NCBI GenBank assembly: GCA_048940925.1
Contig: JBHLOC010000011.1
Location: forward strand, 1-64,000
DNA length: 64,000 nt
From: Promethearchaeota archaeon
Lineage (GTDB): Archaea > Asgardarchaeota > Lokiarchaeia > Sigyniarchaeales > SOKP01
Reading direction: 5' to 3'
Part shown: positions 1 to 64,000 of the stretch, piece by piece
How positions within the stretch are numbered: the first letter of the stretch is position 1
How the letters are laid out: the number at the start of each line of letters is the position of its first letter
Program-made: the position numbers and the translations under genes
The notes under the pieces: generated by a model
Databases searched by the model: none
What the model was told of the DNA's origin: nothing
What the model saw: the letters and a program-made list of their open reading frames with translations, nothing else

Positions 1-15
1 AATAAAAATATTTTT

Positions 16-1341
16 TTATTTTTTAAGGAGTGAATTCATATGATTAATTCTCTTCTGTAATAATTTTCGAGTTCCAACATCTTTTCTATGAAATAATTCA
101 CCCTCAATACATCCCACACCTAACTCAGCAATTTTTTCAGCTTCTTCAAGAGAATCAGCAACACCTAATAGACCCATAGCTCTAGAAGTTGTTGTAAATA
201 TATTTTCTCCTTCACGATAAACTGATGCATAATAATATTTTGCACCACTCCTCTGTAGACCAACCTTATCTATTTTTAGAGGTTTATCTCTTTTTGGATT
301 TAAGGGGTAACCCTCTGGAGCTAAATATTTACACACAGTCGCTTTTTTTTCAAAATTAAAATTTTTAGATAAATTACCATTAATTATAGCCCAACAGATA
401 TCGACAAAATTTCCATTCAGGAGAGGTAATACGTTCATGGCTTCGGGATCGCCCCAACGAGAATTGTATTCAATCAATTTTATCCCATTTATTGTCTTCA
501 TGAATTGTCCGTATAAAAATCCTTTATATTCAACACCTGTCTCAGCTTTTACTGCTGATATTGTTTTTTTCATATCTTCTAAAGCTAAATCTACATCATC
601 TTGAGTAATAAATGGCATTAGATGATCTTGCATACTATATGATCCCATACCTCCAGTATTAGGCCCCTTATCATTTTCATATGCTCGCTTATGATCTTGA
701 ACTAAAGGAGATCCAAATACATTTTTACCATCTACAAAAGTCTGAAGGGTAAATTCCTCTCCATCACACTTTTCTTCTAAAAGGAACCTATTTTTTTTAT
801 CTACCAACTCTTTACAGTAGCTTATAATATCTTGCTCTGAAAAAAGATGATCCCCATACACTTTTACACCTTTACCCCCTGTCAATCCTTCTGGTTTAAT
901 AACAATATGTTCTTTACCCATATCTTTTATATAATTTTCGACACCGTCCATAGAATCAAACATTTTGCTTTTAATGTTTGATTGGATCTTAAACTTTTCA
1001 AGTAGATTTCGTGTAAAAATTTTCGATCCCTCTAATTGAGCTGCTTCTATTTTTGGTCCTACGCAGGGTATTCCACCTTTTTCTAAAGCGTCCACTATTC
1101 CAACCACTAATGGAGCTTCAGGACCTATAACTGCAAAATCTATTTTATTTTGTCTACAAAAATCAATGATTTCTTTAAAATCTGTTTCTGAATGTATTTT
1201 GATCCTTTTGCTTAAATCTTCTAAACCAGCATTTTTAAAACTCATAAAAGAGAATAATGTCGCTCCTCCATATACTAAAGTTTCACCAATAACATGTTCT
1301 CTTGCTCCATGTCCAATAACTAAAATATTGTAGTTTGTCAT
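16..1341 (-). CDS. purD: Phosphoribosylamine--glycine ligase
   Basis: GHGAREH, GPEAPL, LEGSK, GLTGGKGV, QDHKRAYENDKGPNTGGMG, EYNSRWGDPE motifs. Confidence 0.97.
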   Translation of the reverse strand: MTNYNILVIGHGAREHVIGETLVYGGATLFSFMSFKNAGLEDLSKRIKIHSETDFKEIIDFCRQNKIDFAVIGPEAPLVVGIVDALEKGGIPCVGPKIEAAQLEGSKIFTRNLLEKFKIQSNIKSKMFDSMDGVENYIKDMGKEHIVIKPEGLTGGKGVKVYGDHLFSEQDIISYCKELVDKKNRFLLEEKCDGEEFTLQTFVDGKNVFGSPLVQDHKRAYENDKGPNTGGMGSYSMQDHLMPFITQDDVDLALEDMKKTISAVKAETGVEYKGFLYGQFMKTINGIKLIEYNSRWGDPEAMNVLPLLNGNFVDICWAIINGNLSKNFNFEKKATVCKYLAPEGYPLNPKRDKPLKIDKVGLQRSGAKYYYASVYREGENIFTTTSRAMGLLGVADSLEEAEKIAELGVGCIEGELFHRKDVGTRKLLQKRINHMNSLLKK

Positions 1342-1459
1342 AATTACTCAACTTATTATATAAAATACCATTTGATTATGTATATTATCTAATTAGGTCG
1401 CTAAATAATATTAACATTAATTATTAACCAAATAATCATATCTAGAAGTACAAGAACAA

Positions 1460-1627
1460 ATTCAATTTTCATTAGTGCGATATTGTATATATAATATATT
1501 TAAATGCAACACCAAGATTAGGAGAATTAAAATAGGGTAGACTTTAGTTGTTTTACTTTTAAGTTTAATTGGTCCTATTCTATATATTTTCTTTGGGTGG
1601 GAAAAGTTTAAGGAAGATAAGAGATAA
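1460..1627 (+). pseudogene. PLDc_N-domain (YxlE-like) small membrane protein remnant
   Basis: Manual translation IQFSLVRYCIYNIFKCNTKIRRIKIG*TLVVLLLSLIGPILYIFFGWEK; TAG at 1538-1540 where Trp is expected; N-terminus missing; sits upstream of ABC ATPase+permease as in yxlEFG. Confidence 0.6.
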
Positions 1628-1654
1628 TTTTAAAATGAAGTATTAGAAAATTCT

Positions 1655-2668
1655 ATGATTTTTATGACTTTAAATGAGAAAAAAGAAATTAGATCTATGA
1701 GAGATATTAATGATTCATTTAATAGAGATCAATTAATAGAATTCCGAAATGTATCTAAAAAATATAAAAGACTATTAGCCTTAGATGATATCTCTTTTTC
1801 AATTCAAAAAGGAGAGATATTTGGCTATATTGGACCGAATGGAGCAGGTAAGACAACAACAATTAAAATTTTGGTTGGGTTAATCAAGGATTACAAGGGA
1901 GACGTTTATATAAATAGAAAGAATATTTATGATAATCTGAAAGAGGTAAATAATCTAATCGGATATCATCCACAAGAAGCTGGTTTTCAAGAATGGCGTA
2001 CTATTGATCATAGCCTTAAAACGTTTGGGCGTTTATCAGGGCTTAGTTCAGATCGTCTTGAAAACCGAATTCAAGAAGTTTTAAGTTTGCTAAATCTAAT
2101 AGATGTAAGATATAAAAAGATTAAATATTTGTCAGGAGGTATGTTCCAAAAATTAAGATTATGTCAAGCTCTTTTACATGAACCAGAAATTTTGGTTTTA
2201 GATGAACCATTGACAGGACTAGATCCAACAAGTCGATTTCAATTCAAAAATATTATTAAACAACTCTCTAAGAGTGGAATAACAGTTTTATTTTCATCCC
2301 ATATTTTAAGTGATGTACAAGATATTGCAGATAAAATCGGTATTTTAAATCTAGGTCAGATTATGAAAATTGGAACTCCTGAAGATCTTCAAAATAGCTT
2401 TAATATAGGAAATATACTGCAAATTGAAGTAGCAGAAAATAGTCCTTTATGTGATGGACTTGATGAATTAGAAGACGTTGAATATATTGAGAAGATAAGA
2501 TCAAATGTACAATTAATCCATTTGAAATCTAATATTGATATTGATTCTATAATAATTCTGATTTTGAAGAAATTAACAGAACAGAAATGCAGAATAAGAA
2601 ATTTTAATCTTGTAAAACCTAGTTTAGAAGATGTTTACTTAAAATATGTTGGAGGTGGACCTTTTTGA
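1655..2668 (+). CDS. ABC-2 type transporter ATP-binding protein
   Basis: Walker A GPNGAGKTT, LSGG signature, VLDEP, SSH. Confidence 0.95.
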   Translation: MIFMTLNEKKEIRSMRDINDSFNRDQLIEFRNVSKKYKRLLALDDISFSIQKGEIFGYIGPNGAGKTTTIKILVGLIKDYKGDVYINRKNIYDNLKEVNNLIGYHPQEAGFQEWRTIDHSLKTFGRLSGLSSDRLENRIQEVLSLLNLIDVRYKKIKYLSGGMFQKLRLCQALLHEPEILVLDEPLTGLDPTSRFQFKNIIKQLSKSGITVLFSSHILSDVQDIADKIGILNLGQIMKIGTPEDLQNSFNIGNILQIEVAENSPLCDGLDELEDVEYIEKIRSNVQLIHLKSNIDIDSIIILILKKLTEQKCRIRNFNLVKPSLEDVYLKYVGGGPF

Positions 2669-3324
2669 GCTTTATATTACTTTTTTTTGATGAATTAAAA
2701 GGATATGCAAAATCGAAAGTTATGATTGTTTTATGGTTTGGACTACCATTGATGTCATTTTTAATTCATTTTATTCAACCTGAAGATGACGCTCTTCCAA
2801 TCTCTTTTTTAGTAGCTATCCTTGTCTCCAGTATTGGTGGAACTCTTTCTGCAATTATGCTTAGTACTTCAATAGTGAATGAAAAGAATCGTCATGTCTA
2901 TGAGTTATTTCTGATTAGACCTGTCAAACGCTATAATTTACTGTTATCAAAGTTTTTTGCTGTTATATTATGTTTAATTATAGCTATTTTTATCTCCCTT
3001 ATTGGTGGATTACTTATTGATATCATGACAATAGGATTTCCTGAAAATTACCTAAATTCAATAACTGATTCTCTTATAATAAGTATATCCTCAATGGCTA
3101 TTACATGTTCTATAGGTATATTTATTGGTGTAATAGTATCTTCAGTTGCAGTAGCAGCAATTTTAGCAGTATATTTAGGTGGTCAATTAACTTCTATTAT
3201 TATTTTACCTACATTCTTTATACAGGGTTTAGATCCCGAATTGCTTTCGATAATCTTGGGCGTATCAATTACATCTGTAATAATGGTTATAAACATACTT
3301 CTATTCAACCATATGCAGTTTTAA
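2665..3324 (+). CDS. ABC-2 type transporter permease
   Basis: About 6 TM; EKNRHVYELFLIRPVKR motif; overlaps ATPase stop. Confidence 0.85.
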   Translation: MSFILLFFDELKGYAKSKVMIVLWFGLPLMSFLIHFIQPEDDALPISFLVAILVSSIGGTLSAIMLSTSIVNEKNRHVYELFLIRPVKRYNLLLSKFFAVILCLIIAIFISLIGGLLIDIMTIGFPENYLNSITDSLIISISSMAITCSIGIFIGVIVSSVAVAAILAVYLGGQLTSIIILPTFFIQGLDPELLSIILGVSITSVIMVINILLFNHMQF

Positions 3325-3367
3325 CCATTAATTATTTTTTTGTGTTTAGAAAAAGAATTTTGTTTTT

Positions 3368-4582
3368 TTATTTAATTTTAGAACCACATTTACTACAATA
3401 TTTTGCACTCTTCCTATTAATCGCTAAACAAGAAGGACAAGTTATACGCTCTTCTCTAATATCTTTTTCAGAAGGCTTTTCTTGAATTTTTTCTTCAAAT
3501 TTTTCCTCTTCGTTAATACTGATATCTTTTATATCATTTCTCTTTAGTTTCTTAGCTTTCTTTTTTTCCTTTCTTTGCTTTTTAAGTTTAAAATAATTAA
3601 ATATTCCATAAAAACCAATAAATAAGAAGAGTGGGATGAAAATTATGAATGAAAATGTAATGGGCATTTTACTGAAATCTTGATCTGGAAAAGCATAAGT
3701 AAACTCATAAGCTGTTTTAGAAAAAATTAACCATAATATTATTATTTCAGGTTTTAAGAATTTCATTTTTTTACTTATTATTTCAGCTTTTTTCCCAATT
3801 AAACTTCCCATTGTCACAAGTAATAGAAGTAAATCAAAAAAGTAAAGAGAAATTTGTATTGGGAGTGCTAAAATTGATTCTTCACTTTTAATTAAACTAA
3901 AGGAAGCTTTAAGGATCAAATAGGAAGCATAAACCGAAACATAAATAAGAAAAATACCAAGCCATGCGTTAAGTTTACCTACAAAAAGAAATAATAAACT
4001 AACTAAAAATAATACAAAAAATAACGAAATCATGACCCAAGGTATATGTCCTAGTTCATTTATTACATTTTCAGGGATGATATTCAATTTAAATCCTATA
4101 TTCGCAATTAGTAACATTATGATGATCGAAAGAATTAATCCCCCCACAAATGATGTACTCCTTACAAGGAAATTCAAAAGTTTTGGCATTTTGTATAATT
4201 TTTCATCTTGATTTATGCCCCATTTATAACAACTATGCAAAGTAAATATCGATGTTATAAAGATATAAGAAAGTATAGAAATAATGATTAAAAAAAGAAC
4301 TGCGAAAAGCACAAGTGCTGCAAAAATCAAAATTAGTGGAATTGCTATTAAGCAGTATTTCAATATAGATTTAAAAGTCAACTCTTTTAAATTTTTTTTA
4401 AAAACAACTAAAACAAGTAATAATATAATAAGTAATCCTAGAAGTGGTACAAATATAACAATACCGAGAATTCGTGTCGTTCTAAATTGAACAGCTGTAA
4501 ATCCCACTATGAGCCAAATAACAAGAATAAGAAGAAGACGGTTTTCTCTCTTTTTAAGTTCAATTAAATCTTTGATTCCCAT
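3368..4582 (-). CDS. Polytopic membrane protein with C-terminal zinc ribbon
   Basis: About 9 hydrophobic segments; terminal CPSC...CSKCG. Confidence 0.75.
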   Translation of the reverse strand: MGIKDLIELKKRENRLLLILVIWLIVGFTAVQFRTTRILGIVIFVPLLGLLIILLLVLVVFKKNLKELTFKSILKYCLIAIPLILIFAALVLFAVLFLIIISILSYIFITSIFTLHSCYKWGINQDEKLYKMPKLLNFLVRSTSFVGGLILSIIIMLLIANIGFKLNIIPENVINELGHIPWVMISLFFVLFLVSLLFLFVGKLNAWLGIFLIYVSVYASYLILKASFSLIKSEESILALPIQISLYFFDLLLLLVTMGSLIGKKAEIISKKMKFLKPEIIILWLIFSKTAYEFTYAFPDQDFSKMPITFSFIIFIPLFLFIGFYGIFNYFKLKKQRKEKKKAKKLKRNDIKDISINEEEKFEEKIQEKPSEKDIREERITCPSCLAINRKSAKYCSKCGSKIK

Positions 4583-4627
4583 AAAAAAATATTAAAAATT
4601 CTCTTATTTAACGTTTCTTAACTAAAC

Positions 4628-5221
4628 TTAATTTTTTTGTTCTACTTGATTTTTTGAAAAGTTACGATAAGCAAAAATAATTCTTTGAATTACGGTTATA
4701 TTAGTTCCAACTGCTAAAAAAATCATTGTCCACCAAATAGCTACAGGAAACCAAATTTGTAAAAGTGATCCAATAAATAAAATTGGTATTCGATCTGTTC
4801 TTTCCAATAAACCTACACCATAAAGATTTTCAATACCTAAAGCTTCTATTTTTGCCCTGGAATATGATGTTAAAAACGCTCCAATGAGAACGATAATCCC
4901 AATTTCAAATGTAGTATATCCACTAAGAATGACACCTATAAATATAAAAAAATCTCCTATTCTATCTAAAACTGAGTCCAAAAATGCACCCAATTTTGTG
5001 GGACCTTGTAGACGGGCGACTACCCCATCTAATTGGTCAAAAAATTCTGTAATAAATAAGAAAATTATAATTAATAATAAAAATTGAAATAAAAAACTTA
5101 AAAAAGTTATAATTGCAGTTATTAATCCAAAAAATGTAAAATAGTTTGCAGGTACTCGTTTTAATTTTCGACCTAGAGGGAGTAAAATTTTTTCTGAAAA
5201 TTTTTTTACTTGTAATAGCAT
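4628..5221 (-). CDS. CDP-alcohol phosphatidyltransferase (archaetidylinositol-phosphate synthase-like)
   Basis: DQLDGVVAR...GAFLDSVLDRIGD signature; SYSRAK, GLLERTDR. Confidence 0.9.
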   Translation of the reverse strand: MLLQVKKFSEKILLPLGRKLKRVPANYFTFFGLITAIITFLSFLFQFLLLIIIFLFITEFFDQLDGVVARLQGPTKLGAFLDSVLDRIGDFFIFIGVILSGYTTFEIGIIVLIGAFLTSYSRAKIEALGIENLYGVGLLERTDRIPILFIGSLLQIWFPVAIWWTMIFLAVGTNITVIQRIIFAYRNFSKNQVEQKN

Positions 5222-5294
5222 TTTCCTATCTTTATGAAATATAAAATAAAAAAATGTGTTTTTTAAGAATTTTTAAAAAAATAAAAAAAATAGA

Positions 5295-6791
5295 TTATAA
5301 TCTATAGATTGGATAAAATTTCTCTTCGACGTATTTGAAAAAATAATCTGGATTTAGATCTTCGCCAGTTACTCGTTTTATTAAATCATTGGCTCTGTAA
5401 ACACTTCCGTGTTGATGTATGTTTTCTCTTAAATAAGCAAGTAGATTAGAAAATTCACCTTTCTTATAATCTTCAGGGAGGTGTGGTATCTTCTTAATAG
5501 CATCCGAATAAATCTGTGATGCATATAAACTTCCCAGAAAATAGGTAGGGAAGTATCCTATAGATCCCATCGACCAATGAATATCTTGAAGAACTCCTTC
5601 TTTATCATTCGCAGGCACAATTCCCAAATATTCTTCCATTTTAGAATTCCATATTTCTGGTAATTCGGATACCCTGATCTTACCTTCAACTAGATCTTTT
5701 TCTATTTCAAATCTTAGAATTATGTGTAGGCCATATGTAACCTCATCAGCATTGACTCTGATAAATGAGGGTTGGACACAGTTAACTGCTCGGTAAAATT
5801 CTTCCATCGGATAATCTTTTAAATTCTCGGGGAAGTATTTTTGAAATGTTGGGTACCAATAAGTCCAAAATTCTTTACTTCTTCCAACGATGTTTTCCCA
5901 GCAACGTGATTGGGACTCATGGATTCCCATCGAAGTACCGGTACATAGAATAGTATCGTGAAGCTCCTTCCTAATGCCCATCTCATACAAAGCATGACCG
6001 CATTCGTGGATAGTACCAAAAATACATTCATTAAGAAAATCTTCCCGTGTTCGTGTAGTAATACGAGTATCCATTGAAGCTAAAGATGTTGTGAATGGAT
6101 GAGTTGATCTGTCTTGACGTCCAATTTCCAGATCGTAATTTAATTTTTTTATAATTTCAAAGCTCAAGTCAAATTGCTTGTCAATGTCATAGTTTTTATG
6201 TAGTATAGAATCATCAGGTTTATCGGTAGATGAATTTAACTTTTTTATAAAATCAATTATTTTTGGTTTAATGGGATTGAAAATGTTTGCAATCCACTCA
6301 TAAGTAGCACCTGGTTCGTATAAATCTATTAAAGTAGAATAAATATCAGGATGTGTTGCTAGTTTAATAGCTTTTTCCTTCTGCAATTCAACTGTTTTTT
6401 CTAATAGTCCTTGAAAAATCGAAAAATCACTCTTACTATATGCTTCTCTCCATTCTTTTGCAGCTAATACACTGGTTTCAGCAATTTCAACAACTAATTT
6501 CTCAGGTAACTTGGTTTCTAATTCATATTCTCTTATAATTTCTCTCAACATAGCACTTTCAATTGCACTGAGATTATTAAGTTGTTGAGCTTCCTTAATT
6601 AATTTACCTACTTTATCTGAGGTTACTCTTTTATGAATAAGTTTTTCTAAGAGCGATACTTGTTTTGATCTTCCTTCTAAGGTTCGATAACTTCGCATGT
6701 TTACTTCTTGATCCCAATTCAAAGTGGCTTGTGCGTAATGTAAAGTCATGATTTCGCCAAAATATTCCCGAAGTTCCTTTATAGCACTCAT
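5295..6791 (-). CDS. Carboxypeptidase, family M32
   Basis: HPF, HECGH, HESQS, IRVNADE, QDIHW, GYFPTY motifs. Confidence 0.96.
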   Translation of the reverse strand: MSAIKELREYFGEIMTLHYAQATLNWDQEVNMRSYRTLEGRSKQVSLLEKLIHKRVTSDKVGKLIKEAQQLNNLSAIESAMLREIIREYELETKLPEKLVVEIAETSVLAAKEWREAYSKSDFSIFQGLLEKTVELQKEKAIKLATHPDIYSTLIDLYEPGATYEWIANIFNPIKPKIIDFIKKLNSSTDKPDDSILHKNYDIDKQFDLSFEIIKKLNYDLEIGRQDRSTHPFTTSLASMDTRITTRTREDFLNECIFGTIHECGHALYEMGIRKELHDTILCTGTSMGIHESQSRCWENIVGRSKEFWTYWYPTFQKYFPENLKDYPMEEFYRAVNCVQPSFIRVNADEVTYGLHIILRFEIEKDLVEGKIRVSELPEIWNSKMEEYLGIVPANDKEGVLQDIHWSMGSIGYFPTYFLGSLYASQIYSDAIKKIPHLPEDYKKGEFSNLLAYLRENIHQHGSVYRANDLIKRVTGEDLNPDYFFKYVEEKFYPIYRL

Positions 6792-6953
6792 TTTTAAGAC
6801 TTTTTTAAATTATTGCGATATTAACTAAAATTTAAGTGATTTAGTTAAGCTTTTACAAAAAAGTTTTACTATATCATAATCTCAAATATTATATAGTTTT
6901 AAAAGAAGTATATTATGAACTATTCTTGAACTAAGTATTATACGTTATTAGAA

Positions 6954-8507
6954 TCATGTCATTTGGTCTTGCTTCACAAAATATTCAGCTGCTAATTTTA
7001 TATCTTCAATTGATAAAGACCTACCGAGAGATTGCTCTAAATCTACAACCAACTGTTCACATAATTCAAAGCTTAAAGTACTCCCTTTATCCATGATCAT
7101 ATCTTGTAAAACATTTATGAAATCAGTCGCTTTTGGTTTATCTAATTCTTCTGTTAACTCCTCATGAGGAGGGAACAATTTAACTGGCATTTTAGTTTCA
7201 TCTATTTCGATTTTCTCTTCTTTATCTCCAGAAAATATCACAGGTTTTGGAGGTGCTTCAGCAGTTTTAAGAATTTTTAAGTCCATTGGTTTTTTTTCTA
7301 ATTTCTGAAAAGATACCATTTTATGTGGTGCTTCTGATGAAGAAGGCACTTCTATTTTTTCAGGTTTTTCTGTTTTAAATGCCTCATCCAATGGTTTAAC
7401 AGTTGGTAATGGCTTAACAGAAATTTTTCTTTTAAATTTAAGGGCGGGAGGAATCTTAAATTCTTTTTTCAGTTCAGTTTCCTTTCTTTTTTCTAACTTT
7501 TCTTTTATTTTAGCATTTAATACTTTAATTCTTTCTTGAATAATTTTAACATGTTCAAAATCTTGATATGAATCATACAAGCTATTCAATTCTTTAAATC
7601 TAGGCAATGCTTGCACGTATTGTCCACTTTCAGCTAAATTATTTGCTTTTTTCATTAATTCTTCAAAATTTTCAGGAATTTCTCTTTTTAAACCTAATGC
7701 ATCTTTAATATATTGTAATGTAATTGATTTTGCATCTGAGGAATTTAATGAAATTTCCTTAAAATCATATATATTAAGTTCATTCTTAATCCTTTTAATT
7801 TCCTTATCCTTAATTAAATCTCTTTTATTCCCAATAATTAATAGTTTTGAGTAATTGCTTTCAAGTTTTTGAAGGTCTAAGAATTGATTAATAGTTTTTA
7901 AATTATAATTCGATAAATCAAACAGTAAGATCACCAAATCAGAACCACTTACAAATTTTGCCCATAAAGGAGAGAAATTGTCTTTTAACTGAAAATCCCA
8001 TAATTCAAAGGTTAAACCATCAATTAACAAATTGCATGATTTAACTACTTCCATTATGATCTTTTCTCCGTTACTTCTTAACATATTATAAAAAGTTGTT
8101 TTACCTGCATTTATAGGACCTATAATTGTAATTTTTGATCTTAGGTCTTTTTGAATTTGATCTAAGAAATTATTAAATTCAGTTTTTATCGCACTATCTT
8201 CATCTATAGTCTCAGGATTTGGAAACAACTCTTTAAATTTTTCTATTGTATTTTCTATAAGTGGTTTAATATATGGAAGAGGATCAATTAAATCTGTAAT
8301 AAAAAGAAAATACAAATTATCTATCCCTTTGTGAAATATTTGAAAGTTAGAAATTTTACGATTAAAAATCTTTCCAGGTATAGGCATCTCCATATATTTT
8401 AGAATTGTTTCTTTTACATTTTTCAGTTCTTCATTTCCATAAGCAATAGCATAATCTTTAACAAAAATATGTTGTGTTGAATAAAAAATATGAATTTGTC
8501 TTAACAT
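6954..8507 (-). CDS. Longin-like domain fused to a Ras-superfamily small GTPase domain, with helical and low-complexity tail
   Basis: N-terminal ~120 aa longin pattern (FQIFHK..NLYFLFITD..IEKFKELF); G1 GPINAGKTT, degenerate G3 WDFQ, G4 NKRD. Confidence 0.75.
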   Translation of the reverse strand: MLRQIHIFYSTQHIFVKDYAIAYGNEELKNVKETILKYMEMPIPGKIFNRKISNFQIFHKGIDNLYFLFITDLIDPLPYIKPLIENTIEKFKELFPNPETIDEDSAIKTEFNNFLDQIQKDLRSKITIIGPINAGKTTFYNMLRSNGEKIIMEVVKSCNLLIDGLTFELWDFQLKDNFSPLWAKFVSGSDLVILLFDLSNYNLKTINQFLDLQKLESNYSKLLIIGNKRDLIKDKEIKRIKNELNIYDFKEISLNSSDAKSITLQYIKDALGLKREIPENFEELMKKANNLAESGQYVQALPRFKELNSLYDSYQDFEHVKIIQERIKVLNAKIKEKLEKRKETELKKEFKIPPALKFKRKISVKPLPTVKPLDEAFKTEKPEKIEVPSSSEAPHKMVSFQKLEKKPMDLKILKTAEAPPKPVIFSGDKEEKIEIDETKMPVKLFPPHEELTEELDKPKATDFINVLQDMIMDKGSTLSFELCEQLVVDLEQSLGRSLSIEDIKLAAEYFVKQDQMT

Positions 8508-8683
8508 CTTTATTTATCCTTAAGGTTTCAATAGAGATTATTAGGTTTATAAGTAAAAAAGAAATTATAATTAATAATTCTTTATTTATTATTCAATAAT
8601 TATAAATTCTTATCTTCTCTAATTAAACTTTAGAAAATAATAAAAAATATTAGATTTCAGTCTTTATTTTCTTATAGAGCAAG

Positions 8684-9637
8684 ATGCCTTTACAACCTAA
8701 TCACATCGCAAACTTTTTAGAAAATGAATCAGATTCAAAATATAAGTCAGAATTACTTGACTTGCTCAATTTAAGAATAAAAAAGTTATGTTTTGAAGAG
8801 TGTGAGCGTGATAGAATAGTTTGTACCTTAACCCCTATGTGCTCAAGAAGGTTTTTACTGAAATTGAGGATTAAAAATGGATTAACTATAGAGGATTTAC
8901 CTAAATTTTGCTATAGTGTACATAAAGGTGTTATTGAGAGGTATTTTAGAAATAAAACTATCGTATACCGACCTTATGACAGCTATTTATATGTAATAGA
9001 TTTCTTAGATGTGTTTTTTCATGGGGATTATCGTAAATTAAACAAATTAATAAACTTTAAGAAATGGGATGATGCTCTAAAAATTTTTGATGACAGAATA
9101 CATAATAGGAATGAAAATTTCAATTACATTTTAACGGACAATTATTTAATTTTTAAATTTGGTGACAGGATTCATGTGTTATTTATAAAAGAAAATTATG
9201 TTCTCTGTAATGCAAACCGCGAAAATATTGAAAGCATTGAATTATTATATAATCTTTGTAAACTTTATGCCGGTATATACTTTCCGGAAATAAACTTAAA
9301 TTTAATCCCTTCTAAATATGTTGAAATAACTGTTAAAATTCCCTATGATGTTCTTAAACAAATAAATAAAGATCCCAACAAAGATAATGGCTCTAAAGTA
9401 GATTTATACTTTTGGAATACATTTCGGGAAGATCTTAATGCATTAACACAATATTGTGATGAAATTCATTTACAAATGGATAGAAATCAAAATTTAGAAA
9501 TCACACTATCAATTTCTTTATTAACAAATAATTATTCAGAGGAGGAGAAAAGAATAGCCTTGAGATTTAGGGATTTAAGATTAATATTAAATTTTGTAAC
9601 TCGTATTTATACGGATTATTATATAATTTGGGTATAA
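8684..9637 (+). CDS. Hypothetical protein with N-terminal Cys cluster
   Basis: 317 aa ORF; CFEEC-x5-C-x5-C motif. Confidence 0.7.
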   Translation: MPLQPNHIANFLENESDSKYKSELLDLLNLRIKKLCFEECERDRIVCTLTPMCSRRFLLKLRIKNGLTIEDLPKFCYSVHKGVIERYFRNKTIVYRPYDSYLYVIDFLDVFFHGDYRKLNKLINFKKWDDALKIFDDRIHNRNENFNYILTDNYLIFKFGDRIHVLFIKENYVLCNANRENIESIELLYNLCKLYAGIYFPEINLNLIPSKYVEITVKIPYDVLKQINKDPNKDNGSKVDLYFWNTFREDLNALTQYCDEIHLQMDRNQNLEITLSISLLTNNYSEEEKRIALRFRDLRLILNFVTRIYTDYYIIWV

Positions 9638-9667
9638 AAGTAATATATGAAAGGAAAGTGATTGTAG

Positions 9668-10912
9668 ATGAATAATAATGAAAAGTATTTAACAGAAATC
9701 AATCAAATTAAAGATTTTATACATGATGGGAGATTTGATGATGTTGTGCAAGTAATTGCCCTCTTTCTTGGCGATGCTGGAGATCAGGATTATTTAGATA
9801 GACTTGAAATTGTTATCGAGAATTTATTAACCTTACATGGAGGACGCACAGTATTACGATTTCTAATTGAGAACATCGTCATCGACATTCCTTCTTTATT
9901 AGAAAACCTTTCAACAAAAGACTCAGTCTTAAGATATACATTTTTATTATTGTTGAAGACAATTTGCGAAAATGAGTGCGATCTTTTTTTACCTTATAGT
10001 GAAAATTTATTAAATTCTGAGGATCCAAATGTAAGAGAAGCAGATTTGCAATTGCTAATATATATGGCAGGAGGAGAGAAGATTTTTGAGGATGAATCAT
10101 TAATTAAAACCATAGCTTTAAAGCTTACAGACGAGAAAGATTTTGTTATTGAGAAGGCAATTCAGGCATTAAAAGCAATAGGAGGAAAATCCCCTACAAT
10201 AGTAACAAAAGTATTGACAGATTATGCAAAAGAAATAGTTGATACTCCCGAAAATGAAGAGTTAAAGAAGCGTATTGATAATATTATAAAAGGATTCATG
10301 ACTGTTGAAAAAATTGAAGAAATAGTTGAATCTACTGAAGATAAAAAGGATATGGAATTAGAAAAAGAAGAATTAGAAGTTGTCGATAAAGAGATTGAAT
10401 TAAAAAAGAAAGAATTAGAGATTAAAAAGAAAAAGTTAGAGTTAGAAGAAAAGGAAAAAGCAATTGAAGAAAAAGTTATTAAAGAGAAACAGAAAGTATT
10501 AAAATTAAAAGAGGAATTGGTAGAAGAAGAGGGTAAATTATCAGAAGACGGAATAGATCTTGAAAAAGTAGCGATAAAGAAAATACCAAAGAAGTTAAAG
10601 AAAGAAGAATCGGAAATCATTGATAAAGAATTAGAATTAAAGAAAAAAGACTTAGAAATAAAGAAAAAGAAACTTGAAATAGAAGAGAAAGAAAAAGAAT
10701 TAGAAGAGAAAGAGATCTTAGAAAAAGAGAAAACATTAAAATTGAAAGAGGCCTTAATTGAAAAAGAAAAAGAATTGTCTAAAGTAGAGCTTGAATTAAA
10801 AGAAAAAATCATTAAGGAGAAAGAACAAAAAATCTTAGAAGAAGAAGCAAAACGGGTTGAAGAAAAACTAAAAGAAATAAAAGAAAAAAAAGGAGAAGAA
10901 AATCCACCTTAA
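9668..10912 (+). CDS. HEAT/ARM-repeat protein with duplicated Lys/Glu-rich coiled-coil tail
   Basis: LLNSEDPNVRE, LTDEKDFVIEKAIQAL HEAT-like repeats; C-terminal half almost entirely E/K/L/I. Confidence 0.75.
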   Translation: MNNNEKYLTEINQIKDFIHDGRFDDVVQVIALFLGDAGDQDYLDRLEIVIENLLTLHGGRTVLRFLIENIVIDIPSLLENLSTKDSVLRYTFLLLLKTICENECDLFLPYSENLLNSEDPNVREADLQLLIYMAGGEKIFEDESLIKTIALKLTDEKDFVIEKAIQALKAIGGKSPTIVTKVLTDYAKEIVDTPENEELKKRIDNIIKGFMTVEKIEEIVESTEDKKDMELEKEELEVVDKEIELKKKELEIKKKKLELEEKEKAIEEKVIKEKQKVLKLKEELVEEEGKLSEDGIDLEKVAIKKIPKKLKKEESEIIDKELELKKKDLEIKKKKLEIEEKEKELEEKEILEKEKTLKLKEALIEKEKELSKVELELKEKIIKEKEQKILEEEAKRVEEKLKEIKEKKGEENPP

Positions 10913-10941
10913 AATATTTACTTTATAACCTTAAATGAATA

Positions 10942-11985
10942 TTATAGCTTCTCTTCATCTTCCTCATCATCTAAATCAACTGAAGATTCAGGTTTACTCT
11001 CAATAGGAGTAATATGTAATCTTCTCACTATTTTTCGAATATCCTCTACTTTAACACTCTCAGGAGGTAAACTTTTTTGAACATTTTTAGCCATTTCATA
11101 AGCAAGTTCTATGTATTTCAAATCTTCCAAAAATTCTACAATTTGTATTTTATAATCAGCGTCTTCTACGCCCTGCCCATATTCCATCAATTTTTCTTTA
11201 AGAAGAATATCGATTTTGTCTGATCTTTCAACAAATTTTACTTTTTTGACCAATTGTTTAAAACTATTCATGATATTATACATTTCTGTTTTAGGGTAAT
11301 CATCAATATTTTTCAATACATGAAATATATAGAGTTCTGCTTTTTCCCAACGTTTATATTTCAAACTAGCTTCTACAAGTTCCAAAAGTGCTAATTCATA
11401 AAGGAATTTAGATTCAATATTTGGTATAATCTTATCAAAAATCCAATCAAGTAAATTAGGTTGCTTGAATTTTTCAATAACATCTAATAAAAACTTTTCA
11501 ACAGCAAAATATAATTTTGCATTTTCTGTTTTGGTAGATGTGAGAAATGAAACTAAAGCATATTTAACTCGTCCCATCGCATCTTCTAAATTAATAGGAG
11601 TTTCACTAAATTTATAAAAAGCAGATTCTAAAATAGGTTGAATTTTATCTTTTACGTCAAAATCATATACGAAGTATTCACCCCATGCAGGAGTTATTCC
11701 TGTAGTTTTTTTTGGTCTAGGGATTCCTTTTATATCTCTACTCTTAGGTGTCTTTGATTTTTTATGTTTAATTTTTTCTGAAAGTTCATTAAATTCTTCT
11801 TCATTTAAAATTTCTAGAATTATTTTATCTTTAGTCTTTGGCACAAAAAGCCTGAAAAATACATCTGAATCTTCTTCAAATAATAGATCTCTTAAATCTT
11901 TTGGAAATGTTATACCAGTTTTAGTCTTTTTTACAATATCTTCAAAAAAATTTTTTTCTTCGTTGGAATTCTGATTTTCTACCAT
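10942..11985 (-). CDS. Hypothetical protein, AbrB/SpoVT-like N-terminus plus alpha-helical domain
   Basis: IVKKTKTGITFPKDLRDLL resembles the AbrB swapped-hairpin start; rest helical; acidic tail. Confidence 0.55.
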   Translation of the reverse strand: MVENQNSNEEKNFFEDIVKKTKTGITFPKDLRDLLFEEDSDVFFRLFVPKTKDKIILEILNEEEFNELSEKIKHKKSKTPKSRDIKGIPRPKKTTGITPAWGEYFVYDFDVKDKIQPILESAFYKFSETPINLEDAMGRVKYALVSFLTSTKTENAKLYFAVEKFLLDVIEKFKQPNLLDWIFDKIIPNIESKFLYELALLELVEASLKYKRWEKAELYIFHVLKNIDDYPKTEMYNIMNSFKQLVKKVKFVERSDKIDILLKEKLMEYGQGVEDADYKIQIVEFLEDLKYIELAYEMAKNVQKSLPPESVKVEDIRKIVRRLHITPIESKPESSVDLDDEEDEEKL

Positions 11986-12101
11986 ATTTATAAAAATAAT
12001 AAAAATCTTATAATAATTTTTTCTGTTGAATTATTAATATATTAAAATGATTTCTTATAAGAAAAGAGTATACAATTTCGATATTTTTACAAATAGTCTA
12101 T

Positions 12102-12695
12102 TCATCCTGTAATATTAACAAGTTCTACACCACGATGATGGAAATTTTTATCTATAAAACAAAGTATAGCATGTCCTGCATGAACATATACAATGGGTAC
12201 TGGATATGATTCTGCATTTTTAATATAACTTTTCTTAACAAATAAGGGAAGTATTTTATTACAGACTCTGCATTCTACCTGAATTCTCTCGACTAAATCC
12301 AGTTTTGCAAATTTTCTTAATATACCATCGATTACTGCTTTAAAGCCAATGAAAATATTAGGAGAAAAATTTCCATAAGATAGAATAACTCCAACATCAT
12401 AAGTCTCATTAAATTTTAAATCAATATGCTCTATTAATGCTTCTAATAATTGAAATTGGACTTCAAGACTCGAACCCACCGTGTAAATAAGATCATTTTT
12501 CCTTATATAGACGATTTTCATATTACCTTTATCCTTGTGAAAATAAATATCATTAACTTTATTTTTTCTAACTATATTAAGATCTAAATCAAACCTCCTG
12601 AACGATTGAAGAGGTTTCCATTCAAAAAGAGTGAATTTATCGTTACTGATATTAATGAATTCCAGAAACTCCCCTATATTTGCATATATCGGCAT
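12102..12695 (-). CDS. Longin-like domain protein with C-terminal CxxC/His metal-binding module
   Basis: MKIVYIRKNDLIYTVG...LLEALIEHIDLKFNETY; CRVC...HAGH...FIDKNFHHRGVE. Confidence 0.55.
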   Translation of the reverse strand: MPIYANIGEFLEFINISNDKFTLFEWKPLQSFRRFDLDLNIVRKNKVNDIYFHKDKGNMKIVYIRKNDLIYTVGSSLEVQFQLLEALIEHIDLKFNETYDVGVILSYGNFSPNIFIGFKAVIDGILRKFAKLDLVERIQVECRVCNKILPLFVKKSYIKNAESYPVPIVYVHAGHAILCFIDKNFHHRGVELVNITG

Positions 12696-12861
12696 TTAAT
12701 TCAATCCAACTAATAATCAAATTGTATCGATAAGTTGATTACTATCAGCACAAATTTATTCTATTATAGCAGAATTATATTTTATCCAATTAATGACACT
12801 TCTCATATTTATATCTTTCATTAAAAATAGCAAATAAAAAGATAGGTTTTGTCATTTGAGA

Positions 12862-13011
12862 TCATTTATGAAAAGAATATTTTCCTACAGTCTTAGTTAC
12901 ACGTAAAATTGCTTTAAGTTTCTGTATTGAAAGATCACGTGGCATTTCACAACCAAAAGCTAACCAATAAACTCCTTCTTTTGCAGAAGTAATTCTTAAG
13001 ACAATGAAATC
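12862..13011 (-). pseudogene. 3' remnant of a uroporphyrinogen decarboxylase/MtaA-family gene
   Basis: Manual translation ...EGVYWLAFGCEMPRDLSIQKLKAILRVTKTVGKYS resembles the GGxYILxxGCExPxDxPxENLKA...GKY C-terminus; N-terminus missing. Confidence 0.5.
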
Positions 13012-13110
13012 GCTTTACTTTTATTTTTAGTATTAGGATTACTAATCGATTATGTTTAAAAAATGTATAATCTTTTCAATTATATCTCTTACACATATTT
13101 TGATTAAACT

Positions 13111-13935
13111 ATGAGTTTTGCACATGCAAATGGAATTAAGATTTCTTATGAAATGAAGGGTAAAGGCTTCCCAGTGATATTTATTCATGGGTTTGGCTCA
13201 AAAAAAGAGATTTGGAAACCTCAAGTATTAGAATTGAGTAAAAAATTTAAAACAATCACTTATGACCTGCGGGGAGCAGGAATATCCGATCGACCTAATT
13301 TTCCCTATACAATGGAAATGTTCGCAGATGATATTAAGGGGCTAATGGATTTTCTTCATATTAAATTAACTCATCTTATTGGTAGATCACTTGGGGGTAT
13401 GATAGCTCAAAACTTTGTGTTAAAATATCCCCAATGCGTAGAAAAACTTGTTTTAATAGCAACTAGCTCAAAGTTTAACCAAAGCATTGATCCAGTTATA
13501 AGTAGTCGAATACAAGAGGGTGAGTTATTAAAAACTGATCCAGAACAGGTATTTTGGAATAAAGCATATTTCACATTTCACCAAAAATTTAGAAGTATGC
13601 TAAAGTCAAATCCGAAAAAAGTTTATTATAACTCATTTTCTTTAGAAACCTTGATAAAAGATAACCAGATTCATCCTTCCAGGCCACAAGATATCATAAA
13701 TCAAGCAAACGCTATGAAACATCATAATACTGTAGATAAATTGCATCTAATTAAAAGCCACACACTTCTATTGGCAGCATCTCATGATAGACTTATTCCA
13801 AAATCATCTATGGATGTTATTCATAAAACAATTCCAAATAGTACCTTGAAAATTATACAAAATGCAGGTCATTTTATGACATTATCAAGAGCACCTGAGG
13901 TAAATCAATATATTATGGATTTTTTAGACAATTAA
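13111..13935 (+). CDS. Alpha/beta hydrolase (PcaD/MenH-like)
   Basis: IHGFG, DLRGAG, GRSLGG nucleophile elbow, D..., AGH. Confidence 0.92.
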   Translation: MSFAHANGIKISYEMKGKGFPVIFIHGFGSKKEIWKPQVLELSKKFKTITYDLRGAGISDRPNFPYTMEMFADDIKGLMDFLHIKLTHLIGRSLGGMIAQNFVLKYPQCVEKLVLIATSSKFNQSIDPVISSRIQEGELLKTDPEQVFWNKAYFTFHQKFRSMLKSNPKKVYYNSFSLETLIKDNQIHPSRPQDIINQANAMKHHNTVDKLHLIKSHTLLLAASHDRLIPKSSMDVIHKTIPNSTLKIIQNAGHFMTLSRAPEVNQYIMDFLDN

Positions 13936-14042
13936 CTTAAACTTAACAATATAATGTGTCAAGATAAGTCATATATTAAAATTTTTTTTTTATCACAAAA
14001 TTGTAATTTATAATAACAAGAAAATAAAAGTGAAATTAAGGT

Positions 14043-14388
14043 ATGATTTATCTGCAAGAAACATTTAATCTCACACCAGCTACACTAAAAACTCTTGATT
14101 CTTTTATAATGGTGGTCAATAGCAATTCTCGAAGTAACTCCTAATAAAATGCCGGATTTCATTGAATGCGTGTAGATAAGTTCAAAAACATTCCCAATTG
14201 TTGTCATTTGGCGACCTTTAGCTGGAAAACCGAACTAAGTGATTGATATATGGAAAGGAGTTATATATCTACGAGAATATCAACCTAAAATTGAGGATAT
14301 AAAAGATTGGTTTAGGATGCTTCGAGAAATAGCGCCAATGGAGTGTTTAGCACAAATATTTTTTCTCTCATACTCACAGCTAATATAG
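14043..14388 (+). pseudogene. Degraded NIPSNAP-like gene
   Basis: MIYLQETFNLTPATLKTLDSF, then frame change to AILEVTPNKMPDFIECV*...IWRPLAGKPN*VIDIWKG...WFRMLREIAP; two internal stops. Confidence 0.5.
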
Positions 14389-14532
14389 TTATCTTATAAT
14401 GATTTTTTGAAAATCTTAAATTTCTTAACATTTATATCTTGTTTTCTAAGATTTTAGATAATAAAAAAATTTTAATCATCAGATTAATTTGCTTATTATG
14501 GTTACTTTAAAGATAAAGGGGGTATTGCTAAA

Positions 14533-15378
14533 TTGGATAAAAAAAAAGTTAAAAGAGAATTAATGTCTTTCCAAGAGATTCATCATGCAGAAGATTATCG
14601 AAATGTTGCAATTTCAGTAGTTTTAGTTCAACCGGAGCATGCTGGGAATATTGGTGCTATTGCTCGAATTATGAAGAATTTTGATTTCACTAAATTAGTC
14701 ATTTTCAATCCTATTGAGACAGCGAAAAAAATCTTAAGTTATAAAACTCAAGGATTTGCAATGCATGGAAAAGACGTTCTAATGAATTCAGAAATTATTA
14801 ATATTCAAGATAATGAAGATTATATTTCCAAATTTAAAGAATTTCTAAAACAATATGATTTAGTAATTGCGACTACCGCAAAAGGGAAGAGATACACTAA
14901 TATAAGGAGACTTTCAATATTTCCAGAAGATTTGCACATCCCCCGTTCTGAAAAATTATTAAAAATTGCTATTCTTTTTGGAAAAGAATCTCGAGGATTA
15001 ACAAATAGCGAGATTACCCTTGCTGATATAATTTTAAGGATTCCAACTGGCATTCGATATCCCTCTCTAAATTTATCACATGCTTGTGGTATAATTTTAT
15101 ATGAAATTTTTAAAAAAATCAATATACTAGATATAGGGCGTGGCGATAAACCGGTATTATTAGCAGATCGAGAAGACCGTCAATTTCTCTTGAAAATTAT
15201 AAAAGAGATAAGTGAAAAATTAAAAATAAGAGACTATAAAAAAGAAAACGTATATTATGCCTTTAGAAATATATTTGAACGGGCTTTTATGTCAAAAAGA
15301 GAATTGACTCTAACAACCGGTTTATTTTCAAAAGTAAATGATATATTAAAAAATTTGAATCTCTATAAAAACGATTAA
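14533..15378 (+). CDS. trmJ: tRNA (cytidine/uridine-2'-O)-methyltransferase, TrmJ/LasT SPOUT family
   Basis: VLVQPEHAGNIGAIARIMKNF, FGKESRGL, YPSLNLSHA. Confidence 0.88.
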   Translation: MDKKKVKRELMSFQEIHHAEDYRNVAISVVLVQPEHAGNIGAIARIMKNFDFTKLVIFNPIETAKKILSYKTQGFAMHGKDVLMNSEIINIQDNEDYISKFKEFLKQYDLVIATTAKGKRYTNIRRLSIFPEDLHIPRSEKLLKIAILFGKESRGLTNSEITLADIILRIPTGIRYPSLNLSHACGIILYEIFKKINILDIGRGDKPVLLADREDRQFLLKIIKEISEKLKIRDYKKENVYYAFRNIFERAFMSKRELTLTTGLFSKVNDILKNLNLYKND

Positions 15379-15450
15379 AATATATCCTCTAAAATTGGAC
15401 TCCTTTTAATATAAATTCAATTCTTGATTCTTTTAAAATGGTGATTTAAC

Positions 15451-15912
15451 ATGAATGAAAATAAAACTCTTATAGCATATGCTACAAAATCTGGTGTAAC
15501 AGAAGAAAATGCTCATATTATCCGAGAAATTTTGAAGGATCAATACAATTTTGAAGTGGATTTAATAAATCTTAAGAAAAACCCAAAACCTAGTTTTTCT
15601 CACTATGAAAATATTATTATTGGCAGTGGAATTAGAATAGCACGATGGTATGGAAAAGCTAATAAATTTCTTAAAAATGACTTCAAAAATAAGAAAGTAG
15701 CTATTTTCCTATCTTCTGGAAAGGCGGGAGATCCTGAGAGCTATGAAGATGCTATTACAAAATATATAAATCAAAAATTAGCCAAAAATCCCCACATTAA
15801 TCCAATAGCAACTGAAGCTTTTGGTGGAAGATATGCTGATGTGGATTACACTGATCCAGATAAAGTTAAAGCATGGGCTCAAGAACTAGGAAAAAAACTC
15901 TCTGGACAATAA
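15451..15912 (+). CDS. Flavodoxin-domain protein (HemG-like)
   Basis: YATKSGVT FMN loop, IIIGSG, AFGGR; GGTGA RBS 6 nt upstream. Confidence 0.85.
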   Translation: MNENKTLIAYATKSGVTEENAHIIREILKDQYNFEVDLINLKKNPKPSFSHYENIIIGSGIRIARWYGKANKFLKNDFKNKKVAIFLSSGKAGDPESYEDAITKYINQKLAKNPHINPIATEAFGGRYADVDYTDPDKVKAWAQELGKKLSGQ

Positions 15913-16096
15913 TAGCTTTCTAAGTAAGAATTTCTAAATACCTCTGACTTTTTTATTTTAAAATTAATTTAGATTATCCTTACTCTATTTTATATTAAAT
16001 GGGAAATTTACTCTTACTAAGAAAAATATTTAAATAATAACAGTTCTATTAACAACAATAGATATTATCCAAAACAATTAATAAAGTTGGTATTTA

Positions 16097-16966
16097 ATTA
16101 AGAAATCAATCAAGTTAGCAAATATTCTGCTTAATTACTTAAAGGAATATCAAGGGAAGGCACTTTCGGTTAATGCTTTAAAGAAAAGATTAGATAATTT
16201 TATATTAACACCTAATGAGATAAGGTATGGCAAAAAACATCTTTTTAAAATCTTAAATGAATTGAAATCTAGTGGAAAACTATTTTCAGCATTTTATAAT
16301 GGTGAAATTCATTATTACATTCCTTCTTCCAAATCTGCGACTGAAATGTCTTCTTTTAAAACAAAAAAAGAAAAAAGAGGAAAAAGAGATCGTGAGAGAG
16401 AGAAAGCTGGATTTTTACCACCTTTAATACAAGATAGAAAGGCTTTTCTAGAAGCTCAACCTTTTGTTTGCGATAACTGTAAGAATTTTACAGATACATT
16501 AAGAGAATTTTGCGAGATATGTGGTACCCGATATACTATAAGAAAGGCTACTAGACATGATTTTGAAAAGTATATTAGTAAAAGACAAACAATTCCAGTA
16601 AAAGAACTAGTACCTCCTTTAAAACCTATATCTACAGATGTTATACCAAAATTTAAAAAATCAAAAACTGCTCCAATCAACCTAGATCTTATAGAAGATA
16701 AAATTATTGACAAAGCTCCAAAACCTATTATTAGGAATAATCAAAATGCAGAACGAAAATTACAATCAGTTCCATTATTAACGGAGCAAAGAAGCATAAA
16801 ACCGCGATATACTTCGATTATCCAACCAGACCCAATCTCATCGTTTTCCGAACCCAAGGAAGCGGAATCAAAAACATCTTTTATAAGATGCAAATTCTGT
16901 GGGATGGAATTGTCCGAAGAGTTAAAATTTTGTCCCCAATGCGGATATATAATAAAAAAGAAATAG
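16097..16966 (+). CDS. Winged-helix plus double zinc-ribbon protein (start extended from the ORF-track 16262)
   Basis: Frame open from 16085; added residues ILLNYLKEYQGKALSVNALKKRL...ILNELKSSGKL...GEIHYYI form a wHTH; CDNC/CEICG and CKFCG/CPQCG ribbons; start uncertain (ATT 16097). Confidence 0.6.
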   Translation: MKKSIKLANILLNYLKEYQGKALSVNALKKRLDNFILTPNEIRYGKKHLFKILNELKSSGKLFSAFYNGEIHYYIPSSKSATEMSSFKTKKEKRGKRDREREKAGFLPPLIQDRKAFLEAQPFVCDNCKNFTDTLREFCEICGTRYTIRKATRHDFEKYISKRQTIPVKELVPPLKPISTDVIPKFKKSKTAPINLDLIEDKIIDKAPKPIIRNNQNAERKLQSVPLLTEQRSIKPRYTSIIQPDPISSFSEPKEAESKTSFIRCKFCGMELSEELKFCPQCGYIIKKK

Positions 16967-17010
16967 AATATTTATTGATATTAATAGAAAAAAGTTATCA
17001 ATTAAAATAT

Positions 17011-17652
17011 CTAAATAAAGTATTTTTGTTGCATTTTTACATACTCATTATACTCAATAAACTGTTTTTCAACAAATTCTATAATTATTTCATATAATTG
17101 CCTAAAAAGTTCTTCTGGAAATGCTTTTTGTTCAAAAATTATTTCATTTACTAATTCTTCGGTAAGTATTTGCGAATTTATAGGTTGGCTATATAATAAG
17201 AAATTCATCATCGCTTTTTCTACCTTTTTCTTAGTAATAGTTTTCATTAGATTTAACCGAATGTCTCGCTTAGAATCAACAAAATAAGGAAAATTTGAAT
17301 CATCTAATAATTTAAAATAATTTAATGAGTTACTCATCTTTTCTACACAGTACTCTAAAGAACTTACCTGTAAGCCAAATTTCTGACAAAATTCACTTTT
17401 AGATTCATGGACAGGAAAATTGTATGGATGCCTTGTGATTATATAATATGCAGCTATAAAGAATTTATATAAATTATGAGGGATTTTCGCAGTGATCCTT
17501 AAATATCTATATACTAATGATACAGTATCGAGTAAAAATTCTTGATTAATATCAAACTGCTCCAAAAATTCTAAACCATCTCTTATTAAATCAATGGTTA
17601 TTCGTTCTTTGGTGCTTATTACTTCATAATCAGGGGTATAAAGTTCTAACAT
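17011..17652 (-). CDS. Cyclin-box/TFIIB-repeat-like protein
   Basis: FFIAAYYIITRH...SKSEFCQKFGLQVSSLEYCVEKM resembles the TFB/cyclin fold AAxxYxxxR...EIAxxxGVSxxTI; ATG at 17652 preferred over TTG at 17691. Confidence 0.55.
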   Translation of the reverse strand: MLELYTPDYEVISTKERITIDLIRDGLEFLEQFDINQEFLLDTVSLVYRYLRITAKIPHNLYKFFIAAYYIITRHPYNFPVHESKSEFCQKFGLQVSSLEYCVEKMSNSLNYFKLLDDSNFPYFVDSKRDIRLNLMKTITKKKVEKAMMNFLLYSQPINSQILTEELVNEIIFEQKAFPEELFRQLYEIIIEFVEKQFIEYNEYVKMQQKYFI

Positions 17653-17722
17653 TTTACACACATAATCGTATAATATTGTAATGATATTCAAATGTTATTT
17701 GTATATTATATGATCCATTTTA

Positions 17723-17753
17723 TTTATAAATCTATGCATCTTCAATGATGCAT
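17723..17753. promoter_or_regulatory. TATA-like TTTATAAA plus palindrome ATGCATC-N6-GATGCAT in a divergent promoter
   Basis: Perfect 7-bp inverted repeat at 17734-17740/17747-17753, between the cyclin-like and RHH genes. Confidence 0.4.
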
Positions 17754-17838
17754 TAATTCATCATTTGTGCAAATATTTAAATAATGGAAAAAAAATGATA
17801 ATTATAAGTAAGAATATTTTGTCGGATATTTCAAAAAA

Positions 17839-18264
17839 ATGCCATCAGAAACAAAAAAATCATCAGATCTATCCAGAATTACCTTTAGTCTAGATGCTTT
17901 TGATGAGAAAGTAATAAATTTGATGGCTGAAAAAAGAAAACAATCTCGTTCAGAAACAGTACGTAATATAATACATAATTGGATCGAGGGAAATCCGGAA
18001 TTATTAAGGAGTAATTATGATATTGATTTAACTGATATTACGAGAGAAATTGAAATAACAGATTATAATCAGGTTATTCAAGATTCAATTCAAAAATTAG
18101 TGAGATATGCAGACTTATTCAATGAGATTGAATTCGATATTTTAGCAGAACAACTAGAAATTAGTCGAAAGATTCTAAGAGAAATAATTTTTGATTATAA
18201 AAACAAATTAGAAAAACTGGGAGTTAAACTCCGAATTAGAGGAAAACTAATTATAAAGGAATAA
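17839..18264 (+). CDS. Ribbon-helix-helix (CopG-like) regulator with C-terminal PCI-like winged helix
   Basis: RITFSLD...MAEKRKQSRSETVRNII; LFNEIEFDILAEQLEISRKILREII. Confidence 0.75.
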   Translation: MPSETKKSSDLSRITFSLDAFDEKVINLMAEKRKQSRSETVRNIIHNWIEGNPELLRSNYDIDLTDITREIEITDYNQVIQDSIQKLVRYADLFNEIEFDILAEQLEISRKILREIIFDYKNKLEKLGVKLRIRGKLIIKE

Positions 18265-18279
18265 AGGAGTGACATTAGA

Positions 18280-18555
18280 ATGAGTTCTGGAAAATTAGAT
18301 AAGGATTCTCAAGAAGTTAGGGTAAATCATCACAAAATTGTATTAGAAAGAAGTATAAATATATCCCAGATTGCTATTCCTTTTTCTAAAATGTCTAAGT
18401 CTTATAAACCAATTGATATTTATTCTGGTAGTGAAAAAATCCCCTTCAAGGAAAGAGATCCAAAATATAAAATGATCTTAAAGCAAGAGTTTACTAATAC
18501 CTTAAAAGATGAATTTAAGGTATATAAATCAGTCATAAAATTTCCTACACTTTAA
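18280..18555 (+). CDS. Small hypothetical protein (paralog of 25800-26024)
   Basis: GGAGTGA RBS; shares ISxxxIPFS...DIYxGxExIxFKExD...ILxxEF with the 25800 ORF. Confidence 0.75.
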   Translation: MSSGKLDKDSQEVRVNHHKIVLERSINISQIAIPFSKMSKSYKPIDIYSGSEKIPFKERDPKYKMILKQEFTNTLKDEFKVYKSVIKFPTL

Positions 18556-18578
18556 TATAAAGTTTTAAAAGGCTCTAG

Positions 18579-19073
18579 TTAAATCTCAAGAATATAATCT
18601 ATTTGACGAAACTCCAAATCTTGACTATTATATCTGCAAGTTTCTTTAAATCCACATGAATCATACATTTTTTGTGCGAGAGAAAAGAATGGATGTTCCC
18701 CAGTGGTAACCTTTACTTTTTTCACACCTAATTCTTTAAATATACTAATTATTTTTAGGATTTGAGCCTTCCCAAAACCATTTCCCCTATATTCAGGTAA
18801 AATGCAATTATGACCAACAATTCCCAATTCAGGTCCTTGACGAAGATCATAAGACCCAAAACCAATAATCTTTTCATTATACATTGTTATAAAACCAGAA
18901 GCACCTATTGTTTTGGGAAACTGAAAAATTTTCTTATCATAAATTTTCCATTCTTGTTGCCATTTACTTGCTAAATCTGGCATTTCTGCGGTTAATTCCT
19001 CATAACTTCTCTTTAAAAGTGAATAAATCAAGCCTTCTTTGTATGCTGTAAATTCTTTAAACGCAAGAACCAT
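18579..19073 (-). CDS. GNAT family N-acetyltransferase
   Basis: ILPEYRGNGFGK, AQKMYDSCGF. Confidence 0.88.
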   Translation of the reverse strand: MVLAFKEFTAYKEGLIYSLLKRSYEELTAEMPDLASKWQQEWKIYDKKIFQFPKTIGASGFITMYNEKIIGFGSYDLRQGPELGIVGHNCILPEYRGNGFGKAQILKIISIFKELGVKKVKVTTGEHPFFSLAQKMYDSCGFKETCRYNSQDLEFRQIDYILEI

Positions 19074-19457
19074 TATACTCTTAAGATCATGTATTTGTAG
19101 ATTCTAAAGAAGTATTATTAATCATTTTCTATTGCTTTTTTACATTACGATCTTTTACGGTTTTTTGCTTCATATATCAATTTTAGATGTTTTAAAACAA
19201 GAGTTTATCTAAATCTTAACTGAAAAAATTAAATAACATTAACATTTCTTCATTACCTCGAGCCCAATCTGAATGAATTTCAAAATAATAATTCTATAAT
19301 TTAAATATTACAGTATAAGAAAATAGAAAAGTCAAATTGACAAAAATAGAATTTATTTTATTTACTTATTATGTGTAATATTTTTAAAAGAAGTTAATAA
19401 TTAAATTATAAGGAAGAAATTCTTATAAGATAATAGTAAAAAAACCTAGGTTTTGAT

Positions 19458-20099
19458 ATGAATTTAAAAGAAATACTAATTACAGTTCCAGTTATAGGTA
19501 TTATTGTAGGAGGGTATTGTGCATTATTTACTTTTCTTCTGTTCACATTAAATAATCCAAATTTTTTTTTTACAATAAGTACCGGATTGATTTTAACAGT
19601 TGGTTCGATTTGTTTAATTATAGTTAGTAAAGGTATAAAGAAAAATCCTCCCTTGGTAGCCTCAGAAAGATCTGAAGTCGGAATCACTCCTCTTGATTGC
19701 TTTACGTGGGGACACCTAGCATTTGGTATCTTTTCATTTTTAGTTGAGTTATTCTTTATTTCATTTCTTGCATTCGTAGATGGAATTATTTTATGGTGGG
19801 GAGTTATGCAAGCAATCGTACTGATCGCTATAACATGGGATATTATTGAAAACACAGCTTTCATAGAATTTAAAATTAAATTTGAAGATCGAAGGGATAG
19901 TATTTTGAACATATTCAGTGATGTATTTTTTGTATCGCTTAGTGGATTCTTAATGATTATTGTATACTTAATAACACAAGAGAATTTTATAATTACCCTA
20001 ATAATCGGATTTATCGCTTTGGTTGCTTGTGGCATAATATTTAGCATAAGGTACCGAAAAGTAGTTCTCAAAAGAGAAGATTATATTAAAAGAAAATAG
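19458..20099 (+). CDS. Membrane protein (DUF2585-like motifs)
   Basis: About 6 TM; DCFTWGH, WDIIEN, DSILNIFSD. Confidence 0.65.
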   Translation: MNLKEILITVPVIGIIVGGYCALFTFLLFTLNNPNFFFTISTGLILTVGSICLIIVSKGIKKNPPLVASERSEVGITPLDCFTWGHLAFGIFSFLVELFFISFLAFVDGIILWWGVMQAIVLIAITWDIIENTAFIEFKIKFEDRRDSILNIFSDVFFVSLSGFLMIIVYLITQENFIITLIIGFIALVACGIIFSIRYRKVVLKREDYIKRK

Positions 20100-20126
20100 G
20101 AATTATAAGTTTTTTATACGGAGATC

Positions 20127-20456
20127 TAGAGTGTCTCATATAAAATTGTTTTAGAAAGAAATATAGATATATATATCTCAGATTGTCATTCCTTTTTCCA
20201 AAATGTTTAAGTCTTATAAATCAATTGATATTTATTTTGATGGTGGAAAAAATCCCGTTCAAGGAAAGAAATCCAGAATATAAAACGAAATTAAGGCAAG
20301 AATTTGATAATCTTATCTAAGAAGTGAATTTTCAATATTAATTTTGGGAAAAACTTCATATAAGAATTATAAGAAAATAGATGAATTCCCTTTAATTATA
20401 AATTAAATCTAATTAACGTGATTCACATATTTTCTGAAATTATGAGGAGTGATGAA
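20127..20456 (+). repeat. Degenerate copy of the 18280 gene 3' part, plus the promoter and first codons of the 24001 MFS gene
   Basis: aaaattgttttagaaagaa...ttcaaggaaagaaatccagaatataaaacg matches 18334-18500; gtgattcacatattttctgaaattatgaggagtgatgaa matches 24001-24039. Confidence 0.85.
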
Positions 20457-20635
20457 TCATGTAAATAACAGTAGTGACGTAGAGCCATCAATCTTCTGAT
20501 CTAAGATAATAATGAAAAGACTCAGGCATGATTACTAGAACGGTTGCGACCATTATGTAAAAAGGAATTGCTAAATAATATAAACTTAATAGCCTTAGGT
20601 AAATCTATATATATAAAAACGAGAATTTTGTAATT

Positions 20636-22189
20636 ATGGGAATTATAGTAAATACTCCTTTAGGAAAAATTGAAGGATTTCAAGAATCAAATCATCAATC
20701 ATTTTTGGGGATCCGTTACACTAAACCACCTGTGAATGAATTACGTTTTTCTGCACCTCTCCCAGTTGAAGCTTGGGACGGTATCTATGATGCTAGTCAT
20801 TTTCGTCAGAGTGCGCCTCAATATGATGGGGGTCAAGGAACTATTAAAGATACTTCTGAAGATTGTTTATACTTGAATGTTTTTACTCCTAAGGCTAATG
20901 ATGCTAAAAGGCCGGTAATGGTATGGATTCATGGCGGGGGATTTGTATTTGGATCAGGTGGTATGGGTTATGGTAAGGGTTATGGAAAAAAAATAGTACC
21001 AAGAGGTAATATTGTTCTGGTTACAATCAATTATCGATTAGGGGTATTTGGTTTTTTTAATTGGCCTGGTTTAACAAAAAATAACGGTTTGTTGGATCAA
21101 ATTTGTGCTCTTGAATGGGTTAGAGATAATATCCGATATTTCGGTGGAGATCATAATAATGTAACGATTTTTGGCCAATCTTCTGGTGGAAGGGCAGTTA
21201 CGTCATTAATGGCAATGCCTTCTGCTAAGGGATTATTCCACAAAGCAATCCCCCAAAGTGGTACAGCACATCCTTATGCATATGATGATGCACCAAGTAA
21301 GAAAGCTTCAGAAGACTTGTTTGATGTATTAGGAATTAAGATTGGGGATTTAGATTCATTACGAGAGGTAGATTGGACTGAATTGAATAAGGCTCAACAT
21401 GAAATTTTCGGTAAATTAAATCCAAAAGAACATCGAATTTTGTTTCCTTTTAGACCAATAATTGATGAGGAGACTATTCCAGTTTTACCTTTGGATGCCA
21501 TTCGGAATGGTTTCGCAAAAGATATTCCTTTACTTATTGGAAACACTTTGGATGAGAGGAAAGTCTATAATAGAGGATTAATCCGAGCAAACCAAATTGA
21601 AGTAATACATAAAAGACACGAAAAAATAGATGAGGCTAGTCTTTTAAGATTTACTAATAAATATATGAAATTCTACGGTAAAACAGAAGACGATGCAAAA
21701 ACATTAATTGAGACTTACAAAAAAGCTAGAAAGGGTAAATTGCCAATAGAACCCTATGAGATTGGGTATACTATCAACACTGATGAGGCATATCGAATAC
21801 CAATCATCCGAATTGCTGAAGCACAATACCAAAATCAACAAAATACTTATTGTTACCTATTTGGATTTGAATCACCTCTACATAAGGATTTACTCGGAGC
21901 ATGCCATACAATTGATTTACCGTTTATTTTCGGAACTTATGACCATTCAAACCCGAATACAGAAGTAATGGTTGGACGTGATAATATAGAGGAACTTGAA
22001 ACATTTTCAAATTTAGTCATGGATGCATGGATTTCTTTTGCCAAAAATGGAGACCCAAATCACCCAAGGCTTCCCAAATGGCCAAAATACGAACTGAATA
22101 ACCGTGCTACAATGATACTCAAACCAAATCCAGAAATTGTCAATGCACCAATGGACGAGGAACGCTCTGCATGGGAAAATATACTTTGA
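20636..22189 (+). CDS. Carboxylesterase type B (para-nitrobenzyl esterase-like)
   Basis: SEDCLYLN, WIHGGGF, NYRLG, FGQSSG, GACH. Confidence 0.95.
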   Translation: MGIIVNTPLGKIEGFQESNHQSFLGIRYTKPPVNELRFSAPLPVEAWDGIYDASHFRQSAPQYDGGQGTIKDTSEDCLYLNVFTPKANDAKRPVMVWIHGGGFVFGSGGMGYGKGYGKKIVPRGNIVLVTINYRLGVFGFFNWPGLTKNNGLLDQICALEWVRDNIRYFGGDHNNVTIFGQSSGGRAVTSLMAMPSAKGLFHKAIPQSGTAHPYAYDDAPSKKASEDLFDVLGIKIGDLDSLREVDWTELNKAQHEIFGKLNPKEHRILFPFRPIIDEETIPVLPLDAIRNGFAKDIPLLIGNTLDERKVYNRGLIRANQIEVIHKRHEKIDEASLLRFTNKYMKFYGKTEDDAKTLIETYKKARKGKLPIEPYEIGYTINTDEAYRIPIIRIAEAQYQNQQNTYCYLFGFESPLHKDLLGACHTIDLPFIFGTYDHSNPNTEVMVGRDNIEELETFSNLVMDAWISFAKNGDPNHPRLPKWPKYELNNRATMILKPNPEIVNAPMDEERSAWENIL

Positions 22190-22227
22190 ATTAAAATCTG
22201 TTTTTTACAGCAAACATACTTGAGATT

Positions 22228-23688
22228 ATGGAGGAAAAGAAGACAAAAGAAAACCGAATAGCTGAGTTAATTAAAACTGTGAGGAAAGATCCTCATTTAG
22301 CTTCATCTCAGTTGGATTTTCCGTCTATTACTGAACCATTAGCTAAATACATTTCAGAAAGCCAATTTACTACAATCCCAGATGATATACTCGAACTTGC
22401 TAAACGTCATATTTTAGATACTTTGGTCTCAATGGTGGTTAGTACACAGTTAAAACCTTCTCGTCTTGCTCGCCAATTTGCCATATTTAATAGTGGAAAA
22501 GCTGATACAGCACATTTACTTACTACAAGTCAAACCACCACCTTATTGGATGCTATTTTTGCAAATGCAGTAACAGCTCATGCTTCAGAAATAAATGATT
22601 TTTGCCCTTCCGCTTTCGTGCAACCTGGTCCTCCAATTATATCTACTGTATTATCTATTGGAGAGACTATAGAAGCATCTGGGCAAGAAATACTCAAAGC
22701 AGTTGTTATTGGTTATGAAATTGCTTGTAGGCTACCAAAAGCTTTGGGTACGATGAACCTACGTACAGCGGGATTATCATCCCATGGTGTCGGACCTACA
22801 TTTGGTGCTGCAGCTGCAGCTGCTTCACTTTTAAAATTACCAAAAAGGTCAATTGGATATGTTTTAGCCTATTGTGTTCAACAAGCATCAGGTTCCTTTA
22901 ATTGGCTTCGCGATGAAGAACATATCGAAAAAGCTTTCCTTTTTGCTGGAATGCCTGCGAGAAATGGAGCATTTGCAGCTTTGATGGTTCATAACGGATT
23001 TACAGGTGTAAAAGATCCTTTTAAGGGAACACCAAACTGGTTGCTAAGCTCCATATTTATTGGAATTGATTCGGATCTTGATTTAAATAAGTTAATCCAT
23101 AATTTAGGAGTAGATTACGAGATGCCTTTAGTAGGTTACAAACGATATCCTGTAGGGGGTCCACTCCAAGCCAGCATTGAGGGATTAATAGAATTAATAA
23201 AAAAGATAGACCGAACATCAATTGTTAAAATTGAAATAAAGATGCCTGGAAATACAAGAGTTTTTTCTGAAGCGGTAATGCCAGCATTAAATTTACGATA
23301 TTTGGCAGCTGTTATTTTAGAAGATGGTGACCTATCCTTTAATATGGCACAATCTCATGAACGTATGTCCACTGAAACTATTAGAGAAAAAATGGATTAT
23401 GTTACCTTAATCCATGATCCCAATCAAGAAAAAGAGCCCCGTATAGAATCAGCACTAGTAAAAGTGATACTAAAAAATGGCGAACATCATGAGATTTTCA
23501 TTGAACACGTCCTTGGATTCCCTGAACGACCTATGAATCACCAAGATGTTGAAAATAAAGCTAAAAGCTTAATTACACCTATATTAGGTCACTCAAAAGC
23601 AAATAAATTAATTGAAACAATATGGAACCTTGAATCCTTACCAAATATCCAATCAATTATTCCGTTATTAATTCCACCAGATAATTAA
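22228..23688 (+). CDS. MmgE/PrpD family protein
   Basis: AKRHILDT, AHASEINDF, GYEIACRL, KRYPVG, GFPERPM. Confidence 0.9.
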   Translation: MEEKKTKENRIAELIKTVRKDPHLASSQLDFPSITEPLAKYISESQFTTIPDDILELAKRHILDTLVSMVVSTQLKPSRLARQFAIFNSGKADTAHLLTTSQTTTLLDAIFANAVTAHASEINDFCPSAFVQPGPPIISTVLSIGETIEASGQEILKAVVIGYEIACRLPKALGTMNLRTAGLSSHGVGPTFGAAAAAASLLKLPKRSIGYVLAYCVQQASGSFNWLRDEEHIEKAFLFAGMPARNGAFAALMVHNGFTGVKDPFKGTPNWLLSSIFIGIDSDLDLNKLIHNLGVDYEMPLVGYKRYPVGGPLQASIEGLIELIKKIDRTSIVKIEIKMPGNTRVFSEAVMPALNLRYLAAVILEDGDLSFNMAQSHERMSTETIREKMDYVTLIHDPNQEKEPRIESALVKVILKNGEHHEIFIEHVLGFPERPMNHQDVENKAKSLITPILGHSKANKLIETIWNLESLPNIQSIIPLLIPPDN

Positions 23689-23724
23689 TCATCCAAATAA
23701 ATATTTAGTTACAATTTTTGATAA

Positions 23725-23800
23725 CCCTTCAAGGAAAGAGATCCAGAATATAAAACGATTTTAAGACAGGAATTTGCTAGTTATATCAAAGAAGAAAATT
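23725..23800 (+). repeat. Third degenerate copy of the 18280 gene 3' end
   Basis: cccttcaaggaaagagatccagaatataaaacgattttaagacaggaatttgct matches 18442-18495 and 20255-20308. Confidence 0.85.
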
Positions 23801-24000
23801 TAATTCTCCAATTTCATCCAAAATATAGGAATAATGAGTTTAAGAATCTATTTAATTTTTTAGAGATTCACACTATTATAATTTGCAACTTATTGGGGGA
23901 AAAAATATCACTTAATTGTAGATTTGGGTTAAAATGCGTTACATAAAATTTATAAGAACATGGATGATATCCCATTATTTATAAATTAACTCTAATTTGA

Positions 24001-25386
24001 GTGATTCACATGACTTCTGAAATTATGAGGAGTGATGAAGTAGAATTTGCAACGTCAACTTCTAGACGAGATGTATTTTTCTGGGCTATGTATGATTTAG
24101 CAAACACTATTTATTCAATGATTATAGTCAGTTTAATTATTAATCGTTATATACTAGTGATTGGTCAGGTAGAGAATGGATTGGAATATGGTGAAGTCAG
24201 CTTTCTTTTTGGTTTGGTTAGTTTCATTATGCAAGTTGGAATCGCAATTTGTGTTCCTATTTTAGGAGCATTAAGTGATACTGTTGGAAAGCGTAAACCG
24301 TTTGTAATTAGTTTAACTGGTGTTATTCTTCTTTTTGCAAGCCTGCTTGGCTTTTTCCATGATCTTACAACGGTATTACTGTTATATGTAATTGCAAATG
24401 TTGCTTATCAATTTAGTCTTGTTTTTTATGACGCGATGCTTCCATTCATAGCCAAAAAGGAAGATATTGGAAAAGTTGCTGGATTCGGGGTTGCATGGGG
24501 ATACTTGGGAACTATTCTCTCTCTAGCTATTATGTATCCATTAATATTATTACTAGGTGATACAGTATCGACTCCACCTACACCAGAGTACGGATTTGCA
24601 GGATACTGGTTTACATTTGTTATACCTATGGTTCTTTTTTTGATTTGTGCTATTCCATTTCTTTATGTTCACGAAAAGCAAAAAATAGGTAAGCGACCAT
24701 CTATAGGGAAGTTAATTAAAAATACTTTTAAACAGATAGGAGGTACATTTAAGGATATTAGAAAGCATAGATCAATGGTTATCTTTATTATTGGTTACTT
24801 TTTTGTTGCAGACATTGCTAATGTTATAGTTCTCTATATGACACCAATAGTAACTGATGGTTTAATTATAGCAGGGGGATCAACCTTATTTGCCATCCTT
24901 TTTATAATAATCTCTACTATTTCAGCAGTAGCTTTTACCTATTTTGTAGGTAAATTTGGTGAAAAATATGGTGCAAAAAAAACGTTTTACCTTGTAGGCG
25001 CTTTATGGGGAATTGCTTTAAGTATAGGGATAATATTAGTATTCACAACGCAATCTATAGAGATTGGTGGAAATCTTCCTTTTATATTAAGTCTTTTAAT
25101 GGGTATTGTGGCAGGACCTGCTCTCGGAGGAACTTGGACAGCACAACGAATTATGGTCTTTGAACTCGCTCCCAAAGAAAAATTTGGAGAATTTTTTGGT
25201 TTTTCTAAATTAAGTGGAAAATTTTCTTCTGCACTTGGTCCATTTGTTTGGGGCTCTGTTATGTTAACTTATGATATAATCGGTAAAGTTGCATATGGTT
25301 GGGCTATGATATCTGTCGGTATTATATTGGGAATAGGAATATTGATTATTTCATTTGTAAAAGGAAATCAATCTGAAAATAATTAA
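24001..25386 (+). CDS. MFS transporter (UMF1/ATG22-like)
   Basis: WAMYDLAN, GALSDTVGKRK, VFYDAMLP, GEFFGF; 12 TM. Confidence 0.9.
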   Translation: MIHMTSEIMRSDEVEFATSTSRRDVFFWAMYDLANTIYSMIIVSLIINRYILVIGQVENGLEYGEVSFLFGLVSFIMQVGIAICVPILGALSDTVGKRKPFVISLTGVILLFASLLGFFHDLTTVLLLYVIANVAYQFSLVFYDAMLPFIAKKEDIGKVAGFGVAWGYLGTILSLAIMYPLILLLGDTVSTPPTPEYGFAGYWFTFVIPMVLFLICAIPFLYVHEKQKIGKRPSIGKLIKNTFKQIGGTFKDIRKHRSMVIFIIGYFFVADIANVIVLYMTPIVTDGLIIAGGSTLFAILFIIISTISAVAFTYFVGKFGEKYGAKKTFYLVGALWGIALSIGIILVFTTQSIEIGGNLPFILSLLMGIVAGPALGGTWTAQRIMVFELAPKEKFGEFFGFSKLSGKFSSALGPFVWGSVMLTYDIIGKVAYGWAMISVGIILGIGILIISFVKGNQSENN

Positions 25387-25799
25387 TAATTTTTTCTCCT
25401 TTTTTTTTTTTCCATTTATTTTGGGGGAAAATACTGAAAAAAAGATTTCTTTTACTTTCAAAACTTGTATCAAACTTATTTAATTGCGAAAATTCTTCAA
25501 TTTGCTTTCATAATATCTCAAATTTAATAATTCTTATTTTAAATATTTATAATGCAAAATTCATAGTTGATTTATATTCTAATGATAAAAGAAATACCTT
25601 AAAGAAACCTAATTATAGAATTAAAACTGTTATTAAAAATGAATTTCTTTTAGAAAAACAACTTGTTTGGTAAGAAACCCTGAGATAAATAAATTTGATC
25701 CTACCACAAAATGATATTTCACTAAATTTGTTGAGAGTTTTTTCTTAAATTATTGTATTAATATACGGAAATTAAAAGGAACTAAGTGAGGGATTATAT

Positions 25800-26024
25800 T
25801 TGAGTACAAAAGTAATTGATAAGAAATTAAAAATAAGTGGTATTGAGGAAAATCCTGAAAGTAAAGAAGATTATCTAGATATCTCAAATCTTTTCATTCC
25901 TTTCTCTGATGTCTTTAAAAATGTCACTCCTCCAGATATATATAATGGAAAAGAAATGATCACATTCAAAGAAAAAGATTTAGAGTTTAAGAAAATCTTG
26001 ATCCACGAGTTTCTAAATAGTTGA
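25800..26024 (+). CDS. Small hypothetical protein (paralog of 18280-18555)
   Basis: Shared motif with the 18280 ORF; RBS-like gtgagg upstream of TTG. Confidence 0.7.
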   Translation: MSTKVIDKKLKISGIEENPESKEDYLDISNLFIPFSDVFKNVTPPDIYNGKEMITFKEKDLEFKKILIHEFLNS

Positions 26025-26154
26025 GAATTACTTATTAGAAATTTAAAAAAAATTTTACTGAATGGCTGTTTCTTTGTGCTAATTCTGGTTTCTTGAAAAT
26101 GGAATTTATGTTTTGAAAAAGTAAAAACTAATACCTTTTTTTATTTTTCCATCT

Positions 26155-26472
26155 TTAGTGTTTTAATTCAACTAATTCTTTATTAGGAAAGATAAAAACA
26201 TTTTGACACATAGGACACGCATTATATTTTAAAAGCCAAGAAGATACACAACTTTCATGATATTGACTTCCACAATAAGAACACTTTATAATATTTTGAT
26301 ATTCATGACTAATATATTTATGACAAATCGTACATTGTACTTTTTGATAAGTCTTTTTATATTCATGTCTTAATTTATTTCCGCAATGGCAACAAAAGTT
26401 AGCTTTAGAGCTGTTAATTTTTGATAATTTTATACCACAATAAGGACAATAGTTTAAAACCGCTCCAGGCAC
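26155..26472 (-). CDS. Double zinc ribbon plus RING-finger protein (putative E3 ligase)
   Basis: CPYCG/CCHCG; C-x2-C-x13-C-x2-C-x4-H-x2-C-x3-W-x6-CPMC. Confidence 0.85.
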   Translation of the reverse strand: MPGAVLNYCPYCGIKLSKINSSKANFCCHCGNKLRHEYKKTYQKVQCTICHKYISHEYQNIIKCSYCGSQYHESCVSSWLLKYNACPMCQNVFIFPNKELVELKH

Positions 26473-26615
26473 TTACTTTTTCACTTTTTATTATTTCAAA
26501 TTTGACTTAGATCTTAATAATTAGAAAATTAAAATAGTAGAAAAATGATATCTAGTCCGATTTTTAACAATTTCTAATAAAAATCTTTAATATAATTAAA
26601 ATCAATGAAAAAAAG

Positions 26616-27404
26616 TTACTTAAACTTGTTTAAAAATTCTTTCAGGGGGGGTATATATTCATTTTCAAATGAAAAAATATTATTATGCCCGGCACCTTCT
26701 ATAGAAATTAATCTTTTCTCAACTCCCTCAGGTATGGCCTCATAAATCAATTTAGCTTGATAATACGGAATAATCCAGTCAGCAGTACCATGAATAATCA
26801 AGACTGGTTTCTTAAATTTACTGATCCTTGTATCATTAGAATATTGATTTAAGAAATCTGGTGTAATCTCAGAACCATTCACTCTAAATAATCTTGTCAT
26901 CATATCATATATACTAGCAAAACCACTCTCAAAAATAATGCCACATAAACTCTCAGGGTTATGTGATCCGATCTCAGAAGCACAAATACTTCCTAATGAA
27001 CGTCCTTGGACAAATATGGAATCTATTAAATTATTTTCGATCATCCAGTCATGAAATGCATTATAGATGGGCAAAGCATCTATTATTAAACTTGTATAGA
27101 ATGGATCTCCTGAGCTAAATCCATATCCTCGAAAATCCATAACTGCCAAATTTGCATCACATTTAAAAAAGAATTTTAAAAAATATTGATAATCTGCTGC
27201 AATTTCTCCATTACCATGGAATAATAATATCGTTGGATAATTTGGATTATTCAAATAAAAAAATCCCCCAATAAGGATATTTTTTGTAATTTGAAATTTT
27301 AACACTTTAATGTTTGAATCTGTTTCATCTGGTATTGGAATTTTTCGGGGATAAAAAACAATATTGGAAACTGCGGGATTATCTATTAATAACTTTTTCA
27401 CCAT
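26616..27404 (-). CDS. Alpha/beta hydrolase, ABHD13/ABHD17/BEM46-like
   Basis: FHGNGE, DFRGYG, GRSLG, IHGTAD, AGHN; ATG 27404 follows a GAGAGG RBS. Confidence 0.88.
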   Translation of the reverse strand: MVKKLLIDNPAVSNIVFYPRKIPIPDETDSNIKVLKFQITKNILIGGFFYLNNPNYPTILLFHGNGEIAADYQYFLKFFFKCDANLAVMDFRGYGFSSGDPFYTSLIIDALPIYNAFHDWMIENNLIDSIFVQGRSLGSICASEIGSHNPESLCGIIFESGFASIYDMMTRLFRVNGSEITPDFLNQYSNDTRISKFKKPVLIIHGTADWIIPYYQAKLIYEAIPEGVEKRLISIEGAGHNNIFSFENEYIPPLKEFLNKFK

Positions 27405-27564
27405 AATATTAAACCTCTCACTCAAACTTAAAAATATTTACGTTAATAATTTTAATTTTAGTATTTTTATTTGAAATAAATGTAAAGTTTTAAATAAAAT
27501 TGAAAAAATATTTACTTACTTTTTAAATCCATTTTTAGAAATATAAATAAGGTGAATCCAAAAT

Positions 27565-27870
27565 ATGGGAGTTATTATGGTAACTGTATGGTATCCTCCT
27601 GAGAAATCAGCTGAAATGGCGAATTTATTTTTAAAACAGCCAAGAGAAATTCCTTACGTGACAAAATGGAGAGCTTTCAATACAACTGGTGGGATGAATG
27701 GTAATAAGCAATACCATATTATTTATACAGAAAGAGGAAAATTAGAAGAAGCTATTTTAGAACTAAATAAATATTTTCTACCATTTAGTCAAATTGAAGG
27801 ATTTCGTATTCAGATGGAAGGATTAATTGGAGTTTCTGATTCCTATAAATTGATGGGAATGGAATGGTAA
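27565..27870 (+). CDS. Small hypothetical protein (probable ferredoxin-like alpha/beta fold)
   Basis: GGTGA RBS; 101 aa; VTVWYPPEK start. Confidence 0.7.
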   Translation: MGVIMVTVWYPPEKSAEMANLFLKQPREIPYVTKWRAFNTTGGMNGNKQYHIIYTERGKLEEAILELNKYFLPFSQIEGFRIQMEGLIGVSDSYKLMGMEW

Positions 27871-27913
27871 TAAAACAGCTAAATATTATAAAATTATAAA
27901 CTAACTTCTTTTT

Positions 27914-28663
27914 TTAAAGTGCCTTTCCTTGTTCTGCCACTGCGTTTATAGCTTTTTGAATTTCTTCAGGATTTCCAAGATAATAATGTTTTATTGGTTT
28001 TAAGTCATCATCTAATTCATATATTAAAGGAATTCCCGTCGGAATATTTAATTTTAGAATCTCCTCATCAGAAATATTATCCAGATATTTAACAAGAGCT
28101 CGTAAACTGTTACCATGAGCAGAAATCAAGACTTTTTTATCAAATTTGATTGTAGGTGCTATTGTATCATGCCAATAAGGTAATACTCTGTTGACCGTAT
28201 CTTTTAAACATTCAGTCAAAGGAATTTGATCAGCAGTTAACTCTGCATATTTTCTTTCATTACCAGGATATCGAGGATCTGTTGTTTTAAGAGGAGGAGG
28301 TGGGACATCATAACTTCTTCTCCAAATCAACACTTGTTCTTCACCCATTTCAGCGGCCATTTTTGCTTTGTAAAATCCTTGTAAGGCTCCATAATGTCGT
28401 TCATTCAATCTCCATGACCGATGAACTGGAATCCACATTAAATCCATCTCTTCTAACACAATCCACAGAGTTCTTATACCTCTTTTAAGTACTGATGTAA
28501 ATGCAATATCAAATGAATATCCACCATCTTTTAATAATCTAGCTGCTTCTTTCGCTTCTTGAATCCCTTTTTCCGAAAGATCTACGTCAGTCCAACCTGT
28601 AAACCGATTTTCTTTATTCCAAATACTTTCCCCATGTCTTAAAAATACAATTTTATACATCAT
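27914..28663 (-). CDS. gpmA: 2,3-bisphosphoglycerate-dependent phosphoglycerate mutase
   Basis: [52 protein letters not shown]. Confidence 0.97.
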
Positions 28664-28780
28664 ATATCAGCTTCTTGACTTATAATAATTGTAATATTAG
28701 AATGTTTAAATTTTAATAAATATCTCTTATTTTTTAAATATATAGATTGTTCAATGATTCTTTTTTTAGACTTAAAAAGT
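28574..28780 (+). repeat. Direct repeat, left copy (gpmA 5' end and upstream region)
   Basis: 28574-28650 identical to 35234-35310 (77 bp); next 40 bp have 6 mismatches; weaker similarity beyond. Confidence 0.95.
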
Positions 28781-28938
28781 AAAGAATAGAAGAAGGAAAG
28801 AAAAATTAATAATTTTTCATTAAATTGACTTTAAATTGACAAAGGTATAAGTAATTGACAATCATAACTTTATATATTAATTTGATAATGTAATCTAATT
28901 AGTTAAGAATATGTTTCAAAGATAAGAAGGTAAATCTA

Positions 28939-31104
28939 ATGGCTTATGTGAGTTTAGATGATGAAAATTTAGAAGTAAAAAAGGGTAAATTGGATCTAAG
29001 TTCGAGAAACATTAAGGATATAACTGAAATTAAGGGTTTAAAGAATTTTTCAGATATACAAGTTTTGTATTTTAATAAAAATGAAATTAGGGAGATTAAA
29101 GGTCTAGAAACACTCAAGAATTTACGAATCTTAGACTTAAGCGATAATTTAATTAATGAGATTAAAGGTCTAAAATTTCTTAGTAAGTTACAGTGGTTAG
29201 TTCTTAGAAATAATAAAATAACCGAGATTAAAGAATTGAATTATCTTAGAAATTTAAAAATATTAAATCTACAACATAATGAAATTACTGAGATTAATGG
29301 ATTAGAAACACTTACTAACTTACAAGAATTAATACTTAATGATAATAAAATTACGGAAATTAAAGGATTAGAATATTCAACCAATTTACAAGAGTTGGAC
29401 ATTATAAATAATCAAATTACCACAATTAAGGGATTAGATCTTCTTACTAATTTAGAACGATTATCACTTAATAAGAATCAAATTTCTAAAATTATTGGTT
29501 TGGAAAACCTAATAAACTTAAGGGAGTTGAGTCTTGCTGGAAATCAAATCACTCATATTAATAATTTAGAAAGCCTCACGAAATTAAGAGTACTAAATCT
29601 TAGTAACAACCAAATTATAGATATTAAAGGATTAGAATCCTTAGTTGGTTTAAAATTTTTAAATCTTAAAGATAACCAAATACCTGCAAAATTAATTAAA
29701 AATTTAGGTGGATTGAATCAAAAAGGTATCGCAAATAATCCACAAACATTTGTTGAATATTGTCAAAAGAGATTGGAAGCGAAAAGAGAAGAGAAGGAAA
29801 GAAAACGGGCTAATGCTATTCATTACATTAAAAAATTACCGAAGATATATAGTGAAATTACATTTGAAAAAATTATGTCAAAAACAGGGATTAATTTGGA
29901 GGAATTAGAGCACCTAATTGAGACAATGATTTTTAACAAAGAAATTAATGCCCAAATTAGTGGTACTAAATTAATTTTCAAAAGAAAGGAAGAAAAACCA
30001 TTTTCTAGATCTGAAAAAGTAACACAAATCCCTTTAACCATCAGTGAATATAGAAGTAGAAACATTGAAATATCAAGAGGTGGAGATTGGAAAATTGAAG
30101 GAAACCAGAGCGTATTTCATTATAAAGTAAAAATAAAAAATTTATCTCAGTACATTATTTCAGATATCCAAATAATTTTTGGTGATGTACCACAGGGATT
30201 AGAATTAAGAACAGAGAAATTAATTGAATTTTCAAAATTAAGCCCATATAATGTTGTTTCACCTACATACAAGTTGTATGCTACTGATAACTGTGTTGGA
30301 AGTGAAATAAAGGGCATTGTTAATTATAGTGATCATTTTGGAAAAACATATACAGTTAAGATTGAGCCATTTGAAATTCATTATGTGTGTAATTTACTTA
30401 TACCAAAGAGGATTTCTAGAGAGGAATTTGATAGAAAGATACAATTCATGCGAGGGAGAACAATGATAATTGATAGTAGCCTAAATCCAGATGAACTAAA
30501 AACCATTGTCAAAAAGAACATAGAAGAATGCAATTTTGCTTTACTTCAGGAAATTAGAGATGCCCAAAAGGAAGGATTTATGAGAATAGAAGGATTAGCG
30601 CAAGGTCTGTATGATAAACAAGATGTTGCTATATCAGTTGCTATGAGGCGATTAGAGGCGGGATCAGAGCTAAAAATCAAGACTTTAAGCGATGAATACG
30701 CAAAGACTACTGATCTTATGAGAGATATTAGTATTAAATTAGAGGATATTAAAAGTGATACTCAAAAAATTGAAGATATTATTTATTATATTGATGAATC
30801 AAAAATTAGAGAAACAATAGGTATAATTATTCAAAACCCAAAAGACTTAAAAAGAGTGATTTATAAAGTTATAAAAAATCCCGAATGGTCTGATGAAGAA
30901 AAAAATAAATGGGCAAAAATTGTAATGGAAACTCTTAATTATTATAAGGTATTTAAACCTCCACTATGGTTAAAATTCGTCCAAAAAATTACCAAAATTA
31001 CTTTAGGAGAATCTGCATCAAAAGCAATTACGAATGGAGTTGAACAATTAGTAAATTGGATAAATGGAAAAGTTGTTAAAAAAAAAATGAAAGAAATGAA
31101 TTGA
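28939..31104 (+). CDS. SDS22-like leucine-rich-repeat protein with PCI-like winged helix and adaptin-appendage-like C-terminal region
   Basis: About 10 22-aa LxxLxLxxNxIxEIKGLE repeats; YSEITFEKIMSKTG...LIETMIFNKEINAQI; beta-sandwich followed by LLIPKRISREEF. Confidence 0.8.
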   Translation: MAYVSLDDENLEVKKGKLDLSSRNIKDITEIKGLKNFSDIQVLYFNKNEIREIKGLETLKNLRILDLSDNLINEIKGLKFLSKLQWLVLRNNKITEIKELNYLRNLKILNLQHNEITEINGLETLTNLQELILNDNKITEIKGLEYSTNLQELDIINNQITTIKGLDLLTNLERLSLNKNQISKIIGLENLINLRELSLAGNQITHINNLESLTKLRVLNLSNNQIIDIKGLESLVGLKFLNLKDNQIPAKLIKNLGGLNQKGIANNPQTFVEYCQKRLEAKREEKERKRANAIHYIKKLPKIYSEITFEKIMSKTGINLEELEHLIETMIFNKEINAQISGTKLIFKRKEEKPFSRSEKVTQIPLTISEYRSRNIEISRGGDWKIEGNQSVFHYKVKIKNLSQYIISDIQIIFGDVPQGLELRTEKLIEFSKLSPYNVVSPTYKLYATDNCVGSEIKGIVNYSDHFGKTYTVKIEPFEIHYVCNLLIPKRISREEFDRKIQFMRGRTMIIDSSLNPDELKTIVKKNIEECNFALLQEIRDAQKEGFMRIEGLAQGLYDKQDVAISVAMRRLEAGSELKIKTLSDEYAKTTDLMRDISIKLEDIKSDTQKIEDIIYYIDESKIRETIGIIIQNPKDLKRVIYKVIKNPEWSDEEKNKWAKIVMETLNYYKVFKPPLWLKFVQKITKITLGESASKAITNGVEQLVNWINGKVVKKKMKEMN

Positions 31105-31118
31105 TTTTTTAAAATCTA

Positions 31119-34100
31119 TTATCTTGTGATTTCCTCATAAAGCTTTTGGATAAATCCTTCGAAATCATCTTTTGTATATTTCACGTTTAACATCTGCCAT
31201 AATAATCGAGGGATATTCTCTTCATCTTCATAGACAGGGATAATTTTCATTAATCCCTTTTTAACCATTTGATAAGCGGACTGCCATTCTCCTTTGACAG
31301 CTTCAGATTTTATCGAATTCTCTGAACAAAATAAAATAAATGCGTTGGTTTTTCTAAGAGTCTCTTCCATAAATTCTACAATATTTTGTTTGCTATCAAC
31401 TTCCCAGAATAACACTTCATTAATTTCGGGATAAAGTTGCAAACGTCTAACAATTTTTGAGACTTGAAAGTGATCAGTATCTAATGTGGAATAACTAATA
31501 AAAACATTCAGTTTCACTGCTTTTTCCTCTGTCGGTATAGCAGCTACAGCAGCTGCCTCTATAGCAAGAGCTTTAGAACTCGAGAAATATTCTCCTTGAA
31601 TCTCTTTGTTTCTAATCATATCTTGAATGACACTCTCAATTAGAGCTTCATCTAAAACACCACTTTTTTCGCTAATGTCGATGAGCTGTAAACGAGTAAA
31701 CCTTGCTCCTAGAGTAAAAATCGTCTGTTTAATTCGATTAATAGTCTCTATTTCTGATCTTTTACAGGTAACTATCATTTCTTCAGCTTTATTTTCTATA
31801 TCCATTAAATGTTGATTTTGAGCTTCCTTTTGAATCTCAACTAAGTTTTTTAATGCCATATCCAATTTATTCTCTTTAATTAAAGATTCAACGATAGAGA
31901 GTCTTTTTTGAAGTTCTTCCTGAATTAATTTCTTCTGTTGCTCAATTTCTTCTCTTTCTTTTTCTAATCTATCCTTTTCCCTCTTTTCTTCTGCTGTTAC
32001 TAATAATCCATATACTTCTTTTTTATAGACCGCGATTGCGTCTTCAGCTTTAGCAATATCTAATTCGATTTTTTCCCTATATTCATTTAAGTCATATTTC
32101 ATGGCAATTTCTTTCGATTCATTAAAGCTTGTTATTGCTTGGGATACAGTTTCTATCGCATCATTATATCTTTTTTCTTTAGCAAGTCCATTAGCTGTCT
32201 CAACGAGAGATATAGCTTTATCATAAAATTTATCAACTTTGATAGTATGAATCTTACTTCTAAAAGAATCGATTTGATCGTTTATCATAGGTATAAGATT
32301 AGAATTGAAAATATCAGCTTCTTTTTTAGCATTTCCTAATGAACTAATTGCTTTCTCATAATATTTTTTTGCTTTGCCAAGGTTACCAGCTACTATAGCC
32401 GTTGTTGCATCTTCTGTTAAAGTTTTGACTATTCTTACTATTTTTTCGTAATTCTTCATTGCTGCTGAAACCTTCTCTTCTTTTTTAATCACTGCTTTAG
32501 GTTTTTCTTCTACTAGTTTCTCTTTAACTGGCTTAGGTTTAGGAGGTTTCCTTTTCTTAGTAACCACGAAAAAAGTTACTACCGTCAATCCTGCAATGGC
32601 TCCTACTATAATGCCGATAATTAATATCAGGTTAATTGGGTGTTTGGGAAGCTTAATAACAATTTGTAGAACATTCGACTCAGTTTGTCCGTAACTATTA
32701 TAAGCAATCACAATATAATAATAATCCCCAGTTGATAATCTAGAGATAGTGTAAGGGGAAATTGCATTCTGATATTCGAGTGAAGTTATACTTGCATTTA
32801 TTTCTGAAATATACCTATGGTAAGTATATAATGAATAATTATCTGCATTGTCAGAAGAGGTCCAATCTAGTCTAATGTTGCCATCAGTATCCGGGTTGCC
32901 TGCATCGGAAGTTAATTGAAAGGAACCTGGTAGACGACTTGCGAGTGTTTGCAACCACTTTACCGTATAAAAATCAAGTCTTCCTAAAACATTGTAACTA
33001 ATTCCTTGCACATCTGCTCTATGAACTTCTTGTGCAAAATAAACATATGTTGGTATGTGGGTGCAGGATCCAGGTGTATCAAGACGCACATCATAAATAT
33101 AGGATTGCAAGTCCATCCATTTTATTAGTTGAGCATTATAGTCAGTTTCAGATACCGCATCATCTATTTGCTCTATTAAACCGCCAGGACTAGTATCGTT
33201 ATTTCGAGAAAAACAGGATTTGGAAGCTAAGTTGAATAATGGAACAATCATGCTATATGGATTAAGGTAATCAGGAGCCCAACCAATTGTACTAACATCC
33301 ATCTCCCATGGTGTTTGTTGTCCCGTATCTCTATACTGATTCCAATCTCTTTCTGTTACACTACAATTTATTCCTATTAACTTCCAGTTAGCCATGAATA
33401 AATTATTCAAATCCAAATTGAGAGTTGAATTCAAAAATTGATTTAATCTTATATTTCTTCCAAGGAGATTTGTTCCTGTCCAATCGGCCTCGTTAAGCCC
33501 CCCATAGGTTACATCCCATCCAGAAATATCTGCACCTGGCAACTGACTATTATGATCTTTCATGATTTGTCTTGCCCATTCAATGGAGGCTGTATAACCA
33601 TTATCAATAGTATAATTGTGACCCATATAAACCGAAGCATTATGACCAGCCATCGAGCGTGGTATAGCGGGGATTCCATAAGTGGCTTCTCCAGCTAGAA
33701 TCTCTTCAATCATTTTTGTAGAGTTTAACGATATAGCCATAGCCCTTCTCAACCATGAAGGATTTCGCTGCTGTTGATAATCATATGGTATTATCATTGT
33801 ACCATTCGCATATTTTGGACCACAATATATCTCAATATAATTATAAGCCATACTTTCACCAACATCCTCTACGTGCATAATTTCTGTAGCTCTAAAGCTG
33901 TCAATATATGATTTTGGTACATCTGTAACGTAATCATAAATCCCTGTTAATCCAGCATTCATTCTAGTTGACTCTTTCTCAACGATGTACCAGATCATTT
34001 CTTCAATTTCTGCTTTTCCACGCCAGTAGTTATCATAAGCATGAAAGCGAATATCAAGATCTTCTCTATAATTATCATAGATAAAAGGACCTGTACCAAT

Positions 34101-34796
34101 TATTTTGTTAGTTGTTAGGTTAAGATAATTATATTTAGGAGTAGATGAAGGAGATAAGATCGAACTAGCAGGAAAAGTTAATAAATCTAATAATGAACTA
34201 AATGGGACGTTTAAATTTATGGTAAAGTTGTAAGCGCCATCACTTTCAAAATCTTTGAAAAGATATGTACCATTTACCAAGTAATATAACTCTGATGGAG
34301 AAGCAGTCCAACAAGTCGAATTTTGAGGGAGAGTACCAGATACATTACAAAAATACATAAGCCTTTCAAAATTCCATTTAACAGCAGTAGCATTTAATGG
34401 TGTTCCATCATGGAACATTATGTTTTCTCTAATCTTAAATGAAATTCTTGTACTATTTTCCCAAATCCAGTATTCAGCAAGCAAAGGCATTATCTCATAG
34501 TTAGGATGGGATGATAAATCGTATTTAACTAATCCTTCTACAACTTGGTATTGCACATTCAATGAAGGCATATCCCAACTAGTGACAGGATCAAGTGCGT
34601 GTGGATTGAAACTAAATCCTACGATAAATGGTTTAATAGATGTATTTTGACTTGAAATAGGAATTGAGTCAAGGGAATACTGACTATTAATATTTTTATA
34701 TTTTGGATTTATTACAATTAAACTTATCGAATTTGACAAATTTGCGATTAAAATTAGAAAAATTGGGAAAAAACGCCTTATTACACTTTTATTCAT
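31119..34796 (-). CDS. Single-pass receptor-like protein: SBP family 5 ectodomain, FN3-like, TM, helical/coiled coil, PCI-like wHTH, TIR domain
   Basis: N-terminal hydrophobic signal; LDP..VEGL..PLLAE.W..FHDGTPLNATAVKWNFER..GTGPF; TM LILIIGIIVGAIAGLTVVTFFVVT-KKRK; VFISYS...FILFCSENSIKSEAVKGEW. Confidence 0.88.
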   Translation of the reverse strand: MNKSVIRRFFPIFLILIANLSNSISLIVINPKYKNINSQYSLDSIPISSQNTSIKPFIVGFSFNPHALDPVTSWDMPSLNVQYQVVEGLVKYDLSSHPNYEIMPLLAEYWIWENSTRISFKIRENIMFHDGTPLNATAVKWNFERLMYFCNVSGTLPQNSTCWTASPSELYYLVNGTYLFKDFESDGAYNFTINLNVPFSSLLDLLTFPASSILSPSSTPKYNYLNLTTNKIIGTGPFIYDNYREDLDIRFHAYDNYWRGKAEIEEMIWYIVEKESTRMNAGLTGIYDYVTDVPKSYIDSFRATEIMHVEDVGESMAYNYIEIYCGPKYANGTMIIPYDYQQQRNPSWLRRAMAISLNSTKMIEEILAGEATYGIPAIPRSMAGHNASVYMGHNYTIDNGYTASIEWARQIMKDHNSQLPGADISGWDVTYGGLNEADWTGTNLLGRNIRLNQFLNSTLNLDLNNLFMANWKLIGINCSVTERDWNQYRDTGQQTPWEMDVSTIGWAPDYLNPYSMIVPLFNLASKSCFSRNNDTSPGGLIEQIDDAVSETDYNAQLIKWMDLQSYIYDVRLDTPGSCTHIPTYVYFAQEVHRADVQGISYNVLGRLDFYTVKWLQTLASRLPGSFQLTSDAGNPDTDGNIRLDWTSSDNADNYSLYTYHRYISEINASITSLEYQNAISPYTISRLSTGDYYYIVIAYNSYGQTESNVLQIVIKLPKHPINLILIIGIIVGAIAGLTVVTFFVVTKKRKPPKPKPVKEKLVEEKPKAVIKKEEKVSAAMKNYEKIVRIVKTLTEDATTAIVAGNLGKAKKYYEKAISSLGNAKKEADIFNSNLIPMINDQIDSFRSKIHTIKVDKFYDKAISLVETANGLAKEKRYNDAIETVSQAITSFNESKEIAMKYDLNEYREKIELDIAKAEDAIAVYKKEVYGLLVTAEEKREKDRLEKEREEIEQQKKLIQEELQKRLSIVESLIKENKLDMALKNLVEIQKEAQNQHLMDIENKAEEMIVTCKRSEIETINRIKQTIFTLGARFTRLQLIDISEKSGVLDEALIESVIQDMIRNKEIQGEYFSSSKALAIEAAAVAAIPTEEKAVKLNVFISYSTLDTDHFQVSKIVRRLQLYPEINEVLFWEVDSKQNIVEFMEETLRKTNAFILFCSENSIKSEAVKGEWQSAYQMVKKGLMKIIPVYEDEENIPRLLWQMLNVKYTKDDFEGFIQKLYEEITR

Positions 34797-35233
34797 TTTC
34801 TTTACCCTTTATTTTTATAATTGAAACTAAAATGAGTTTAGATTGTTTTCAAAATTTCTGTTTAACACTATTGTATATTGTATAATATATAATTTTCATA
34901 TCATCATATATAATACTTTTTACATCATAGTCTAAAGTCTTTTAAAGTAGCCTATAAGATATAATATTCAAAACAAGGTCTCCTTAATTTTATTTAAAAA
35001 GCATGTTTCAAAATAAAGTTAAAACCAGTAGAATTAGCATCAAATGCAATTACAAATTAAGTTGAAACAGAAATAACTAAAAAAAAATCTAACGGATGAT
35101 GATATTGGTCTACATGAGATATTTTTACTACTTTCCTTATAATTTTAAAAAATACATATATATGAATCGATCCGCAGAAAAATTAGTACATATAAAAATC
35201 AAATTCAATGGGAAAGTTATTTAAAACACATTG

Positions 35234-35440
35234 CGAAAGATCTACGTCAGTCCAACCTGTAAACCGATTTTCTTTATTCCAAATACTTTCCCCATGTCTT
35301 AAAAATACAAGTTTAAACATTATATATCAATTTCTTGACTTATAATAATCGTTCTAGTAAAATACTTAAAAATTAATATTTATCTCTCTTAATTCTAATT
35401 TTTAGAAGAATTTAATGGTTTTCTTTTTGATCTTAAAATG
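35234..35440 (+). repeat. Direct repeat, right copy: orphan gpmA 5' fragment ([29 protein letters not shown] on the minus strand) plus upstream region
   Basis: Matches 28574-28780 at offset 6660. Confidence 0.95.
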
Positions 35441-35594
35441 TTATAAATGGGAACTGTTCCTTTGAAAGTTTTTGCTTGATAATTACTTTTCTTTTGAAAA
35501 CTTTAATTCGATAAGAAAGTTATTTAAAGCCATTAGAGAAATATTATTTACATTAATTAACTTTTCCAAAAATTTAAAAAAAAGAGGTTATATC

Positions 35595-36962
35595 ATGTCA
35601 GAAAATAGTAGTGTTCGAATATATACTACAAAAGATAAATTAATATGGGGACTTGCTAATTTTGGAACTTCAATCATTCAAGGTGTTTTTGCAACTACGA
35701 CAGTAATTTTTTATCATGTATTTTTGAATTTAGATCCAATTTTAATAGCACTTGCTGCTGGGATCTATTTGGTCTGGAATTCGTTAAATGACCCAATTTT
35801 TGGGTATTTATCAGATAAAACTAGAAGTAAATTAGGACGTCGCATTCCATATATGAGATTCACAGCACCTTTTCTTGCTTTAACATTTATTATATTTTGG
35901 TTCGTACCTGTAAATTTTGATCAACTTTCCATCTTTCTCTGGATGTTAATATTGATGAGTTTGTATGATACCTGTTATACTATAATTGGTTTAGTATATT
36001 CTGCGCTATTACCTGAATTGAGTGAAGATGATAAAGTAAGAGGTCAACTTCAACAATATAGTTCTATATTTTATTTAATAGGAGCAATCTTTGGTTTTAT
36101 TATCCCTGATCTTGTCAGACCTGAAGTGGGACAAACAAATTTAACATTATTTTATATTGGAATGATACTAGTTGGATTAGTTGGAGCTACGTGTGTAATA
36201 TTAACAACGTTTAGATTTAAAGAACGTCCTGAATTTACCCAAGTCGATGAACCGCTAAAGCTTGGTGCAGCAATTAAATATACTTTTAAAAGTAAAGCGT
36301 TTTTGATATTAACGGCAGCTAATTTCATGTCAGTCTTATTTCAACAGATTATTTTGAGTTACATGTTTTATTTGGCTGATTATGTTATGATGGTTTCTAC
36401 AATAATTTTATTAGCAGCTTTAGTTGGAGGGATAGTTGTTGGTGTATTCTTCACAAATATTCTTGCTGGTAGATTAGGAGTTGTTCAAGCAAATCAAATT
36501 CATCTAGGCTTCGGTGCTATCTTTTTAATAATTATACCATTTGTACCAGACATATTGATTTATATAAGTCTGTTTATTGGAGGAATTGGATTAGCTGGAC
36601 CCTTAGTATTAACAAATGTCCTTTATAGTCAAGTTACTGATGAGGATGAAATAAAATCAGGAGTTAGAAGAGAAGCTGCATTTTTCGGTACTAATGCCAT
36701 GCTTACTAAACCTGCTCAATCTGTCGCTATTGCTATCGGTCCATGGTTATTATCTCTCGCTGGATTTCTAACTGAAGAAATATCTCAACCTTCTAGTGCG
36801 ATATTTATGATAAAACTTATAATAGGACTAATTCCTGGTATTGCTATGATAATCGCTGTTATTCTTCTTATATACTATCCGCTTAAAGGAGATTATTTAA
36901 AAGAAATTCAAGAAAAAGTATTGCAAATGCATGCTGAAAAGCATGCAAAATTACAAGAATAA
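35595..36962 (+). CDS. MFS transporter, glycoside-pentoside-hexuronide (GPH) family
   Basis: WNSLNDPIFGYLSDKTRSKLGRRIPY, DEDEIKSGVRREA; ATG 35595 follows GAGG. Confidence 0.9.
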   Translation: MSENSSVRIYTTKDKLIWGLANFGTSIIQGVFATTTVIFYHVFLNLDPILIALAAGIYLVWNSLNDPIFGYLSDKTRSKLGRRIPYMRFTAPFLALTFIIFWFVPVNFDQLSIFLWMLILMSLYDTCYTIIGLVYSALLPELSEDDKVRGQLQQYSSIFYLIGAIFGFIIPDLVRPEVGQTNLTLFYIGMILVGLVGATCVILTTFRFKERPEFTQVDEPLKLGAAIKYTFKSKAFLILTAANFMSVLFQQIILSYMFYLADYVMMVSTIILLAALVGGIVVGVFFTNILAGRLGVVQANQIHLGFGAIFLIIIPFVPDILIYISLFIGGIGLAGPLVLTNVLYSQVTDEDEIKSGVRREAAFFGTNAMLTKPAQSVAIAIGPWLLSLAGFLTEEISQPSSAIFMIKLIIGLIPGIAMIIAVILLIYYPLKGDYLKEIQEKVLQMHAEKHAKLQE

Positions 36963-36980
36963 TCATATATTTCTCTTTTT

Positions 36981-37871
36981 TTAATCTTTTTTTATAAATT
37001 GGGATGTATCAAATGGTATTTTTTCATCTGTATCTACAATCCGTCTTGTGGCTTCTCTTTTAGTTTCTTCAATTGCTTTTTGAGTAGGTTGGTATTTTCT
37101 AGCTGGTTTTCCGATATATATGTAATTAGAATCTAAAATCTGATTGATATGAGTAACAGTCCAAACTCCTAGTGTAGTCCCTTTACCGACAATCGTACCA
37201 GGGGCTACGATTGAATTACCTCCTAAAACTACGTGATCTCCGATTATAACCTTTTTAATAAGGAGGTAATCAATGTTGTTTACTCTAATAATTATGCTGG
37301 AACAAATTTGTGCTCCTTGTCCAATCATTATATTATTTCCAAATTCTATAAATTCAACATCACTCCATCCATCAAACATAGTACTTTTAAAATCAGCTCT
37401 CATGTCACACATTTTAAAAGCAAAATTTGAAACCCAGGGAAAGCAAAAGTTGTTCCAAATCCAGAAAATAAATTTCTTTACAGTTACTCTAAGACAAAAA
37501 AATGAAAAATCCTTATTGTTTTTATCAGCTTTAAAAAGCCCTTCTTTAGGTTTATGGATTAATTTTAAAAATATTAGCACAAGCTTCCCTAGAAGAATAC
37601 TAGTAAGGAGATAAGTCCCCCACCAAGCCAGTACATCTATAAATATCAGAAAAATTCTCCAATGAAAGAAATTTGAATCCATAGCAAAACTAAAAAAAGA
37701 TAATATCATTGTAGTTGGAATTAAAATAGATATAATATGGAGAGATAAATATAGTAAAATGCTGGAAAAAGACCAAGTAAATGCGTTTGTTGTAATAGGG
37801 ATTTTTTTAATATCTATTGGAGCTAGATTTTCAGTTTTTATACTTGAATCTTTATTCTTCAGTGAATTCAC
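36981..37871 (-). CDS. Membrane-anchored hexapeptide-repeat (LbH) acyltransferase-like protein
   Basis: 2 TM, HKPKEGLF, then IIGDHVVLGGNSIVAPGTIVG and YIGKPA. Confidence 0.8.
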   Translation of the reverse strand: MNSLKNKDSSIKTENLAPIDIKKIPITTNAFTWSFSSILLYLSLHIISILIPTTMILSFFSFAMDSNFFHWRIFLIFIDVLAWWGTYLLTSILLGKLVLIFLKLIHKPKEGLFKADKNNKDFSFFCLRVTVKKFIFWIWNNFCFPWVSNFAFKMCDMRADFKSTMFDGWSDVEFIEFGNNIMIGQGAQICSSIIIRVNNIDYLLIKKVIIGDHVVLGGNSIVAPGTIVGKGTTLGVWTVTHINQILDSNYIYIGKPARKYQPTQKAIEETKREATRRIVDTDEKIPFDTSQFIKKD

Positions 37872-39459
37872 CGCCCAAAATTTTAGTTATAGTATCAATA
37901 TTAAATTTTTTTGCTGGAAAACCACCATATATTCCATCTTTTCCAAGTTTATCAAATTTAATTGTAGCACACATTGGCAATATAGTTGAATTTTCATTCA
38001 TTATTAATCCTGGGAATGCTCCACTTGATGCATTGAACACACAGTTATTTCCTATTTGAGCTCCAAAAAAAGTTAAATTTTCTTCGCCATATACACCATC
38101 AACCACATGATTTGTAATATGTGCAAAAGTCCCAATATAACATTTTTCACCAAAATCAATATGACTGTGAAGAAAGGTATCTTCAAATACTGTTCCTTTT
38201 CCAACTTTATTAGAACCGAGGAATCTTAACTCCCAATTCAATAGCCAAGGAAAAGGAGAGCGAATAAAAGCGAAAATGGGATATTTAAATAAAAAAGATC
38301 TAAAATGATAATAATCTAAAATTGTAGATGTTTCATCTAAATTTCTGTCAAAAACACCTTGTTCAGGACCTCTTTTATCAGCTAATTTATAAAATAATTT
38401 AGTAAATAGAGCAACAAAAAATAAGTGTAATAAATAGATACAGATTAAAACTAAAGGAGTACAAATTAAAATCAGAATTCTATCAAATCTTAATAGGATT
38501 CTAAGAGAAAAAGGAAGTGTCAATAAGTTCGGTGTTAGAACTCCAAATAGAAATAAAAAGAAGAAAAAACCGGGTAAAATAAAAGATACTCCGATTATTA
38601 TCCAACCAGATATTAAATAGAAATGGAATGGAATAGTCATTTCTTTGACGTGAGCCCTTAGATTCTCTTCATTATATTTCTCTTTGTATTCATCTTCAAA
38701 AATTATTTTGTCTATTTCGTTTTTATGGATTAAAGATTCATCGTCTTTTTTAGCGGGAGCTCCACGATATATCGAATCACTTTCTAAATGTTGGTTAATC
38801 GTAGTCATTGAGATTGCATCAAGAATGGTATTAGATTCAATTACCGTTCCGGGTAGTACAACTGCATGCGCTCCTATAATTACATTATCCTTTATTATCA
38901 CCCTTTTTATAATTAATTTATTCTTGATCATAACATTTGAAATTATGAAGCTACCTTGACCAATTCTGATATTTTTCCCAAGTTCTATAAATTCAAGATC
39001 AACCCATCCCTCGCTTAATGAATTTGAAAATGAAGTTTTTACCCCTAAAACTTTAAAAAGGAAAGTCTCAAGTATAGGTAGAGATAACTGTCGCGCCAAC
39101 CATGCTGGCCATTTTTTTGCAATTGCACGTAAACACCAATAACAATAATCTTTATCATTCTTGTTTCTAAAAAATACGCCCTCCTTTGGTTTATGTACCA
39201 AATTAATAAAAAATAGAAAAATTCTTGCTACTATTATTGAACTTAATATCAAGATGATTATACCAATATAAAAAACGATAGGAAAAAGTAAGTAAAAGAG
39301 AAATTCAAGGTTATAGAAGAATTGCCAAAAATACCATAACCAGACAATTGTTGGTTGAGCACTTACCACAATTATTATAATATAATGTATTAAATAGCGC
39401 TTTTTAACAAGTGTATTTGTTGTTCTAGAACCAACTCTTAAGGATGAGGGAATAGAAAT
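37852..39459 (-). CDS. Membrane protein with two TM-pair plus LbH modules (Pls/NRPS-terminal-domain-like); start extended from 39369
   Basis: Two repeats of TM-TM-(PxEGVF)-LbH-YxGxPA; frame open to 39468; candidate ATT start at 39459. Confidence 0.75.
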   Translation of the reverse strand: MSIPSSLRVGSRTTNTLVKKRYLIHYIIIIVVSAQPTIVWLWYFWQFFYNLEFLFYLLFPIVFYIGIIILILSSIIVARIFLFFINLVHKPKEGVFFRNKNDKDYCYWCLRAIAKKWPAWLARQLSLPILETFLFKVLGVKTSFSNSLSEGWVDLEFIELGKNIRIGQGSFIISNVMIKNKLIIKRVIIKDNVIIGAHAVVLPGTVIESNTILDAISMTTINQHLESDSIYRGAPAKKDDESLIHKNEIDKIIFEDEYKEKYNEENLRAHVKEMTIPFHFYLISGWIIIGVSFILPGFFFFLFLFGVLTPNLLTLPFSLRILLRFDRILILICTPLVLICIYLLHLFFVALFTKLFYKLADKRGPEQGVFDRNLDETSTILDYYHFRSFLFKYPIFAFIRSPFPWLLNWELRFLGSNKVGKGTVFEDTFLHSHIDFGEKCYIGTFAHITNHVVDGVYGEENLTFFGAQIGNNCVFNASSGAFPGLIMNENSTILPMCATIKFDKLGKDGIYGGFPAKKFNIDTITKILGGEFTEE

Positions 39460-39581
39460 TTTGTAATCACTTCATATTTGTATCATTTCATTCTAATGAA
39501 ATATTTTAAACTGATTATTTATGTTTATCCTTTTCTTGAAATTAAATAACTCATTGGAATAAAAGATTATAATAGAATGAT

Positions 39582-39938
39582 TTATTCCATTTCAAAGTCT
39601 TCAATCATATTTACCTCTTTATTAGCATTAATAGTAATAGCAATAAGAGCTGTTTCCTCATCGTCAGTACTCTCTGGGTCAAACATTACAAAATAAAAAG
39701 TCTTTTCTTCATTCTCAAAACCTACTTCCATCTCCCCACAATCGTCCGGTAAAATTGTTTTGATATTATCCGGTGCGTTTGATTTGAGAATCTCAAATAT
39801 TGAATCTTCAATATCTTTCTGTTTTTTTCTGATTTCTTTAATATTGGAGAAATCAAATTGTCCAAGAGCCTCCTGTGCTTTATCATTCAATTCAATCCAT
39901 TCTTGAAAGATGGTTTTTAAATCAGGTTCAGATGTCAT
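39582..39938 (-). CDS. Small acidic hypothetical protein
   Basis: Likely start MTSEP at 39938; the longer ORF-track version overlaps the divergent gene. Confidence 0.7.
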   Translation of the reverse strand: MTSEPDLKTIFQEWIELNDKAQEALGQFDFSNIKEIRKKQKDIEDSIFEILKSNAPDNIKTILPDDCGEMEVGFENEEKTFYFVMFDPESTDDEETALIAITINANKEVNMIEDFEME

Positions 39939-40048
39939 ATAAGACACAGTTATTTCTATAAAAAAAAGCTTTTGTATTATCAAGAAAATAATTATTAATA
40001 GGTTGTTCTTTAGTATATCATAGAGTTTTAAATCAAAAAGATATAAAT

Positions 40049-40621
40049 ATGTCAATCCAGCTTCCGAAACCTCGCCTAAAAGGTACTATGAGTACTGAAG
40101 AATGTATTTATAGTCGAGAAAGTGTGAGACAATATAAAGATAAGAAGATTGAAATTGAAAAATTATCATTAATTTTATGGTCAGCCCAAGGATTGAAAGG
40201 ATTTAAAAGAACAGTACCTTCTGCGGGTGCTACTTATCCCTTAGAGATATATGTTACATTGAAAGATAACGGTTATTTTCATTATAAAGTTAAAAATCAT
40301 AGCTTAGAATTAATTAGTAAAGAGGATCTAAGTCTCCAACTAGCTAGAGCTTCCTGGAATCAGAATTTTATTGCTGAAGCGTACATGAATATAATAATCT
40401 GTGCGATCTTCTCAAGAACAACTCAGAGATATGGTCAGAGAGGTGTGCGATATGTATTTATTGAAGTGGGTCATTGTGCTCAAAATATTCATTTAGAAGC
40501 TGTTGCTTTAGGTTTAGCTTCAGTACCTATTGGGGCTTATGATGATGACAGAGTTAAAGAAGTTCTGAATCTTCCTAAAAAAACAGAACCGTTATATATT
40601 ATTCCAATTGGATACTCCTGA
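40049..40621 (+). CDS. SagB/ThcOx-family nitroreductase-like dehydrogenase
   Basis: RESVRQY, RTVPSAGATYPLEIY, EVGHCAQNIHL. Confidence 0.9.
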   Translation: MSIQLPKPRLKGTMSTEECIYSRESVRQYKDKKIEIEKLSLILWSAQGLKGFKRTVPSAGATYPLEIYVTLKDNGYFHYKVKNHSLELISKEDLSLQLARASWNQNFIAEAYMNIIICAIFSRTTQRYGQRGVRYVFIEVGHCAQNIHLEAVALGLASVPIGAYDDDRVKEVLNLPKKTEPLYIIPIGYS

Positions 40622-40650
40622 TTATCTCAAGAGATTTTTAAAAAGAATTA

Positions 40651-41181
40651 TCAGTAAGCTCTTTGGGCTTTAAATTCTATTTTTTCAATTGTAAATAACA
40701 TTGGATCTGGATTATAATTTTTATATTTAACATGCCCCATATATTTCATTCCTATTCTTTCAGCAACTTTCCATGATTTGGAATGTTTTGGATTGATGAG
40801 TGCGATAATTTTAGATAATTCTAAATCTATAAATGCGTATTCGAAAAGTTTTTTCATAAATTCTATAGCGTATCCATAACCTCGATATTTTGGTAATAAT
40901 GCATAAAAAGTTAAAGCGCTTATGGTATCTTCTAAATCTTTCAATCCACAGAATCCTAAGAAATTTTCAGTTTCTTTATCTTGGATTACTAAAATAGTAA
41001 TTGATTTAGGATCGTTAATTAGACAACCAAATAAATTTTTTATTTCTTTAAATTTAGCGTTCAAGTAGAGATTTTCCATTGTTTCTTTATTGGATATTAA
41101 ATTTTGAATAGATTTAATGTCATCTTTGTTTAATGATCTAAGAAATAGTCGTTTAGTCTCTAATTTTTGTGGAACTGTCAT
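40651..41181 (-). CDS. GNAT acetyltransferase, RimJ/RimL family
   Basis: LETKRLFLR, YRGYGYAIE, SWKVAERIGM. Confidence 0.88.
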   Translation of the reverse strand: MTVPQKLETKRLFLRSLNKDDIKSIQNLISNKETMENLYLNAKFKEIKNLFGCLINDPKSITILVIQDKETENFLGFCGLKDLEDTISALTFYALLPKYRGYGYAIEFMKKLFEYAFIDLELSKIIALINPKHSKSWKVAERIGMKYMGHVKYKNYNPDPMLFTIEKIEFKAQRAY

Positions 41182-41287
41182 TTTATTGTAATTTTAAGTT
41201 ATAAATAAAATAATATTTATAGTAATAGAAAAATGAATTTTTATTAATTGCTTTATTTAAGATTAACATAATAATAATATAATTATT

Positions 41288-42109
41288 ATGATAAACCAAA
41301 ATTATGAAATAAAAACAAAGATAAGACACAAAATTATTTATAATTCAACAATTTTCTTAATTTTTGAGTTTTGGTTTTTCTATTCAACATACAATAATAT
41401 TATCAGTTTATACATTATCAGCTTTTCTATTCTCATTCTATTAAGTTGTTCAATAATTTACAATTTTAAAAAAGGAGTAGACAAAATTACAATTACTTTT
41501 CAGAGTGTATTGCTATTAATTCCAATTTTATTTCTAATAGATATAATTTTCATTTATAGACCTTTATCACCTCCTTTTTTTTTTTCTATTTACAATTTAA
41601 TAGGTTTAGTCCATAGGGTTGATCTCATATCCTTTTCCATATTGTTGGCGTTGGTCTTATTAAAATTAGGCGTTATTAAAATCTACTTTATGAATAATCT
41701 TAAGATTCTTGAAGCAGGTGGAGGTGATGAGATTTTTCAATATTTTACTAAAGAAATAGATTATCAGAAAATAATAATGTTCTTATTATTATTCCCACTT
41801 AGCGCATTTATAGAAGAATTGATATATAGAAGTATCTTATTGAGTTTCTTTATATATTATTTTAATTTGAATATATTTATCGGAATTACAGTAATATCAG
41901 TAATCTTTGGCTTTGTTCATTATACTGCCTCGAAAAATTGGGGACATGTTTTTTCAACATTAATATCATCTGTAATTTACTTTTTCGCTTTAATTCAGTT
42001 AGGATTATTATTCGCATGGATGTTTCATCTTATAACAAATCTATTTGTTATATTATTCTATTATCAAGCCAGAAGGAAAACGAATAAAAAGAATGATAAT
42101 ATGATGTAA
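41288..42109 (+). CDS. CPBP (Abi/CAAX) intramembrane glutamic endopeptidase
   Basis: EELIYR, FGFVH, HLITN motifs; multiple TM. Confidence 0.88.
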   Translation: MINQNYEIKTKIRHKIIYNSTIFLIFEFWFFYSTYNNIISLYIISFSILILLSCSIIYNFKKGVDKITITFQSVLLLIPILFLIDIIFIYRPLSPPFFFSIYNLIGLVHRVDLISFSILLALVLLKLGVIKIYFMNNLKILEAGGGDEIFQYFTKEIDYQKIIMFLLLFPLSAFIEELIYRSILLSFFIYYFNLNIFIGITVISVIFGFVHYTASKNWGHVFSTLISSVIYFFALIQLGLLFAWMFHLITNLFVILFYYQARRKTNKKNDNMM

Positions 42110-42136
42110 ATTTCAAAACATATTAGGTAAAGAAAA

Positions 42137-42952
42137 ATGAAAATTAATTTTAGAGAAGCTAAAAGCATCATAACCAAAAGTAATATTCCATCAATTAATT
42201 ATGTTATAAATCCATATATAGGTTGCCAGCATGGTTGTGTATATTGTTATGCGGAATTTATGATTAGATTTACTAATCATAAGGGGGATAAATGGGGACA
42301 ATTTTTAGATATTAAACAATTCGATTTTAACAAAATTAAACCACAAAAATACAATGGGATGAGACTTTTACTTAGTTCAGTTACAGATCCATATATTCCG
42401 TTAGAACTAAAATATCAAAATACTAGAAAAGTCTTAGAAAAACTAGTAGGTACTACTGCTCACATATCCATATTAACCAAATCGAAATTTGTTGTGAGAG
42501 ATATTGATTTATTTAAAAAATTTGATAATTTAGAAGTGGGTGTTTCAATTAGTACATTAGATAATGATTTTGCCAGAGTTATTGAGAGAGGTGCATCAAG
42601 ACCAAAAGAAAGGCTAGCAGCTCTTGAAGAGATTCATAAGAATGATATTAAGACATATACCTTTATTTCTCCCTTCTTTCCTAAAATCACTAATTATAAA
42701 GCTATTATTGAAAAATCCAAAGACTATACCGATTCTTATATGTTTGAAAACTTGAACTTTCGTCCTCATAATGTTCCAAGAATATTTAGAATAATAGAAG
42801 AGAATTACCCAAAACTTTTACCCCTATACAAAAAATTTAGAATGGACCATTCGCAATGGGATTTAATTGAATCTGAAATTGATGTATTTTGTAAAAATCT
42901 AAATCTCGAATATGAAATTGAATTTCATCATGGTGGTTTTTCAAAAAGTTAA
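42137..42952 (+). CDS. Radical SAM protein, SPL-like (DNA repair photolyase family)
   Basis: INPYIGCQHGCVYCYA, SSVTDPY, ILTKS. Confidence 0.9.
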   Translation: MKINFREAKSIITKSNIPSINYVINPYIGCQHGCVYCYAEFMIRFTNHKGDKWGQFLDIKQFDFNKIKPQKYNGMRLLLSSVTDPYIPLELKYQNTRKVLEKLVGTTAHISILTKSKFVVRDIDLFKKFDNLEVGVSISTLDNDFARVIERGASRPKERLAALEEIHKNDIKTYTFISPFFPKITNYKAIIEKSKDYTDSYMFENLNFRPHNVPRIFRIIEENYPKLLPLYKKFRMDHSQWDLIESEIDVFCKNLNLEYEIEFHHGGFSKS

Positions 42953-42972
42953 ATTTTTTATGAAAACTCGTA
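42919..42972 (+). repeat. Direct repeat, left copy (radical SAM gene 3' end)
   Basis: tgaatttcatcatggtggtttttcaaaaagt recurs at 44282. Confidence 0.75.
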
Positions 42973-43015
42973 TAAACGGAAAGTGTATTTTGTTAATACC
43001 GAAATTTAAGAGGAT

Positions 43016-44050
43016 TTAATCATTTACTTTAATAATTAATCGTGGCCAACCATTAAATCCATCATTTAATATTAAATCATTCTGTGGTTGTGTATTATTA
43101 TGAATATCAGTTGCTTTAGTGTAAAGAGAAAATGTCCCTGATACATTAAAAGTAATATTTATTTCCCAAAATACCCATACATGATCTTTATCAATTGATT
43201 TTACAATGGTTACTTGAGTCCAATCCAATCCCATATTAATTGTATACTCAATTTTTGAAATTCTTGTTCCGCCAAAACCAGCACCCCCTATTGTGAGTGG
43301 AATACCAACAGTAATATTTACATTATCGTTAGGAAAAAATATTGTTGAATCAACAGGCATAGGAGGGGATGTGTCCCAACCTCTATCGTCCCAATAATCC
43401 TCAAGTGGTCTATCTATGACTTCTATTTCTACTACCCATGCTGGTTGTTTTGCACCGTAATATCCTGGATTTACTATTCTGAGAGGGAAACCTTGATTAC
43501 GAGGTAAGATTTCTCCATTCATATATAAAGCACCTATGGTTCCATTATTTTTCAATTGTTCAAGTGTGTGAGAGACATAATATCCATCTGCCGCTTTATA
43601 CTTTACACCAGTCGCATTTTCCTTTAAACCAAGAGACTTTAAAAAATCGTATATTAGGAATCCTTTCCATACTGCAGTTGATAAAAGGGGTCCTTTAGCT
43701 GGATTACCAATACATTCAGTTGTGAGAGTTTGTTCAACTAAATCTAACGCTTGTAATTCAGTAAGATTAAACTTTTTTGGATTATCGATTTTACCCCATA
43801 CATTGAGAGTATATGTATTAGAATCAATATAAGGAGCAAATCCTATCCTTGTTATAAAATAATCTTTATTCTTTGTTATGAAATCTGGAAATCTATCATA
43901 ATCGTTTTCAGAAGGTTTTTTAGATGTTTTTTCAGATCCTAAAAATGTAATACTGATAGCTATGCTTGATACAATTAAGATAACAACCAAGGTTAAGATG
44001 AGTAATTGTTTTGTTCCTTTTGATAAAGAAAAACGAGTTTTTAGTTTCAA
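43016..44050 (-). CDS. Membrane-anchored sulfite-oxidase-family molybdopterin oxidoreductase
   Basis: N-terminal TM; TECIGN, AVWKG, AADGY, MNGEILPRNQGFPLR, PGYYGAK; C-terminal Ig-like dimerisation domain. Confidence 0.9.
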   Translation of the reverse strand: MKLKTRFSLSKGTKQLLILTLVVILIVSSIAISITFLGSEKTSKKPSENDYDRFPDFITKNKDYFITRIGFAPYIDSNTYTLNVWGKIDNPKKFNLTELQALDLVEQTLTTECIGNPAKGPLLSTAVWKGFLIYDFLKSLGLKENATGVKYKAADGYYVSHTLEQLKNNGTIGALYMNGEILPRNQGFPLRIVNPGYYGAKQPAWVVEIEVIDRPLEDYWDDRGWDTSPPMPVDSTIFFPNDNVNITVGIPLTIGGAGFGGTRISKIEYTINMGLDWTQVTIVKSIDKDHVWVFWEINITFNVSGTFSLYTKATDIHNNTQPQNDLILNDGFNGWPRLIIKVND

Positions 44051-44281
44051 ATTAATACATTTCTATCTCTATTAGATTATAAGGATATTGATTAACTTTA
44101 AAAACTATGAGATTTAAATATACTTTTCAATTACTCTCAAGTATTACAAGATAATGTAAATAAGTCATTCAAATAATGTAATGTTTTTAATTCAATTTAT
44201 AATGAATTCAATCTAAAATAATAATAGAAGATTGAATATATTTACAATTATAGTTAATAATATGTATGTATTAGCTTGCGA

Positions 44282-44333
44282 TGAATTTTATCGTGGTGGT
44301 TTTTCAAAAAGTGAAATTCGTGATAAAAACGTA
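44282..44333 (+). repeat. Direct repeat, right copy of the radical SAM 3' end
   Basis: tgaattttatcgtggtggtttttcaaaaagt; 19-bp identical core with the 42919 copy. Confidence 0.75.
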
Positions 44334-44372
44334 CAATCAAAAATATACAATTAAAAAAAGTATTTAAGTTAA

Positions 44373-45023
44373 ATGCCGAGCAGTTTATTATCGCATCAAG
44401 CGCCAGGATTAATTTTAAAGATAAAATATCCAAATAAATTTGATGGAACAGCTTTATGTATTAGTACTTTTGTTCCAGATATAGGTGTGGTCATTGATCC
44501 ATTTATCGCTTTTAACGTCAGAGGAATTACTCATAGTTTATTAGGATTAATATTATTTACTTTACCGATATCCCTTTTTTTAACCATAATTTTTTGTGAT
44601 TATATTGCTCCTCTTTGTGCTAAGCTTGCTAAGAAAAAAGGGATATTATATAGACCTATGAAATATTTTGGTTTAGATGAATGGGATAACTTAAAGAAAA
44701 AGCAATTTGATAGAAGATTTTATTTGATAGCGTCTTATTCTGCCTTAATTGGAGGTCTAACTCATCTTTTACTTGATCTCCCAGCACATGCTACAATAGA
44801 GCTATTTTATCCAATTATATTACAATCCCCTGATGTATTATTATACTCTCTTATAGATTTTGGAACTGTTAATGTTGGACCAGTTCAAATTGAACAGAAT
44901 TTAACTGTATATCAACTTATATGGATTACTGAAACTCTAATTACGTTAGTTATAGCTTTATACCTTCTTAGATATATTAAAAAACATAGGCTAATAAGTA
45001 AGTGGTACAAACAAATTGAGTAA
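44373..45023 (+). CDS. DUF4184-like membrane protein (metal-dependent hydrolase-like)
   Basis: SH...PD...THS...THLLLD motif. Confidence 0.7.
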   Translation: MPSSLLSHQAPGLILKIKYPNKFDGTALCISTFVPDIGVVIDPFIAFNVRGITHSLLGLILFTLPISLFLTIIFCDYIAPLCAKLAKKKGILYRPMKYFGLDEWDNLKKKQFDRRFYLIASYSALIGGLTHLLLDLPAHATIELFYPIILQSPDVLLYSLIDFGTVNVGPVQIEQNLTVYQLIWITETLITLVIALYLLRYIKKHRLISKWYKQIE

Positions 45024-45229
45024 AATGTCTTTCTATATCCTTATAATTTTAAAAAACAAGGTAGGAATGAAATTTGTCAAAAAAAGGTTCAATAAGATTT
45101 GAAACTATATTTATTGAATTATCTATAAGACCACATTTGTCATATCGAAAAATAGAAATTGTTTCAAATCTTTTTTTTCTAATCAATCAATAATTTAGAT
45201 AATAAAAATTTAGTATTTGTGCACTGAAA

Positions 45230-46225
45230 TTGAACCACTCCTTAAATATTGATAAAAGACAGGAACTTTTTGCCTACTTGTTATTAGTTTTAACTATGGT
45301 TATTTGGGGAGGAACTTGGCCATTAGGTCGATGGTTAGTATCTGAAGAAGTTGGTGGAGCAACAATTCCTCCACTAATGATTGCAGTGATACGCTATTTC
45401 TTAGCTATAGTATGTTTTTTTCTCATTCTTAAATATAAAGAAGGAACTTTAAATTGGCAATTTGCTAAGGAAAATTGGAAAGTTTTAACTATTATGGGAT
45501 TATTATCTGTTACAATTTATCAAACAGGTTATCTACTAGGTGAAATCTTTACATCTGCAAGTGATGCTAGTATAATGGTCGCAACAAACGCAGTTTGGGT
45601 TGTAATTATTTCCAGCATCTTCTTGAAAACAGAACATTTTAGTTGGAAAAAAATTATGGGGACTACATTAGCATTTATAGCCGTGATATTAGTAGTGGGA
45701 TTTTCTCCAAATGTGGATGTTTTAAATCGTATTCTTGGGGATATTTTAATATTGATAGCTGCATTTGCTTATGCGATATATACAGTAATTTCGCGGTTTT
45801 TCTTGAATAAAACTCAAAAGAATTCCGAAGCTTATCAACCAAGCTCTTTATGGATGATTACATGGATATCTTTTTTTGGATTTCTAGTTACTACTCCAAT
45901 AGCATTAGTAATTAGTCCAGAATTTCTTAATCCATTAGAATATTTTACCATTCCAGTTCGAGTGTGGATTGGAATTGCATATTTAGCATTTTTATCTACA
46001 ATAGGAGCATATACATTCTATTTAGAAGGAGTTAAACGTTTAGATGCTAGCAGGGCTGCAATATTCCAAACATTAGTGCCATTATTCGGAGTAATCTTTT
46101 CTGCTATATTTTTACAAGAAAAATTTGATGTATTTATATATCCATTTGCCTTGATACTAGTAATTTTGGGAATAACTCTTGTGAATCTTAAATCTTCTAG
46201 AGATGTAAAAATAGAAATGAGTTAA
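45230..46225 (+). CDS. DMT/EamA family transporter
   Basis: IWGGTW, 10 TM, duplicated EamA halves. Confidence 0.9.
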   Translation: MNHSLNIDKRQELFAYLLLVLTMVIWGGTWPLGRWLVSEEVGGATIPPLMIAVIRYFLAIVCFFLILKYKEGTLNWQFAKENWKVLTIMGLLSVTIYQTGYLLGEIFTSASDASIMVATNAVWVVIISSIFLKTEHFSWKKIMGTTLAFIAVILVVGFSPNVDVLNRILGDILILIAAFAYAIYTVISRFFLNKTQKNSEAYQPSSLWMITWISFFGFLVTTPIALVISPEFLNPLEYFTIPVRVWIGIAYLAFLSTIGAYTFYLEGVKRLDASRAAIFQTLVPLFGVIFSAIFLQEKFDVFIYPFALILVILGITLVNLKSSRDVKIEMS

Positions 46226-47585
46226 GTTGTATTTTTTTCTTTATATCAATATTTATGAGGTTTTTTATTCTTTTACTTAAACTAACTACTACAATGGCTA
46301 GAATACCAAGAAGAATGTAGAGATGATATCCTGGAATAACATCTTTTTTACATTTGTTATTTTTAAAAGTGTTACCTTCACAATTTACTTCTTCAATACA
46401 ATTATCATTTCCAATTAAATTATTTTTCGAAATCACGTTATTATTACTTTCTGTCAAATGAATACCATACTCATTGTTCGTTGCTGTATTTTCTGAGATT
46501 TCGTTATCATCACTACTTTGTAATTGTATCCCATTAGTATTGTGATTGGCAATGTTTCCCGAGACCTTGTTATTATTACCATTATCCACCCATATGCCCG
46601 ATTCTCCATTGTCGCTTGCTTCATTTCCCGAAACATTATTAGAATTACCGTCTATACGGGCTCCAAAACCACCATTATAGCTTGCGTTATTTTCCGAAAA
46701 TATGTTATAATGCCCCTCTATGGTTATACCGTTACCATTGTTGTTTGTTATATTATTTCCCAAGATATGGTTATAATTACTATTTTCCCATAAATCCATG
46801 CCATGTTCATTGCTATCCATTGTATTTTCCGAAATTACGTTATAATCACCACCTATACCTATTCCACCTTCCACATTCTTATTTGCAATATTTCCTGAAA
46901 TAGTGTTATTATTACAACCTGACAGAAATATTCCAACACCATCATTTTCATTCATAGTATTTTCTGAAATAGTAACATAACTCAAAATGTCTGCATATAG
47001 CCCCTGCGCACCATTGTTATCTATACTATTTCCTGAAATTATGATGTTAGAACAATTCTCTACGTGTAATCCATCATTTGTGTTGTGCTTTACTAAGTTT
47101 CCCAAGATATAATTATTGTTACTCTCTTTGAGGTTTATCCCATAAAAATTAGAAGTGCAATTGTTCTCTCTTAATGATCCATTATCTGTTGTTTCAAGAG
47201 AGATTCCAACATAAGAATTAAAAACCGTACAATTCTCAATCCTAAAGTATACATCAGAATTTTCAATTGAGATGCAACTTCCCGAACCTCCTCCATTTAT
47301 GATCAGATCTTCTATAATATAAGGATCGGAAGAAGTGCCTGAACCAGTACATATTGTCGCAGCCTTAGCAGCAATCCAACCCGCATTACCATCTATATAT
47401 ATTTTTCCCGAGATTTTTGAATTTTTCAAATTTTCGTCATTAAAAGTAATAGCATCGCTATAATCTGAAGTTCTTGCTATAAAGTCAGGTTTACAGAAAC
47501 TTATACCTGTTAAAGCCAAAACAATTCCCAAAGTTAATAATGTCAATATTTTACTTTTTGATTTTAAATTTGATTTTGATTTTAT
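46197..47585 (-). CDS. NosD/CASH beta-helix surface protein with IPGY-TM (Loki-CTERM-like) tail; start extended from 47546
   Basis: GSGTSSDPYIIE, Asn-rich GIxLxxSxNNxIxxN repeats, VIPGYHLYILLGILAIVVV-KR; GGTGA + 6 nt + ATA at 47585. Confidence 0.82.
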   Translation of the reverse strand: MKSKSNLKSKSKILTLLTLGIVLALTGISFCKPDFIARTSDYSDAITFNDENLKNSKISGKIYIDGNAGWIAAKAATICTGSGTSSDPYIIEDLIINGGGSGSCISIENSDVYFRIENCTVFNSYVGISLETTDNGSLRENNCTSNFYGINLKESNNNYILGNLVKHNTNDGLHVENCSNIIISGNSIDNNGAQGLYADILSYVTISENTMNENDGVGIFLSGCNNNTISGNIANKNVEGGIGIGGDYNVISENTMDSNEHGMDLWENSNYNHILGNNITNNNGNGITIEGHYNIFSENNASYNGGFGARIDGNSNNVSGNEASDNGESGIWVDNGNNNKVSGNIANHNTNGIQLQSSDDNEISENTATNNEYGIHLTESNNNVISKNNLIGNDNCIEEVNCEGNTFKNNKCKKDVIPGYHLYILLGILAIVVVSLSKRIKNLINIDIKKKIQLNSFLFLHL

Positions 47586-47892
47586 TTTAGGTCACCTAAT
47601 ATTTTTTTAGATGAAATTATATTTATCTTAACTTAATATAAATTTTTTTTATAAAAACACGAATACATCTTATGAACTAGCAGTAATTCATACTCTTTAG
47701 AAGTAAATATTGAAGAATTATAAAAAATTTCAAATCCTAATACTTTCAATAATAACAGACCAAAATAAAAGAGAATTTGTTGTAGTGATTTATTTTTTGC
47801 TAAATTATGCAGGAATACTATAAATTTCTATTTGCATTACACCATTTAGAACAATTTGTTTCTAATAAGTAACTTTTATATTAGGTAATATT

Positions 47893-48162
47893 ATGACTAA
47901 TATTTCAAAATCGGACTTAATTAATAAAATAAAATCTGAATACAATAAAAAACTGAAAGATCTAGAAGCTCAATTAGCAAAAAAACATAGTGAGTTAAAT
48001 AATATTGAAAAAACAATTACTCATGAAACCAAAAGGGTTGATCATTTAAAAATTTCTAAATTAAAATCAGAAAGGGCAGAACTTAATTCAGATATTATAT
48101 TATTAAAGAAAAAAATTAAGAAAGTTAATAAAGAAAAAATTAAAAAACTGAGAAAATTATAA
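47893..48162 (+). CDS. Small basic coiled-coil protein
   Basis: 89 aa, heptad pattern, AGGT upstream. Confidence 0.6.
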   Translation: MTNISKSDLINKIKSEYNKKLKDLEAQLAKKHSELNNIEKTITHETKRVDHLKISKLKSERAELNSDIILLKKKIKKVNKEKIKKLRKL

Positions 48163-48298
48163 AGAAACTATTTCAGATTAGTAAGAAAAGGAAACTTTTC
48201 TGTTTTCCAGTTTGTTAAAGAATATTCTTTTTATTTGGTAATCTTTAGATATTCCTCATTATATAAATATATTTTATCGATAAATCCTTGATATAAAT

Positions 48299-48424
48299 AT
48301 GGGAGAAGTTACTCAAGAAATGGGAAATTGTGAAGAGTGTGGAGCTGAGATTAATCTCGCTGAAGCATGGAGAGTAGACGAGAAATATTATTGCCAAAGT
48401 TGCTTTGAGAAATTGAACCTTTAA
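48299..48424 (+). CDS. 41-aa zinc-finger microprotein (not in ORF track)
   Basis: MGEVTQEMGNCEECGAEINLAEAWRVDEKYYCQSCFEKLNL; two CxxC; GC-richer than flanks. Confidence 0.75.
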   Translation: MGEVTQEMGNCEECGAEINLAEAWRVDEKYYCQSCFEKLNL

Positions 48425-48652
48425 CTTTAATGGCTTAAATCTTAATATTTTTTATATCCCAATTATCCCACAAATTCATCAAAAGATTTCTAAAATTTGA
48501 GCTAAATCTGAAATATAGGAGCCTTTAAACTTTAGCTGCAAAAGAATCAATACTAAGATGAGAAGGAATTTATACCTAAACCCAATATGAACTTATTTAT
48601 TATTTTTGATGATAAGTTAAATAAAAGAAAAAGGAATTTTTGTTTTAGTAAT

Positions 48653-50371
48653 TTATTTTTTCCTAAATGAAAATCTTTTGAGTTTATCTAGAGAAATTTT
48701 CCCTGTTTTTAAAAGAATTCCCAATATCGCACCTATAATAACTAATCCTCCAATAATGGAAAAAACGACGATAATTGCTATGGCACCTGGTTCTAATCCC
48801 CTTGGAGCACTTTTGATTATCGTAACACTCACTGATACTTCATTTCCCGCGAGATCCCTGGCATAGAACGTAATAGTGACCTCTCCATTGGCTAATGCTG
48901 CCCATGTTGCCTGGTTAATAGTCCCTGTATCATTCACCGTAAAATTGGTAACTCCTTCATCAAGCGAATACCAAATTGTGTCTAAGTTAACGTCAGTCAC
49001 ATTAAGAATAAAAGAAGGTGCCTTTTTACCAAATTTTTTTCCTTCTAACGGTGAATCGATAACGATTGTCGGCGCTACTGTATCCTTGATTATATTAACC
49101 TCAGCAAAAGTGATATTTCCAGCAATATTGCTAGCATAAAACTTAAGTTTAATTAAACCATCAACCATAGTATCCCACGCAGTTTGATTAATCTTGCCAT
49201 TTTCTGTAAATGTATAATTATTCAATCCATTATCAATAGTATACCACTTATTAAGGAAATAAGCATCTATAATTTCTAAATCGAAAGATGGAGCGATACT
49301 ACCAAATGCATCTCGAGGATTAGGAAACTTTATTATAATCCTTGGTTCAGCAATCGGTAGATAATCTTTACTGTTCGCAGGACCAGCTATAAATATATAA
49401 GGAGTATCCACAATGCCATCATTATTGACATCTGGACCAGTATGATTATCCCAGTAATTTCCAATTATTGTGCTATTCCATATATTATCGCTTCCCTCAT
49501 CAATCGCATGTTTTTCATTCTCCAAAAAGAAATTTTTATAGATTATATTATTATTGCTTCCCTCTAATCTAATGCCATACTCAACATTGTTATAAAGGTT
49601 GTTTTCTATGATGGTATTGAAATCACTACTAAAACCTAAAAATATCCCAACAACATGGTCATATGCAATATTTTCAAAGATATCATTATATTCACTATGA
49701 GATATATACATACCATATTCAAAGTTGGTTACCGTGTTATTGTTGATGCTATTATGATTGCTATAAGATACACCAATTCCATTTTCAGATCCATGGACTT
49801 TATTATCCTGTATTCCACTAAAGTTACTTTGAGATAAAGATATTCCTACGTAAGAATTATAAATTGTATTTTTTGTAATATTTATATTTTCACAATCATT
49901 CAAATCGATTCCATAGTCTATCTCCTGAATAGTGTTATTAATAATTAAACCATCAGTAGAGTTATCTAAATATATAGCTGTTCCAGATGTATAAATACCT
50001 CCAATCCAGATAAATGTACAATATTTTATTGTGAAATAAATATCATATGAATTGCTTATCTTAATCCCATCGTTAGTATTATCTATCTCTAAGGTGTGAC
50101 CTTGAATGATATAAGGATTTTCTGAAGTTCCTAAACCAGAACACCATATTTGAGTCTTTGCCCATTCCCAATTATTCCAACTTCCCGGAAGGTTGTCAAT
50201 TGTGATATTTGCATAGGTGCCAGAAATTTTTACATCAGTTATATCATCATTCTGTACATAATTATCAGTCCTAGAATTACTTAAATATCCAGAATTATGA
50301 AAATATAAAAATCCTACGATGAGCATCAATTCAATAAGACTTATACACATTTTACGTAGATTCGGTTTCAT
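48653..50371 (-). CDS. NosD beta-helix surface protein with two Ig-like repeats and C-terminal TM
   Basis: GLGTSENPYII, GNYWD...DGIVDTPY, repeated WYxxDxGxxN..INQxxWxx.xxGxxxxxFYAxxxAGN; likely start MKPN at 50371. Confidence 0.85.
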   Translation of the reverse strand: MKPNLRKMCISLIELMLIVGFLYFHNSGYLSNSRTDNYVQNDDITDVKISGTYANITIDNLPGSWNNWEWAKTQIWCSGLGTSENPYIIQGHTLEIDNTNDGIKISNSYDIYFTIKYCTFIWIGGIYTSGTAIYLDNSTDGLIINNTIQEIDYGIDLNDCENINITKNTIYNSYVGISLSQSNFSGIQDNKVHGSENGIGVSYSNHNSINNNTVTNFEYGMYISHSEYNDIFENIAYDHVVGIFLGFSSDFNTIIENNLYNNVEYGIRLEGSNNNIIYKNFFLENEKHAIDEGSDNIWNSTIIGNYWDNHTGPDVNNDGIVDTPYIFIAGPANSKDYLPIAEPRIIIKFPNPRDAFGSIAPSFDLEIIDAYFLNKWYTIDNGLNNYTFTENGKINQTAWDTMVDGLIKLKFYASNIAGNITFAEVNIIKDTVAPTIVIDSPLEGKKFGKKAPSFILNVTDVNLDTIWYSLDEGVTNFTVNDTGTINQATWAALANGEVTITFYARDLAGNEVSVSVTIIKSAPRGLEPGAIAIIVVFSIIGGLVIIGAILGILLKTGKISLDKLKRFSFRKK

Positions 50372-50637
50372 TCTTATAACCGTTATAGAGAAAATTATGT
50401 AAGTTGATATGATTTCTTTTAATTTAAATATTATTAGATTAATTGACATAAGGGTAAGAAATTATTTAGGGTTCACTCTCAGATTAGAGAGATAACACTA
50501 ACATTTAAAGCAAAGAAATATAGTTATATAAAAAAATCTATTAAGGTAATGAAAAAGACTCATTAGTTTATTTAAATATTTTAAATGTTCTCTATATATT
50601 ATATAATAATTATGCTTATAGACCAAACAATAATACC

Positions 50638-51255
50638 ATGAAAAATCTCCAAGATATATGTGTCTGGAAAAACATTGAAGAGTGCAACAGTTGTCCTATA
50701 AAAGGAAAACTAATATGTCATTTTCATGTAAAATATTTGATTAGTTTCATAGGATTTTTTTTGATTTTTGCCATCACTGCTTTTATTGGTGTTATAATGG
50801 CTGGTTTTGGGTGGTTTTTATTTGGATGGGTTGCATTTTGGCTCTTTTTCTTTGAATTTTGGGAAATTAGAATTCTTTGTAGCCATTGTCCTTACTATGC
50901 AGAAGAAGGAAAAACTATACATTGCATTGCCAATTATGGCAGTTTTAAACTTTGGAAATACCACCCAGAACCTATGAAACTATCTGAAAAAATTCAATTA
51001 ATGCTTGGTTTTATTATTCTATTTGGATATCCCTTAATTTTTTTAATACTAGGAAGTCAATTTATTTTTTTACTAATTTCAACTATAGAAATTTTCCTCT
51101 TCTTTACTTTCTTATTTACAAAAAGGTGTGGCGATTGCTTAAACTTCTCTTGTCCCTTTAACCGTGTAAAAAAAGATGTGATTGATACATTTCTCAATAA
51201 AAATCCAGTAATGAGAAAAGCATGGGAGGATACAGGATATAAGATTAGAGAATGA
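50638..51255 (+). CDS. Cys-rich 4-TM membrane protein
   Basis: CxxC motifs (CNSC, CSHCPYY, CGDCLNFSCP) flanking TM pairs. Confidence 0.75.
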   Translation: MKNLQDICVWKNIEECNSCPIKGKLICHFHVKYLISFIGFFLIFAITAFIGVIMAGFGWFLFGWVAFWLFFFEFWEIRILCSHCPYYAEEGKTIHCIANYGSFKLWKYHPEPMKLSEKIQLMLGFIILFGYPLIFLILGSQFIFLLISTIEIFLFFTFLFTKRCGDCLNFSCPFNRVKKDVIDTFLNKNPVMRKAWEDTGYKIRE

Positions 51256-51291
51256 TTATATTATAAAATAAAAAATCCTAATGCTGATATA

Positions 51292-51528
51292 TTGATAGAT
51301 TTTGAAAATATTAATAAAGATAAAGCTTTAAATCTAATGAAATTAGATTTTGAAGTCTTTCTAGCTGCATTAGTCAAAATGAAGATGGTAGATAACTTTG
51401 ATCATACACTCCCTAATGGATTGTCATCATTTGCTAAATTTTACTTTTCATATCACAAATTAATTTATAAAAATCAAGAGGATCCGCACAAAATTTATAC
51501 CGAATTTTTAAAGTGGCTAAATAGATAA
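51292..51528 (+). CDS. Small hypothetical protein
   Basis: 78 aa; its 3' half is conserved at protein level in a second copy at 55881. Confidence 0.7.
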   Translation: MIDFENINKDKALNLMKLDFEVFLAALVKMKMVDNFDHTLPNGLSSFAKFYFSYHKLIYKNQEDPHKIYTEFLKWLNR

Positions 51529-51833
51529 AATTAAATATATTATCAACTCTTGTTAAAAGATTATGTTTTATTAAAGGACTTAAGCATGAATCACGCTAAT
51601 TTATATAAAATTTTCTAATATTGAAATTCTCTTTTTTTTCAAGTTTTATTCGAGTTAATAATTTTAGATAAAACGTCGATTTCTAGTCTTTTTAAATAAA
51701 CAAATTCATTATATTCATAGAAATTGCCTGAATAGCCTGAATAATAAACAAATTCAATTAGAATGCATATAACATTCATGAGAGAAAGATTTATAATTTT
51801 TACGCATAATTATTATAAAAGTAAGAAAACTAC

Positions 51834-53252
51834 ATGTTAGTAATATATTATCAAAATATGAAAAATATGGTAGCTAAAACGTTAATTCATAGGACGGGGA
51901 CTAATAGCTTTATTTATATTATTGCGATTGTATCAGGGTTAAGTGGAATGTTATTTGGTTATGATACTGGTGTTATTTCTGGTGCTATTCTTTTTATTAA
52001 GCAAGAATTTTTTCTCTCATCATTTTTACAGGAATTAATTGTTAGTGCTGTATTAATTGGAGCAATAATTGGAGCATTTATAGGTGGATCGTTAGCTGAT
52101 CGTTATGGACGAAGAAAAATGATTATTGTTGCAGCAATTATATTTGCTGGGGGTGCTATTGGGACCTCATTAACACCAAATATAATTTTATTGATCATAG
52201 GGAGAATAATTGTAGGAATTGCTATAGGAATGGCATCTTTTATTGCTCCACTCTATATCTCTGAAATGTCTCCACCAAGGATTAGAGGATCATTAGTATC
52301 CTTAAATCAATTGTTTATTACCATAGGTATTGTTATATCTTACTTGGTTGATTATGCATTTACTCCTCTAAATGGTTGGCGTTATATGCTTGGTTTAGCA
52401 GCTATTCCTGCAACTATATTATTAATAGCCATGATCTTCATGCCAAACAGCCCACGATGGCTAATAAATTATGGAAATGTGGATAAAGCGCGTACTACAT
52501 TGATGAAGATCCGAAGGACTGATAATATCAATGATGAGCTCAATGAAATCGTGACCAGCTTAAATAAGCAAAAAGGAGGGAGGAAAGAATTGTTAAATCC
52601 TTTAATAAAACCTGCAATGATCGTGGGTATATCATTAGCTATTTTCCAACAAGTTACAGGAATTAACACCGTGATATATTATGCTCCAACTATTTTTGAA
52701 TTTGCGGGATTTCAATCTTCTGCGGCTGCTATCTTTGCGACAATTATAGTAGGAATAGTGAATGTAGGTTTTACTCTTGTTGCAATATTTTTGTTGGATC
52801 GTGTCGGACGGCGTAAATTATTGTTACTTGGTTTAGCTGGCATGAGTGGAATGCTCATAATGCTAGGGATAGTATTTGTTTTACCTAGTTTGTTAAATCA
52901 ATTGGGAACATTAGCCGCAATTAGCTTAATGGCGTATGTTGCCTTTTTTGCTATTGGCTTAGGACCAGTCTTTTGGTTATTAATATCCGAGATATATCCT
53001 CTAAAAGTGAGGGGTCTTGCAATGAGCATTGTAACAGAAGCAAATTGGGGATCTAACTTAATAATCGCTTTAACTTTTTTAACCTTAATTCAATTATTGG
53101 GACGTTCAGGTACGTTTTGGCTTTATGCTGCTGTAGGGATAATGGCATTAATCTTTACGTATATTTATGTTCCAGAAACTAAGGGAAGAACCTTAGAAGA
53201 AATTGAAGAACATTGGCGTGGAAGAAAACATCCACGAGAATTGGGGAGATGA
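51834..53252 (+). CDS. Sugar porter family MFS transporter (GalP/XylE-like)
   Basis: FGYDTGVISGA, DRYGRR, PLYISE, QQVTGINTVIYY, PETKGRTLEEI. Confidence 0.96.
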   Translation: MLVIYYQNMKNMVAKTLIHRTGTNSFIYIIAIVSGLSGMLFGYDTGVISGAILFIKQEFFLSSFLQELIVSAVLIGAIIGAFIGGSLADRYGRRKMIIVAAIIFAGGAIGTSLTPNIILLIIGRIIVGIAIGMASFIAPLYISEMSPPRIRGSLVSLNQLFITIGIVISYLVDYAFTPLNGWRYMLGLAAIPATILLIAMIFMPNSPRWLINYGNVDKARTTLMKIRRTDNINDELNEIVTSLNKQKGGRKELLNPLIKPAMIVGISLAIFQQVTGINTVIYYAPTIFEFAGFQSSAAAIFATIIVGIVNVGFTLVAIFLLDRVGRRKLLLLGLAGMSGMLIMLGIVFVLPSLLNQLGTLAAISLMAYVAFFAIGLGPVFWLLISEIYPLKVRGLAMSIVTEANWGSNLIIALTFLTLIQLLGRSGTFWLYAAVGIMALIFTYIYVPETKGRTLEEIEEHWRGRKHPRELGR

Positions 53253-53258
53253 TATTTT

Positions 53259-55676
53259 ATGAACAAAAAAAAGGTTTATGACGGTGAAGCACCAGGACAT
53301 CCGGGAAAAGATCCAAGTTGGACATCGAGCGCAAAAGATGGAGTAGGAACATCTATATCTCGTGGAAGCCTAGTTTGGTTTACATTATCTGGTGGTATAA
53401 TTAATGAGGTATATTATCCCCGAATTGATCAAGCAAATATTCGGGATTTTCAATTTCTTATTACCAATGGTACTGATCTTGTCGAAGAAGAAAAAATTGA
53501 TTGTGATCATAAGATTTCCATGTTAGAAGAAGGAGCTCCGGCGTATAAAATCACAAATACATCGCATCAAAAAAGATATGCGATAGAAAAAATAATTTTA
53601 ACTGATCCTAGAAGGGATGTACTATTGTTAAAAGTAAAGTTCACTCCCCTAAAAGGACAATTAGATGATTACCGTCTTTATACAATTTTGAATCCTCATA
53701 TCAAGAACTTTGGCTATGGAAACGATAGCTGGGTAGGTGATTATAAAGGTATTCCCATGCTTTTTGCTCAGAGAGAGGATATTGTACTAGCCTTAGCATG
53801 TTCTACACCTTTTATCAACATGAGTTGTGGATATTATGGTATAAGTGATGGTTGGCAAGACATTAATAAAAATCGTACCTTAACGCAATATTATTCCCAC
53901 GCATCAAATGGAAATGTTGTTATAACGGGGGAAGTTGATTTAAAAGCAAGTAATGGAAACTTTATTTTAGTTGTCGCATTTGGAAATAATCCTGCAGAAG
54001 CTGGACAACTTGCCCGTACTGCTTTGTTTAATGACATCGATCAAGTAATTAAGGATTATATGTCTTATTGGCTAGAATTTCAGCAAAAATGTAAAAACTT
54101 AGATCAAGTTGGAGAAAAAGGATTCAATATTTACAGGTTAAGTACGATAGTCTTGAAAACTCACATGGATAAACGCTTTTCGGATGGCTCAATAGCGAGT
54201 TTATCAATTCCTTGGGGATTTGCCAAAGGTGATGATGATTTAGGGGGTTATCATTTAGTATGGCCAAGGGATCTTGTTGAAACTGCAGGTGGACTTCTTG
54301 CAGTGGGAGCCAATTTAGAAGCTCTCCAAATCATGATTTATTTAATGACTACTCAAAATGAAGACGGACACTGGCCTCAAAACATGTGGTTAGATGGTAC
54401 CGAATATTGGCCTGGTATACAAATGGATGAAACTGCTTTTCCAATATTACTTGCAAATGCTCTAAAAGAGAATGGACTCCTTCAAAAGATCAATATTTGG
54501 CCTACTATAAAGAAAGCTGTGAGTTTCTTAGCATGTGATGGGCCTATTTCTCAAGAAGATCGATGGGAAGAAGATCCAGGTTATTCTCCCTTCACTTTAG
54601 CAGTAGAAATTGCTGCTCTTCTTATTGCATCAGAATTTGCTCGAGGTGCGGGGGAACCTCAAATTGCTAAATATTTAACAGAACTAGCAGATTATTGGAA
54701 TTCCAATATCGAAAATTGGACTTACATTAGGGACTCAGAACTAGCGAAGAAACTAAATATTGAAGGTTATTATGTTCGAATAGGTCCCCCTGATCTTCCT
54801 GATGCTGCTTCACCTAAGAATGGGTATGTCCCTATTAAGAACAGACCTCCTAATGAAAGTAAAGCTCCTTTTGAATATATTGTAAGTCCTGATGCCTTAG
54901 CCTTAGTACGATTTGGATTACGAGCTGCTGATGACCCAAAGATCGTTAATACAGTGAAAGTTATTGATTCTATGCTAAAAATAAAAACTTCAACAGGTCC
55001 TGTATGGCATCGTTATAATAGAGACGGATACGGAGAACATTTAAATGGAGATGCTTTTGACGGTACTGGAATTGGTAGGGGTTGGCCACTACTAACTGGT
55101 GAACGTGCTCATTATGAACTAGAGAAAGGAAATATTGAAAGAGCAAAAAAACTTTTAAAGGTGATGGAAGCACAGACCGGTCCGGGAGGACTTATTCCTG
55201 AACAAGTTTGGGATGCCAAAGATATTCCTCAAAAAAATCTGTTTAATGGACATCCTTCAGGTTCTGCTATGCCCTTGGTTTGGGCGCATTCTGAATATGT
55301 AAAATTAGTGCGTTCATTAGAAGATAGCAAAATTTTTGATATGCCCCTTCAAACTAAACAGAGATATGTTAAAGAAGACCATCCATCAAATCTAAAAATA
55401 TGGAAATTTAATCATAAATGTTCTAAAATAAATACAGGAAAGATTTTGAGAATTGAATTGAGAGCAGAAGCGAATATTCGATGGTCTATTGATGATTGGA
55501 ATACATTTCAAGAGTCTGAAACAATTGATACAGGATTAGGTATCTATTATGTAGATTTACCTACAAAAGATTTAGTTAAACCAAAAAAATTGAGTTTTAC
55601 AATTTATTGGTTAGCTCAAGATAAGTGGGAAGGTTCTAATTACGAAATTCAATTAATTTCTGAGAGCTTTGACTAA
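53259..55676 (+). CDS. Glucoamylase/glucodextranase, GH15
   Basis: APGHPG...W...KDGVGT, ASLSIPWG, GGYHLVWPRD, QMDE, DRWEE, PEQVWD, SAMPLVWAHSEY. Confidence 0.95.
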   Translation: MNKKKVYDGEAPGHPGKDPSWTSSAKDGVGTSISRGSLVWFTLSGGIINEVYYPRIDQANIRDFQFLITNGTDLVEEEKIDCDHKISMLEEGAPAYKITNTSHQKRYAIEKIILTDPRRDVLLLKVKFTPLKGQLDDYRLYTILNPHIKNFGYGNDSWVGDYKGIPMLFAQREDIVLALACSTPFINMSCGYYGISDGWQDINKNRTLTQYYSHASNGNVVITGEVDLKASNGNFILVVAFGNNPAEAGQLARTALFNDIDQVIKDYMSYWLEFQQKCKNLDQVGEKGFNIYRLSTIVLKTHMDKRFSDGSIASLSIPWGFAKGDDDLGGYHLVWPRDLVETAGGLLAVGANLEALQIMIYLMTTQNEDGHWPQNMWLDGTEYWPGIQMDETAFPILLANALKENGLLQKINIWPTIKKAVSFLACDGPISQEDRWEEDPGYSPFTLAVEIAALLIASEFARGAGEPQIAKYLTELADYWNSNIENWTYIRDSELAKKLNIEGYYVRIGPPDLPDAASPKNGYVPIKNRPPNESKAPFEYIVSPDALALVRFGLRAADDPKIVNTVKVIDSMLKIKTSTGPVWHRYNRDGYGEHLNGDAFDGTGIGRGWPLLTGERAHYELEKGNIERAKKLLKVMEAQTGPGGLIPEQVWDAKDIPQKNLFNGHPSGSAMPLVWAHSEYVKLVRSLEDSKIFDMPLQTKQRYVKEDHPSNLKIWKFNHKCSKINTGKILRIELRAEANIRWSIDDWNTFQESETIDTGLGIYYVDLPTKDLVKPKKLSFTIYWLAQDKWEGSNYEIQLISESFD

Positions 55677-55880
55677 CTAATAGTTCAATTAAACCATGAA
55701 TTATGAGAAATAAGCCTAAAATTCAAATTTTCTATTCTTATGAAAATTTATAATTTCTTTTTTTGAATTATTAATATCGTGTCTTCTTTTATGAGATTTA
55801 ACACCATTTGAGTTTTATTATTTCAACTCTGGATAGATATCATGTATTTTTGACTGAAAATTTCGCATATTTTTGATCTG

Positions 55881-56012
55881 GATGATTTTGATCATACATA
55901 TCCTAAAGGAATGTCATCATTTGTTAAATTTTATTATTCACATCATGAAATAGTTTATCAAAATCTAGAAGATCCACAAAAAATCTATACTCTATTTTTG
56001 AAAATTTGATAG
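55881..56012 (+). repeat. Diverged orphan copy of the 51292 gene 3' half
   Basis: DDFDHTYPKGMSSFVKFYYSHHEIVYQNLEDPQKIYTLFLK vs DNFDHTLPNGLSSFAKFYFSYHKLIYKNQEDPHKIYTEFLK (51391-51520). Confidence 0.88.
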
Positions 56013-56093
56013 GAAATACTTAATATTTTTAATAAATTAGATTAAGCAATTTAGATAGCAATTTCAATTAAAGCAAATATAAATTACAAGAGA

Positions 56094-56522
56094 ATGGCAA
56101 ATAATTATTTTCTCCCTGAAATTAATCTAGCAGTGATGGCGATAACTACTGTATTTTACACATTAGGATGTGTATTTTACGGAAACAAAAGATTTTCTAA
56201 AAAACTACACTTTCGATTTTCATTTTTAGGATGGATTAGTACATTAATTTTTTTTCTTATCTATATGCTTCAACGAAGTCTAATTGGAAGCTTATCACCA
56301 CCTTCATATTTAGAGGGGCTGTATACTCCTTCTCTCATCGTACATATGATAACAGCTACAATAACATTAATCGTTCCAGCATTACTATTAACAATTGGAA
56401 TTTTACAAAGAAAAGAAAAGACTAAAATGAGCATGAAAAAAATAGGAAATGTTAATGTAATTTTGTGGTATATTACTTTTATTAGCGGTATTATTATCTA
56501 TCTGTGTCTTCATATCCTATAA
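56094..56522 (+). CDS. DUF420-like 4-TM membrane protein
   Basis: 4 TM; KLH, FFLIY, LIVH, LWYITFISG pattern. Confidence 0.6.
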   Translation: MANNYFLPEINLAVMAITTVFYTLGCVFYGNKRFSKKLHFRFSFLGWISTLIFFLIYMLQRSLIGSLSPPSYLEGLYTPSLIVHMITATITLIVPALLLTIGILQRKEKTKMSMKKIGNVNVILWYITFISGIIIYLCLHIL

Positions 56523-56553
56523 TTATAAATCTTGCTTATCTTTGTCCGATAAA

Positions 56554-57021
56554 CTACTCAGGTATAATTATTGAGTGATCCTCTTTTATACGGTCTAAAA
56601 CAATCTCTGTTTTGACCTCATCTACTCCTGAAAGATTGCGGAGTGTTTCTATAAGATCCATGGAGTCTGAATGATCTAGACATTTTGCCATAATGAACAG
56701 TGGATATTCTCCAGTAACTACATATGCATATTTTATTTTTTCCATCCCCTCAATCTCTTGTTTTAAATGCTCCAATGGTTTTGTAGCATTTACTCTCAGA
56801 GATGCCATCACCATTTCTCTATATCCCAATTGATGACAATCGATTAAAGCAACATATTTTTTTATTAATTCTTTTTCAAGCCGTTGAATTCGTGCTCTTA
56901 TCGCAGTAGCACTCTTTTTTGTTTTATGAGCAATTTCTCTTATAGTTAATTTTGCATCATTTTGTAATAAATCAAGAATTTGACGATCTATATCATCAAG
57001 AGTTCCATTTGTTGATACCAT
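56554..57021 (-). CDS. Lrp/AsnC family transcriptional regulator
   Basis: LDDIDRQILDLLQNDAKLTIREIA HTH; VTGEY RAM domain. Confidence 0.93.
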   Translation of the reverse strand: MVSTNGTLDDIDRQILDLLQNDAKLTIREIAHKTKKSATAIRARIQRLEKELIKKYVALIDCHQLGYREMVMASLRVNATKPLEHLKQEIEGMEKIKYAYVVTGEYPLFIMAKCLDHSDSMDLIETLRNLSGVDEVKTEIVLDRIKEDHSIIIPE

Positions 57022-57331
57022 AAAATCAATCCTTTTGATAATTTTTCAAGTTTTATTATTACTAATTATAATATATTAATTTCTTACTTTTTTCAAAAAG
57101 TAATATATTCTATTTTTAATATATAAGTTTTGATTTATAATTTTTTTCACTACTAACTTATATTGCTATAGTTTTATTTGGTTATTAAATTATTTGTTTA
57201 TAGAAATAAAAACTATGATTTAAATATGATTTTGCATTTTTAACTATTAAAGTTATCATATGTAAACTATTATGATAACAAAAGTAAAAAAAATAAATAA
57301 AAAAACTAAAAAAAGTAAAAATGTGAAAAAA

Positions 57332-57556
57332 ATGGCTGTTCAAACATTTGATTATACTGGACTGAAATGTCCAATGCCAGTTTTGAAAACTAAAAAAGAA
57401 TTAAGAAATTTGGAATCAGGAAAAGTTATAGAAGTAATTGCAGATGATGTTGGCGCCAAAAAAGATATTCCTGCGTTACTTAACAAATCTGGCGATGAAT
57501 TGGTTGATATTCGAGAAGATAATGGAAATATAACATTTGTTATTAAGAAAGCTTAG
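57332..57556 (+). CDS. tusA: Sulfurtransferase TusA family
   Basis: DYTGLKCPMP motif; likely start MAVQ at 57332. Confidence 0.92.
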   Translation: MAVQTFDYTGLKCPMPVLKTKKELRNLESGKVIEVIADDVGAKKDIPALLNKSGDELVDIREDNGNITFVIKKA

Positions 57557-57585
57557 ATCGTACGATATTGAGAGTAGAGATTGCG

Positions 57586-57954
57586 ATGAGTAAATATATT
57601 TTCTTTATTAGTACGGAGCCTTACAAGTATCAGTCTATTGACTCTATGATAGAGCTAGGGAAAGCTGCAATAAGAAAAGGTCATGAAATAAAAGGAATAT
57701 TCTTCTTTGGAACAGGTGTATACAATCTTAAAAAAGATATTAGTTGTGGAAGTTCTATTAGAAATATTCCTGAGAAAATCGAACAATTTAGCAGAGAGTA
57801 CAACATTCCTGTTTCTGGTTGCAGCACTTGGGTGAGTTTAACTGGATTAAAAGAATCAGAATTCATAGAAGGAGCGACTGAAGAAGGATTAGGAGACCTC
57901 TCTAACTGGGCAATAAATGCTGATAAACTTATTGTATTTGGAGCAGGAGGTTAA
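57586..57954 (+). CDS. dsrE: DsrE/TusD sulfur-relay subunit
   Basis: GHEIKGIFFFGTGV, active-site-like GCSTW, GLGDL...ADKLIVF. Confidence 0.82.
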   Translation: MSKYIFFISTEPYKYQSIDSMIELGKAAIRKGHEIKGIFFFGTGVYNLKKDISCGSSIRNIPEKIEQFSREYNIPVSGCSTWVSLTGLKESEFIEGATEEGLGDLSNWAINADKLIVFGAGG

Positions 57955-57959
57955 CTCTT

Positions 57960-58328
57960 ATGGTAGAATCAGTATTAATTATAAGTGATCAATCTCCAAT
58001 TGGGAGAAATTATGCAATAGAGGCAATTCGCATTGGATCAGGATTTACTGCTCTCGGAGAATACATTGATTGCAAGGTTGTATTTATGGGAGATGCTATC
58101 TATCTGTTCAATAAACATTCTAAACCTGAGAGCGTGGGATTAGATCCATTTACAGAAGTTTTAGAGATGGCTGATTTGTCCGATTTAGAGGTATATCTCA
58201 TTGAGTCTGCTTTAACCGATGTGGGGGTATCAAGGGATGATCTGATTGAATATGAAAACTTGAAGATTATCAATTATGATGATTTAGTAGAGTTAATTGC
58301 CAATGCTGACACATGTTTTAGATTTTAA
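57960..58328 (+). CDS. dsrF: DsrF/TusC sulfur-relay subunit
   Basis: SPIG..AIEAIR, VVFMGDAIY; position between dsrE and dsrH. Confidence 0.78.
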   Translation: MVESVLIISDQSPIGRNYAIEAIRIGSGFTALGEYIDCKVVFMGDAIYLFNKHSKPESVGLDPFTEVLEMADLSDLEVYLIESALTDVGVSRDDLIEYENLKIINYDDLVELIANADTCFRF

Positions 58329-58343
58329 TGGAGGTTGGAAATA

Positions 58344-58685
58344 ATGAACACCGAACTTGAAATAATTTATTTATTTGGATTTAGCTCAAATACAGGATCT
58401 CATTTACGGAGATTATTACCTATTTTAAAAGCTCAACTCAATAAACAAACAAAACTTGGAATTGTTTTAATTCATGATGGAGTAATTGGTATATCCACAA
58501 AGGGAAAAGTATCGAAGCAAATAGAAGATCTGTTAAATTTAGACGTAACTATATTTGCTATGAAGCCTGACATGATGGCTCGCGGAATTGCTCCCGAATT
58601 TGCTCAAAATAGAGTCAAATGTATAGAGTATGATAATCTTATAGATCTAATTGACGCTACACCAAAGATTATATCCTGGATGTAA
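58344..58685 (+). CDS. dsrH: DsrH/TusB sulfur-relay subunit
   Basis: LIHDGV, DMMARGI, IEYDNLIDLI, terminal ISW; ATG 58344 follows GGAGG. Confidence 0.82.
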   Translation: MNTELEIIYLFGFSSNTGSHLRRLLPILKAQLNKQTKLGIVLIHDGVIGISTKGKVSKQIEDLLNLDVTIFAMKPDMMARGIAPEFAQNRVKCIEYDNLIDLIDATPKIISWM

Positions 58686-58795
58686 GTAATATATAAAAAA
58701 TCTAAATAAAATATTTTTAAAAACGATCTGGAGTTAACCAGATAAAAAATAACTTAAAGTAAATAAATTGGAAAAAAAATTAAAAAACTAAAAAG

Positions 58796-59227
58796 GTGGT
58801 ATATGTGGCTGAAACAGAAACAATAAATTTTATTGTTAAGGATAAATCATTCGAAAAGTTCGCAATGATGATGATCCTTGGAACAACAGGTGACGCTATG
58901 GATACTAAAATGAATTTTTTCTTTACTTTTTGGGGTTTAAACCTTCTAAAGAAGAATTTTAAACCTAAAGTTGCTGGGATGCCTGCTCCAATGAAAGGTA
59001 TGGCAACAAAGATGTTTAAGAAAAGAATGAAAAAATTTGGAATTGAAGATCCATGGGGAATGATTAAAGATGCTGTTGATAACGGGAATGTTAAATTATA
59101 TCCATGTCAAATGACTATGGAGTTAATGGGGATAAAACGGGAAGAATTGCTTGATTGGGTAGAAGAACCTGTTGGTGCTGCTTCATTTTTAGAAATGAGT
59201 AATGGCGGTAGAATAGTAAGTTTATAG
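58796..59227 (+). CDS. DsrE2/DrsE-type (peroxiredoxin-like) sulfur carrier
   Basis: FFFTFWGLNLL, LYPCQMTMELMG, VGAASFL; start may be GTG 58805. Confidence 0.88.
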   Translation: MVYVAETETINFIVKDKSFEKFAMMMILGTTGDAMDTKMNFFFTFWGLNLLKKNFKPKVAGMPAPMKGMATKMFKKRMKKFGIEDPWGMIKDAVDNGNVKLYPCQMTMELMGIKREELLDWVEEPVGAASFLEMSNGGRIVSL

Positions 59228-59276
59228 ATTTAAACAAAATTTTTTTTATTTTATATTTCAAAAATGGTGATGATAA

Positions 59277-59834
59277 ACGTCTGAAGTAAAAGAAGAAATA
59301 AGAGAATTTAAAACAGACGAAGATTTTGATACAGAATTTTTTAAAGATATTGAAAGAAGGTCAAATATTTGGCAGTGCATCCAATGTGGCACATGCACCG
59401 CTAGCTGTGAAAGTGGGAGATGGACTGCTTTAAAAACTCGTATAATTGTGAGAAAAGTTGTTTTAGGAGATTTATCGGTATTAAAAGATCCTGATATTTG
59501 GTTGTGTACAACATGTTATCAGTGTTATGAACGATGTCCGCGTGATGTAAGACCTACAGATGTAATTATGGAATTGCGAAATTATGCAACTAAGTTGGGT
59601 AACATTTCTCCTAATCATAGGGCTGTAGTAGGATATTTAAAGAATTTTGGACATGCTGTTCCAATAAATGAAGAAGTAAGAAAAAGACGAGTTGAATTAG
59701 GGTTAGAAGAATTACCCCCTACTGCATTTAGATTTAAACAGGAAGGGGACGATAAAGATTTGAAAAATATAGAAGAAAATTTGTTTTATTTACCTCCAAT
59801 TAAGGAGGGCAAAAAAAGTAAAGAGGAGTCTTAA
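59277..59834 (+). CDS. hdrC: Heterodisulfide reductase subunit C
   Basis: CIQCGTCTASC (upstream of the ORF-track start) and IWLCTTCYQCYERCPRDV; frame opens at ACG 59277. Confidence 0.9.
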   Translation, partial: TSEVKEEIREFKTDEDFDTEFFKDIERRSNIWQCIQCGTCTASCESGRWTALKTRIIVRKVVLGDLSVLKDPDIWLCTTCYQCYERCPRDVRPTDVIMELRNYATKLGNISPNHRAVVGYLKNFGHAVPINEEVRKRRVELGLEELPPTAFRFKQEGDDKDLKNIEENLFYLPPIKEGKKSKEES

Positions 59835-59837
59835 AAT

Positions 59838-60755
59838 ATGACGAAAGAAAATACATTTGCTTTTTTTCTTGGATGTATAATGCCTAATCGATATCCTGCG
59901 ATTGAAAAAGCGACTAAATTTGTCATGGAAAAGTTAGGATACGAGTTGTTAGAAATGGAACGTGCGACTTGTTGTCCAGCGCCTGGTGTTTTCCGTTCGT
60001 TTAACAAAGTAGATTGGATGGTAACTGCCGCAAGAAATCTATGTATTGCGGAAAAGTTGGATGCTGATATCTTGACCGTGTGCAATGGATGTTTTGGTAC
60101 GCTTCAAGAAGTAAATAGGCATTTAAAAGAAAATGAGGAACATCGAGAATTAGTGAATGAAAGGCTTAAGCTGATTGGTGATTACGAATTTAAAGGGACT
60201 ATTAACGTTCGACATGTTGCAGAAGTCTTAGGATATGAAGTAGGACCTTGGGGAATTGAGGATCATATTGTAAGAAAAGTGAATGCTAATGTTGCAGTTC
60301 ATTACGGTTGTCACTTCTTAAAGCCAACAAGGATACGTGAAATTGAAAGTTCAGAAAATCCAACTATCATTGAAGAATTTATTGGAGCTTTAGGAGTACA
60401 ATCAGTTCGATTTAAAGAACAACTTACTTGTTGCGGTGCAGGAGGCGGCGTTAAGGCATATTCTGGGGATTCAAGTATGACAATTTTCGCAGAGAAAATG
60501 AAAAACATTGACGAAGTAAAACCAGACTTCATATTGGATATCTGTCCATTCTGTCATTTACAATTTGAAACGGGGCAGGATTACTTAAACAAGAATAAAG
60601 CATGCAATTACGATTATCCTGTAATTCACCTTTCCCAGCTTGTTGCGTATTGTATGGGAATGGACCAAGAATTTGTAGGATTACAGTATCAATTAATGGG
60701 AAGAGATTATATTTTTGGCGGAGAAGAAGTTAAAAAAGGGGAGGAGGCTATTTAA
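59838..60755 (+). CDS. hdrB: Heterodisulfide reductase subunit B
   Basis: FLGC, CCPAPG, CNGC, HYGCH, CCGAGGG, CPFCHLQF. Confidence 0.95.
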   Translation: MTKENTFAFFLGCIMPNRYPAIEKATKFVMEKLGYELLEMERATCCPAPGVFRSFNKVDWMVTAARNLCIAEKLDADILTVCNGCFGTLQEVNRHLKENEEHRELVNERLKLIGDYEFKGTINVRHVAEVLGYEVGPWGIEDHIVRKVNANVAVHYGCHFLKPTRIREIESSENPTIIEEFIGALGVQSVRFKEQLTCCGAGGGVKAYSGDSSMTIFAEKMKNIDEVKPDFILDICPFCHLQFETGQDYLNKNKACNYDYPVIHLSQLVAYCMGMDQEFVGLQYQLMGRDYIFGGEEVKKGEEAI

Positions 60756-62792
60756 ATGACAATCAAAGAAGAAAAGCTAAAAGAAACAAGCGAAATTCGG
60801 AGCGAAATAGAACAAATAAAAGAAGAAGACCCACGAATTGGAGTTTTTATATGTCATTGTGGGCATAATATTGCAGGGACCGTTGATGTGGCGGATGTTG
60901 CTGAATACGCAAAAACTTTACCCAATGTTGTCAATGCAGAACATTATATGTTTATGTGCAGTAAACCAGGAGTTCAAATGGTTAAGGATTCTATTAAAGA
61001 GTTAGGAGTTAACAGAACAGTAGTGGCATCGTGTTCAAAAAATCAGCACGGAAGAACATTCGCTAATGCTATTCAAGAAATGGGATTAAACAAACATCGG
61101 CACCAGCAGGTAAATATAAGAGAATTTGACAGTTGGGTGCATCAAAAAGAAAAAGAAAAAGCTACGTTAAAGGCAAAACGATTAGTTGAAGCAGGAGTTA
61201 ATAGAGCGAGAAAACTAAAGGATGTGGAAACACGTAGAATAGGAACCACAAAAGCTGCCTTAGTAATTGGTGGGGGTATCGCTGGTCTTCGCGCATCTCA
61301 CGATCTAGCGGAATTAGGAATTCCAGTCTATCTCATAGAGCGAGAATCAACGATAGGAGGTCACATGACCCAATTGAATAAAACATTTCCTACTTTGGAA
61401 TGTCCACAATGTTCAATATCTCCACTTACTAATGGAGTTGCGAACCATCCATTAATCGAACTTTATACGAATGCACAGATAAAAGAAGTTGAAGGCTCGA
61501 TGGGTAATTTTGAAGTGGCAGTAGAGATTAAACCACGATATATTAAAGATAATTGTACTTCATGTGGAGAGTGCGCAATTCATTGTCCAGTGGAAGTTCC
61601 TAGTGAGTGGGATAAAGGCATGTCAATGAGACACGCTATTTATAAAGCCTATCCACAAGCAATTCCCGCTACTTATGTAAGAGACAAAAAGAATTGTATT
61701 GAGTGTAATACTTGCATTAATGTATGTCCCGTACAAGCTGTTGATTTTTCAATGCAACCGGAGACCAAAAGGTTTAAAGTAGGCTCAATAGTAGTAGCTG
61801 CAGGATACGAAGAATACGATCCTTCAGAGATTGAGCCATATCATTATAAACAAGAAGGATACGAAAATGTTATAACGCAACTTCAATTAGAACGAATGCT
61901 GGCTCCAGGGTCGCTTACTAACAGTCAAGTATTACGCCCATCGGATGCAAAAGTACCAAAGAATGTGGTAATGATTCAATGCGTAGGAAGCAGAAACGAT
62001 CAAGTAGGAAACCAATATTGCACTGGTGTTTGTTGTAAATTTGCTGTTAAAAACGCAAGAATTGTTAAGGAAATGTATCCTAACACAAATGTTACCATTT
62101 GTTATATCGATGTTAGGACACCTGGATTGAATTTCGAGGAACTATACAAGTCTGCTCAAGAAGTTGGAGTGCGCTTTATTAGAGGGAGACCGTCAGAAAT
62201 CATTAGAGATCCTGTCTCTGGAGAGTTAAAAGTTAGCGTTGAAGATACCTTAAGTCAAACACCTTTAAGACTTAAAGGCGATTTAGTTGTACTCTCCGCA
62301 GCGATGGTTCCACCACAAGGAATTGGTCCTTTAGGGTCAAAACTACAAGTTCTAAGGTCAAAAGAAGGATTTCTAAAAGAATTTCATATTAAAATGAATC
62401 CTACTTTAAGCAGTAAAGGGGGTATCTTTTTAGCAGGAGCAATTCAAGGACCGAAAGATATCTCAGAATCGGTTGCTCACGCAGGAAGTGCTGCAGCGAT
62501 AGCAGCTGCTCCGTTAGTAAAGGGTTATATTGAAAAAGAAATGCTAATCCCGTCTGTAGATTTAGATTTATGTGTTAGATGTGGACTGTGCAAAACCGTT
62601 TGTTCTCCTGCAGCTATTCAAATGAGTGGGGATGGAACGCCCGTGATTAACGAAGTTGCGTGTAAATCTTGCGGTATGTGCATGCCTGCGTGTCCAACTG
62701 GAGCAATACAATTGTTAAATTTTAGTGACGAACAATTATTAGATGAAATAATCGCCGTATCAGGCGGAGGTGTTATTTGCGAAAATGAGTGA
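60756..62792 (+). CDS. hdrA: Heterodisulfide reductase subunit A
   Basis: RIGVFICHCGHNI, VNIRE, GGGIAG, KTFPTLEC, ferredoxin inserts, QCVGSR, YCTGVCC, QGPKDI. Confidence 0.96.
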   Translation: MTIKEEKLKETSEIRSEIEQIKEEDPRIGVFICHCGHNIAGTVDVADVAEYAKTLPNVVNAEHYMFMCSKPGVQMVKDSIKELGVNRTVVASCSKNQHGRTFANAIQEMGLNKHRHQQVNIREFDSWVHQKEKEKATLKAKRLVEAGVNRARKLKDVETRRIGTTKAALVIGGGIAGLRASHDLAELGIPVYLIERESTIGGHMTQLNKTFPTLECPQCSISPLTNGVANHPLIELYTNAQIKEVEGSMGNFEVAVEIKPRYIKDNCTSCGECAIHCPVEVPSEWDKGMSMRHAIYKAYPQAIPATYVRDKKNCIECNTCINVCPVQAVDFSMQPETKRFKVGSIVVAAGYEEYDPSEIEPYHYKQEGYENVITQLQLERMLAPGSLTNSQVLRPSDAKVPKNVVMIQCVGSRNDQVGNQYCTGVCCKFAVKNARIVKEMYPNTNVTICYIDVRTPGLNFEELYKSAQEVGVRFIRGRPSEIIRDPVSGELKVSVEDTLSQTPLRLKGDLVVLSAAMVPPQGIGPLGSKLQVLRSKEGFLKEFHIKMNPTLSSKGGIFLAGAIQGPKDISESVAHAGSAAAIAAAPLVKGYIEKEMLIPSVDLDLCVRCGLCKTVCSPAAIQMSGDGTPVINEVACKSCGMCMPACPTGAIQLLNFSDEQLLDEIIAVSGGGVICENE

Positions 62793-63237
62793 ATGCGAAT
62801 ATATTGAGCCAGAAGTACTCGAGAAAATGGAAAATATAGTTGTATTTATGTGTAACGAATGTGGTCAGGGATCAGCAAATACGGCTGGTGTAGCCCGAAT
62901 GTCCTATAATCCAGCTATACGTATAGTTAGGGTTCAATGTACGGGACAAGTCGGTCCTATTCAAATAATGGATGCACTTGATAATGGTGCTGATGCTGTG
63001 GCCTGCATAGGCTGTTGTTTGGGTGCTTGCCACTTCTTTAACGGTAACATTCTTTCAATGCACAGAATTAAACTTTTGAAAAAATTATTCAAAGAATTAG
63101 GGTATAGCGATCAATTTGTAAATCAGTATACTTCACGAGCCGCGGAAGCAGAAACTGCGGTTGGGGATTTTGAGGATTTAGTAGAGCGTTTAGCTACAGC
63201 AATTAGAGAGGAGGGAACATTTAAAGATGGATGTTAA
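62785..63237 (+). CDS. mvhD: Methyl-viologen-reducing hydrogenase delta subunit
   Basis: CNEC, IRIVRVQCTG, GADAV, GCCLGACHF..GN; ATG 62785 overlaps the hdrA stop. Confidence 0.9.
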   Translation: MSECEYIEPEVLEKMENIVVFMCNECGQGSANTAGVARMSYNPAIRIVRVQCTGQVGPIQIMDALDNGADAVACIGCCLGACHFFNGNILSMHRIKLLKKLFKELGYSDQFVNQYTSRAAEAETAVGDFEDLVERLATAIREEGTFKDGC

Positions 63238-64000
63238 AGTGTTTCAATTTAACGGATGCAATAAATGTTTTAATGAAAGCATATTATTGAAAGGTGATTC
63301 AAGCTATAAAGTAGAGTTTGTCTCTGATCCCAGAAGTTGGAAAGAGGAAAAAGCAGATGTCTCTATAATTACTGGTTATCTATTACCGGATGATAAGGAG
63401 ATATTGAATAAAATAAAATTAAATTCAGATAAAATTATTGCTTATGGGGATTGTACGACCACAGGAGGAGTCTTTGCCTTATCAAATCAACGAGGACATG
63501 AAGTGACGCCATTGCAAGACTTAATTGATGGCGTTATAAATATTAATGGTTGTTTAGGTGAGATCGAGGAACTTCAATCTGAAATAAAAGGTGAAGAATT
63601 ACCAAAGTTGAAGAATCTATGCACAGTGTGTGGTCGTAGGAAAACTTGTGATTACCTAGAACAAGTTAATCGTCAAATAGAATTAGATGACGAAGAAAAG
63701 TGTTTTAATGATCTTGGATACCTATGCAATGGGTTTATTGCTAAAGAATGTAAAGAACGATGTATAGATTACAATGCTCCATGTCGTGGCTGCAAGCCAA
63801 CAATTGAACGCTCGGGAATTCGAATGTTAGGGATGTTTGGTACACTAATGGGTAATATCGAAGTTGCCACAGAACATTCTGAAAAAGGAGCCACAGATAA
63901 ATTAGCAGATAAAGACGACGAAATTACAGCGAGCTTACCAGATGTAATTGGAAATTTCTTTAGATTCACACTTCCCAAATCAGGTTTACCTAAAGGGAGG
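63227..64000 (+). CDS. mvhG: [NiFe]-hydrogenase small subunit MvhG-like (partial; runs off the window; not in ORF track)
   Basis: Manual translation MDVKVFQFNGCNKC...AYGDCTTTGG...NGC...CTVC...CFNDLGYLCNG...C..RC...NAPCRGC. Confidence 0.82.
   Translation, partial: MDVKVFQFNGCNKCFNESILLKGDSSYKVEFVSDPRSWKEEKADVSIITGYLLPDDKEILNKIKLNSDKIIAYGDCTTTGGVFALSNQRGHEVTPLQDLIDGVININGCLGEIEELQSEIKGEELPKLKNLCTVCGRRKTCDYLEQVNRQIELDDEEKCFNDLGYLCNGFIAKECKERCIDYNAPCRGCKPTIERSGIRMLGMFGTLMGNIEVATEHSEKGATDKLADKDDEITASLPDVIGNFFRFTLPKSGLPKGR

Follow-up and report, generated by a model that had tools for sequence, protein, structure and literature searches.

The e14 element, a 15-kb prophage in icd of Escherichia coli, carries its own integrase and excisionase and uses one fixed site. 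Campbell-type integration ('ends-in', insertion-duplication) is known chiefly from laboratory vectors and plasmids. For the displaced C-terminal ends arrayed behind Rhs, CDI and T6SS effector-immunity genes, homology-facilitated illegitimate recombination has been proposed (Kirchberger et al. 2017, PMC5361080, and references therein). The experimental descriptions of this route (HFIR; de Vries and Wackernagel 2002, Prudhomme et al. 2002 and Meier and Wackernagel 2003, as cited in PMC2884548) come from the naturally transformable bacteria Acinetobacter, Streptococcus and Pseudomonas, in which recipient DNA is usually lost.

Here we analyse five small gene cassettes in a 64,000-nucleotide stretch of an Asgard archaeal genome (the window), each bracketed by diverged copies of a neighbouring gene end. 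An earlier reading of the same DNA, made without database searches (the sequence-only reading), had suggested an undescribed gene-capture mechanism. The scars are real and common, and they fit known recombination routes and not a new mechanism: insertion-duplication, HFIR, Rhs/T6SS C-terminal displacement and icd/e14 all leave the same footprint.

Results

All five cassettes are flanked by direct repeats of 49-315 bp that are 80-86% identical, and at every site the repeat copies the end of a flanking gene (Table 1). The cassettes comprise a GNAT acetyltransferase with a membrane ORF, a carboxylesterase with MmgE, an LRR protein with an SBP-TIR protein, a sulfite-oxidase-like gene, and a sugar porter with GH15; their five repeat families have no sequence kinship to each other. 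The sequence-only reading had placed all five brackets correctly, its gene names agree with the Pfam assignments, and its account of the repeats as direct, about 50-330 bp long, mutually unrelated and derived from flanking genes matches our measurements. It had also remarked on the absence of integrases, transposases, terminal inverted repeats and tRNAs; in line with this, Pfam detects no recombinase domain among window cargo ORFs of at least 100 aa, and the window holds no tRNA and no convincing terminal inverted repeats. Congeners provide an empty site for each of the five cassettes, and these cargo-free junctions, which it had proposed to look for, identify the inserts as real gains.

Table 1. 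Coordinates of genes, repeats and cargo at the four insertion sites of the window.
Feature	Position	Strand	Description	Basis
Site A, RHH (CopG-type) gene	17839-18264	+	upstream of small ORF; orthologues adjoin small ORF in congeners	Pfam RHH_1
Site A, 91-aa small ORF	18280-18555	+	recurrent insertion site; 3' two-thirds (18334-18516) is repeat copy 1	ORF listing, alignments
Cargo A1	18579-20099		GNAT acetyltransferase 18579-19073 (-); unassigned 213/221-aa ORF 19406-20099	Pfam (GNAT)
Site A, repeat copy 2	20142-20456	+	frameshifted small-ORF 3' pseudo-copy, MFS upstream copy, first 13 MFS codons	
Cargo A2	20575-23700	+	carboxylesterase 20636-22189, MmgE/PrpD 22228-23688; own TATA-box promoter	Pfam
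Site A, repeat copy 3	23725-24039	+	small-ORF 3' fragment, then native upstream and start of MFS/ATG22-like gene	
Site A, MFS/ATG22-like gene	24001-25386		resident	
Site B, gpmA	27914-28663	-	histidine phosphatase superfamily, resident; 90% aa identity to G018	Pfam
Site B, repeat copy 1	28571-28780		gpmA codons 1-31 and 117 nt upstream	
Cargo B	28939-34796		convergent; LRR protein 28939-31104 (+), SBP_bac_5-TIR protein 31119-34796 (-)	Pfam
Site B, candidate passenger fragment	35194-35238	+	resembles MFS_2 5' region (cf. 35497-35541); weak	
Site B, repeat copy 2	35231-35441		orphan gpmA codons 1-31 and upstream, beside MFS_2 (35472-36962)	
Site C, repeat copy 1	42919-42967	+	last 11 codons of radical-SAM gene (42137-42952) and 15 nt	
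Cargo C	43016-44050	-	molybdopterin oxidoreductase (sulfite-oxidase family)	Pfam
Site C, repeat copy 2	44282-44330	+	orphan radical-SAM end, stop codon gone; runs into native spacer before DUF4184 (44373-45023)	
Site D, 78-aa ORF	51292-51528	+	3' half (51391-51512) is repeat copy 1	
Cargo D	51769-55756	+	sugar porter 51834-53252, GH15 glucoamylase/glucodextranase 53259-55676	Pfam
Site D, AsnC-type remnant	55782-55838	-	decayed regulator 3' end, right end of cargo D	nhmmer E 8e-4
Site D, repeat copy 2	55881-56002	+	orphan 3' half of 78-aa ORF, in frame, gap-free	
Site D, DUF420 gene	56094-56522	+		Pfam
Site D, AsnC/Lrp regulator	56554-57021	-	resident; 3' end a recurrent insertion site in the genus	Pfam

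At site A, the repeat around cargo A1 (18334-18516 and 20142-20331) is 82% identical, and cargo A2 is bracketed by two segments, 20255-20331 with 23725-23801 (83%) and 20360-20456 with 23943-24039 (85%). Eleven of 13 residues of the orphan MFS N-terminus at 20418-20456 are identical to the resident protein. The RHH, small and MFS genes are contiguous in G005 and G013, with cargo A1 missing from this junction. The GNAT and esterase cassettes had been counted as separate cases; each is indeed bracketed, but the two belong to one nested series that uses a single small ORF. Six other Asgard genomes carry the esterase-MmgE cassette at 86-92% nucleotide identity, at different loci and with sharp ends; the core DNA flanking it reaches about 78% where orthologous. 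The adjacency of small ORF and esterase-MmgE cassette recurs in G002.

The site B copies are 82% identical overall, and the orphan gpmA retains 87% amino acid identity over residues 1-31; gpmA and MFS_2 are directly adjacent, without cargo B, in G018, G007 and G001. The copies differ at 4 of 93 coding nucleotides, while their 117-nt upstream parts have diverged by 27% (Fisher P = 5e-6). Their coding parts have G000-specific states in common, and rooting on G018 assigns equal numbers of upstream changes to the two copies (18:18). Judging from these substitutions, an ancient duplication within the lineage, followed by gene conversion, would explain site B as well as a foreign allele does. The candidate MFS_2-like fragment, whose local alignment score was matched by one of 300 shuffles, abuts the orphan gpmA.

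Site C has the shortest repeat (49 nt, 86% identical, E = 2.5e-8 in the window). The radical-SAM and DUF4184 genes are adjacent without cargo in G018 and G004, and in one conserved neighbourhood the sulfite-oxidase gene is found at three different slots across congeners. The resident copy is nearly identical to that of G018 while the orphan has lost its stop codon, a pattern that looks like plain decay. Thus for sites B and C, as for some pairs elsewhere in the genome, in-lineage duplication or decay would fit as well.

At site D, the bracket (80% identical, gap-free) does derive from the 3' half of a small gene, as had been claimed, but that gene is itself a rare accessory ORF, present in 2-3 of 54 congeners. 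The small ORF adjoins AsnC in G090, and cargo D is 75-87% identical in nucleotides to nine genomes of the family. The AsnC remnant is an nhmmer match second only to the resident AsnC; GH15 abuts an intact AsnC 3' end in five congeners, and the remnant holds the same position relative to GH15 here. AsnC 3'-end arrays or orphans also occur in G001, G005 and G106. The site reads gene A, cargo, B', A', second cargo, gene B, and this order, together with the head-to-tail joint between AsnC' and the orphan, is as expected from a circularised A'-cargo-B' donor fragment. A donor arrangement, with the cargo adjoining its anchor gene, was located for A2 and site D and was not found for A1, site B or site C.

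Comparison of orphan and resident copies gave a pooled dN/dS of 0.24 over all 39 pairs, 0.23 over 31 gene-end pairs (bootstrap 95% interval 0.16-0.33) and 0.21 over the 20 strictest pairs (0.12-0.34). For reference, true orthologues yield 0.16 over their C-terminal 50 codons, and in-place duplication with a neutral orphan is expected to yield at least 0.55; the neutral share of the divergence is estimated at 6-9%. These codon patterns support the view that the orphans mostly diverged under purifying selection, as expected for orthologues from related lineages, and agree, for the majority, with what the sequence-only reading had suggested for some of them, an origin in a related lineage and not in simple target-site duplication. 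When three orphans were searched across 54 congeners, two had a better match in another species than in their own neighbour: the C17 orphan is 79% identical to G122 versus 73% to its neighbour, which ranks 14th among its matches (its own copy aside), and the C79 orphan is 85% identical to G102 and 83% to G018 versus 81% to its neighbour, itself 90% identical to G018. For the C35 orphan, the nearest match is its own neighbour. Stop codons and apparently neutral change mark the pairs on C40, C51 and C18, and a test for mosaic resident genes gave only a non-significant hint. Most pairs now contain no long identical tract, so that any crossover restricted to the 50-300 bp repeat would have joined DNA only about 80% identical.

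The assembly, a 4.8-Mb MAG in 90 contigs with 8.4% estimated contamination, has, within contigs, 464 direct HSPs and 39 inverted ones. Among short clusters separated by 0.6-15 kb, 114 are direct and about 9 inverted (binomial P = 3e-24). Some 90 short direct-repeat brackets are other than simple paralogue pairs, and direct repeats outnumber inverted ones about 10:1. The window has 5 clusters versus 0.69 expected from the remainder of the genome (P = 7.5e-4). In this genome-wide search, which the sequence-only reading had suggested, the repeats thus exceed chance. Most commonly, a gene 3' end is paired with an orphan downstream of the cargo, 3' ends being used more often than 5' ends. Dozens of different genes serve as targets, with no common core sequence. 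Cargo GC equals flank GC genome-wide, which agrees with donors of the same lineage. The whole assembly encodes one tyrosine recombinase, two TnpB, one resolvase and no DDE_Tnp_1 transposase. Bracket density is similar in two other genomes of the order, a 3.3-Mb congener and a member of another family; the pattern is therefore not special to this genome, and gives no support to the suggested special link to genome expansion in this lineage.

Discussion

The scars probably record additive integrations of DNA from related species, anchored by homology and achieved by Campbell-type recombination or HFIR. An incoming piece of 0.7-9 kb from a related, mostly congeneric, archaeon would consist of cargo genes and a portion of a gene with a counterpart in the recipient. 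Within this common gene end, general homologous recombination of the host would perform one exchange, and the other joint would be illegitimate: the fragment could be closed to a circle that then enters by one crossover of the Campbell type, or a linear fragment could be joined by its free end (HFIR, 'end displacement'). The resident gene would remain intact, with the cargo beside it and a useless second gene-end copy on the far side, and an element-encoded recombinase would play no part. The scars would lie at gene termini because the resident gene survives only if the common segment includes the gene end. The repeats, the empty sites, the missing recombinases, the selective signature of the orphans and the foreign affinity of some of them are observations, whereas the recombination route, a circular or linear intermediate and the way DNA passes between cells are inferred. 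The sequence-only reading had favoured small circles from relatives; the related-lineage origin, the lack of mobility genes and the AsnC joint at site D speak for it, but no circle, excision product or polymorphic read was seen, and the linear route would give the same scar.

The repeats could instead have arisen in place, if a replication or repair accident (template switching or staggered-break fill-in) copied 50-300 bp of the target and the spare copy decayed. Such an origin would suit the variable repeat length without sequence specificity, the common lineage-specific coding states and symmetric divergence from G018 at site B, the decayed-looking orphan of site C, the C35 orphan and the few pairs with flat codon-position counts and stop codons. 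We nevertheless regard it as unlikely, for the pooled dN/dS, even at its upper bound, falls far below the neutral expectation and the C17 and C79 orphans are nearer to other species than to their neighbours; the AsnC passenger fragment at site D would be left unexplained, as would a site B orphan whose coding part is 96% identical beside 117 nt of strongly diverged DNA. It is quite unlikely, too, that the cassettes are site-specific islands like that of icd/e14, decayed or mobilised in trans, which brought a replacement gene end with them and whose gene-end-targeting integrase was lost or acts from elsewhere. The footprint is similar, including synonymous-biased differences (in the same pipeline, icd and icdC are 87% identical over 216 nt, and 11 of the 12 mismatches in a 165-nt icdC segment fall at third codon positions), gene ends are reused (the AsnC 3' end in G001, G005, G106 and G000, the small ORF at site A), and 3' ends predominate. 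However, the only tyrosine recombinase of the assembly lies outside the window cargo, the dozens of unrelated targets have no common core, tRNA targeting is absent, and cassettes of only 1-2 genes end at promoter and stop codon.

Multigene tandem duplication followed by reciprocal loss, which would leave gene-end stubs and local reshuffling, has the interleaved order of site D as its classic outcome and could place the sulfite-oxidase gene in three slots of one neighbourhood; tandem duplications are reportedly frequent in Asgard genomes (PMC13247210). Such a process makes no new genes, yet the empty sites of congeners are wholly without cargo, the two site D cargoes occur together in none of the sampled genomes, and stubs should decay neutrally, which the codon test contradicts; we consider it very unlikely. 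That the repeats are a product of metagenome assembly, or chance matches in AT-rich sequence, is hardly credible. The fragmentation and estimated contamination of the MAG and the short repeat at site C invite that suspicion, but at 80-86% identity the copies are neither collapsed nor duplicated reads, no duplication can come from a chimeric join, contig C55 contains no N, independent assemblies of other species contain the same type of scar, and the excess of direct over inverted repeats speaks against chance.

Homology-anchored integration thus has several described relatives. In icd, e14 and phage 21 likewise insert at a gene end, keep the gene intact through an imported replacement end and leave the displaced end as a direct, diverged orphan; unlike e14, the inserts here are one or two ordinary genes without a recombinase, at dozens of unrelated sites. 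In Rhs, CDI and T6SS arrays, as here, homology in the conserved region of a gene anchors an incoming module, the former 3' end is displaced downstream as an orphan resembling alleles of other strains, and repeated rounds build arrays, comparable to the AsnC 3'-end array of G001 and the repeated small-ORF copies of site A. Those arrays concern only polymorphic toxin genes, with orphan immunity genes under selection, whereas the present cases are archaeal, anchored in ordinary housekeeping, regulatory or unknown genes, and carry unrelated metabolic, transport and sensor genes. Campbell-type integration also flanks its insert with direct repeats of the common segment and needs no dedicated enzyme, and the head-to-tail joint of AsnC' and small-ORF' at site D resembles a circle-closure joint; what would differ here are the substrates, putative circularised chromosomal fragments of other species with 50-300 bp of homology at about 80% identity. 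HFIR similarly imports foreign DNA through one homologous anchor and one illegitimate joint, with no enzyme from a mobile element; unlike in the bacterial cases, the recipient DNA is kept here, as an orphan, and the host is an Asgard archaeon.

Direct repeats of gene ends bracket the cassettes of the window

Self-comparison of the window recovered every repeat that the sequence-only reading had listed. At all five sites (5/5), copies of a segment of the recipient lie as direct repeats around an insert, with duplication lengths that vary from 49 to 315 bp. Site A consists of nested brackets: a GNAT gene and an ORF without assigned family lie in the first interval (A1), a carboxylesterase and an MmgE/PrpD gene in the second (A2). 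The cargo of site B is an LRR protein and an SBP_bac_5-TIR protein, that of site C a sulfite-oxidase-family gene, and that of site D a sugar porter and a GH15 enzyme. The same reading had reported no integrase, transposase, tRNA or terminal inverted repeat, and we likewise found none in or around these cassettes. The 64-kb window contains no tRNA, none of its cargo ORFs carries a recombinase domain, and the cassette ends display only weak AT-rich inverted matches of the kind expected by chance.

Features of the bracketed sites in the window (resident, intact flanking gene; orphan, spare copy of its end)
Site	Feature	Position	Description
A	Small ORF	18280-18555	91 aa; 3' of the RHH gene
A	Second copy	20142-20331	Repeat of the 3' part of the 91-aa ORF; 82% identical, 1-nt frameshift
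A	Third copy	23725-23801	Repeat of the 3' part of the 91-aa ORF; 83% identical
A	MFS/ATG22-like copies	20360-20456 and 23943-24039	Upstream region and first 13 codons; 85% identical
A	Esterase-MmgE block	about 20575-23700	
A	Third, older small-ORF-related fragment	25866-26021	48% aa; just 3' of the MFS/ATG22-like gene
B	Repeat	28571-28780 and 35231-35441	gpmA codons 1-31 plus 117 nt upstream
B	LRR protein	28939-31104 (+)	721 aa; convergent with the SBP-TIR gene; also a weak PCI-domain match
B	SBP-TIR protein	31119-34796 (-)	1225 aa; N-terminal SBP_bac_5 solute-binding domain, C-terminal TIR domain
B	N-terminal part of MFS_2 ORF	35472-35594	41 codons, TTG-started
C	Repeat		Last 11 codons of the radical-SAM gene plus 15 nt; second copy 1363 bp further on
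C	Sulfite-oxidase-family gene	43016-44050	
D	Repeat		3' half of the 78-aa ORF, in frame, without gaps; second copy 4490 bp further on
D	AsnC remnant	55782-55838	Decayed; right after GH15
D	AsnC'/small-ORF' joint	55838/55881	Head-to-tail

Bracketed inserts occur throughout the assembly

The assembly comprises 4.8 Mb in 90 contigs at 30% GC, and the window forms the start of its contig C55. Its self-BLAST yielded 464 direct and 39 inverted intra-contig matches. After clustering of short pairs (at most 450 bp, with 0.6-15 kb between copies), a genome-wide search of the kind that the sequence-only reading had proposed gave 114 direct pairs versus about 9 inverted ones (P 3e-24), and 90 of the 114 are something other than two simple paralogues. 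In the commonest class, the 3' end of a gene has its orphan counterpart in non-coding sequence past the intervening genes; the medians are a repeat span of 152 bp, an identity of 80% and an insert of 2.6 kb. The 39-kb stretch in which the pattern was noticed is a hotspot, since it holds 5 clusters where 0.69 are expected (P 7.5e-4). Thus, the scars are real, statistically solid and genome-wide.

Their density, about 19 per Mb, is not peculiar to this genome: two samples of its large contigs (400 and 380 kb) contained 4-7 brackets, 400 kb of a 3.3-Mb congener (G006) contained 6-8, and G026, which belongs to another family, had 4-5 in 400 kb. A 250-kb E. coli K-12 control, into which icd/e14 was put deliberately, returned only icd/icdC, a single further pair and copies of tRNA-Asn, and here direct pairs were as many as inverted ones (4:4). 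Because this outside control is small and was chosen to include icd/e14, the case for a higher density here than in other prokaryotes is weak.

Empty sites in relatives and movement of the cassettes

Our comparison set included the genus of this archaeon with no fewer than 54 species-level genomes, together with a 4.36-Mb single-contig genome from another family of the same order. A single-copy empty site, as expected for Campbell-type integration, was found in relatives for all four loci. When the gpmA surroundings of twelve congeners were searched with the window proteins, RHH, small ORF and MFS gene proved to be contiguous in G005 and G013 (site A). In the same regions, gpmA and MFS_2 are divergent neighbours across a 119-bp spacer in G018, the closest relative, and adjacent also in G007 and G001 (site B). 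The radical-SAM gene adjoins DUF4184 in G018 and G004 (site C), and the 78-aa ORF lies 38 nt from the AsnC 3' end in G090 (site D). Judged from these gene orders, the window cassettes are gains.

The cassettes also pass from one species to another. Six other genomes contain the esterase-MmgE block with a nucleotide identity of 86-92%. Its homology begins 30-60 nt before the start codon, and therefore includes the TATA box, and ends 3 nt past the stop codon. In G002, the block occupies the same place after the small ORF, with flanking genes that are merely 73-79% identical in protein sequence. In the remaining genomes its flanks match other contigs of this genome at 65-80% identity, and one such slot (C76:6144-7398) holds a different small bracketed insert here. 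Around esterase-MmgE in four other genomes we found no convincing direct repeats, so that the scar is a non-obligatory companion of this cassette. The sugar porter-GH15 block is patchy (5/40 congeners and 14/120 family members searched), and in other species the sulfite-oxidase gene is either missing from the neighbourhood of site C or found at two further positions within it. Genome-wide, cargo and flank do not differ in GC (median difference -0.001, P 0.94); a GC-rich appearance, as in cargoes A2 and D, is therefore no general mark of foreign origin.

Two further observations concern these cargoes. Among congeners (L016, L023, L025, L030, L031), the sulfite-oxidase-family gene is found in three slots, CAAX/rSAM, rSAM/DUF4184 and after EamA, all within one otherwise conserved neighbourhood. 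A second stretch, 91% identical between this genome (C50:19254-20475) and the DZ2S.368 MAG (L043, 13107-14328), lies 1.5 kb from that MAG's esterase-MmgE cassette amid DNA of 65-77% identity and may be another shared cassette.

Site A has been used repeatedly. At this position the RHH/small-ORF module of G018 is complete and belongs to a divergent allelic type (35% aa). Behind it come an RHH of the type found in this genome, truncated to residues 64-141 (L014, G018:C51:20001-40000, 1590-3238), and a frameshifted small-ORF copy with the same 1-nt insertion as the second copy here. This arrangement is a displacement of the module at the position of site A. The MFS gene of every congener is flanked by two diverged copies of the small ORF, one on either side. 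The third, older fragment of the window, just downstream of the MFS gene, is kept at its place in most congeners; the MFS gene may therefore have arisen long ago as an insert of this type. Site C tells nothing of origin, as its resident end is nearly identical to that of G018 and its orphan has lost the stop codon.

Most orphans resemble alleles of working genes

If the repeats arose by duplication in place, the spare copy would decay and half of the divergence path would be neutral, so that pairwise dN/dS should be about (0.16+1)/2, that is at least 0.55. Yet the pooled value over all 39 pairs of resident and orphan was 0.24 (codon-position mismatches 267:207:502). It was 0.23 for the 31 gene-end pairs (bootstrap 95% 0.16-0.33), and 0.21 for the 20 strictest pairs, in which the orphan lies within no ORF and has an open frame that does not reach past the homology (0.12-0.34). 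The last 50 codons of true orthologues in this genome and congeners at like divergence gave 0.15-0.16. The neutral share of the path is thus 6-9%, versus 50% for duplication in place, which means that most orphans belonged to functional genes during almost the whole of their divergence from the neighbour. This is the dN/dS comparison that the sequence-only reading had proposed. The pairs are heterogeneous, and those on C40, C51 and C18 look neutral and contain stops.

Direct searches of three orphans against all 54 congeners divided. The C17 orphan is closer to G122 (79%) than to its own neighbour (73%), which takes 14th place once the match of the orphan to itself is set aside. The C79 orphan is closer to G102 (85%) and G018 (83%) than to its neighbour (81%), the latter being 90% identical to G018. 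The C35 orphan, by contrast, matches its own neighbour best (85%, against 78% for G124). The proposed affinity to a related lineage thus holds for the first two orphans and fails for the third. In a mosaic test of four resident genes, the nearest relative changed only in the C7 gene, from G018 in the body to G015 at the end, which was not significant; the other three showed no switch. The pattern of gene-end displacement is present: the orphan lies past the gained DNA, the resident is intact, and the two are differing alleles under purifying selection. Pooled, the evidence indicates an origin of the orphans as alleles of related lineages.

We also noticed two copies of a gene of about 670 aa (C17:4134-6161 and C57:76584-78596) that are 81-89% identical to the G007 orthologue, each with its own orphan 3' fragments downstream. 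The C17 copy is 94% identical (aa) to G007 versus 84% to the sister species G018, and may be a transferred allele or derive from a second population in the MAG.

Junctions at sites D and B

Site D is the most telling of the window sites. In five congeners, GH15 is followed directly by a convergent AsnC gene; G106 has only an AsnC 3' stub after GH15, and G005 an extra AsnC 3' stub between AsnC and GH15. An AsnC 3'-end profile built without the window's remnant detected that remnant at an nhmmer E of 8e-4 (next match 0.64). The order is therefore small ORF, sugar porter-GH15, AsnC stub, small-ORF stub, DUF420, AsnC. This order would result if a fragment reaching from inside the small ORF to inside AsnC, taken from a donor of the type small ORF-porter-GH15-AsnC, closed on itself and entered a recipient of the type small ORF-DUF420-AsnC by a single crossover; the mirror case would give an identical order. 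Tandem duplication followed by reciprocal loss gives the same order too, but needs an ancestor with both cargoes, and none was found in the genomes searched. A donor with the 78-aa ORF beside the sugar porter was likewise not found, the ORF occurring only in G090 and G121, in both beside AsnC. The head-to-tail stubs would favour a circle at this site. Elsewhere, in L027 (G001:C115:1000-20999, 559-3250), four partial AsnC 3'-end copies in one orientation lie within 2.7 kb, an array that suggests repeated insertions at that gene end.

Site B may be similar, in that 45 nt left of the orphan gpmA end weakly resemble the MFS_2 5' region (1/300 shuffles). Its two copies differ at 4 positions in the coding 93 nt versus 32 in the 117-nt upstream part (P 5e-6). 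States common to both are missing from G018, G007 and G001, and the upstream differences split 18:18 with G018 as outgroup; each copy is 84-85% identical to G018 or G102, and 82% to the other. The site is ambiguous: it is either an early duplication whose coding tract later underwent gene conversion, or a foreign allele in which a tract was converted where the crossover took place. Both copies of the two-way promoter region now face a cargo gene, one each. In relatives we found no orphan gpmA 5' ends and no donor with LRR and SBP-TIR beside gpmA, the only full-length homologue (G088, 65% aa) lying elsewhere.

The cargo pair of site B is unusual. The same LRR/SBP-TIR pair is present at an unrelated locus of G088 (65% identity), and it could form a TIR module that senses a ligand for signalling or defence. 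The N-terminal 41 codons of the MFS_2 ORF align with G018 alone. In the other congeners the alignment begins at Met 42, which makes 35595 the probable start.

A candidate route of integration

All models have to include a single homologous exchange and a single illegitimate joint. The process that we consider most likely is general recombination in which DNA from related species finds its anchor in a gene end common to both. Either a circularised fragment would integrate through a single crossover, or a linear fragment would recombine at one end and be joined illegitimately at the other, displacing the old gene end. The linear route would escape the inefficient crossover within 50-300 bp of about 80% identical DNA, because its anchor can extend well into the body of the gene. 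The position of the scars at gene ends is explained by selection, in that the resident gene stays whole after such events alone. The equal GC of cargo and flank fits donors of the same lineage. Homology-guided, additive integration of relatives' DNA, as first proposed, is the best-supported reading and one that we hold to be probable, and some sites remain ambiguous in this respect. The circular intermediates proposed with it fared unevenly: the stubs at site D speak for them and the MFS_2'/gpmA' joint does so weakly, sites C and A2 do not (their passenger fragments scored at shuffle level), and the circle itself is our inference. A genome-wide scan for circle-closure joints gave z of at least 4 in 9/171 tests versus 0/154 controls.

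We regard it as rather unlikely, taken as a whole, that Lokiarchaeia-type Asgard archaea run a recombinase-free, self-propagating cassette exchange. Under such a scheme, the direct repeats made by integration would let a cassette loop out as a circle with a gene-end 'address tag', host RadA recombination would re-insert it after transfer at the orthologous gene end of a related cell, and the exchange would be a main route of gene gain and gene-order reshuffling among species.

The scars are nucleotide-level evidence of many recent gains of one or two genes without a mobile-element enzyme, and these gains resemble recombination with related species' DNA anchored in a shared gene end. If this is true, gene flow among these slow-growing sediment archaea would proceed largely via host homologous recombination, and orphan gene ends could serve as dated, directional markers of donor and recipient.

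Comparison with known systems

Mobile-element enzymes are few for an assembly of 4.8 Mb, and a MAG can lose repeated elements; we counted one Phage_integrase match (C41:54893-55411) and one resolvase match, both away from the window's contig, two IS605-type OrfB and no DDE_Tnp_1. A site-specific enzyme is unlikely because there is a single tyrosine recombinase in the assembly, dozens of unrelated target genes share no core, and the inserts are one or two ordinary genes. An integrase island of the icd/e14 type would leave the footprint seen here, and in the same scripts icd and icdC differed at 12/165 positions, 11 of them third codon positions; against it stand the lack of a recombinase in the window cargo, of a common core at the junctions and of any relation among the repeat families. 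As for integron cassettes, the ends of esterase-MmgE bear no palindromic element or attC, the block has its own promoter and its homology stops just past the stop codon, and no integrase is nearby. Transposons and casposons fit neither the variable duplication lengths nor the missing terminal inverted repeats, with TnpB confined to C79 and C36. Aloposons (PMC8813620) are set apart by the lack of an integrase, tRNA site or giant genes.

Asgard archaea are reported to exchange genes frequently within the group and to carry unusually many duplications (PMC13247210). Papers on their mobile elements treat integrase- or tRNA-linked elements (PMC8813620), and those on gene flow treat transfer at the level of gene trees and tandem duplication (PMC13247210), and neither describes such scars; recombination is undiscussed in the latter, and the word is missing from its main text. 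For bacteria, variable segments that are small and free of mobile-element genes are a subject of discussion, as is the part played by homology-assisted illegitimate recombination (PMC2884548). Homology-facilitated illegitimate recombination has been put forward to account for orphan 3' ends at Rhs and T6SS loci (PMC5361080), and these ends match the scars described here, as does the footprint of laboratory insertion-duplication. The idea of an undescribed mechanism is therefore not upheld, the footprint being already known from icd/e14, Rhs/T6SS arrays and laboratory insertion-duplication. The footprint itself is ordinary and the mechanism of a known kind; what is new is its setting and scale, an almost recombinase-free Asgard genome that carries scars at such a density.

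Follow-up and report, generated by a model that had tools for sequence, protein, structure and literature searches.

A TIR receptor gene and a putative adaptor gene on a lineage-specific insertion at the start of gpmA in a Loki-type Asgard archaeon

What brought a pair of convergent genes to the 5′ end of the glycolysis gene gpmA in a Loki-type Asgard archaeon, and what might the two encoded proteins do? The locus lies on a 102-kb contig of a Promethearchaeota MAG (G000; 4.8 Mb in 90 contigs), and the window is the 64-kb stretch of that contig that was analysed. An initial annotation had reported a 77-bp perfect direct repeat extending into diverged gpmA start and upstream sequence, with gpmA intact on the left and an orphan 29-codon N-terminus on the right, and each of these observations holds on re-examination. 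Exact identity extends over 77 bp and no further (28574-28650 = 35234-35310), diverged similarity continues for about 96-130 bp, and the 6,660-bp block bracketed by the repeats adjoins the start of gpmA, which is itself intact. The only long open reading frames between the two copies are the convergent genes 28939-31104 (+) and 31119-34796 (-), which lie 14 bp apart and are the sole cargo, as had been proposed. Rfam and tRNA scans found no RNA genes in the 64-kb window.

Comparison with related genomes, the check suggested by the initial annotation, shows the 6.66-kb two-gene segment to be a lineage-specific insertion into the gpmA/MFS intergenic and 5′ region. In the closest relatives (G018, G001 and G007), synteny and alignment place gpmA and the MFS gene side by side with only one copy of the repeat, which represents the empty site, while in several further congeners gpmA stands beside a hexapeptide gene; the block is absent from the gpmA site of all congeners compared. 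The single site of G018 (C51, 11370-11574) aligns to both flanks of the block over 204 bp. As a result of the insertion, gpmA and one promoter copy are retained on one side, with the first 30 gpmA codons and the core promoter contained in the left repeat copy, and an orphan 29-codon gpmA start and a second promoter copy stand opposite. Orthologues of gpmA share 72-81% nucleotide identity across the genus. The spacer upstream of the receptor gene has no homologue elsewhere in G000, in the fetched loci or in 54 genus genomes. The features of the locus are collected in Table 1.

Table 1. Features of the inserted block and its flanks, in window coordinates
Feature	Position	Strand	Basis or remark
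gpmA, intact, 249 aa, histidine phosphatase branch 1	27914..28663	-	Pfam His_Phos_1 E 7e-32
Left repeat copy	28571..28746	.	77-bp perfect core 28574-28650 = gpmA codons about 5-30
Left copy, outer part	28651-28746	.	gpmA start and promoter region; 74% identical to right copy
P0001 non-coding leader	28747..28938	+	genus matches begin at 28835-28838
P0001, 721-aa cytosolic adaptor (predicted)	28939..31104	+	Pfam, AF2 model, Foldseek, VIA-align, hydropathy scan
P0001 LRR	28996-29733	+	Pfam LRR_4 5e-38
P0001 PCI-type winged helix	29791-29979	+	Pfam PCI 3.4e-7
P0001 Ig sandwich of adaptin-appendage fold	30055-30408	+	AF2 model, Foldseek, VIA-align
P0001 platform of adaptin-appendage fold	30409-30738	+	AF2 model, Foldseek, VIA-align
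P0001 helical tail	30739-31101	+	AF2 model; low model confidence in tail
P0002, 1225-aa type I membrane TIR receptor	31119..34796	-	Pfam, TM scan, AF2 model
P0002 TIR	31122-31511	-	Pfam TIR_2 1e-14
P0002 Glu1170 codon	31287-31289	-	
P0002 PCI-like winged helix	31542-31751	-	Pfam PCI 16.7 bits, sub-threshold (cut-off 22)
P0002 helical/coiled-coil region	31752-32555	-	
P0002 TM, single	32556-32642	-	TM scan
P0002 Ig-like domain	32643-32939	-	
P0002 SBP_bac_5 ectodomain	33231-34496	-	Pfam 8e-46
P0002 signal/anchor	34707-34769	-	
AT-rich unique spacer, 434 bp, upstream of receptor gene	34797..35230	.	ends at novel junction with gpmA fragment
A9 run (T9 on minus strand) in spacer	35079-35087		
Novel illegitimate junction, spacer to gpmA fragment	35230/35231		
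Right repeat copy	35231..35406	.	orphan gpmA 5′ fragment and diverged gpmA promoter copy, oriented toward receptor gene
Orphan gpmA fragment, 29 codons	35234-35320	-	sits inside 45-codon ORF
MFS_2 transporter gene, native right flank	35472..36962	+	Pfam MFS_2 3e-54; synteny

The origin of the segment can be approached through the divergence of the repeat copies. Over 176 nt (28571-28746 versus 35231-35406, at a spacing of 6660) the copies are 86% identical, being identical at 77/77 positions in the core and at 71/96 (26% differences) in the next 96 bp. At the single site of G018, 8 of the 77 core positions differ, and the outer, upstream part is closer to the left copy (82/96 matches) than to the right copy (75/97), a difference that is weak on its own. 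The two copies are thus more diverged from each other (26%) than the left copy is from G018 (15%), yet G018 carries no insert. This mosaic of a perfect 77-bp stretch followed by 74% identity suggests that one copy was imported, and the divergence outside the core points to homology-driven insertion of congener DNA rather than to att/integrase integration. The import is read from the divergence of this one 96-bp segment, since no donor or near-identical block was found in 54 genus genomes, 30 relatives, JGI metagenome contigs and GTDB genome contigs; none of these other genomes has the pair next to gpmA. The LRR gene near gpmA in G003 was considered as a counterpart and rejected, as it encodes an unrelated 218-aa LRR protein and lies behind another gene. 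To leave a perfect 77-bp core, import would require either a conversion tract across it or unusual conservation of that stretch.

The initial annotation had likened the arrangement to an att-type integration. In an explicit version of this idea the 77 bp would be the att core of a site-specific integrative element remnant or satellite, with its integrase lost or supplied in trans and the block excisable as a circle, which would agree with the perfect core, the restored target gene, the targeting of a conserved gene at its 5′ end, and the occupation of different loci by the pair in different genomes. However, integrase-mediated islands carry a recombinase in or beside the element, and open reading frames and Pfam searches revealed none in the block or its flanks, nor is there an integrase on the 102-kb contig; the recombinases of the 4.8-Mb assembly amount to one tyrosine recombinase located elsewhere (PF00589, C41) and one broken resolvase (PF00239, C79). 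The identical core is accompanied by orthologous pairs that reside at other loci in G008, G045 and G050, and these loci are not gpmA, which speaks against site specificity; in G008 and G050, the two checked, the pairs have no flanking repeats. A second G000-specific insertion 8 kb away (42994-44282) shows the same kind of imperfect target duplication with an unrelated 19-bp core. With no recombinase in the block or contig and copies only 74% identical outside the core, the att-like integration was not borne out and such an element is very unlikely; the 74% identity fits imported homeologous DNA and homologous recombination better than an att core, as judged from the aligned copies.

The closest documented scar is insertion with long target duplication (Nobusato et al. 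2000, as cited in Furuta, Abe & Kobayashi 2010, PMC2853133), which likewise involves blocks of less than 20 kb without mobility genes, repeats of more than 30 bp matching one sequence in a relative, and a target gene that stays usable. The same features are found here, where both repeats align to one G018 site and flank a 6.66-kb insert with no mobility gene among its Pfam matches. The published cases are bacterial restriction-modification genes with repeats mostly 94-100% identical, and that survey contains no archaeal case (PMC2853133); the present locus differs in its Asgard host, receptor-adaptor cargo and mosaic repeat. The possibility that about 200 bp of the genome's own gpmA 5′ region were duplicated de novo, the copies then diverging until gene conversion recently homogenised the 77-bp core, is compatible with the G018 alignment, with the second example in the window and with the bacterial precedents, whose repeats of 46-423 bp also come without mobility genes (PMC2853133). 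It is nevertheless unlikely, as the 0/77 versus 25/96 differences are incompatible with uniform decay of a dead copy, under which the core should have accumulated roughly 10 differences or more. In addition, the 26% divergence between the copies exceeds the 15% between the left copy and G018, so de novo duplication would require either an insertion that predates the split and was later lost by G018, or a promoter copy that evolves very fast.

An exact match of 77 bp in a MAG of 90 contigs also raises the question of assembly, as 77 is a common k of de Bruijn assemblers and an empty gpmA-MFS chromosome could have been threaded together with a separate molecule, such as a 6.66-kb circle, or with a strain variant sharing the 77-mer. 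For this reason every local exact direct repeat of the 4.8-Mb assembly was listed: a length of 77 bp is not over-represented, and longer exact matches (92-259 bp) are resolved within contigs. The fusion of the orphan gpmA fragment to cargo DNA furthermore implies a real molecule that carries it, a 6.66-kb circle without a replication gene is unlikely, and the same scar type recurs at 42994-44282 with its 19-bp core. An assembly artefact is consequently highly improbable.

The best explanation of the locus as a whole, and one that is reasonably probable, is the homology-driven insertion of an imported congener segment carrying a functional receptor-adaptor pair. The segment would have come from an unsampled member of the same genus and entered by homology-dependent recombination without a site-specific recombinase, such that the flanking copies would be the native and the imported (homeologous) version of one gpmA 5′ region and the abrupt switch from perfect to diverged sequence would mark a crossover or conversion tract. 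Candidate routes include a Campbell-type single crossover of a circularised fragment, homology-facilitated illegitimate recombination, and allelic transfer of an already scarred locus. The first two share with the present locus short chromosomal homology on both sides, one novel junction (35230/35231) and the lack of a recombinase gene, and are known from laboratory constructs and naturally transformable bacteria; we know of nothing reported on DNA uptake and recombination in Promethearchaeota. Excision of the block by recombination between the 77-bp repeats is a candidate possibility.

The gene next to gpmA encodes P0001, in which the hydropathy scan detects no signal peptide and no transmembrane segment. 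The LRR assignment of the initial annotation stands, but the protein is predicted to be cytosolic and is better named an LRR-PCI-adaptin-appendage adaptor. Its PCI domain (PF01399) scores 24.2-30.8 bits, above the Pfam gathering cut-off of 22, and in the predicted structure this is followed by the bipartite arrangement of appendages, an Ig-like beta-sandwich and then an alpha/beta platform. The model matches the AP2 alpha ear in Foldseek (E 3e-9), and VIA-align gives Z scores of 15.2 with the alpha-adaptin (205/248 residues), 13.7 with the beta2-adaptin and 12.7 with the gamma-COP appendages, the high rmsd (8-12 A) arising because the angle between the subdomains differs. The HEAT-repeat trunk and hinge of adaptor-complex subunits are absent, the N-terminal part consisting of the LRR and PCI winged helix instead. 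Within the same genome, the winged helix and appendage core is homologous to a Vps28_C-containing protein (G000:C86; hhalign 96%, E 1.6e-9), with the aligned part comprising the winged helix and Ig region only. Neither Pfam nor hhalign to that protein detects a Vps28_C domain, a steadiness box or any Pfam match in the P0001 tail, so the ESCRT link is indirect. A PDB profile search with the family alignment was dominated by LRR matches, with nothing on the tail, and querying the ESM Atlas with the C-terminal half gave no more than weak archaeal Ig and PCI clusters. In other Promethearchaeota, P0001-type cores are fused to TPR, WD40 or NosD. In the leader, local BLAST finds 28835-28886 again ahead of the LRR-gene orthologues of G008, G045 and G050, and this conserved segment is the probable promoter of the P0001 gene.

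P0002 was originally labelled a TIR receptor, a description confirmed by its TIR_2 domain and type I topology. N-X-S/T sequons are distributed 19 outside versus 1 inside, and the AF2 model has a pLDDT of 87, reaching about 90 in the TIR domain. The latter belongs to the TIR superfamily by both sequence (TIR_2 at 55.3 bits versus a cut-off of 28) and fold, with Foldseek matches of the AF2 model to SARM1, SPARTA, TLR2, TLR10, TLR1 and MyD88; SPARTA TIRs superpose best (rmsd 2.8-3.1 over about 137 residues, 22-25% identity). Glu1170 aligns with the glutamate of the Cat1 motif 'DELEQAY' and is invariant in 40 family members, and with this catalytic glutamate, by which enzymatic (NADase) TIRs are recognised, the domain is a putative enzyme. 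PF01399 is present in some P0002 homologues, and weak TPR and MIT matches in the juxtamembrane region (E 0.002 to 3) were set aside. The genome encodes 11 TIR paralogues with variable sensor domains, and its ten other TIR receptors have no such adaptor gene alongside.

The association of the two genes extends beyond this locus, as the initial annotation had anticipated by proposing that they co-occur elsewhere. Orthologues of P0001 (65-70% amino acid identity) were identified in G008, G045, G050 and a JGI contig (L039), and a convergent TIR receptor gene stands beside the P0001 orthologue in 5/5 loci, with a gap of 14 bp in G000 and 69-116 bp in the others. These pairs occupy at least three genomic contexts (gpmA, PHO4 and MCP/ferredoxin) and were found in only four of the 54 genus genomes, at other loci; no TIR gene occurs near about 12 more distant appendage paralogues, within a flank of about 8 kb each. 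Among the partner receptors the winged helix (78-84% identity) and TIR domain (88-92%) are strongly conserved, while the ectodomains either share 27-34% identity or belong to different types; the LRR region among P0001 orthologues is fairly conserved (62-66%). BLASTP of the P0001 winged helix against that of P0002 gave nothing significant, and in a profile-profile comparison of the two proteins the winged helices are the best match (hhalign E 0.048), which is not significant alone. On comparative genomic grounds, P0001 and P0002 are a co-inherited functional pair.

Our best guess at its activity is ligand-gated TIR signalling with a dedicated adaptor. P0002 would act as a single-pass receptor with an extracellular SBP_bac_5 domain for ligand recognition; the ligand is probably a small solute such as a peptide, and its binding would change the oligomeric state of the cytoplasmic module of coiled coil, PCI winged helix and TIR. 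The TIR domain, through Glu1170, is then predicted to cleave NAD+, to make a nucleotide signal or to act as an assembly scaffold. P0001 would be the dedicated cytosolic adaptor docking on the conserved winged helix-TIR module, possibly by PCI-PCI pairing, with its LRR and adaptin-appendage surfaces recruiting further partners; judging by proteins related to its core, these may belong to ESCRT-type sorting machinery.

The immunity role raised by the initial annotation would instead make the pair an abortive-infection or antiviral module, in which the TIR NADase depletes NAD+ upon a danger signal and the LRR protein is an intracellular sensor. The invariant glutamate at the catalytic position, the nearest structures, which include the SPARTA, SARM1 and Cat1 NADase TIRs, and the patchy distribution of a mobile pair in a genome with many TIR paralogues and variable sensors are all consistent with such a module. 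However, neither protein matches a PADLOC family (PADLOC-DB 2.0, E <= 0.01), none of the four genomic loci contains defence genes, the part that varies is an extracellular sensor of solute-binding type whereas known TIR defence systems sense phage otherwise, and the LRR region is not hypervariable. The immunity role is thus unsupported and has a low probability. Thoeris ThsB, SPARTA TIR-APAZ, CRISPR-associated Cat1 and SARM1 share with P0002 a TIR_2-type domain with the conserved glutamate, but the Thoeris, SPARTA and Cat1 partners ThsA, Argonaute and CARF are absent here.

In topology, signalling as proposed for the pair resembles that of Toll-like/interleukin-1 receptors, which are type I single-pass proteins with the ectodomain outside and a C-terminal TIR inside, and a separate cytosolic adaptor is here encoded alongside. 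The P0002 ectodomain differs from that of Toll-like receptors in consisting of SBP_bac_5 and Ig-like domains rather than LRRs, the LRR residing on the cytosolic P0001 such that no single chain has the order LRR-TM-TIR. P0002 further carries a coiled coil and PCI-like winged helix before its TIR and keeps the catalytic glutamate of enzymatic TIRs, and P0001 is an adaptor without a TIR or death domain. There is no evidence for common descent of P0002 and the Toll-like architecture. P0001 resembles the Asgard appendage, HTH/PCI and repeat proteins linked to ESCRT-I/II (Makarova et al. 2024, 10.1101/2024.02.06.579148), sharing with this described class a repeat domain, a PCI winged helix and an Ig plus platform unit. 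It differs in having no detected Vps28_C or steadiness box, and the available text of that work lists no LRR among N-terminal repeats, has no occurrence of 'TIR' or 'LRR' and does not mention gene linkage to a TIR receptor. A literature search yielded no paper describing Asgard transmembrane TIR receptors or a receptor-adaptor pairing.

The insertion provides a clean, datable example of gene gain, with the empty site in hand and without mobile-element enzymes, in relatives of eukaryotes, and the second example 8 kb away hints that Asgard gene flux routinely proceeds through cassettes inserted at gene ends by homology. As a speculative and rather improbable extension, a Loki-type Asgard pathway following an innate-immune and endocytic logic known from eukaryotes might run from a family of single-pass receptors with swappable ectodomains through PCI-TIR modules and an LRR-PCI-appendage adaptor to ESCRT-type sorting, the unit spreading between strains as a recombination-borne cassette. 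The cargo brings together LRR proteins, which are abundant, ESCRT-linked adaptin-appendage/PCI proteins and TIR domains, so far described separately in Asgard genomes, and unites these three protein classes in a single conserved pair whose topology is receptor-like. If P0001 and P0002 interact, the LRR/appendage proteins would gain a concrete, testable partner, and receptor-to-TIR signalling with a dedicated adaptor would be placed on the archaeal side of eukaryogenesis.

The 6.66-kb block at the 5′ end of gpmA is an insertion flanked by two gpmA-derived direct repeat copies. The window is positions 1-64000 of contig C55 in an assembly of 4.8 Mb and 90 contigs, and close homologues of its proteins come from MAGs that carry a Promethearchaeota (Loki-type Asgard) label. 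GC content runs from ~23 to 38% across the window, and the block does not stand out in composition. To the left of the exact repeat core similarity ends sharply, with the left copy continuing into the gpmA body and the right copy into unrelated DNA; to the right the copies agree at 71 of 96 positions, and similarity fades beyond. Repeat search and an exact-match check agree with the perfect core and diverged extension described in the initial annotation, and ORFs and a domain match likewise confirm gpmA as intact on the left, with a 29-codon orphan, kept within a 45-codon ORF, on the right. The cargo is as first described, two convergent genes 14 bp apart encoding the adaptor P0001 and the receptor P0002, with no other long ORF between the copies. 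The orphan gpmA start and promoter copy (35079-35406 region) are co-directional with the receptor gene and lie upstream of it, 527 bp from the start codon. Between the promoter copy with its 45-codon ORF and the receptor gene, a T9 run on the minus strand at 35079-35087 may be a putative archaeal terminator halting read-through.

Features of the gpmA block, the second insertion and related loci in the same assembly
Feature	Location	Strand	Description
Direct repeat pair	28571-28746 and 35231-35406		176 nt, 86% identity, spacing 6660; repeat search
Exact repeat core	28574-28650 = 35234-35310		77 bp, maximal exact match
gpmA	27914-28663	-	249 aa, full-length histidine phosphatase
Adaptor gene (P0001)	28939-31104	+	721 aa, LRR-PCI-appendage
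Receptor gene (P0002)	31119-34796	-	1225 aa, TIR receptor
Second insertion	42994-44282		1.3 kb, 8 kb from block, specific to this genome; radical SAM gene on one side, DUF4184 gene on the other
Molybdopterin oxidoreductase gene	43016-44050	-	Sulfite-oxidase family; sole gene of second insertion
Vps28_C-bearing protein	C86:27008-28810 (L080)		PCI-type winged helix, Ig part of adaptin appendage, C-terminal Vps28-like region (PF03997, 24.7 bits)
Tandem TIR receptor array	C34:69662-90080 (L015)		Five co-directional genes: 1597, 506, 995, 986, 979 aa

The nearest of 30 relatives by DNA search, G018, has flanks 81-87% identical and carries the empty site. On its contig C51 the two flanks of the block align side by side and overlap by 204 bp, the repeat region in single copy, and contig-scale comparison gives a clean 6.46-kb gap at the block position. 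In a three-way alignment G018 tracks the left flank until the repeat and the right flank beyond it, and inside the repeat is a mix of both copies. The proposed insertion is therefore upheld, with the site empty in G018 and in two further relatives, G001 and G007, where gpmA also adjoins the MFS gene; in several other relatives it adjoins a hexapeptide gene. A presence/absence search across 54 genomes of the genus found no block-like sequence at gpmA. The probability is low that the contig instead threads together, through a shared 77-mer, a chromosome with the empty site and a separate circle of 6.66 kb. The exact repeat does have the length of a common assembler k, 77, but among local exact direct repeats genome-wide this length is not over-represented, those of 92-259 bp are resolved within single contigs, no replication gene lies in the block, and the cargo DNA joined to the truncated gpmA start must exist on some real molecule.

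Attachment-site-like integration, as initially proposed, is wrong or unsupported, since neither the block nor its neighbours contain a recombinase gene (ORFs and Pfam) and the whole assembly has one tyrosine recombinase (C41), together with one resolvase-like gene interrupted by a stop codon (C79). The repeat copies differ at none of 77 bp and then at 25 of 96 bp, and against G018 the core has 8 mismatches in 77, while the left upstream segment matches at 82 of 96 positions and the right at 75 of 97. The copies diverge from each other more than the left copy does from G018, though G018 has no insert. A simple history of duplication and subsequent decay is unlikely, because nothing would keep a dead gpmA fragment unchanged as the promoter copy next to it accumulates 26% divergence. 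The simplest reading would be that the cargo brought one copy with it from a different lineage within the genus, probably the right one, though 82 against 75 matches is a weak contrast for telling the native copy from the imported one. The identical 77-bp stretch would be a crossover or conversion tract, and candidate routes include a Campbell-type single crossover with a circularised donor fragment, homology-facilitated illegitimate recombination, and flanking homology moving an already scarred locus. The footprint matches insertion with long target duplication, which has been described for bacterial restriction-modification genes in a survey without an archaeal case (PMC2853133). The scar is an archaeal member of this type, and its archaeal host is what is new.

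The second insertion shows the same kind of imperfect target duplication as the block, in which the end of the radical SAM gene is repeated over ~75-100 bp around a 19-bp identical core, and its target is present in one copy in G018. Other differences between the two genomes include a replacement of 6.9 kb (18498-25437), where G018 has 5.6 kb of non-homologous sequence instead (C51:15958-21605), and lineage-specific indels at 46376-48706 of the window and at five intergenic sites of G018. At one of these G018 sites the target is duplicated over 38 bp (query overlap 18013-18051). Long exact direct repeats of 113, 71 and 49 bp also occur on single contigs (C46:917/9048, C41:150564/159038 and C50:318/5106, respectively), spaced 4.8-8.5 kb, and may mark further repeat-flanked insertions.

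Adaptor orthologues (65-70% amino acid identity along their whole length) occur in three related genomes (G008, G045, G050) and on a JGI contig (L039), and the two-gene unit holds at each of these four loci, where a TIR receptor gene lies tail-to-tail with the adaptor gene, 69-116 bp away. Neighbours of the pair are gpmA and MFS genes at the block, PHO4 in G008 and G045, and MCP and HATPase genes on one side with ferredoxin and SDR genes on the other in G050. No TIR gene was found in the available flank (~8 kb) of about a dozen distant appendage paralogues (27-52% identity). Compared with P0002, the partner receptors are 88-92% identical in the TIR domain and 78-84% in the winged helix, 38-41% in the transmembrane segment, 29-48% in the membrane-proximal cytoplasmic part and 27-34% in the ectodomain, unless the latter has another domain set (SBP5 and NosD in G008, NosD in L039). 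The adaptor gene and the 3′-terminal third of the receptor gene thus stay together, contiguous at 28835-32240 with ~75% nucleotide identity. A conserved winged helix-TIR part with a variable ectodomain is expected if the adaptor works with the former while ectodomains swap; the pattern is also compatible with recombination simply moving this stretch as one piece. In G008 (C6, L013 12620-16711) a second TIR receptor of 1363 aa (Peripla_BP_6, fn3/PKD repeats, NosD, transmembrane segment, TIR), its TIR 62% identical to that of P0002, lies on the other side of the adaptor gene. The G045 contig (L059, JBHLRA010000227.1) is titled 'Candidatus Thorarchaeota archaeon', probably a loose submitter label, although the search tool assigns its genome to the genus of this assembly and G008, both labelled Promethearchaeota.

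P0002 combines SBP_bac_5 (residues 101-522, E 8e-46) with TIR_2 (1098-1218, E 1e-14), and hydropathy gives an N-terminal signal/anchor at 10-30 and a single transmembrane segment at 719-747. The location of 19 of 20 N-X-S/T sequons before this segment fits an outside-N, inside-C orientation. Between the SBP domain and the transmembrane segment lies an Ig-like domain that shares 43-50% identity with the fn3/PKD units repeated in a G008 paralogue. The cytoplasmic part is helical to about residue 1015, followed by a winged helix whose PCI match falls below threshold (16.7 bits), and PF01399 is present in some homologues. The TIR in the predicted model of residues 940-1225 (pLDDT 87) superposes on SPARTA TIR-APAZ (rmsd 2.8-3.1, 22-25% identity) and on SARM1, TLR2, MyD88 and Hydra TRR-2. 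Glu1170, invariant in a 40-sequence family alignment, aligns with the Glu of the Cat1 motif DELEQAY. The coiled coil-winged helix-TIR module is common to 82 clusters, a large family confined to Asgard lineages as far as sources name organisms, with ectodomains that include SBP_bac_5, NosD/beta-helix, Peripla_BP_6, FG-GAP/PQQ propellers and fn3/PKD. The assembly encodes 11 TIR ORFs. Five form the tandem array on C34, where at least one receptor has a NosD/beta-helix ectodomain; others are on C10, C59, C77 and C18 (two adjacent).

P0001 has Pfam matches to LRR_4 (E 5e-38) and, on the isolated domain, PCI (E 3.4e-7), and hydropathy detects no signal peptide or transmembrane segment. A model of residues 270-721 built from 37 sequences comprises a winged helix, a nine-strand beta-sandwich, an alpha/beta platform (sandwich and platform pLDDT ~85-92) and a poorly modelled helical tail. 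Adaptin and COPI appendages rank first with both Foldseek (AP2 alpha ear E 3e-9, then beta2 ear, gamma-COP and BBSome GAE-platform domains) and VIA-align (Z 15.2, 13.7 and 12.7, with ~200 of ~240 residues aligned). In other Promethearchaeota the winged helix-appendage core is fused to TPR, WD40 or NosD repeats. The core is homologous to the Vps28_C-bearing protein of the same assembly (hhalign 96%, E 1.6e-9), which is a paralogue of this core and a likely ESCRT-linked adaptor, and Pfam and hhalign detect no Vps28_C or steadiness box in the P0001 tail. At phmmer/jackhmmer sensitivity P0001 is the sole gene in the assembly with this C-terminal module. The architecture class has been described in Asgard archaea, with ESCRT-linked cargo-adaptor roles proposed for it (Makarova et al. 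2024, 10.1101/2024.02.06.579148).

As a best guess, we infer for the pair a scheme of ligand-gated TIR signalling. The SBP ectodomain would catch a peptide or other solute, the single transmembrane segment and coiled coil would relay a change of oligomeric state, and the TIR would be switched on as an NAD+-consuming enzyme or assembly platform. P0001 would bind the winged helix-TIR module, most obviously through PCI-PCI pairing, and its LRR and appendage would recruit further proteins. An antiviral abortive-infection role is possible given the conserved Glu, patchy distribution and paralogue expansion, but neither protein has a PADLOC match and there are no defence neighbours, which leaves the immunity role in the initial annotation wrong or unsupported. 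No paper among those searched describes the P0002 receptor family or its pairing with P0001, and the receptor-adaptor pair is a new combination built from known parts.

Follow-up and report, generated by a model that had tools for sequence, protein, structure and literature searches.

The window analysed here, a 64,000-nucleotide stretch of Asgard DNA, carries on its reverse strand an open reading frame of 1225 amino acids without internal stops (31119-34796; P0001) that joins a signal segment, a family-5 solute-binding protein (SBP) domain, an FN3-like stalk, one transmembrane (TM) helix, helical bundles, a winged helix and a TIR domain. An earlier note, made from the letters alone, had read it as an analogue of Toll-like receptors, and nearly all of its domain calls held up. 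The N-terminal hydrophobic segment (residues 9-30; 34707-34772) is predicted from hydropathy to be a signal or signal anchor, and the ectodomain behind it (residues 54-618; 32943-34637) is a complete OppA/DppA-like domain, matching Pfam SBP_bac_5 over residues 101-522 and profile positions 1-362 of 368 (E 8e-46, above the gathering score). In alignment, the W-x-x-D motif of OppA corresponds to W506 and D509, and Thr stands where OppA has an Arg, three residues ahead of the Trp. The stalk (residues 622-718; 32643-32933) has no Pfam match of its own; with a profile built from 17 copies, the top PDB matches were all Fn3- and titin-type chains (3mpc, E 9e-5). It leads into the TM helix (residues 723-745) and a basic KKRK stop-transfer signal (residues 747-750; together 32547-32630).

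The cytoplasmic helical region (residues 771-1012; 31761-32486) had been described as TPR-like or coiled-coil; it is indeed helical, and the structure model resolves it differently, into two three-helix bundles, a long helix and a helical hairpin repeat whose copy number differs between family members. The second bundle (residues 847-933) resembles MIT domains with Z of 11-12 and rmsd of 1.4-4.7 A, values within the range of generic helical bundles, and Pfam MIT matches it under the cut-off (E 2e-4); Foldseek with the entire cytoplasmic part returned mostly generic helical matches. The PCI-type winged helix (residues 1015-1080; 31557-31754), also anticipated by the note, is recognised from the model, from hhalign and from Pfam PCI scores in receptor homologues and in the LRR protein encoded next door, and the model has the PCI-domain layout of helical repeats followed by a winged helix. 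The TIR domain (residues 1097-1225; 31122-31508) ends the protein and matches Pfam TIR_2 over residues 1098-1218 (E 1e-14, above the gathering score).

Sequons are numerous in the outer part, as first noticed, with 17 in the 688 residues before the TM helix and one in the 484 after it; across the whole receptor set, their density is 2.95 versus 0.21 per 100 residues, a 14-fold difference. This asymmetry and the basic residues after the TM helix support the predicted single-pass type I topology, with the SBP outside and the TIR inside, and the sequons predict a glycosylated ectodomain. The suspicion that the SBP and TIR halves were joined by chimeric assembly was followed up and rejected, as single contigs bridge the junctions and SBP5-TM-TIR proteins recur elsewhere: one contig of run X1 spans 31348-34900 with 0 differences and one of run X2 spans 31192-33692 with 1 difference (both runs may be the source sample), one contig of run X6, a different sample of the same study, runs from the end of the SBP through FN3 and TM into the beginning of the cytoplasmic part (32188-33128), again with 0 differences, and at least 13 further SBP5+TIR proteins come from JGI, ENA and NCBI assemblies. 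The lack of a transporter nearby, already noted, was confirmed: there is no Opp permease or ATPase gene on the receptor's 102-kb contig, and an ABC permease or ATPase stands beside the receptor in 0/6 related loci with called genes.

The novelty that the earlier note saw in one fusion sits in the family, as the source genome has about eight close TIR paralogues, this gene included, that differ in their outer domains. The same TIR clade carries NosD beta-helices, Peripla_BP_6, SBBP, LVIVD and FG-GAP propellers, PKD, Ig, 4-TM and soluble LRR inputs; one paralogue (contig C59) has a Peripla_BP_6/ANF_receptor-like ectodomain. Among orthologues whose TIRs are 88-92% identical, the SBPs are just 27-31% identical, and sequence comparison thus shows that members of the family evidently combine exchangeable outer domains with a single conserved TIR tail. 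The family also contains SBP5-FN3-TM proteins without a TIR, which suggest that the outer half can serve without signalling and count against the receptor reading favoured below. The proposal of a repurposed transporter binding protein agrees with the grouping of the receptor SBP (100/100) with the SBP of the genome's own Opp operon on contig C3 (45% identity). The AU test rejects a tree in which the receptor SBPs form a single clade (p-AU 6e-6), and SBP-TIR fusions therefore appear to have arisen repeatedly and independently, SBPs having evidently been recruited into receptors more than once. This recurrence, together with purifying selection on the TIR and the clean bridging contigs, leaves little room for two other ideas, an SBP anchored in the membrane to supply an Opp transporter whose genes lie elsewhere, or a fusion that is neutral or arose by misassembly; we consider either very improbable, despite the identity with the Opp-operon SBP and the orphan and C-terminally anchored SBPs in genome and family. 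The TIR clade is found in 25/54 genomes of one Asgard family versus 4/196 elsewhere in the phylum, and because it is so concentrated and bears so many ectodomain types, the Toll-like layout looks convergent and was most likely invented independently of animals. No description of this ectodomain-TM-TIR family was found in the openly accessible literature, and the ectodomain-swapping receptors are apparently undescribed so far.

Tail-to-tail with the receptor lies a gene on the forward strand (28939-31104) for a protein of 721 residues, without signal or TM, composed of LRRs, a PCI winged helix, an adaptin-ear-like Ig plus platform and a helical tail. A link between the receptor and this LRR neighbour, as had been suggested, is borne out: close orthologues of the LRR gene have the same arrangement with such a receptor in 5/5 cases, in at least four different genomic settings, and by its gene neighbourhoods the LRR-PCI-ear gene evidently accompanies this subgroup of receptors. 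In other receptors, the platform domain of the LRR protein follows the TIR within one fused chain, and the winged helices of receptor and neighbour are homologous (hhalign probability 77, E 2e-5), a likeness seen in profile comparison only, pairwise BLAST giving no match. Together the two genes form a 6.66-kb insertion at gpmA, edged by a 176-nt direct repeat whose left copy (28571-28746, minus strand) covers the upstream region and first 30 codons of intact gpmA and whose right copy (35231-35406, minus strand) is a truncated gpmA 5' remnant at the far edge, 86% identical to the left with an identical core. The gpmA site is empty in genomes G018, G008 and G021. The insertion contains no integrase, and a dedicated integration system was considered and found unsupported: a gpmA 5' remnant in G024 does not bracket a receptor, and no repeats flank the receptor-LRR pair in G008, G021 or G024. 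The LRR gene aside, a conserved operon effector was sought at the locus and not found; a PADLOC scan matched no family, the receptor locus has no defence-island context, no ThsA-type effector (SIR2-SLOG, TM-Macro or other) beside the receptor and no Argonaute or CRISPR partner, and a bacterial promoter scan gave counts at chance level. A 526-residue gene found after some beta-helix TIR receptors encodes a widespread archaeal hypothetical protein without assigned function.

The make-up of the partner invites a different reading, in which the receptor would serve cargo capture or adhesion tied to membrane trafficking: the SBP would capture a solute or surface, the MIT-like bundles and the PCI/adaptin-ear partner would connect to ESCRT-type machinery, and the TIR would mainly cluster the receptors. 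The top matches of the partner's Ig-plus-platform model are adaptin and COP appendages (Z 8.5-9.1), many family ectodomains are of adhesin type, and one study connects archaeal ESCRT systems with adaptin-appendage, PCI and TPR domains (PMC10936438). However, the partner model is of low confidence (mean pLDDT 49) and an Atlas search with the protein gave weak Ig/CARDB-type rows only, the MIT match does not stand out from generic bundles, the bundles are absent from many family members whereas the TIR is constant, and ESCRT genes were not recognised among the partly annotated neighbours examined. We regard the trafficking role as improbable.

In alignment with the NADase Cat1, E1170 of the TIR falls on the catalytic-position Glu, in line with the earlier assignment, and this Glu is kept in 74/74 and, alongside the S-Y-S motif of betaA and the Ser of alphaC, in 151/155 clade TIR domains; with a dN/dS of about 0.04-0.05, the domain is under strong purifying selection. 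The best fold match of its model is the Cat1 TIR, which superposes over 115 residues with an rmsd of 1.6 A (Z 15.4); TIRs of plants, of Hydra TRR-2 and of MyD88 score within 1 Z of it. The self-association model scored 0.64, the best control 0.00; the mark, reached by 20/30 solved pairs and 1/23 single chains, is rough here, as the pair used its own alignment with NAD riding along. The runs share at least 88% of contacts with pLDDT of at least 86, and in the modelled interface, which resembles the BCD interface of AbTir, MAL and MyD88, invariant residues connect alphaB/alphaC with the alphaD region. The TIR may thus self-associate, as predicted, although solved TIR arrays exist and the score may reflect likeness to them.

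What the TIR would produce is constrained by the Trp position of the WxxxE motif, which is A1166 in the receptor and A, S or P in 143/155 clade domains. All tested cyclase TIRs carry an aromatic at this alphaC position (10.1101/2022.05.07.491051), and with Ala in its place the TIR is unlikely to signal through cyclic ADPR; a scaffold role, or linear ADP-ribose as the product, would fit better. The notion of a TIR "signal producer" is thus weakened in the sense of a cADPR isomer. A candidate reader of the output exists, a RelA_SpoT-TPR-SLOG gene beside the paralogue array on contig C34, present in 10/41 genomes of the genus, all of them TIR-clade positive, and within 10 kb of a TIR gene in about eight of the ten carriers; in genus g14, it is found in 0/41 genomes, though 16/41 carry the TIR clade, and all these counts come from related genomes that are not independent. 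The adjoining SLOG gene and a weak, below-cut-off Pfam similarity to ThsB_TIR could point to a Thoeris-like TIR whose product, a cyclic ADPR isomer made without the alphaC aromatic, activates the SLOG protein; given that tested cyclases all have the aromatic and nearly all clade members Ala, Ser or Pro, we find this doubtful in the extreme.

The missing Trp bears on catalysis itself. W-to-A lowers the activity of AbTir and abolishes that of L6 and ROQ1 (10.1101/2022.05.07.491051), and Glu at this position is no guarantee of activity, since TLR2, IL-1R9 and IL-1R10 are inactive in spite of it (10.64898/2026.04.20.719644). By eye, the alphaB aromatics that the SPARTA TIR uses in place of Trp (PMC10474274) also appear absent from the alignment, an observation against an enzymatic reading. 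The TIR could instead be a non-enzymatic scaffold as in TLR/MyD88, its array recruiting same-clade cytosolic TIR proteins and PCI partners; soluble proteins of this kind (LRR-PCI-TIR, tandem-TIR, TIR-PCI-TIR) occur in the source genome and others, and the predicted interface is the scaffold-type BCD surface, with invariant residues. Set against this are the Glu in 151/155 domains, with its accompanying motif and Ser, and the precedent of AbTir, whose scaffold-type array can be an active enzyme (10.1101/2022.05.07.491051). A pure scaffold seems to us rather unlikely, if the most serious of these alternatives.

The explanation that we favour, and hold to be about as probably right as wrong, is a single-pass receptor in which ligand-induced clustering activates a non-cyclising NADase. 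An extracellular ligand would close or cross-link the binding domains; it would most likely be an oligopeptide or a peptide-like surface feature, the cell-wall fragments suggested earlier being without support. Ligand-bound receptors would cluster, and their TIRs would form a parallel array of MyD88/AbTir type that completes the active site. The TM-to-TIR spacer comprises about 350 residues of helices in variable number, which makes rigid transmission unlikely and clustering alone plausible. E1170 would then split NAD+ into nicotinamide and mainly linear ADP-ribose, at a rate that the lack of the stacking Trp would probably keep modest, and the output would be a local ADP-ribose signal or a drain on NAD+, possibly read by the neighbouring SLOG-domain protein in part of the genus. 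As a regulator or adaptor, the cytosolic LRR-PCI-ear protein might dock by way of the winged helices that both proteins have. The system would serve to detect other cells, viruses or food particles at the surface; a defence role is plausible and not singled out. More tentatively, and with clearly less confidence, we propose that one Asgard lineage has independently built a Toll-like surface surveillance, in which transporter and adhesin genes supply the ectodomains that are shuffled onto a common TIR enzyme tail; the receptors would move as cassettes with cytosolic LRR-PCI partners and pass linear ADP-ribose to SLOG readers. If true, the protein would be the first example among prokaryotic TIR enzymes of activation by a ligand outside the cell.

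The receptors share with animal Toll-like and IL-1 receptors a glycosylated (here predicted) ectodomain, one TM helix and a C-terminal cytoplasmic TIR, as well as expanded paralogue arrays, a predicted parallel TIR assembly and TIR-less siblings that could act as decoys; some TLR TIRs are also enzymes (10.64898/2026.04.20.719644). They differ in that the ectodomain is a transporter binding protein rather than LRR or Ig (Pfam finds no LRR in it, the LRRs sitting in the separate partner), in the 350-residue helical and winged-helix spacer, and in a TIR of the bacterial TIR_2 type, whose alignment lacks the BB-loop Pro-Gly and matches TLR2 weakly (E 0.3). With the clade concentrated in one Asgard family, convergence is a simpler reading than ancestry, and the narrow distribution argues for parallel invention, not for a TLR ancestor, which limits claims on eukaryote origins. 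A 2026 preprint describes the function of Asgard LRR proteins as unresolved and a share in receptor roles as unlikely (10.64898/2026.10.28.762692); the LRR protein here, in contrast, appears tied to a membrane TIR receptor. With the prokaryotic TIR NADases Cat1, AbTir, SPARTA TIR-APAZ and Thoeris ThsB, the Asgard TIR has in common the fold, the catalytic-position Glu and predicted self-assembly; it lacks the WxxxE Trp, and while theirs answer cytoplasmic triggers, its sensor would lie outside the membrane. Characterised prokaryotic TIR systems sense intracellular events, and outside-in TIR receptors have been regarded as an animal design; the family suggests that a Toll-like layout can arise from ordinary prokaryotic parts, and it offers a direct test of whether a ligand can gate a TIR enzyme across a membrane. 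Such receptors may bear on the means by which an Asgard cell surface recognises partners, food or viruses. From the OppA/DppA proteins of ABC importers, finally, the receptor SBP retains the complete SBP_bac_5 domain and W-x-x-D motif, as sister to the genome's own opp-operon SBP, and departs in its fusion to TM and TIR, in the permease and ATPase missing from its contig and in Thr for the OppA Arg. The Venus-flytrap transport domain has been reused as a sensor in class C GPCRs, natriuretic-peptide guanylate cyclases and BvgS-type kinases, with other SBP classes and other outputs; none of them is known to have a TIR output.

The receptor gene is an intact reading frame of 1225 aa (31119-34796, reverse strand), and its domain order is the one the earlier note had claimed: a hydrophobic N-terminal segment (the signal segment), a complete SBP_bac_5 domain, a stalk found to be FN3-like by profile search, a single internal transmembrane segment (TM) followed by KKRK, and a C-terminal TIR_2, both Pfam domains lying above cut-off. 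NCBIfam and PDB matches agree with Pfam on an OppA/DppA/NikA-like binding domain, and relatives in the databases bear Promethearchaeota, Lokiarchaeota and other Asgard MAG labels. In the predicted structure of the cytoplasmic part (mean pLDDT 84), helical bundles, a long helix, a hairpin and a winged helix accompany the TIR fold. A chimeric join of the SBP and TIR halves, raised earlier as a danger, is contradicted by the assemblies: single contigs span SBP, TM and TIR with 0 differences in two runs, both possibly of the source sample, and a single contig from a further sample spans the SBP end to the cytoplasmic part. In Asgard archaea, N-X-S/T sequons of an extracellular solute-binding protein are N-glycosylated (PMC11284389); the receptor has 17 sequons N-terminal of the TM and 1 C-terminal of it, and across the receptor set their density is 2.95 before versus 0.21 after the TM, per 100 aa. 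Because of this asymmetry and the basic residues on the C-terminal side of the TM, the data support the predicted orientation, likewise as proposed, which places the SBP outside the cell and the TIR within it; this holds with the signal segment either cleaved or retained.

The TIR tail recurs widely within one lineage. The clade is present in 25 of 54 sampled genomes of the source's family versus 4 of 196 others of the phylum, in 0 to 11 copies, and a distribution so narrow and patchy points to expansion within this lineage and to probable convergence with TLRs. Independent assemblies supply at least 13 more SBP5-TM-TIR proteins, and a profile search gave 263 clusters at E < 1e-30; 53 of its 139 new top matches have a long segment, then a TM and the TIR, and many of the remainder are fragmentary or soluble, tandem TIRs among them. 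The source genome holds about eight close paralogues, whose inputs are NosD beta-helices, a Peripla_BP_6 flytrap, a propeller, Ig domains, a 4-TM unit and a soluble LRR; outside this genome the clade also uses PKD domains and propellers of the LVIVD and FG-GAP types. Five of them form a single array on contig C34 (L001:7663-L002:14137, about 69600-93100), co-oriented membrane TIR genes with differing outer domains among which lies a TIR-less SBP5-Ig-TM gene.

Several further genes and variants were noted. A 526-aa coiled-coil-rich gene (L001:12566-14146, forward), of a widespread archaeal hypothetical family without a Pfam match, stands directly 3' of beta-helix TIR receptors at five loci. The window has two TIR-less NosD beta-helix genes (46197-47546 and 48653-50449, both reverse), of the kind serving elsewhere as receptor ectodomains, and a 517-aa protein (6954-8507, reverse) with an internal Arf/Ras-like small GTPase domain (aa 119-268). 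Three soluble LRR-TIR proteins are encoded in the source genome, an LRR-PCI-TIR of the receptor clade (L004:5527-6960, reverse) and two with a divergent, Glu-bearing TIR (L005:5913-7505, forward; L006:6305-8707, reverse). The cytosolic P0072, P0073, P0074, P0075, P0149 and P0166, of the receptor clade, carry 2-4 tandem TIRs or TIR-PCI-TIR and are candidate adaptors or pre-assembled enzymes. The receptors P0145 and P0146 pair an outer FG-GAP (integrin-alpha-like) propeller with a weak Swt1-like HEPN match, which replaces the winged helix between TM and TIR. The site beside the PHO4/PhoU phosphate transporter genes (L039, L059, L062, L072, L129, L130) is a receptor locus of variable content, with different TIR receptors depending on the genome. 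At L126:2129-4492 (reverse), the SBP5-TIR receptor P0006 has a SIR2-TPR protein and a HEPN/nucleotidyltransferase pair at a distance of 5-9 kb.

The ectodomains have been exchanged on this tail. The receptor's nearest TIR relatives are 88-92% identical in the TIR, yet their SBPs are only 27-31% identical and their stalks different; in the tree the receptor's own SBP joins, at full support, the binding protein of a complete oppABCDF operon (contig C3) and SBP5-FN3-TM proteins that lack a TIR. Monophyly of the SBPs found in receptors is rejected (p-AU 6e-6, leaving out two long-branch rows). By these sequence comparisons, transporter binding domains have therefore been grafted onto the TIR tail several times. 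At L130:3983-11136, a Peripla_BP_6-TIR receptor is followed directly by a TIR-less SBP5-FN3x3-TM gene (P0003; SBP 54% identical to the receptor's), possibly a co-receptor or decoy. In OppA, the Asp of a W-x-x-D motif binds the peptide's amino terminus and an Arg the carboxylate; the motif aligns with W506 and D509, and the Arg position is Thr in the receptor, the Arg being missing in the operon SBP too. An oligopeptide is our best guess for the ligand, and stays a guess because family 5 also takes metals, opines and sugars.

The TIR is under purifying selection, with dN/dS ~0.04-0.05 among four orthologues, and the Glu claimed for the catalytic-equivalent position is indeed there: E1170 aligns with the Glu of Cat1 and is retained in 74/74 and 151/155 domains. 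Cat1 is the top fold match (Z 15.4, rmsd 1.6 A), tied with plant, Hydra and MyD88 TIRs. A four-copy model scored 0.64 versus 0.00 for the best control, a mark attained by 20/30 solved pairs and 1/23 single chains, counts that are only a rough guide for this TIR; at least 88% of contacts were common to the runs (pLDDT at least 86). The modelled contact, alphaB and alphaC against the alphaD region, resembles the one between strands in AbTir, MAL and MyD88 assemblies, and may reflect likeness to such solved structures. An important reservation concerns A1166. Four positions ahead of the Glu, every cyclase TIR tested carries an aromatic residue, whose loss reduced cyclisation and activity in AbTir and abolished activity in two plant TIRs (10.1101/2022.05.07.491051). 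The receptor has A1166 there, and the aromatic is missing across the clade; from this substitution we therefore predict linear ADP-ribose, weak activity, or a scaffold. A producer of cyclic signals would have to work without this aromatic, and seems quite improbable; a pure scaffold would suit A1166, and the Glu alone is no proof of catalysis, but beside such retention of the Glu we find it rather unlikely. That the receptor is a ligand-clustered, non-cyclising NADase has, in our judgement, about an even chance: ligand binding would cluster the receptor, clustering would switch on catalysis, and the product would be read out.

The convergent gene (28939..31104, forward) encodes a 721-aa partner that combines LRRs with a PCI winged helix, related to that of the receptor, and with an Ig-plus-platform region. 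In a low-confidence model, the best fold matches of this region are the appendages of adaptin and COP. Each of the five close orthologues found stands tail-to-tail with a TIR receptor, in differing surroundings; of these receptors four have an SBP5 ectodomain and one is truncated. The platform is also fused behind the TIR in other receptors; we infer physical contact between receptor and partner. The appendage-like fold would also suit a trafficking or adhesion receptor, which beside the conserved TIR we hold improbable. In the source genome the pair is a 6.66-kb insertion flanked on both sides by 176 nt of repeated gpmA 5' sequence, and in relatives gpmA adjoins the downstream genes and the pair is absent. 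Another genome (G024) has a gpmA 5' remnant (L121:11324-11477) ~6 kb from intact gpmA with no receptor bracketed; recombination may recur at the gpmA 5' end. As for a readout, a RelA_SpoT-TPR-SLOG gene (synthetase site predicted) follows the C34 array. It was found in 10 of the genus's 41 genomes, all of which have the TIR clade, mostly with the two side by side; a second genus, in which the clade is frequent, gave 0 of 41. Since TRPM-type SLOG domains bind linear ADP-ribose, the protein would fit the predicted product and is a lead for its reader, with kinship confounding the association.

The family's patchy distribution, its arrays, its shuffled domains and its movement as cassettes are typical of recognition genes under conflict; defence, partner recognition and feeding are candidate roles. 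The receptor locus had no PADLOC match and no defence-island context, and our literature search found no paper on this receptor. Its gene context is neither that of Thoeris nor that of an ABC importer; a tethered transporter subunit, which the operon-like SBP would recall, or an accident, is very improbable for an architecture found in independent assemblies. The earlier description as a Toll-like-receptor analogue holds for the layout, common to the TLR/IL-1 receptors; by its ectodomain the receptor falls outside the TLRs. The receptor is real, and a variant of a known receptor kind.
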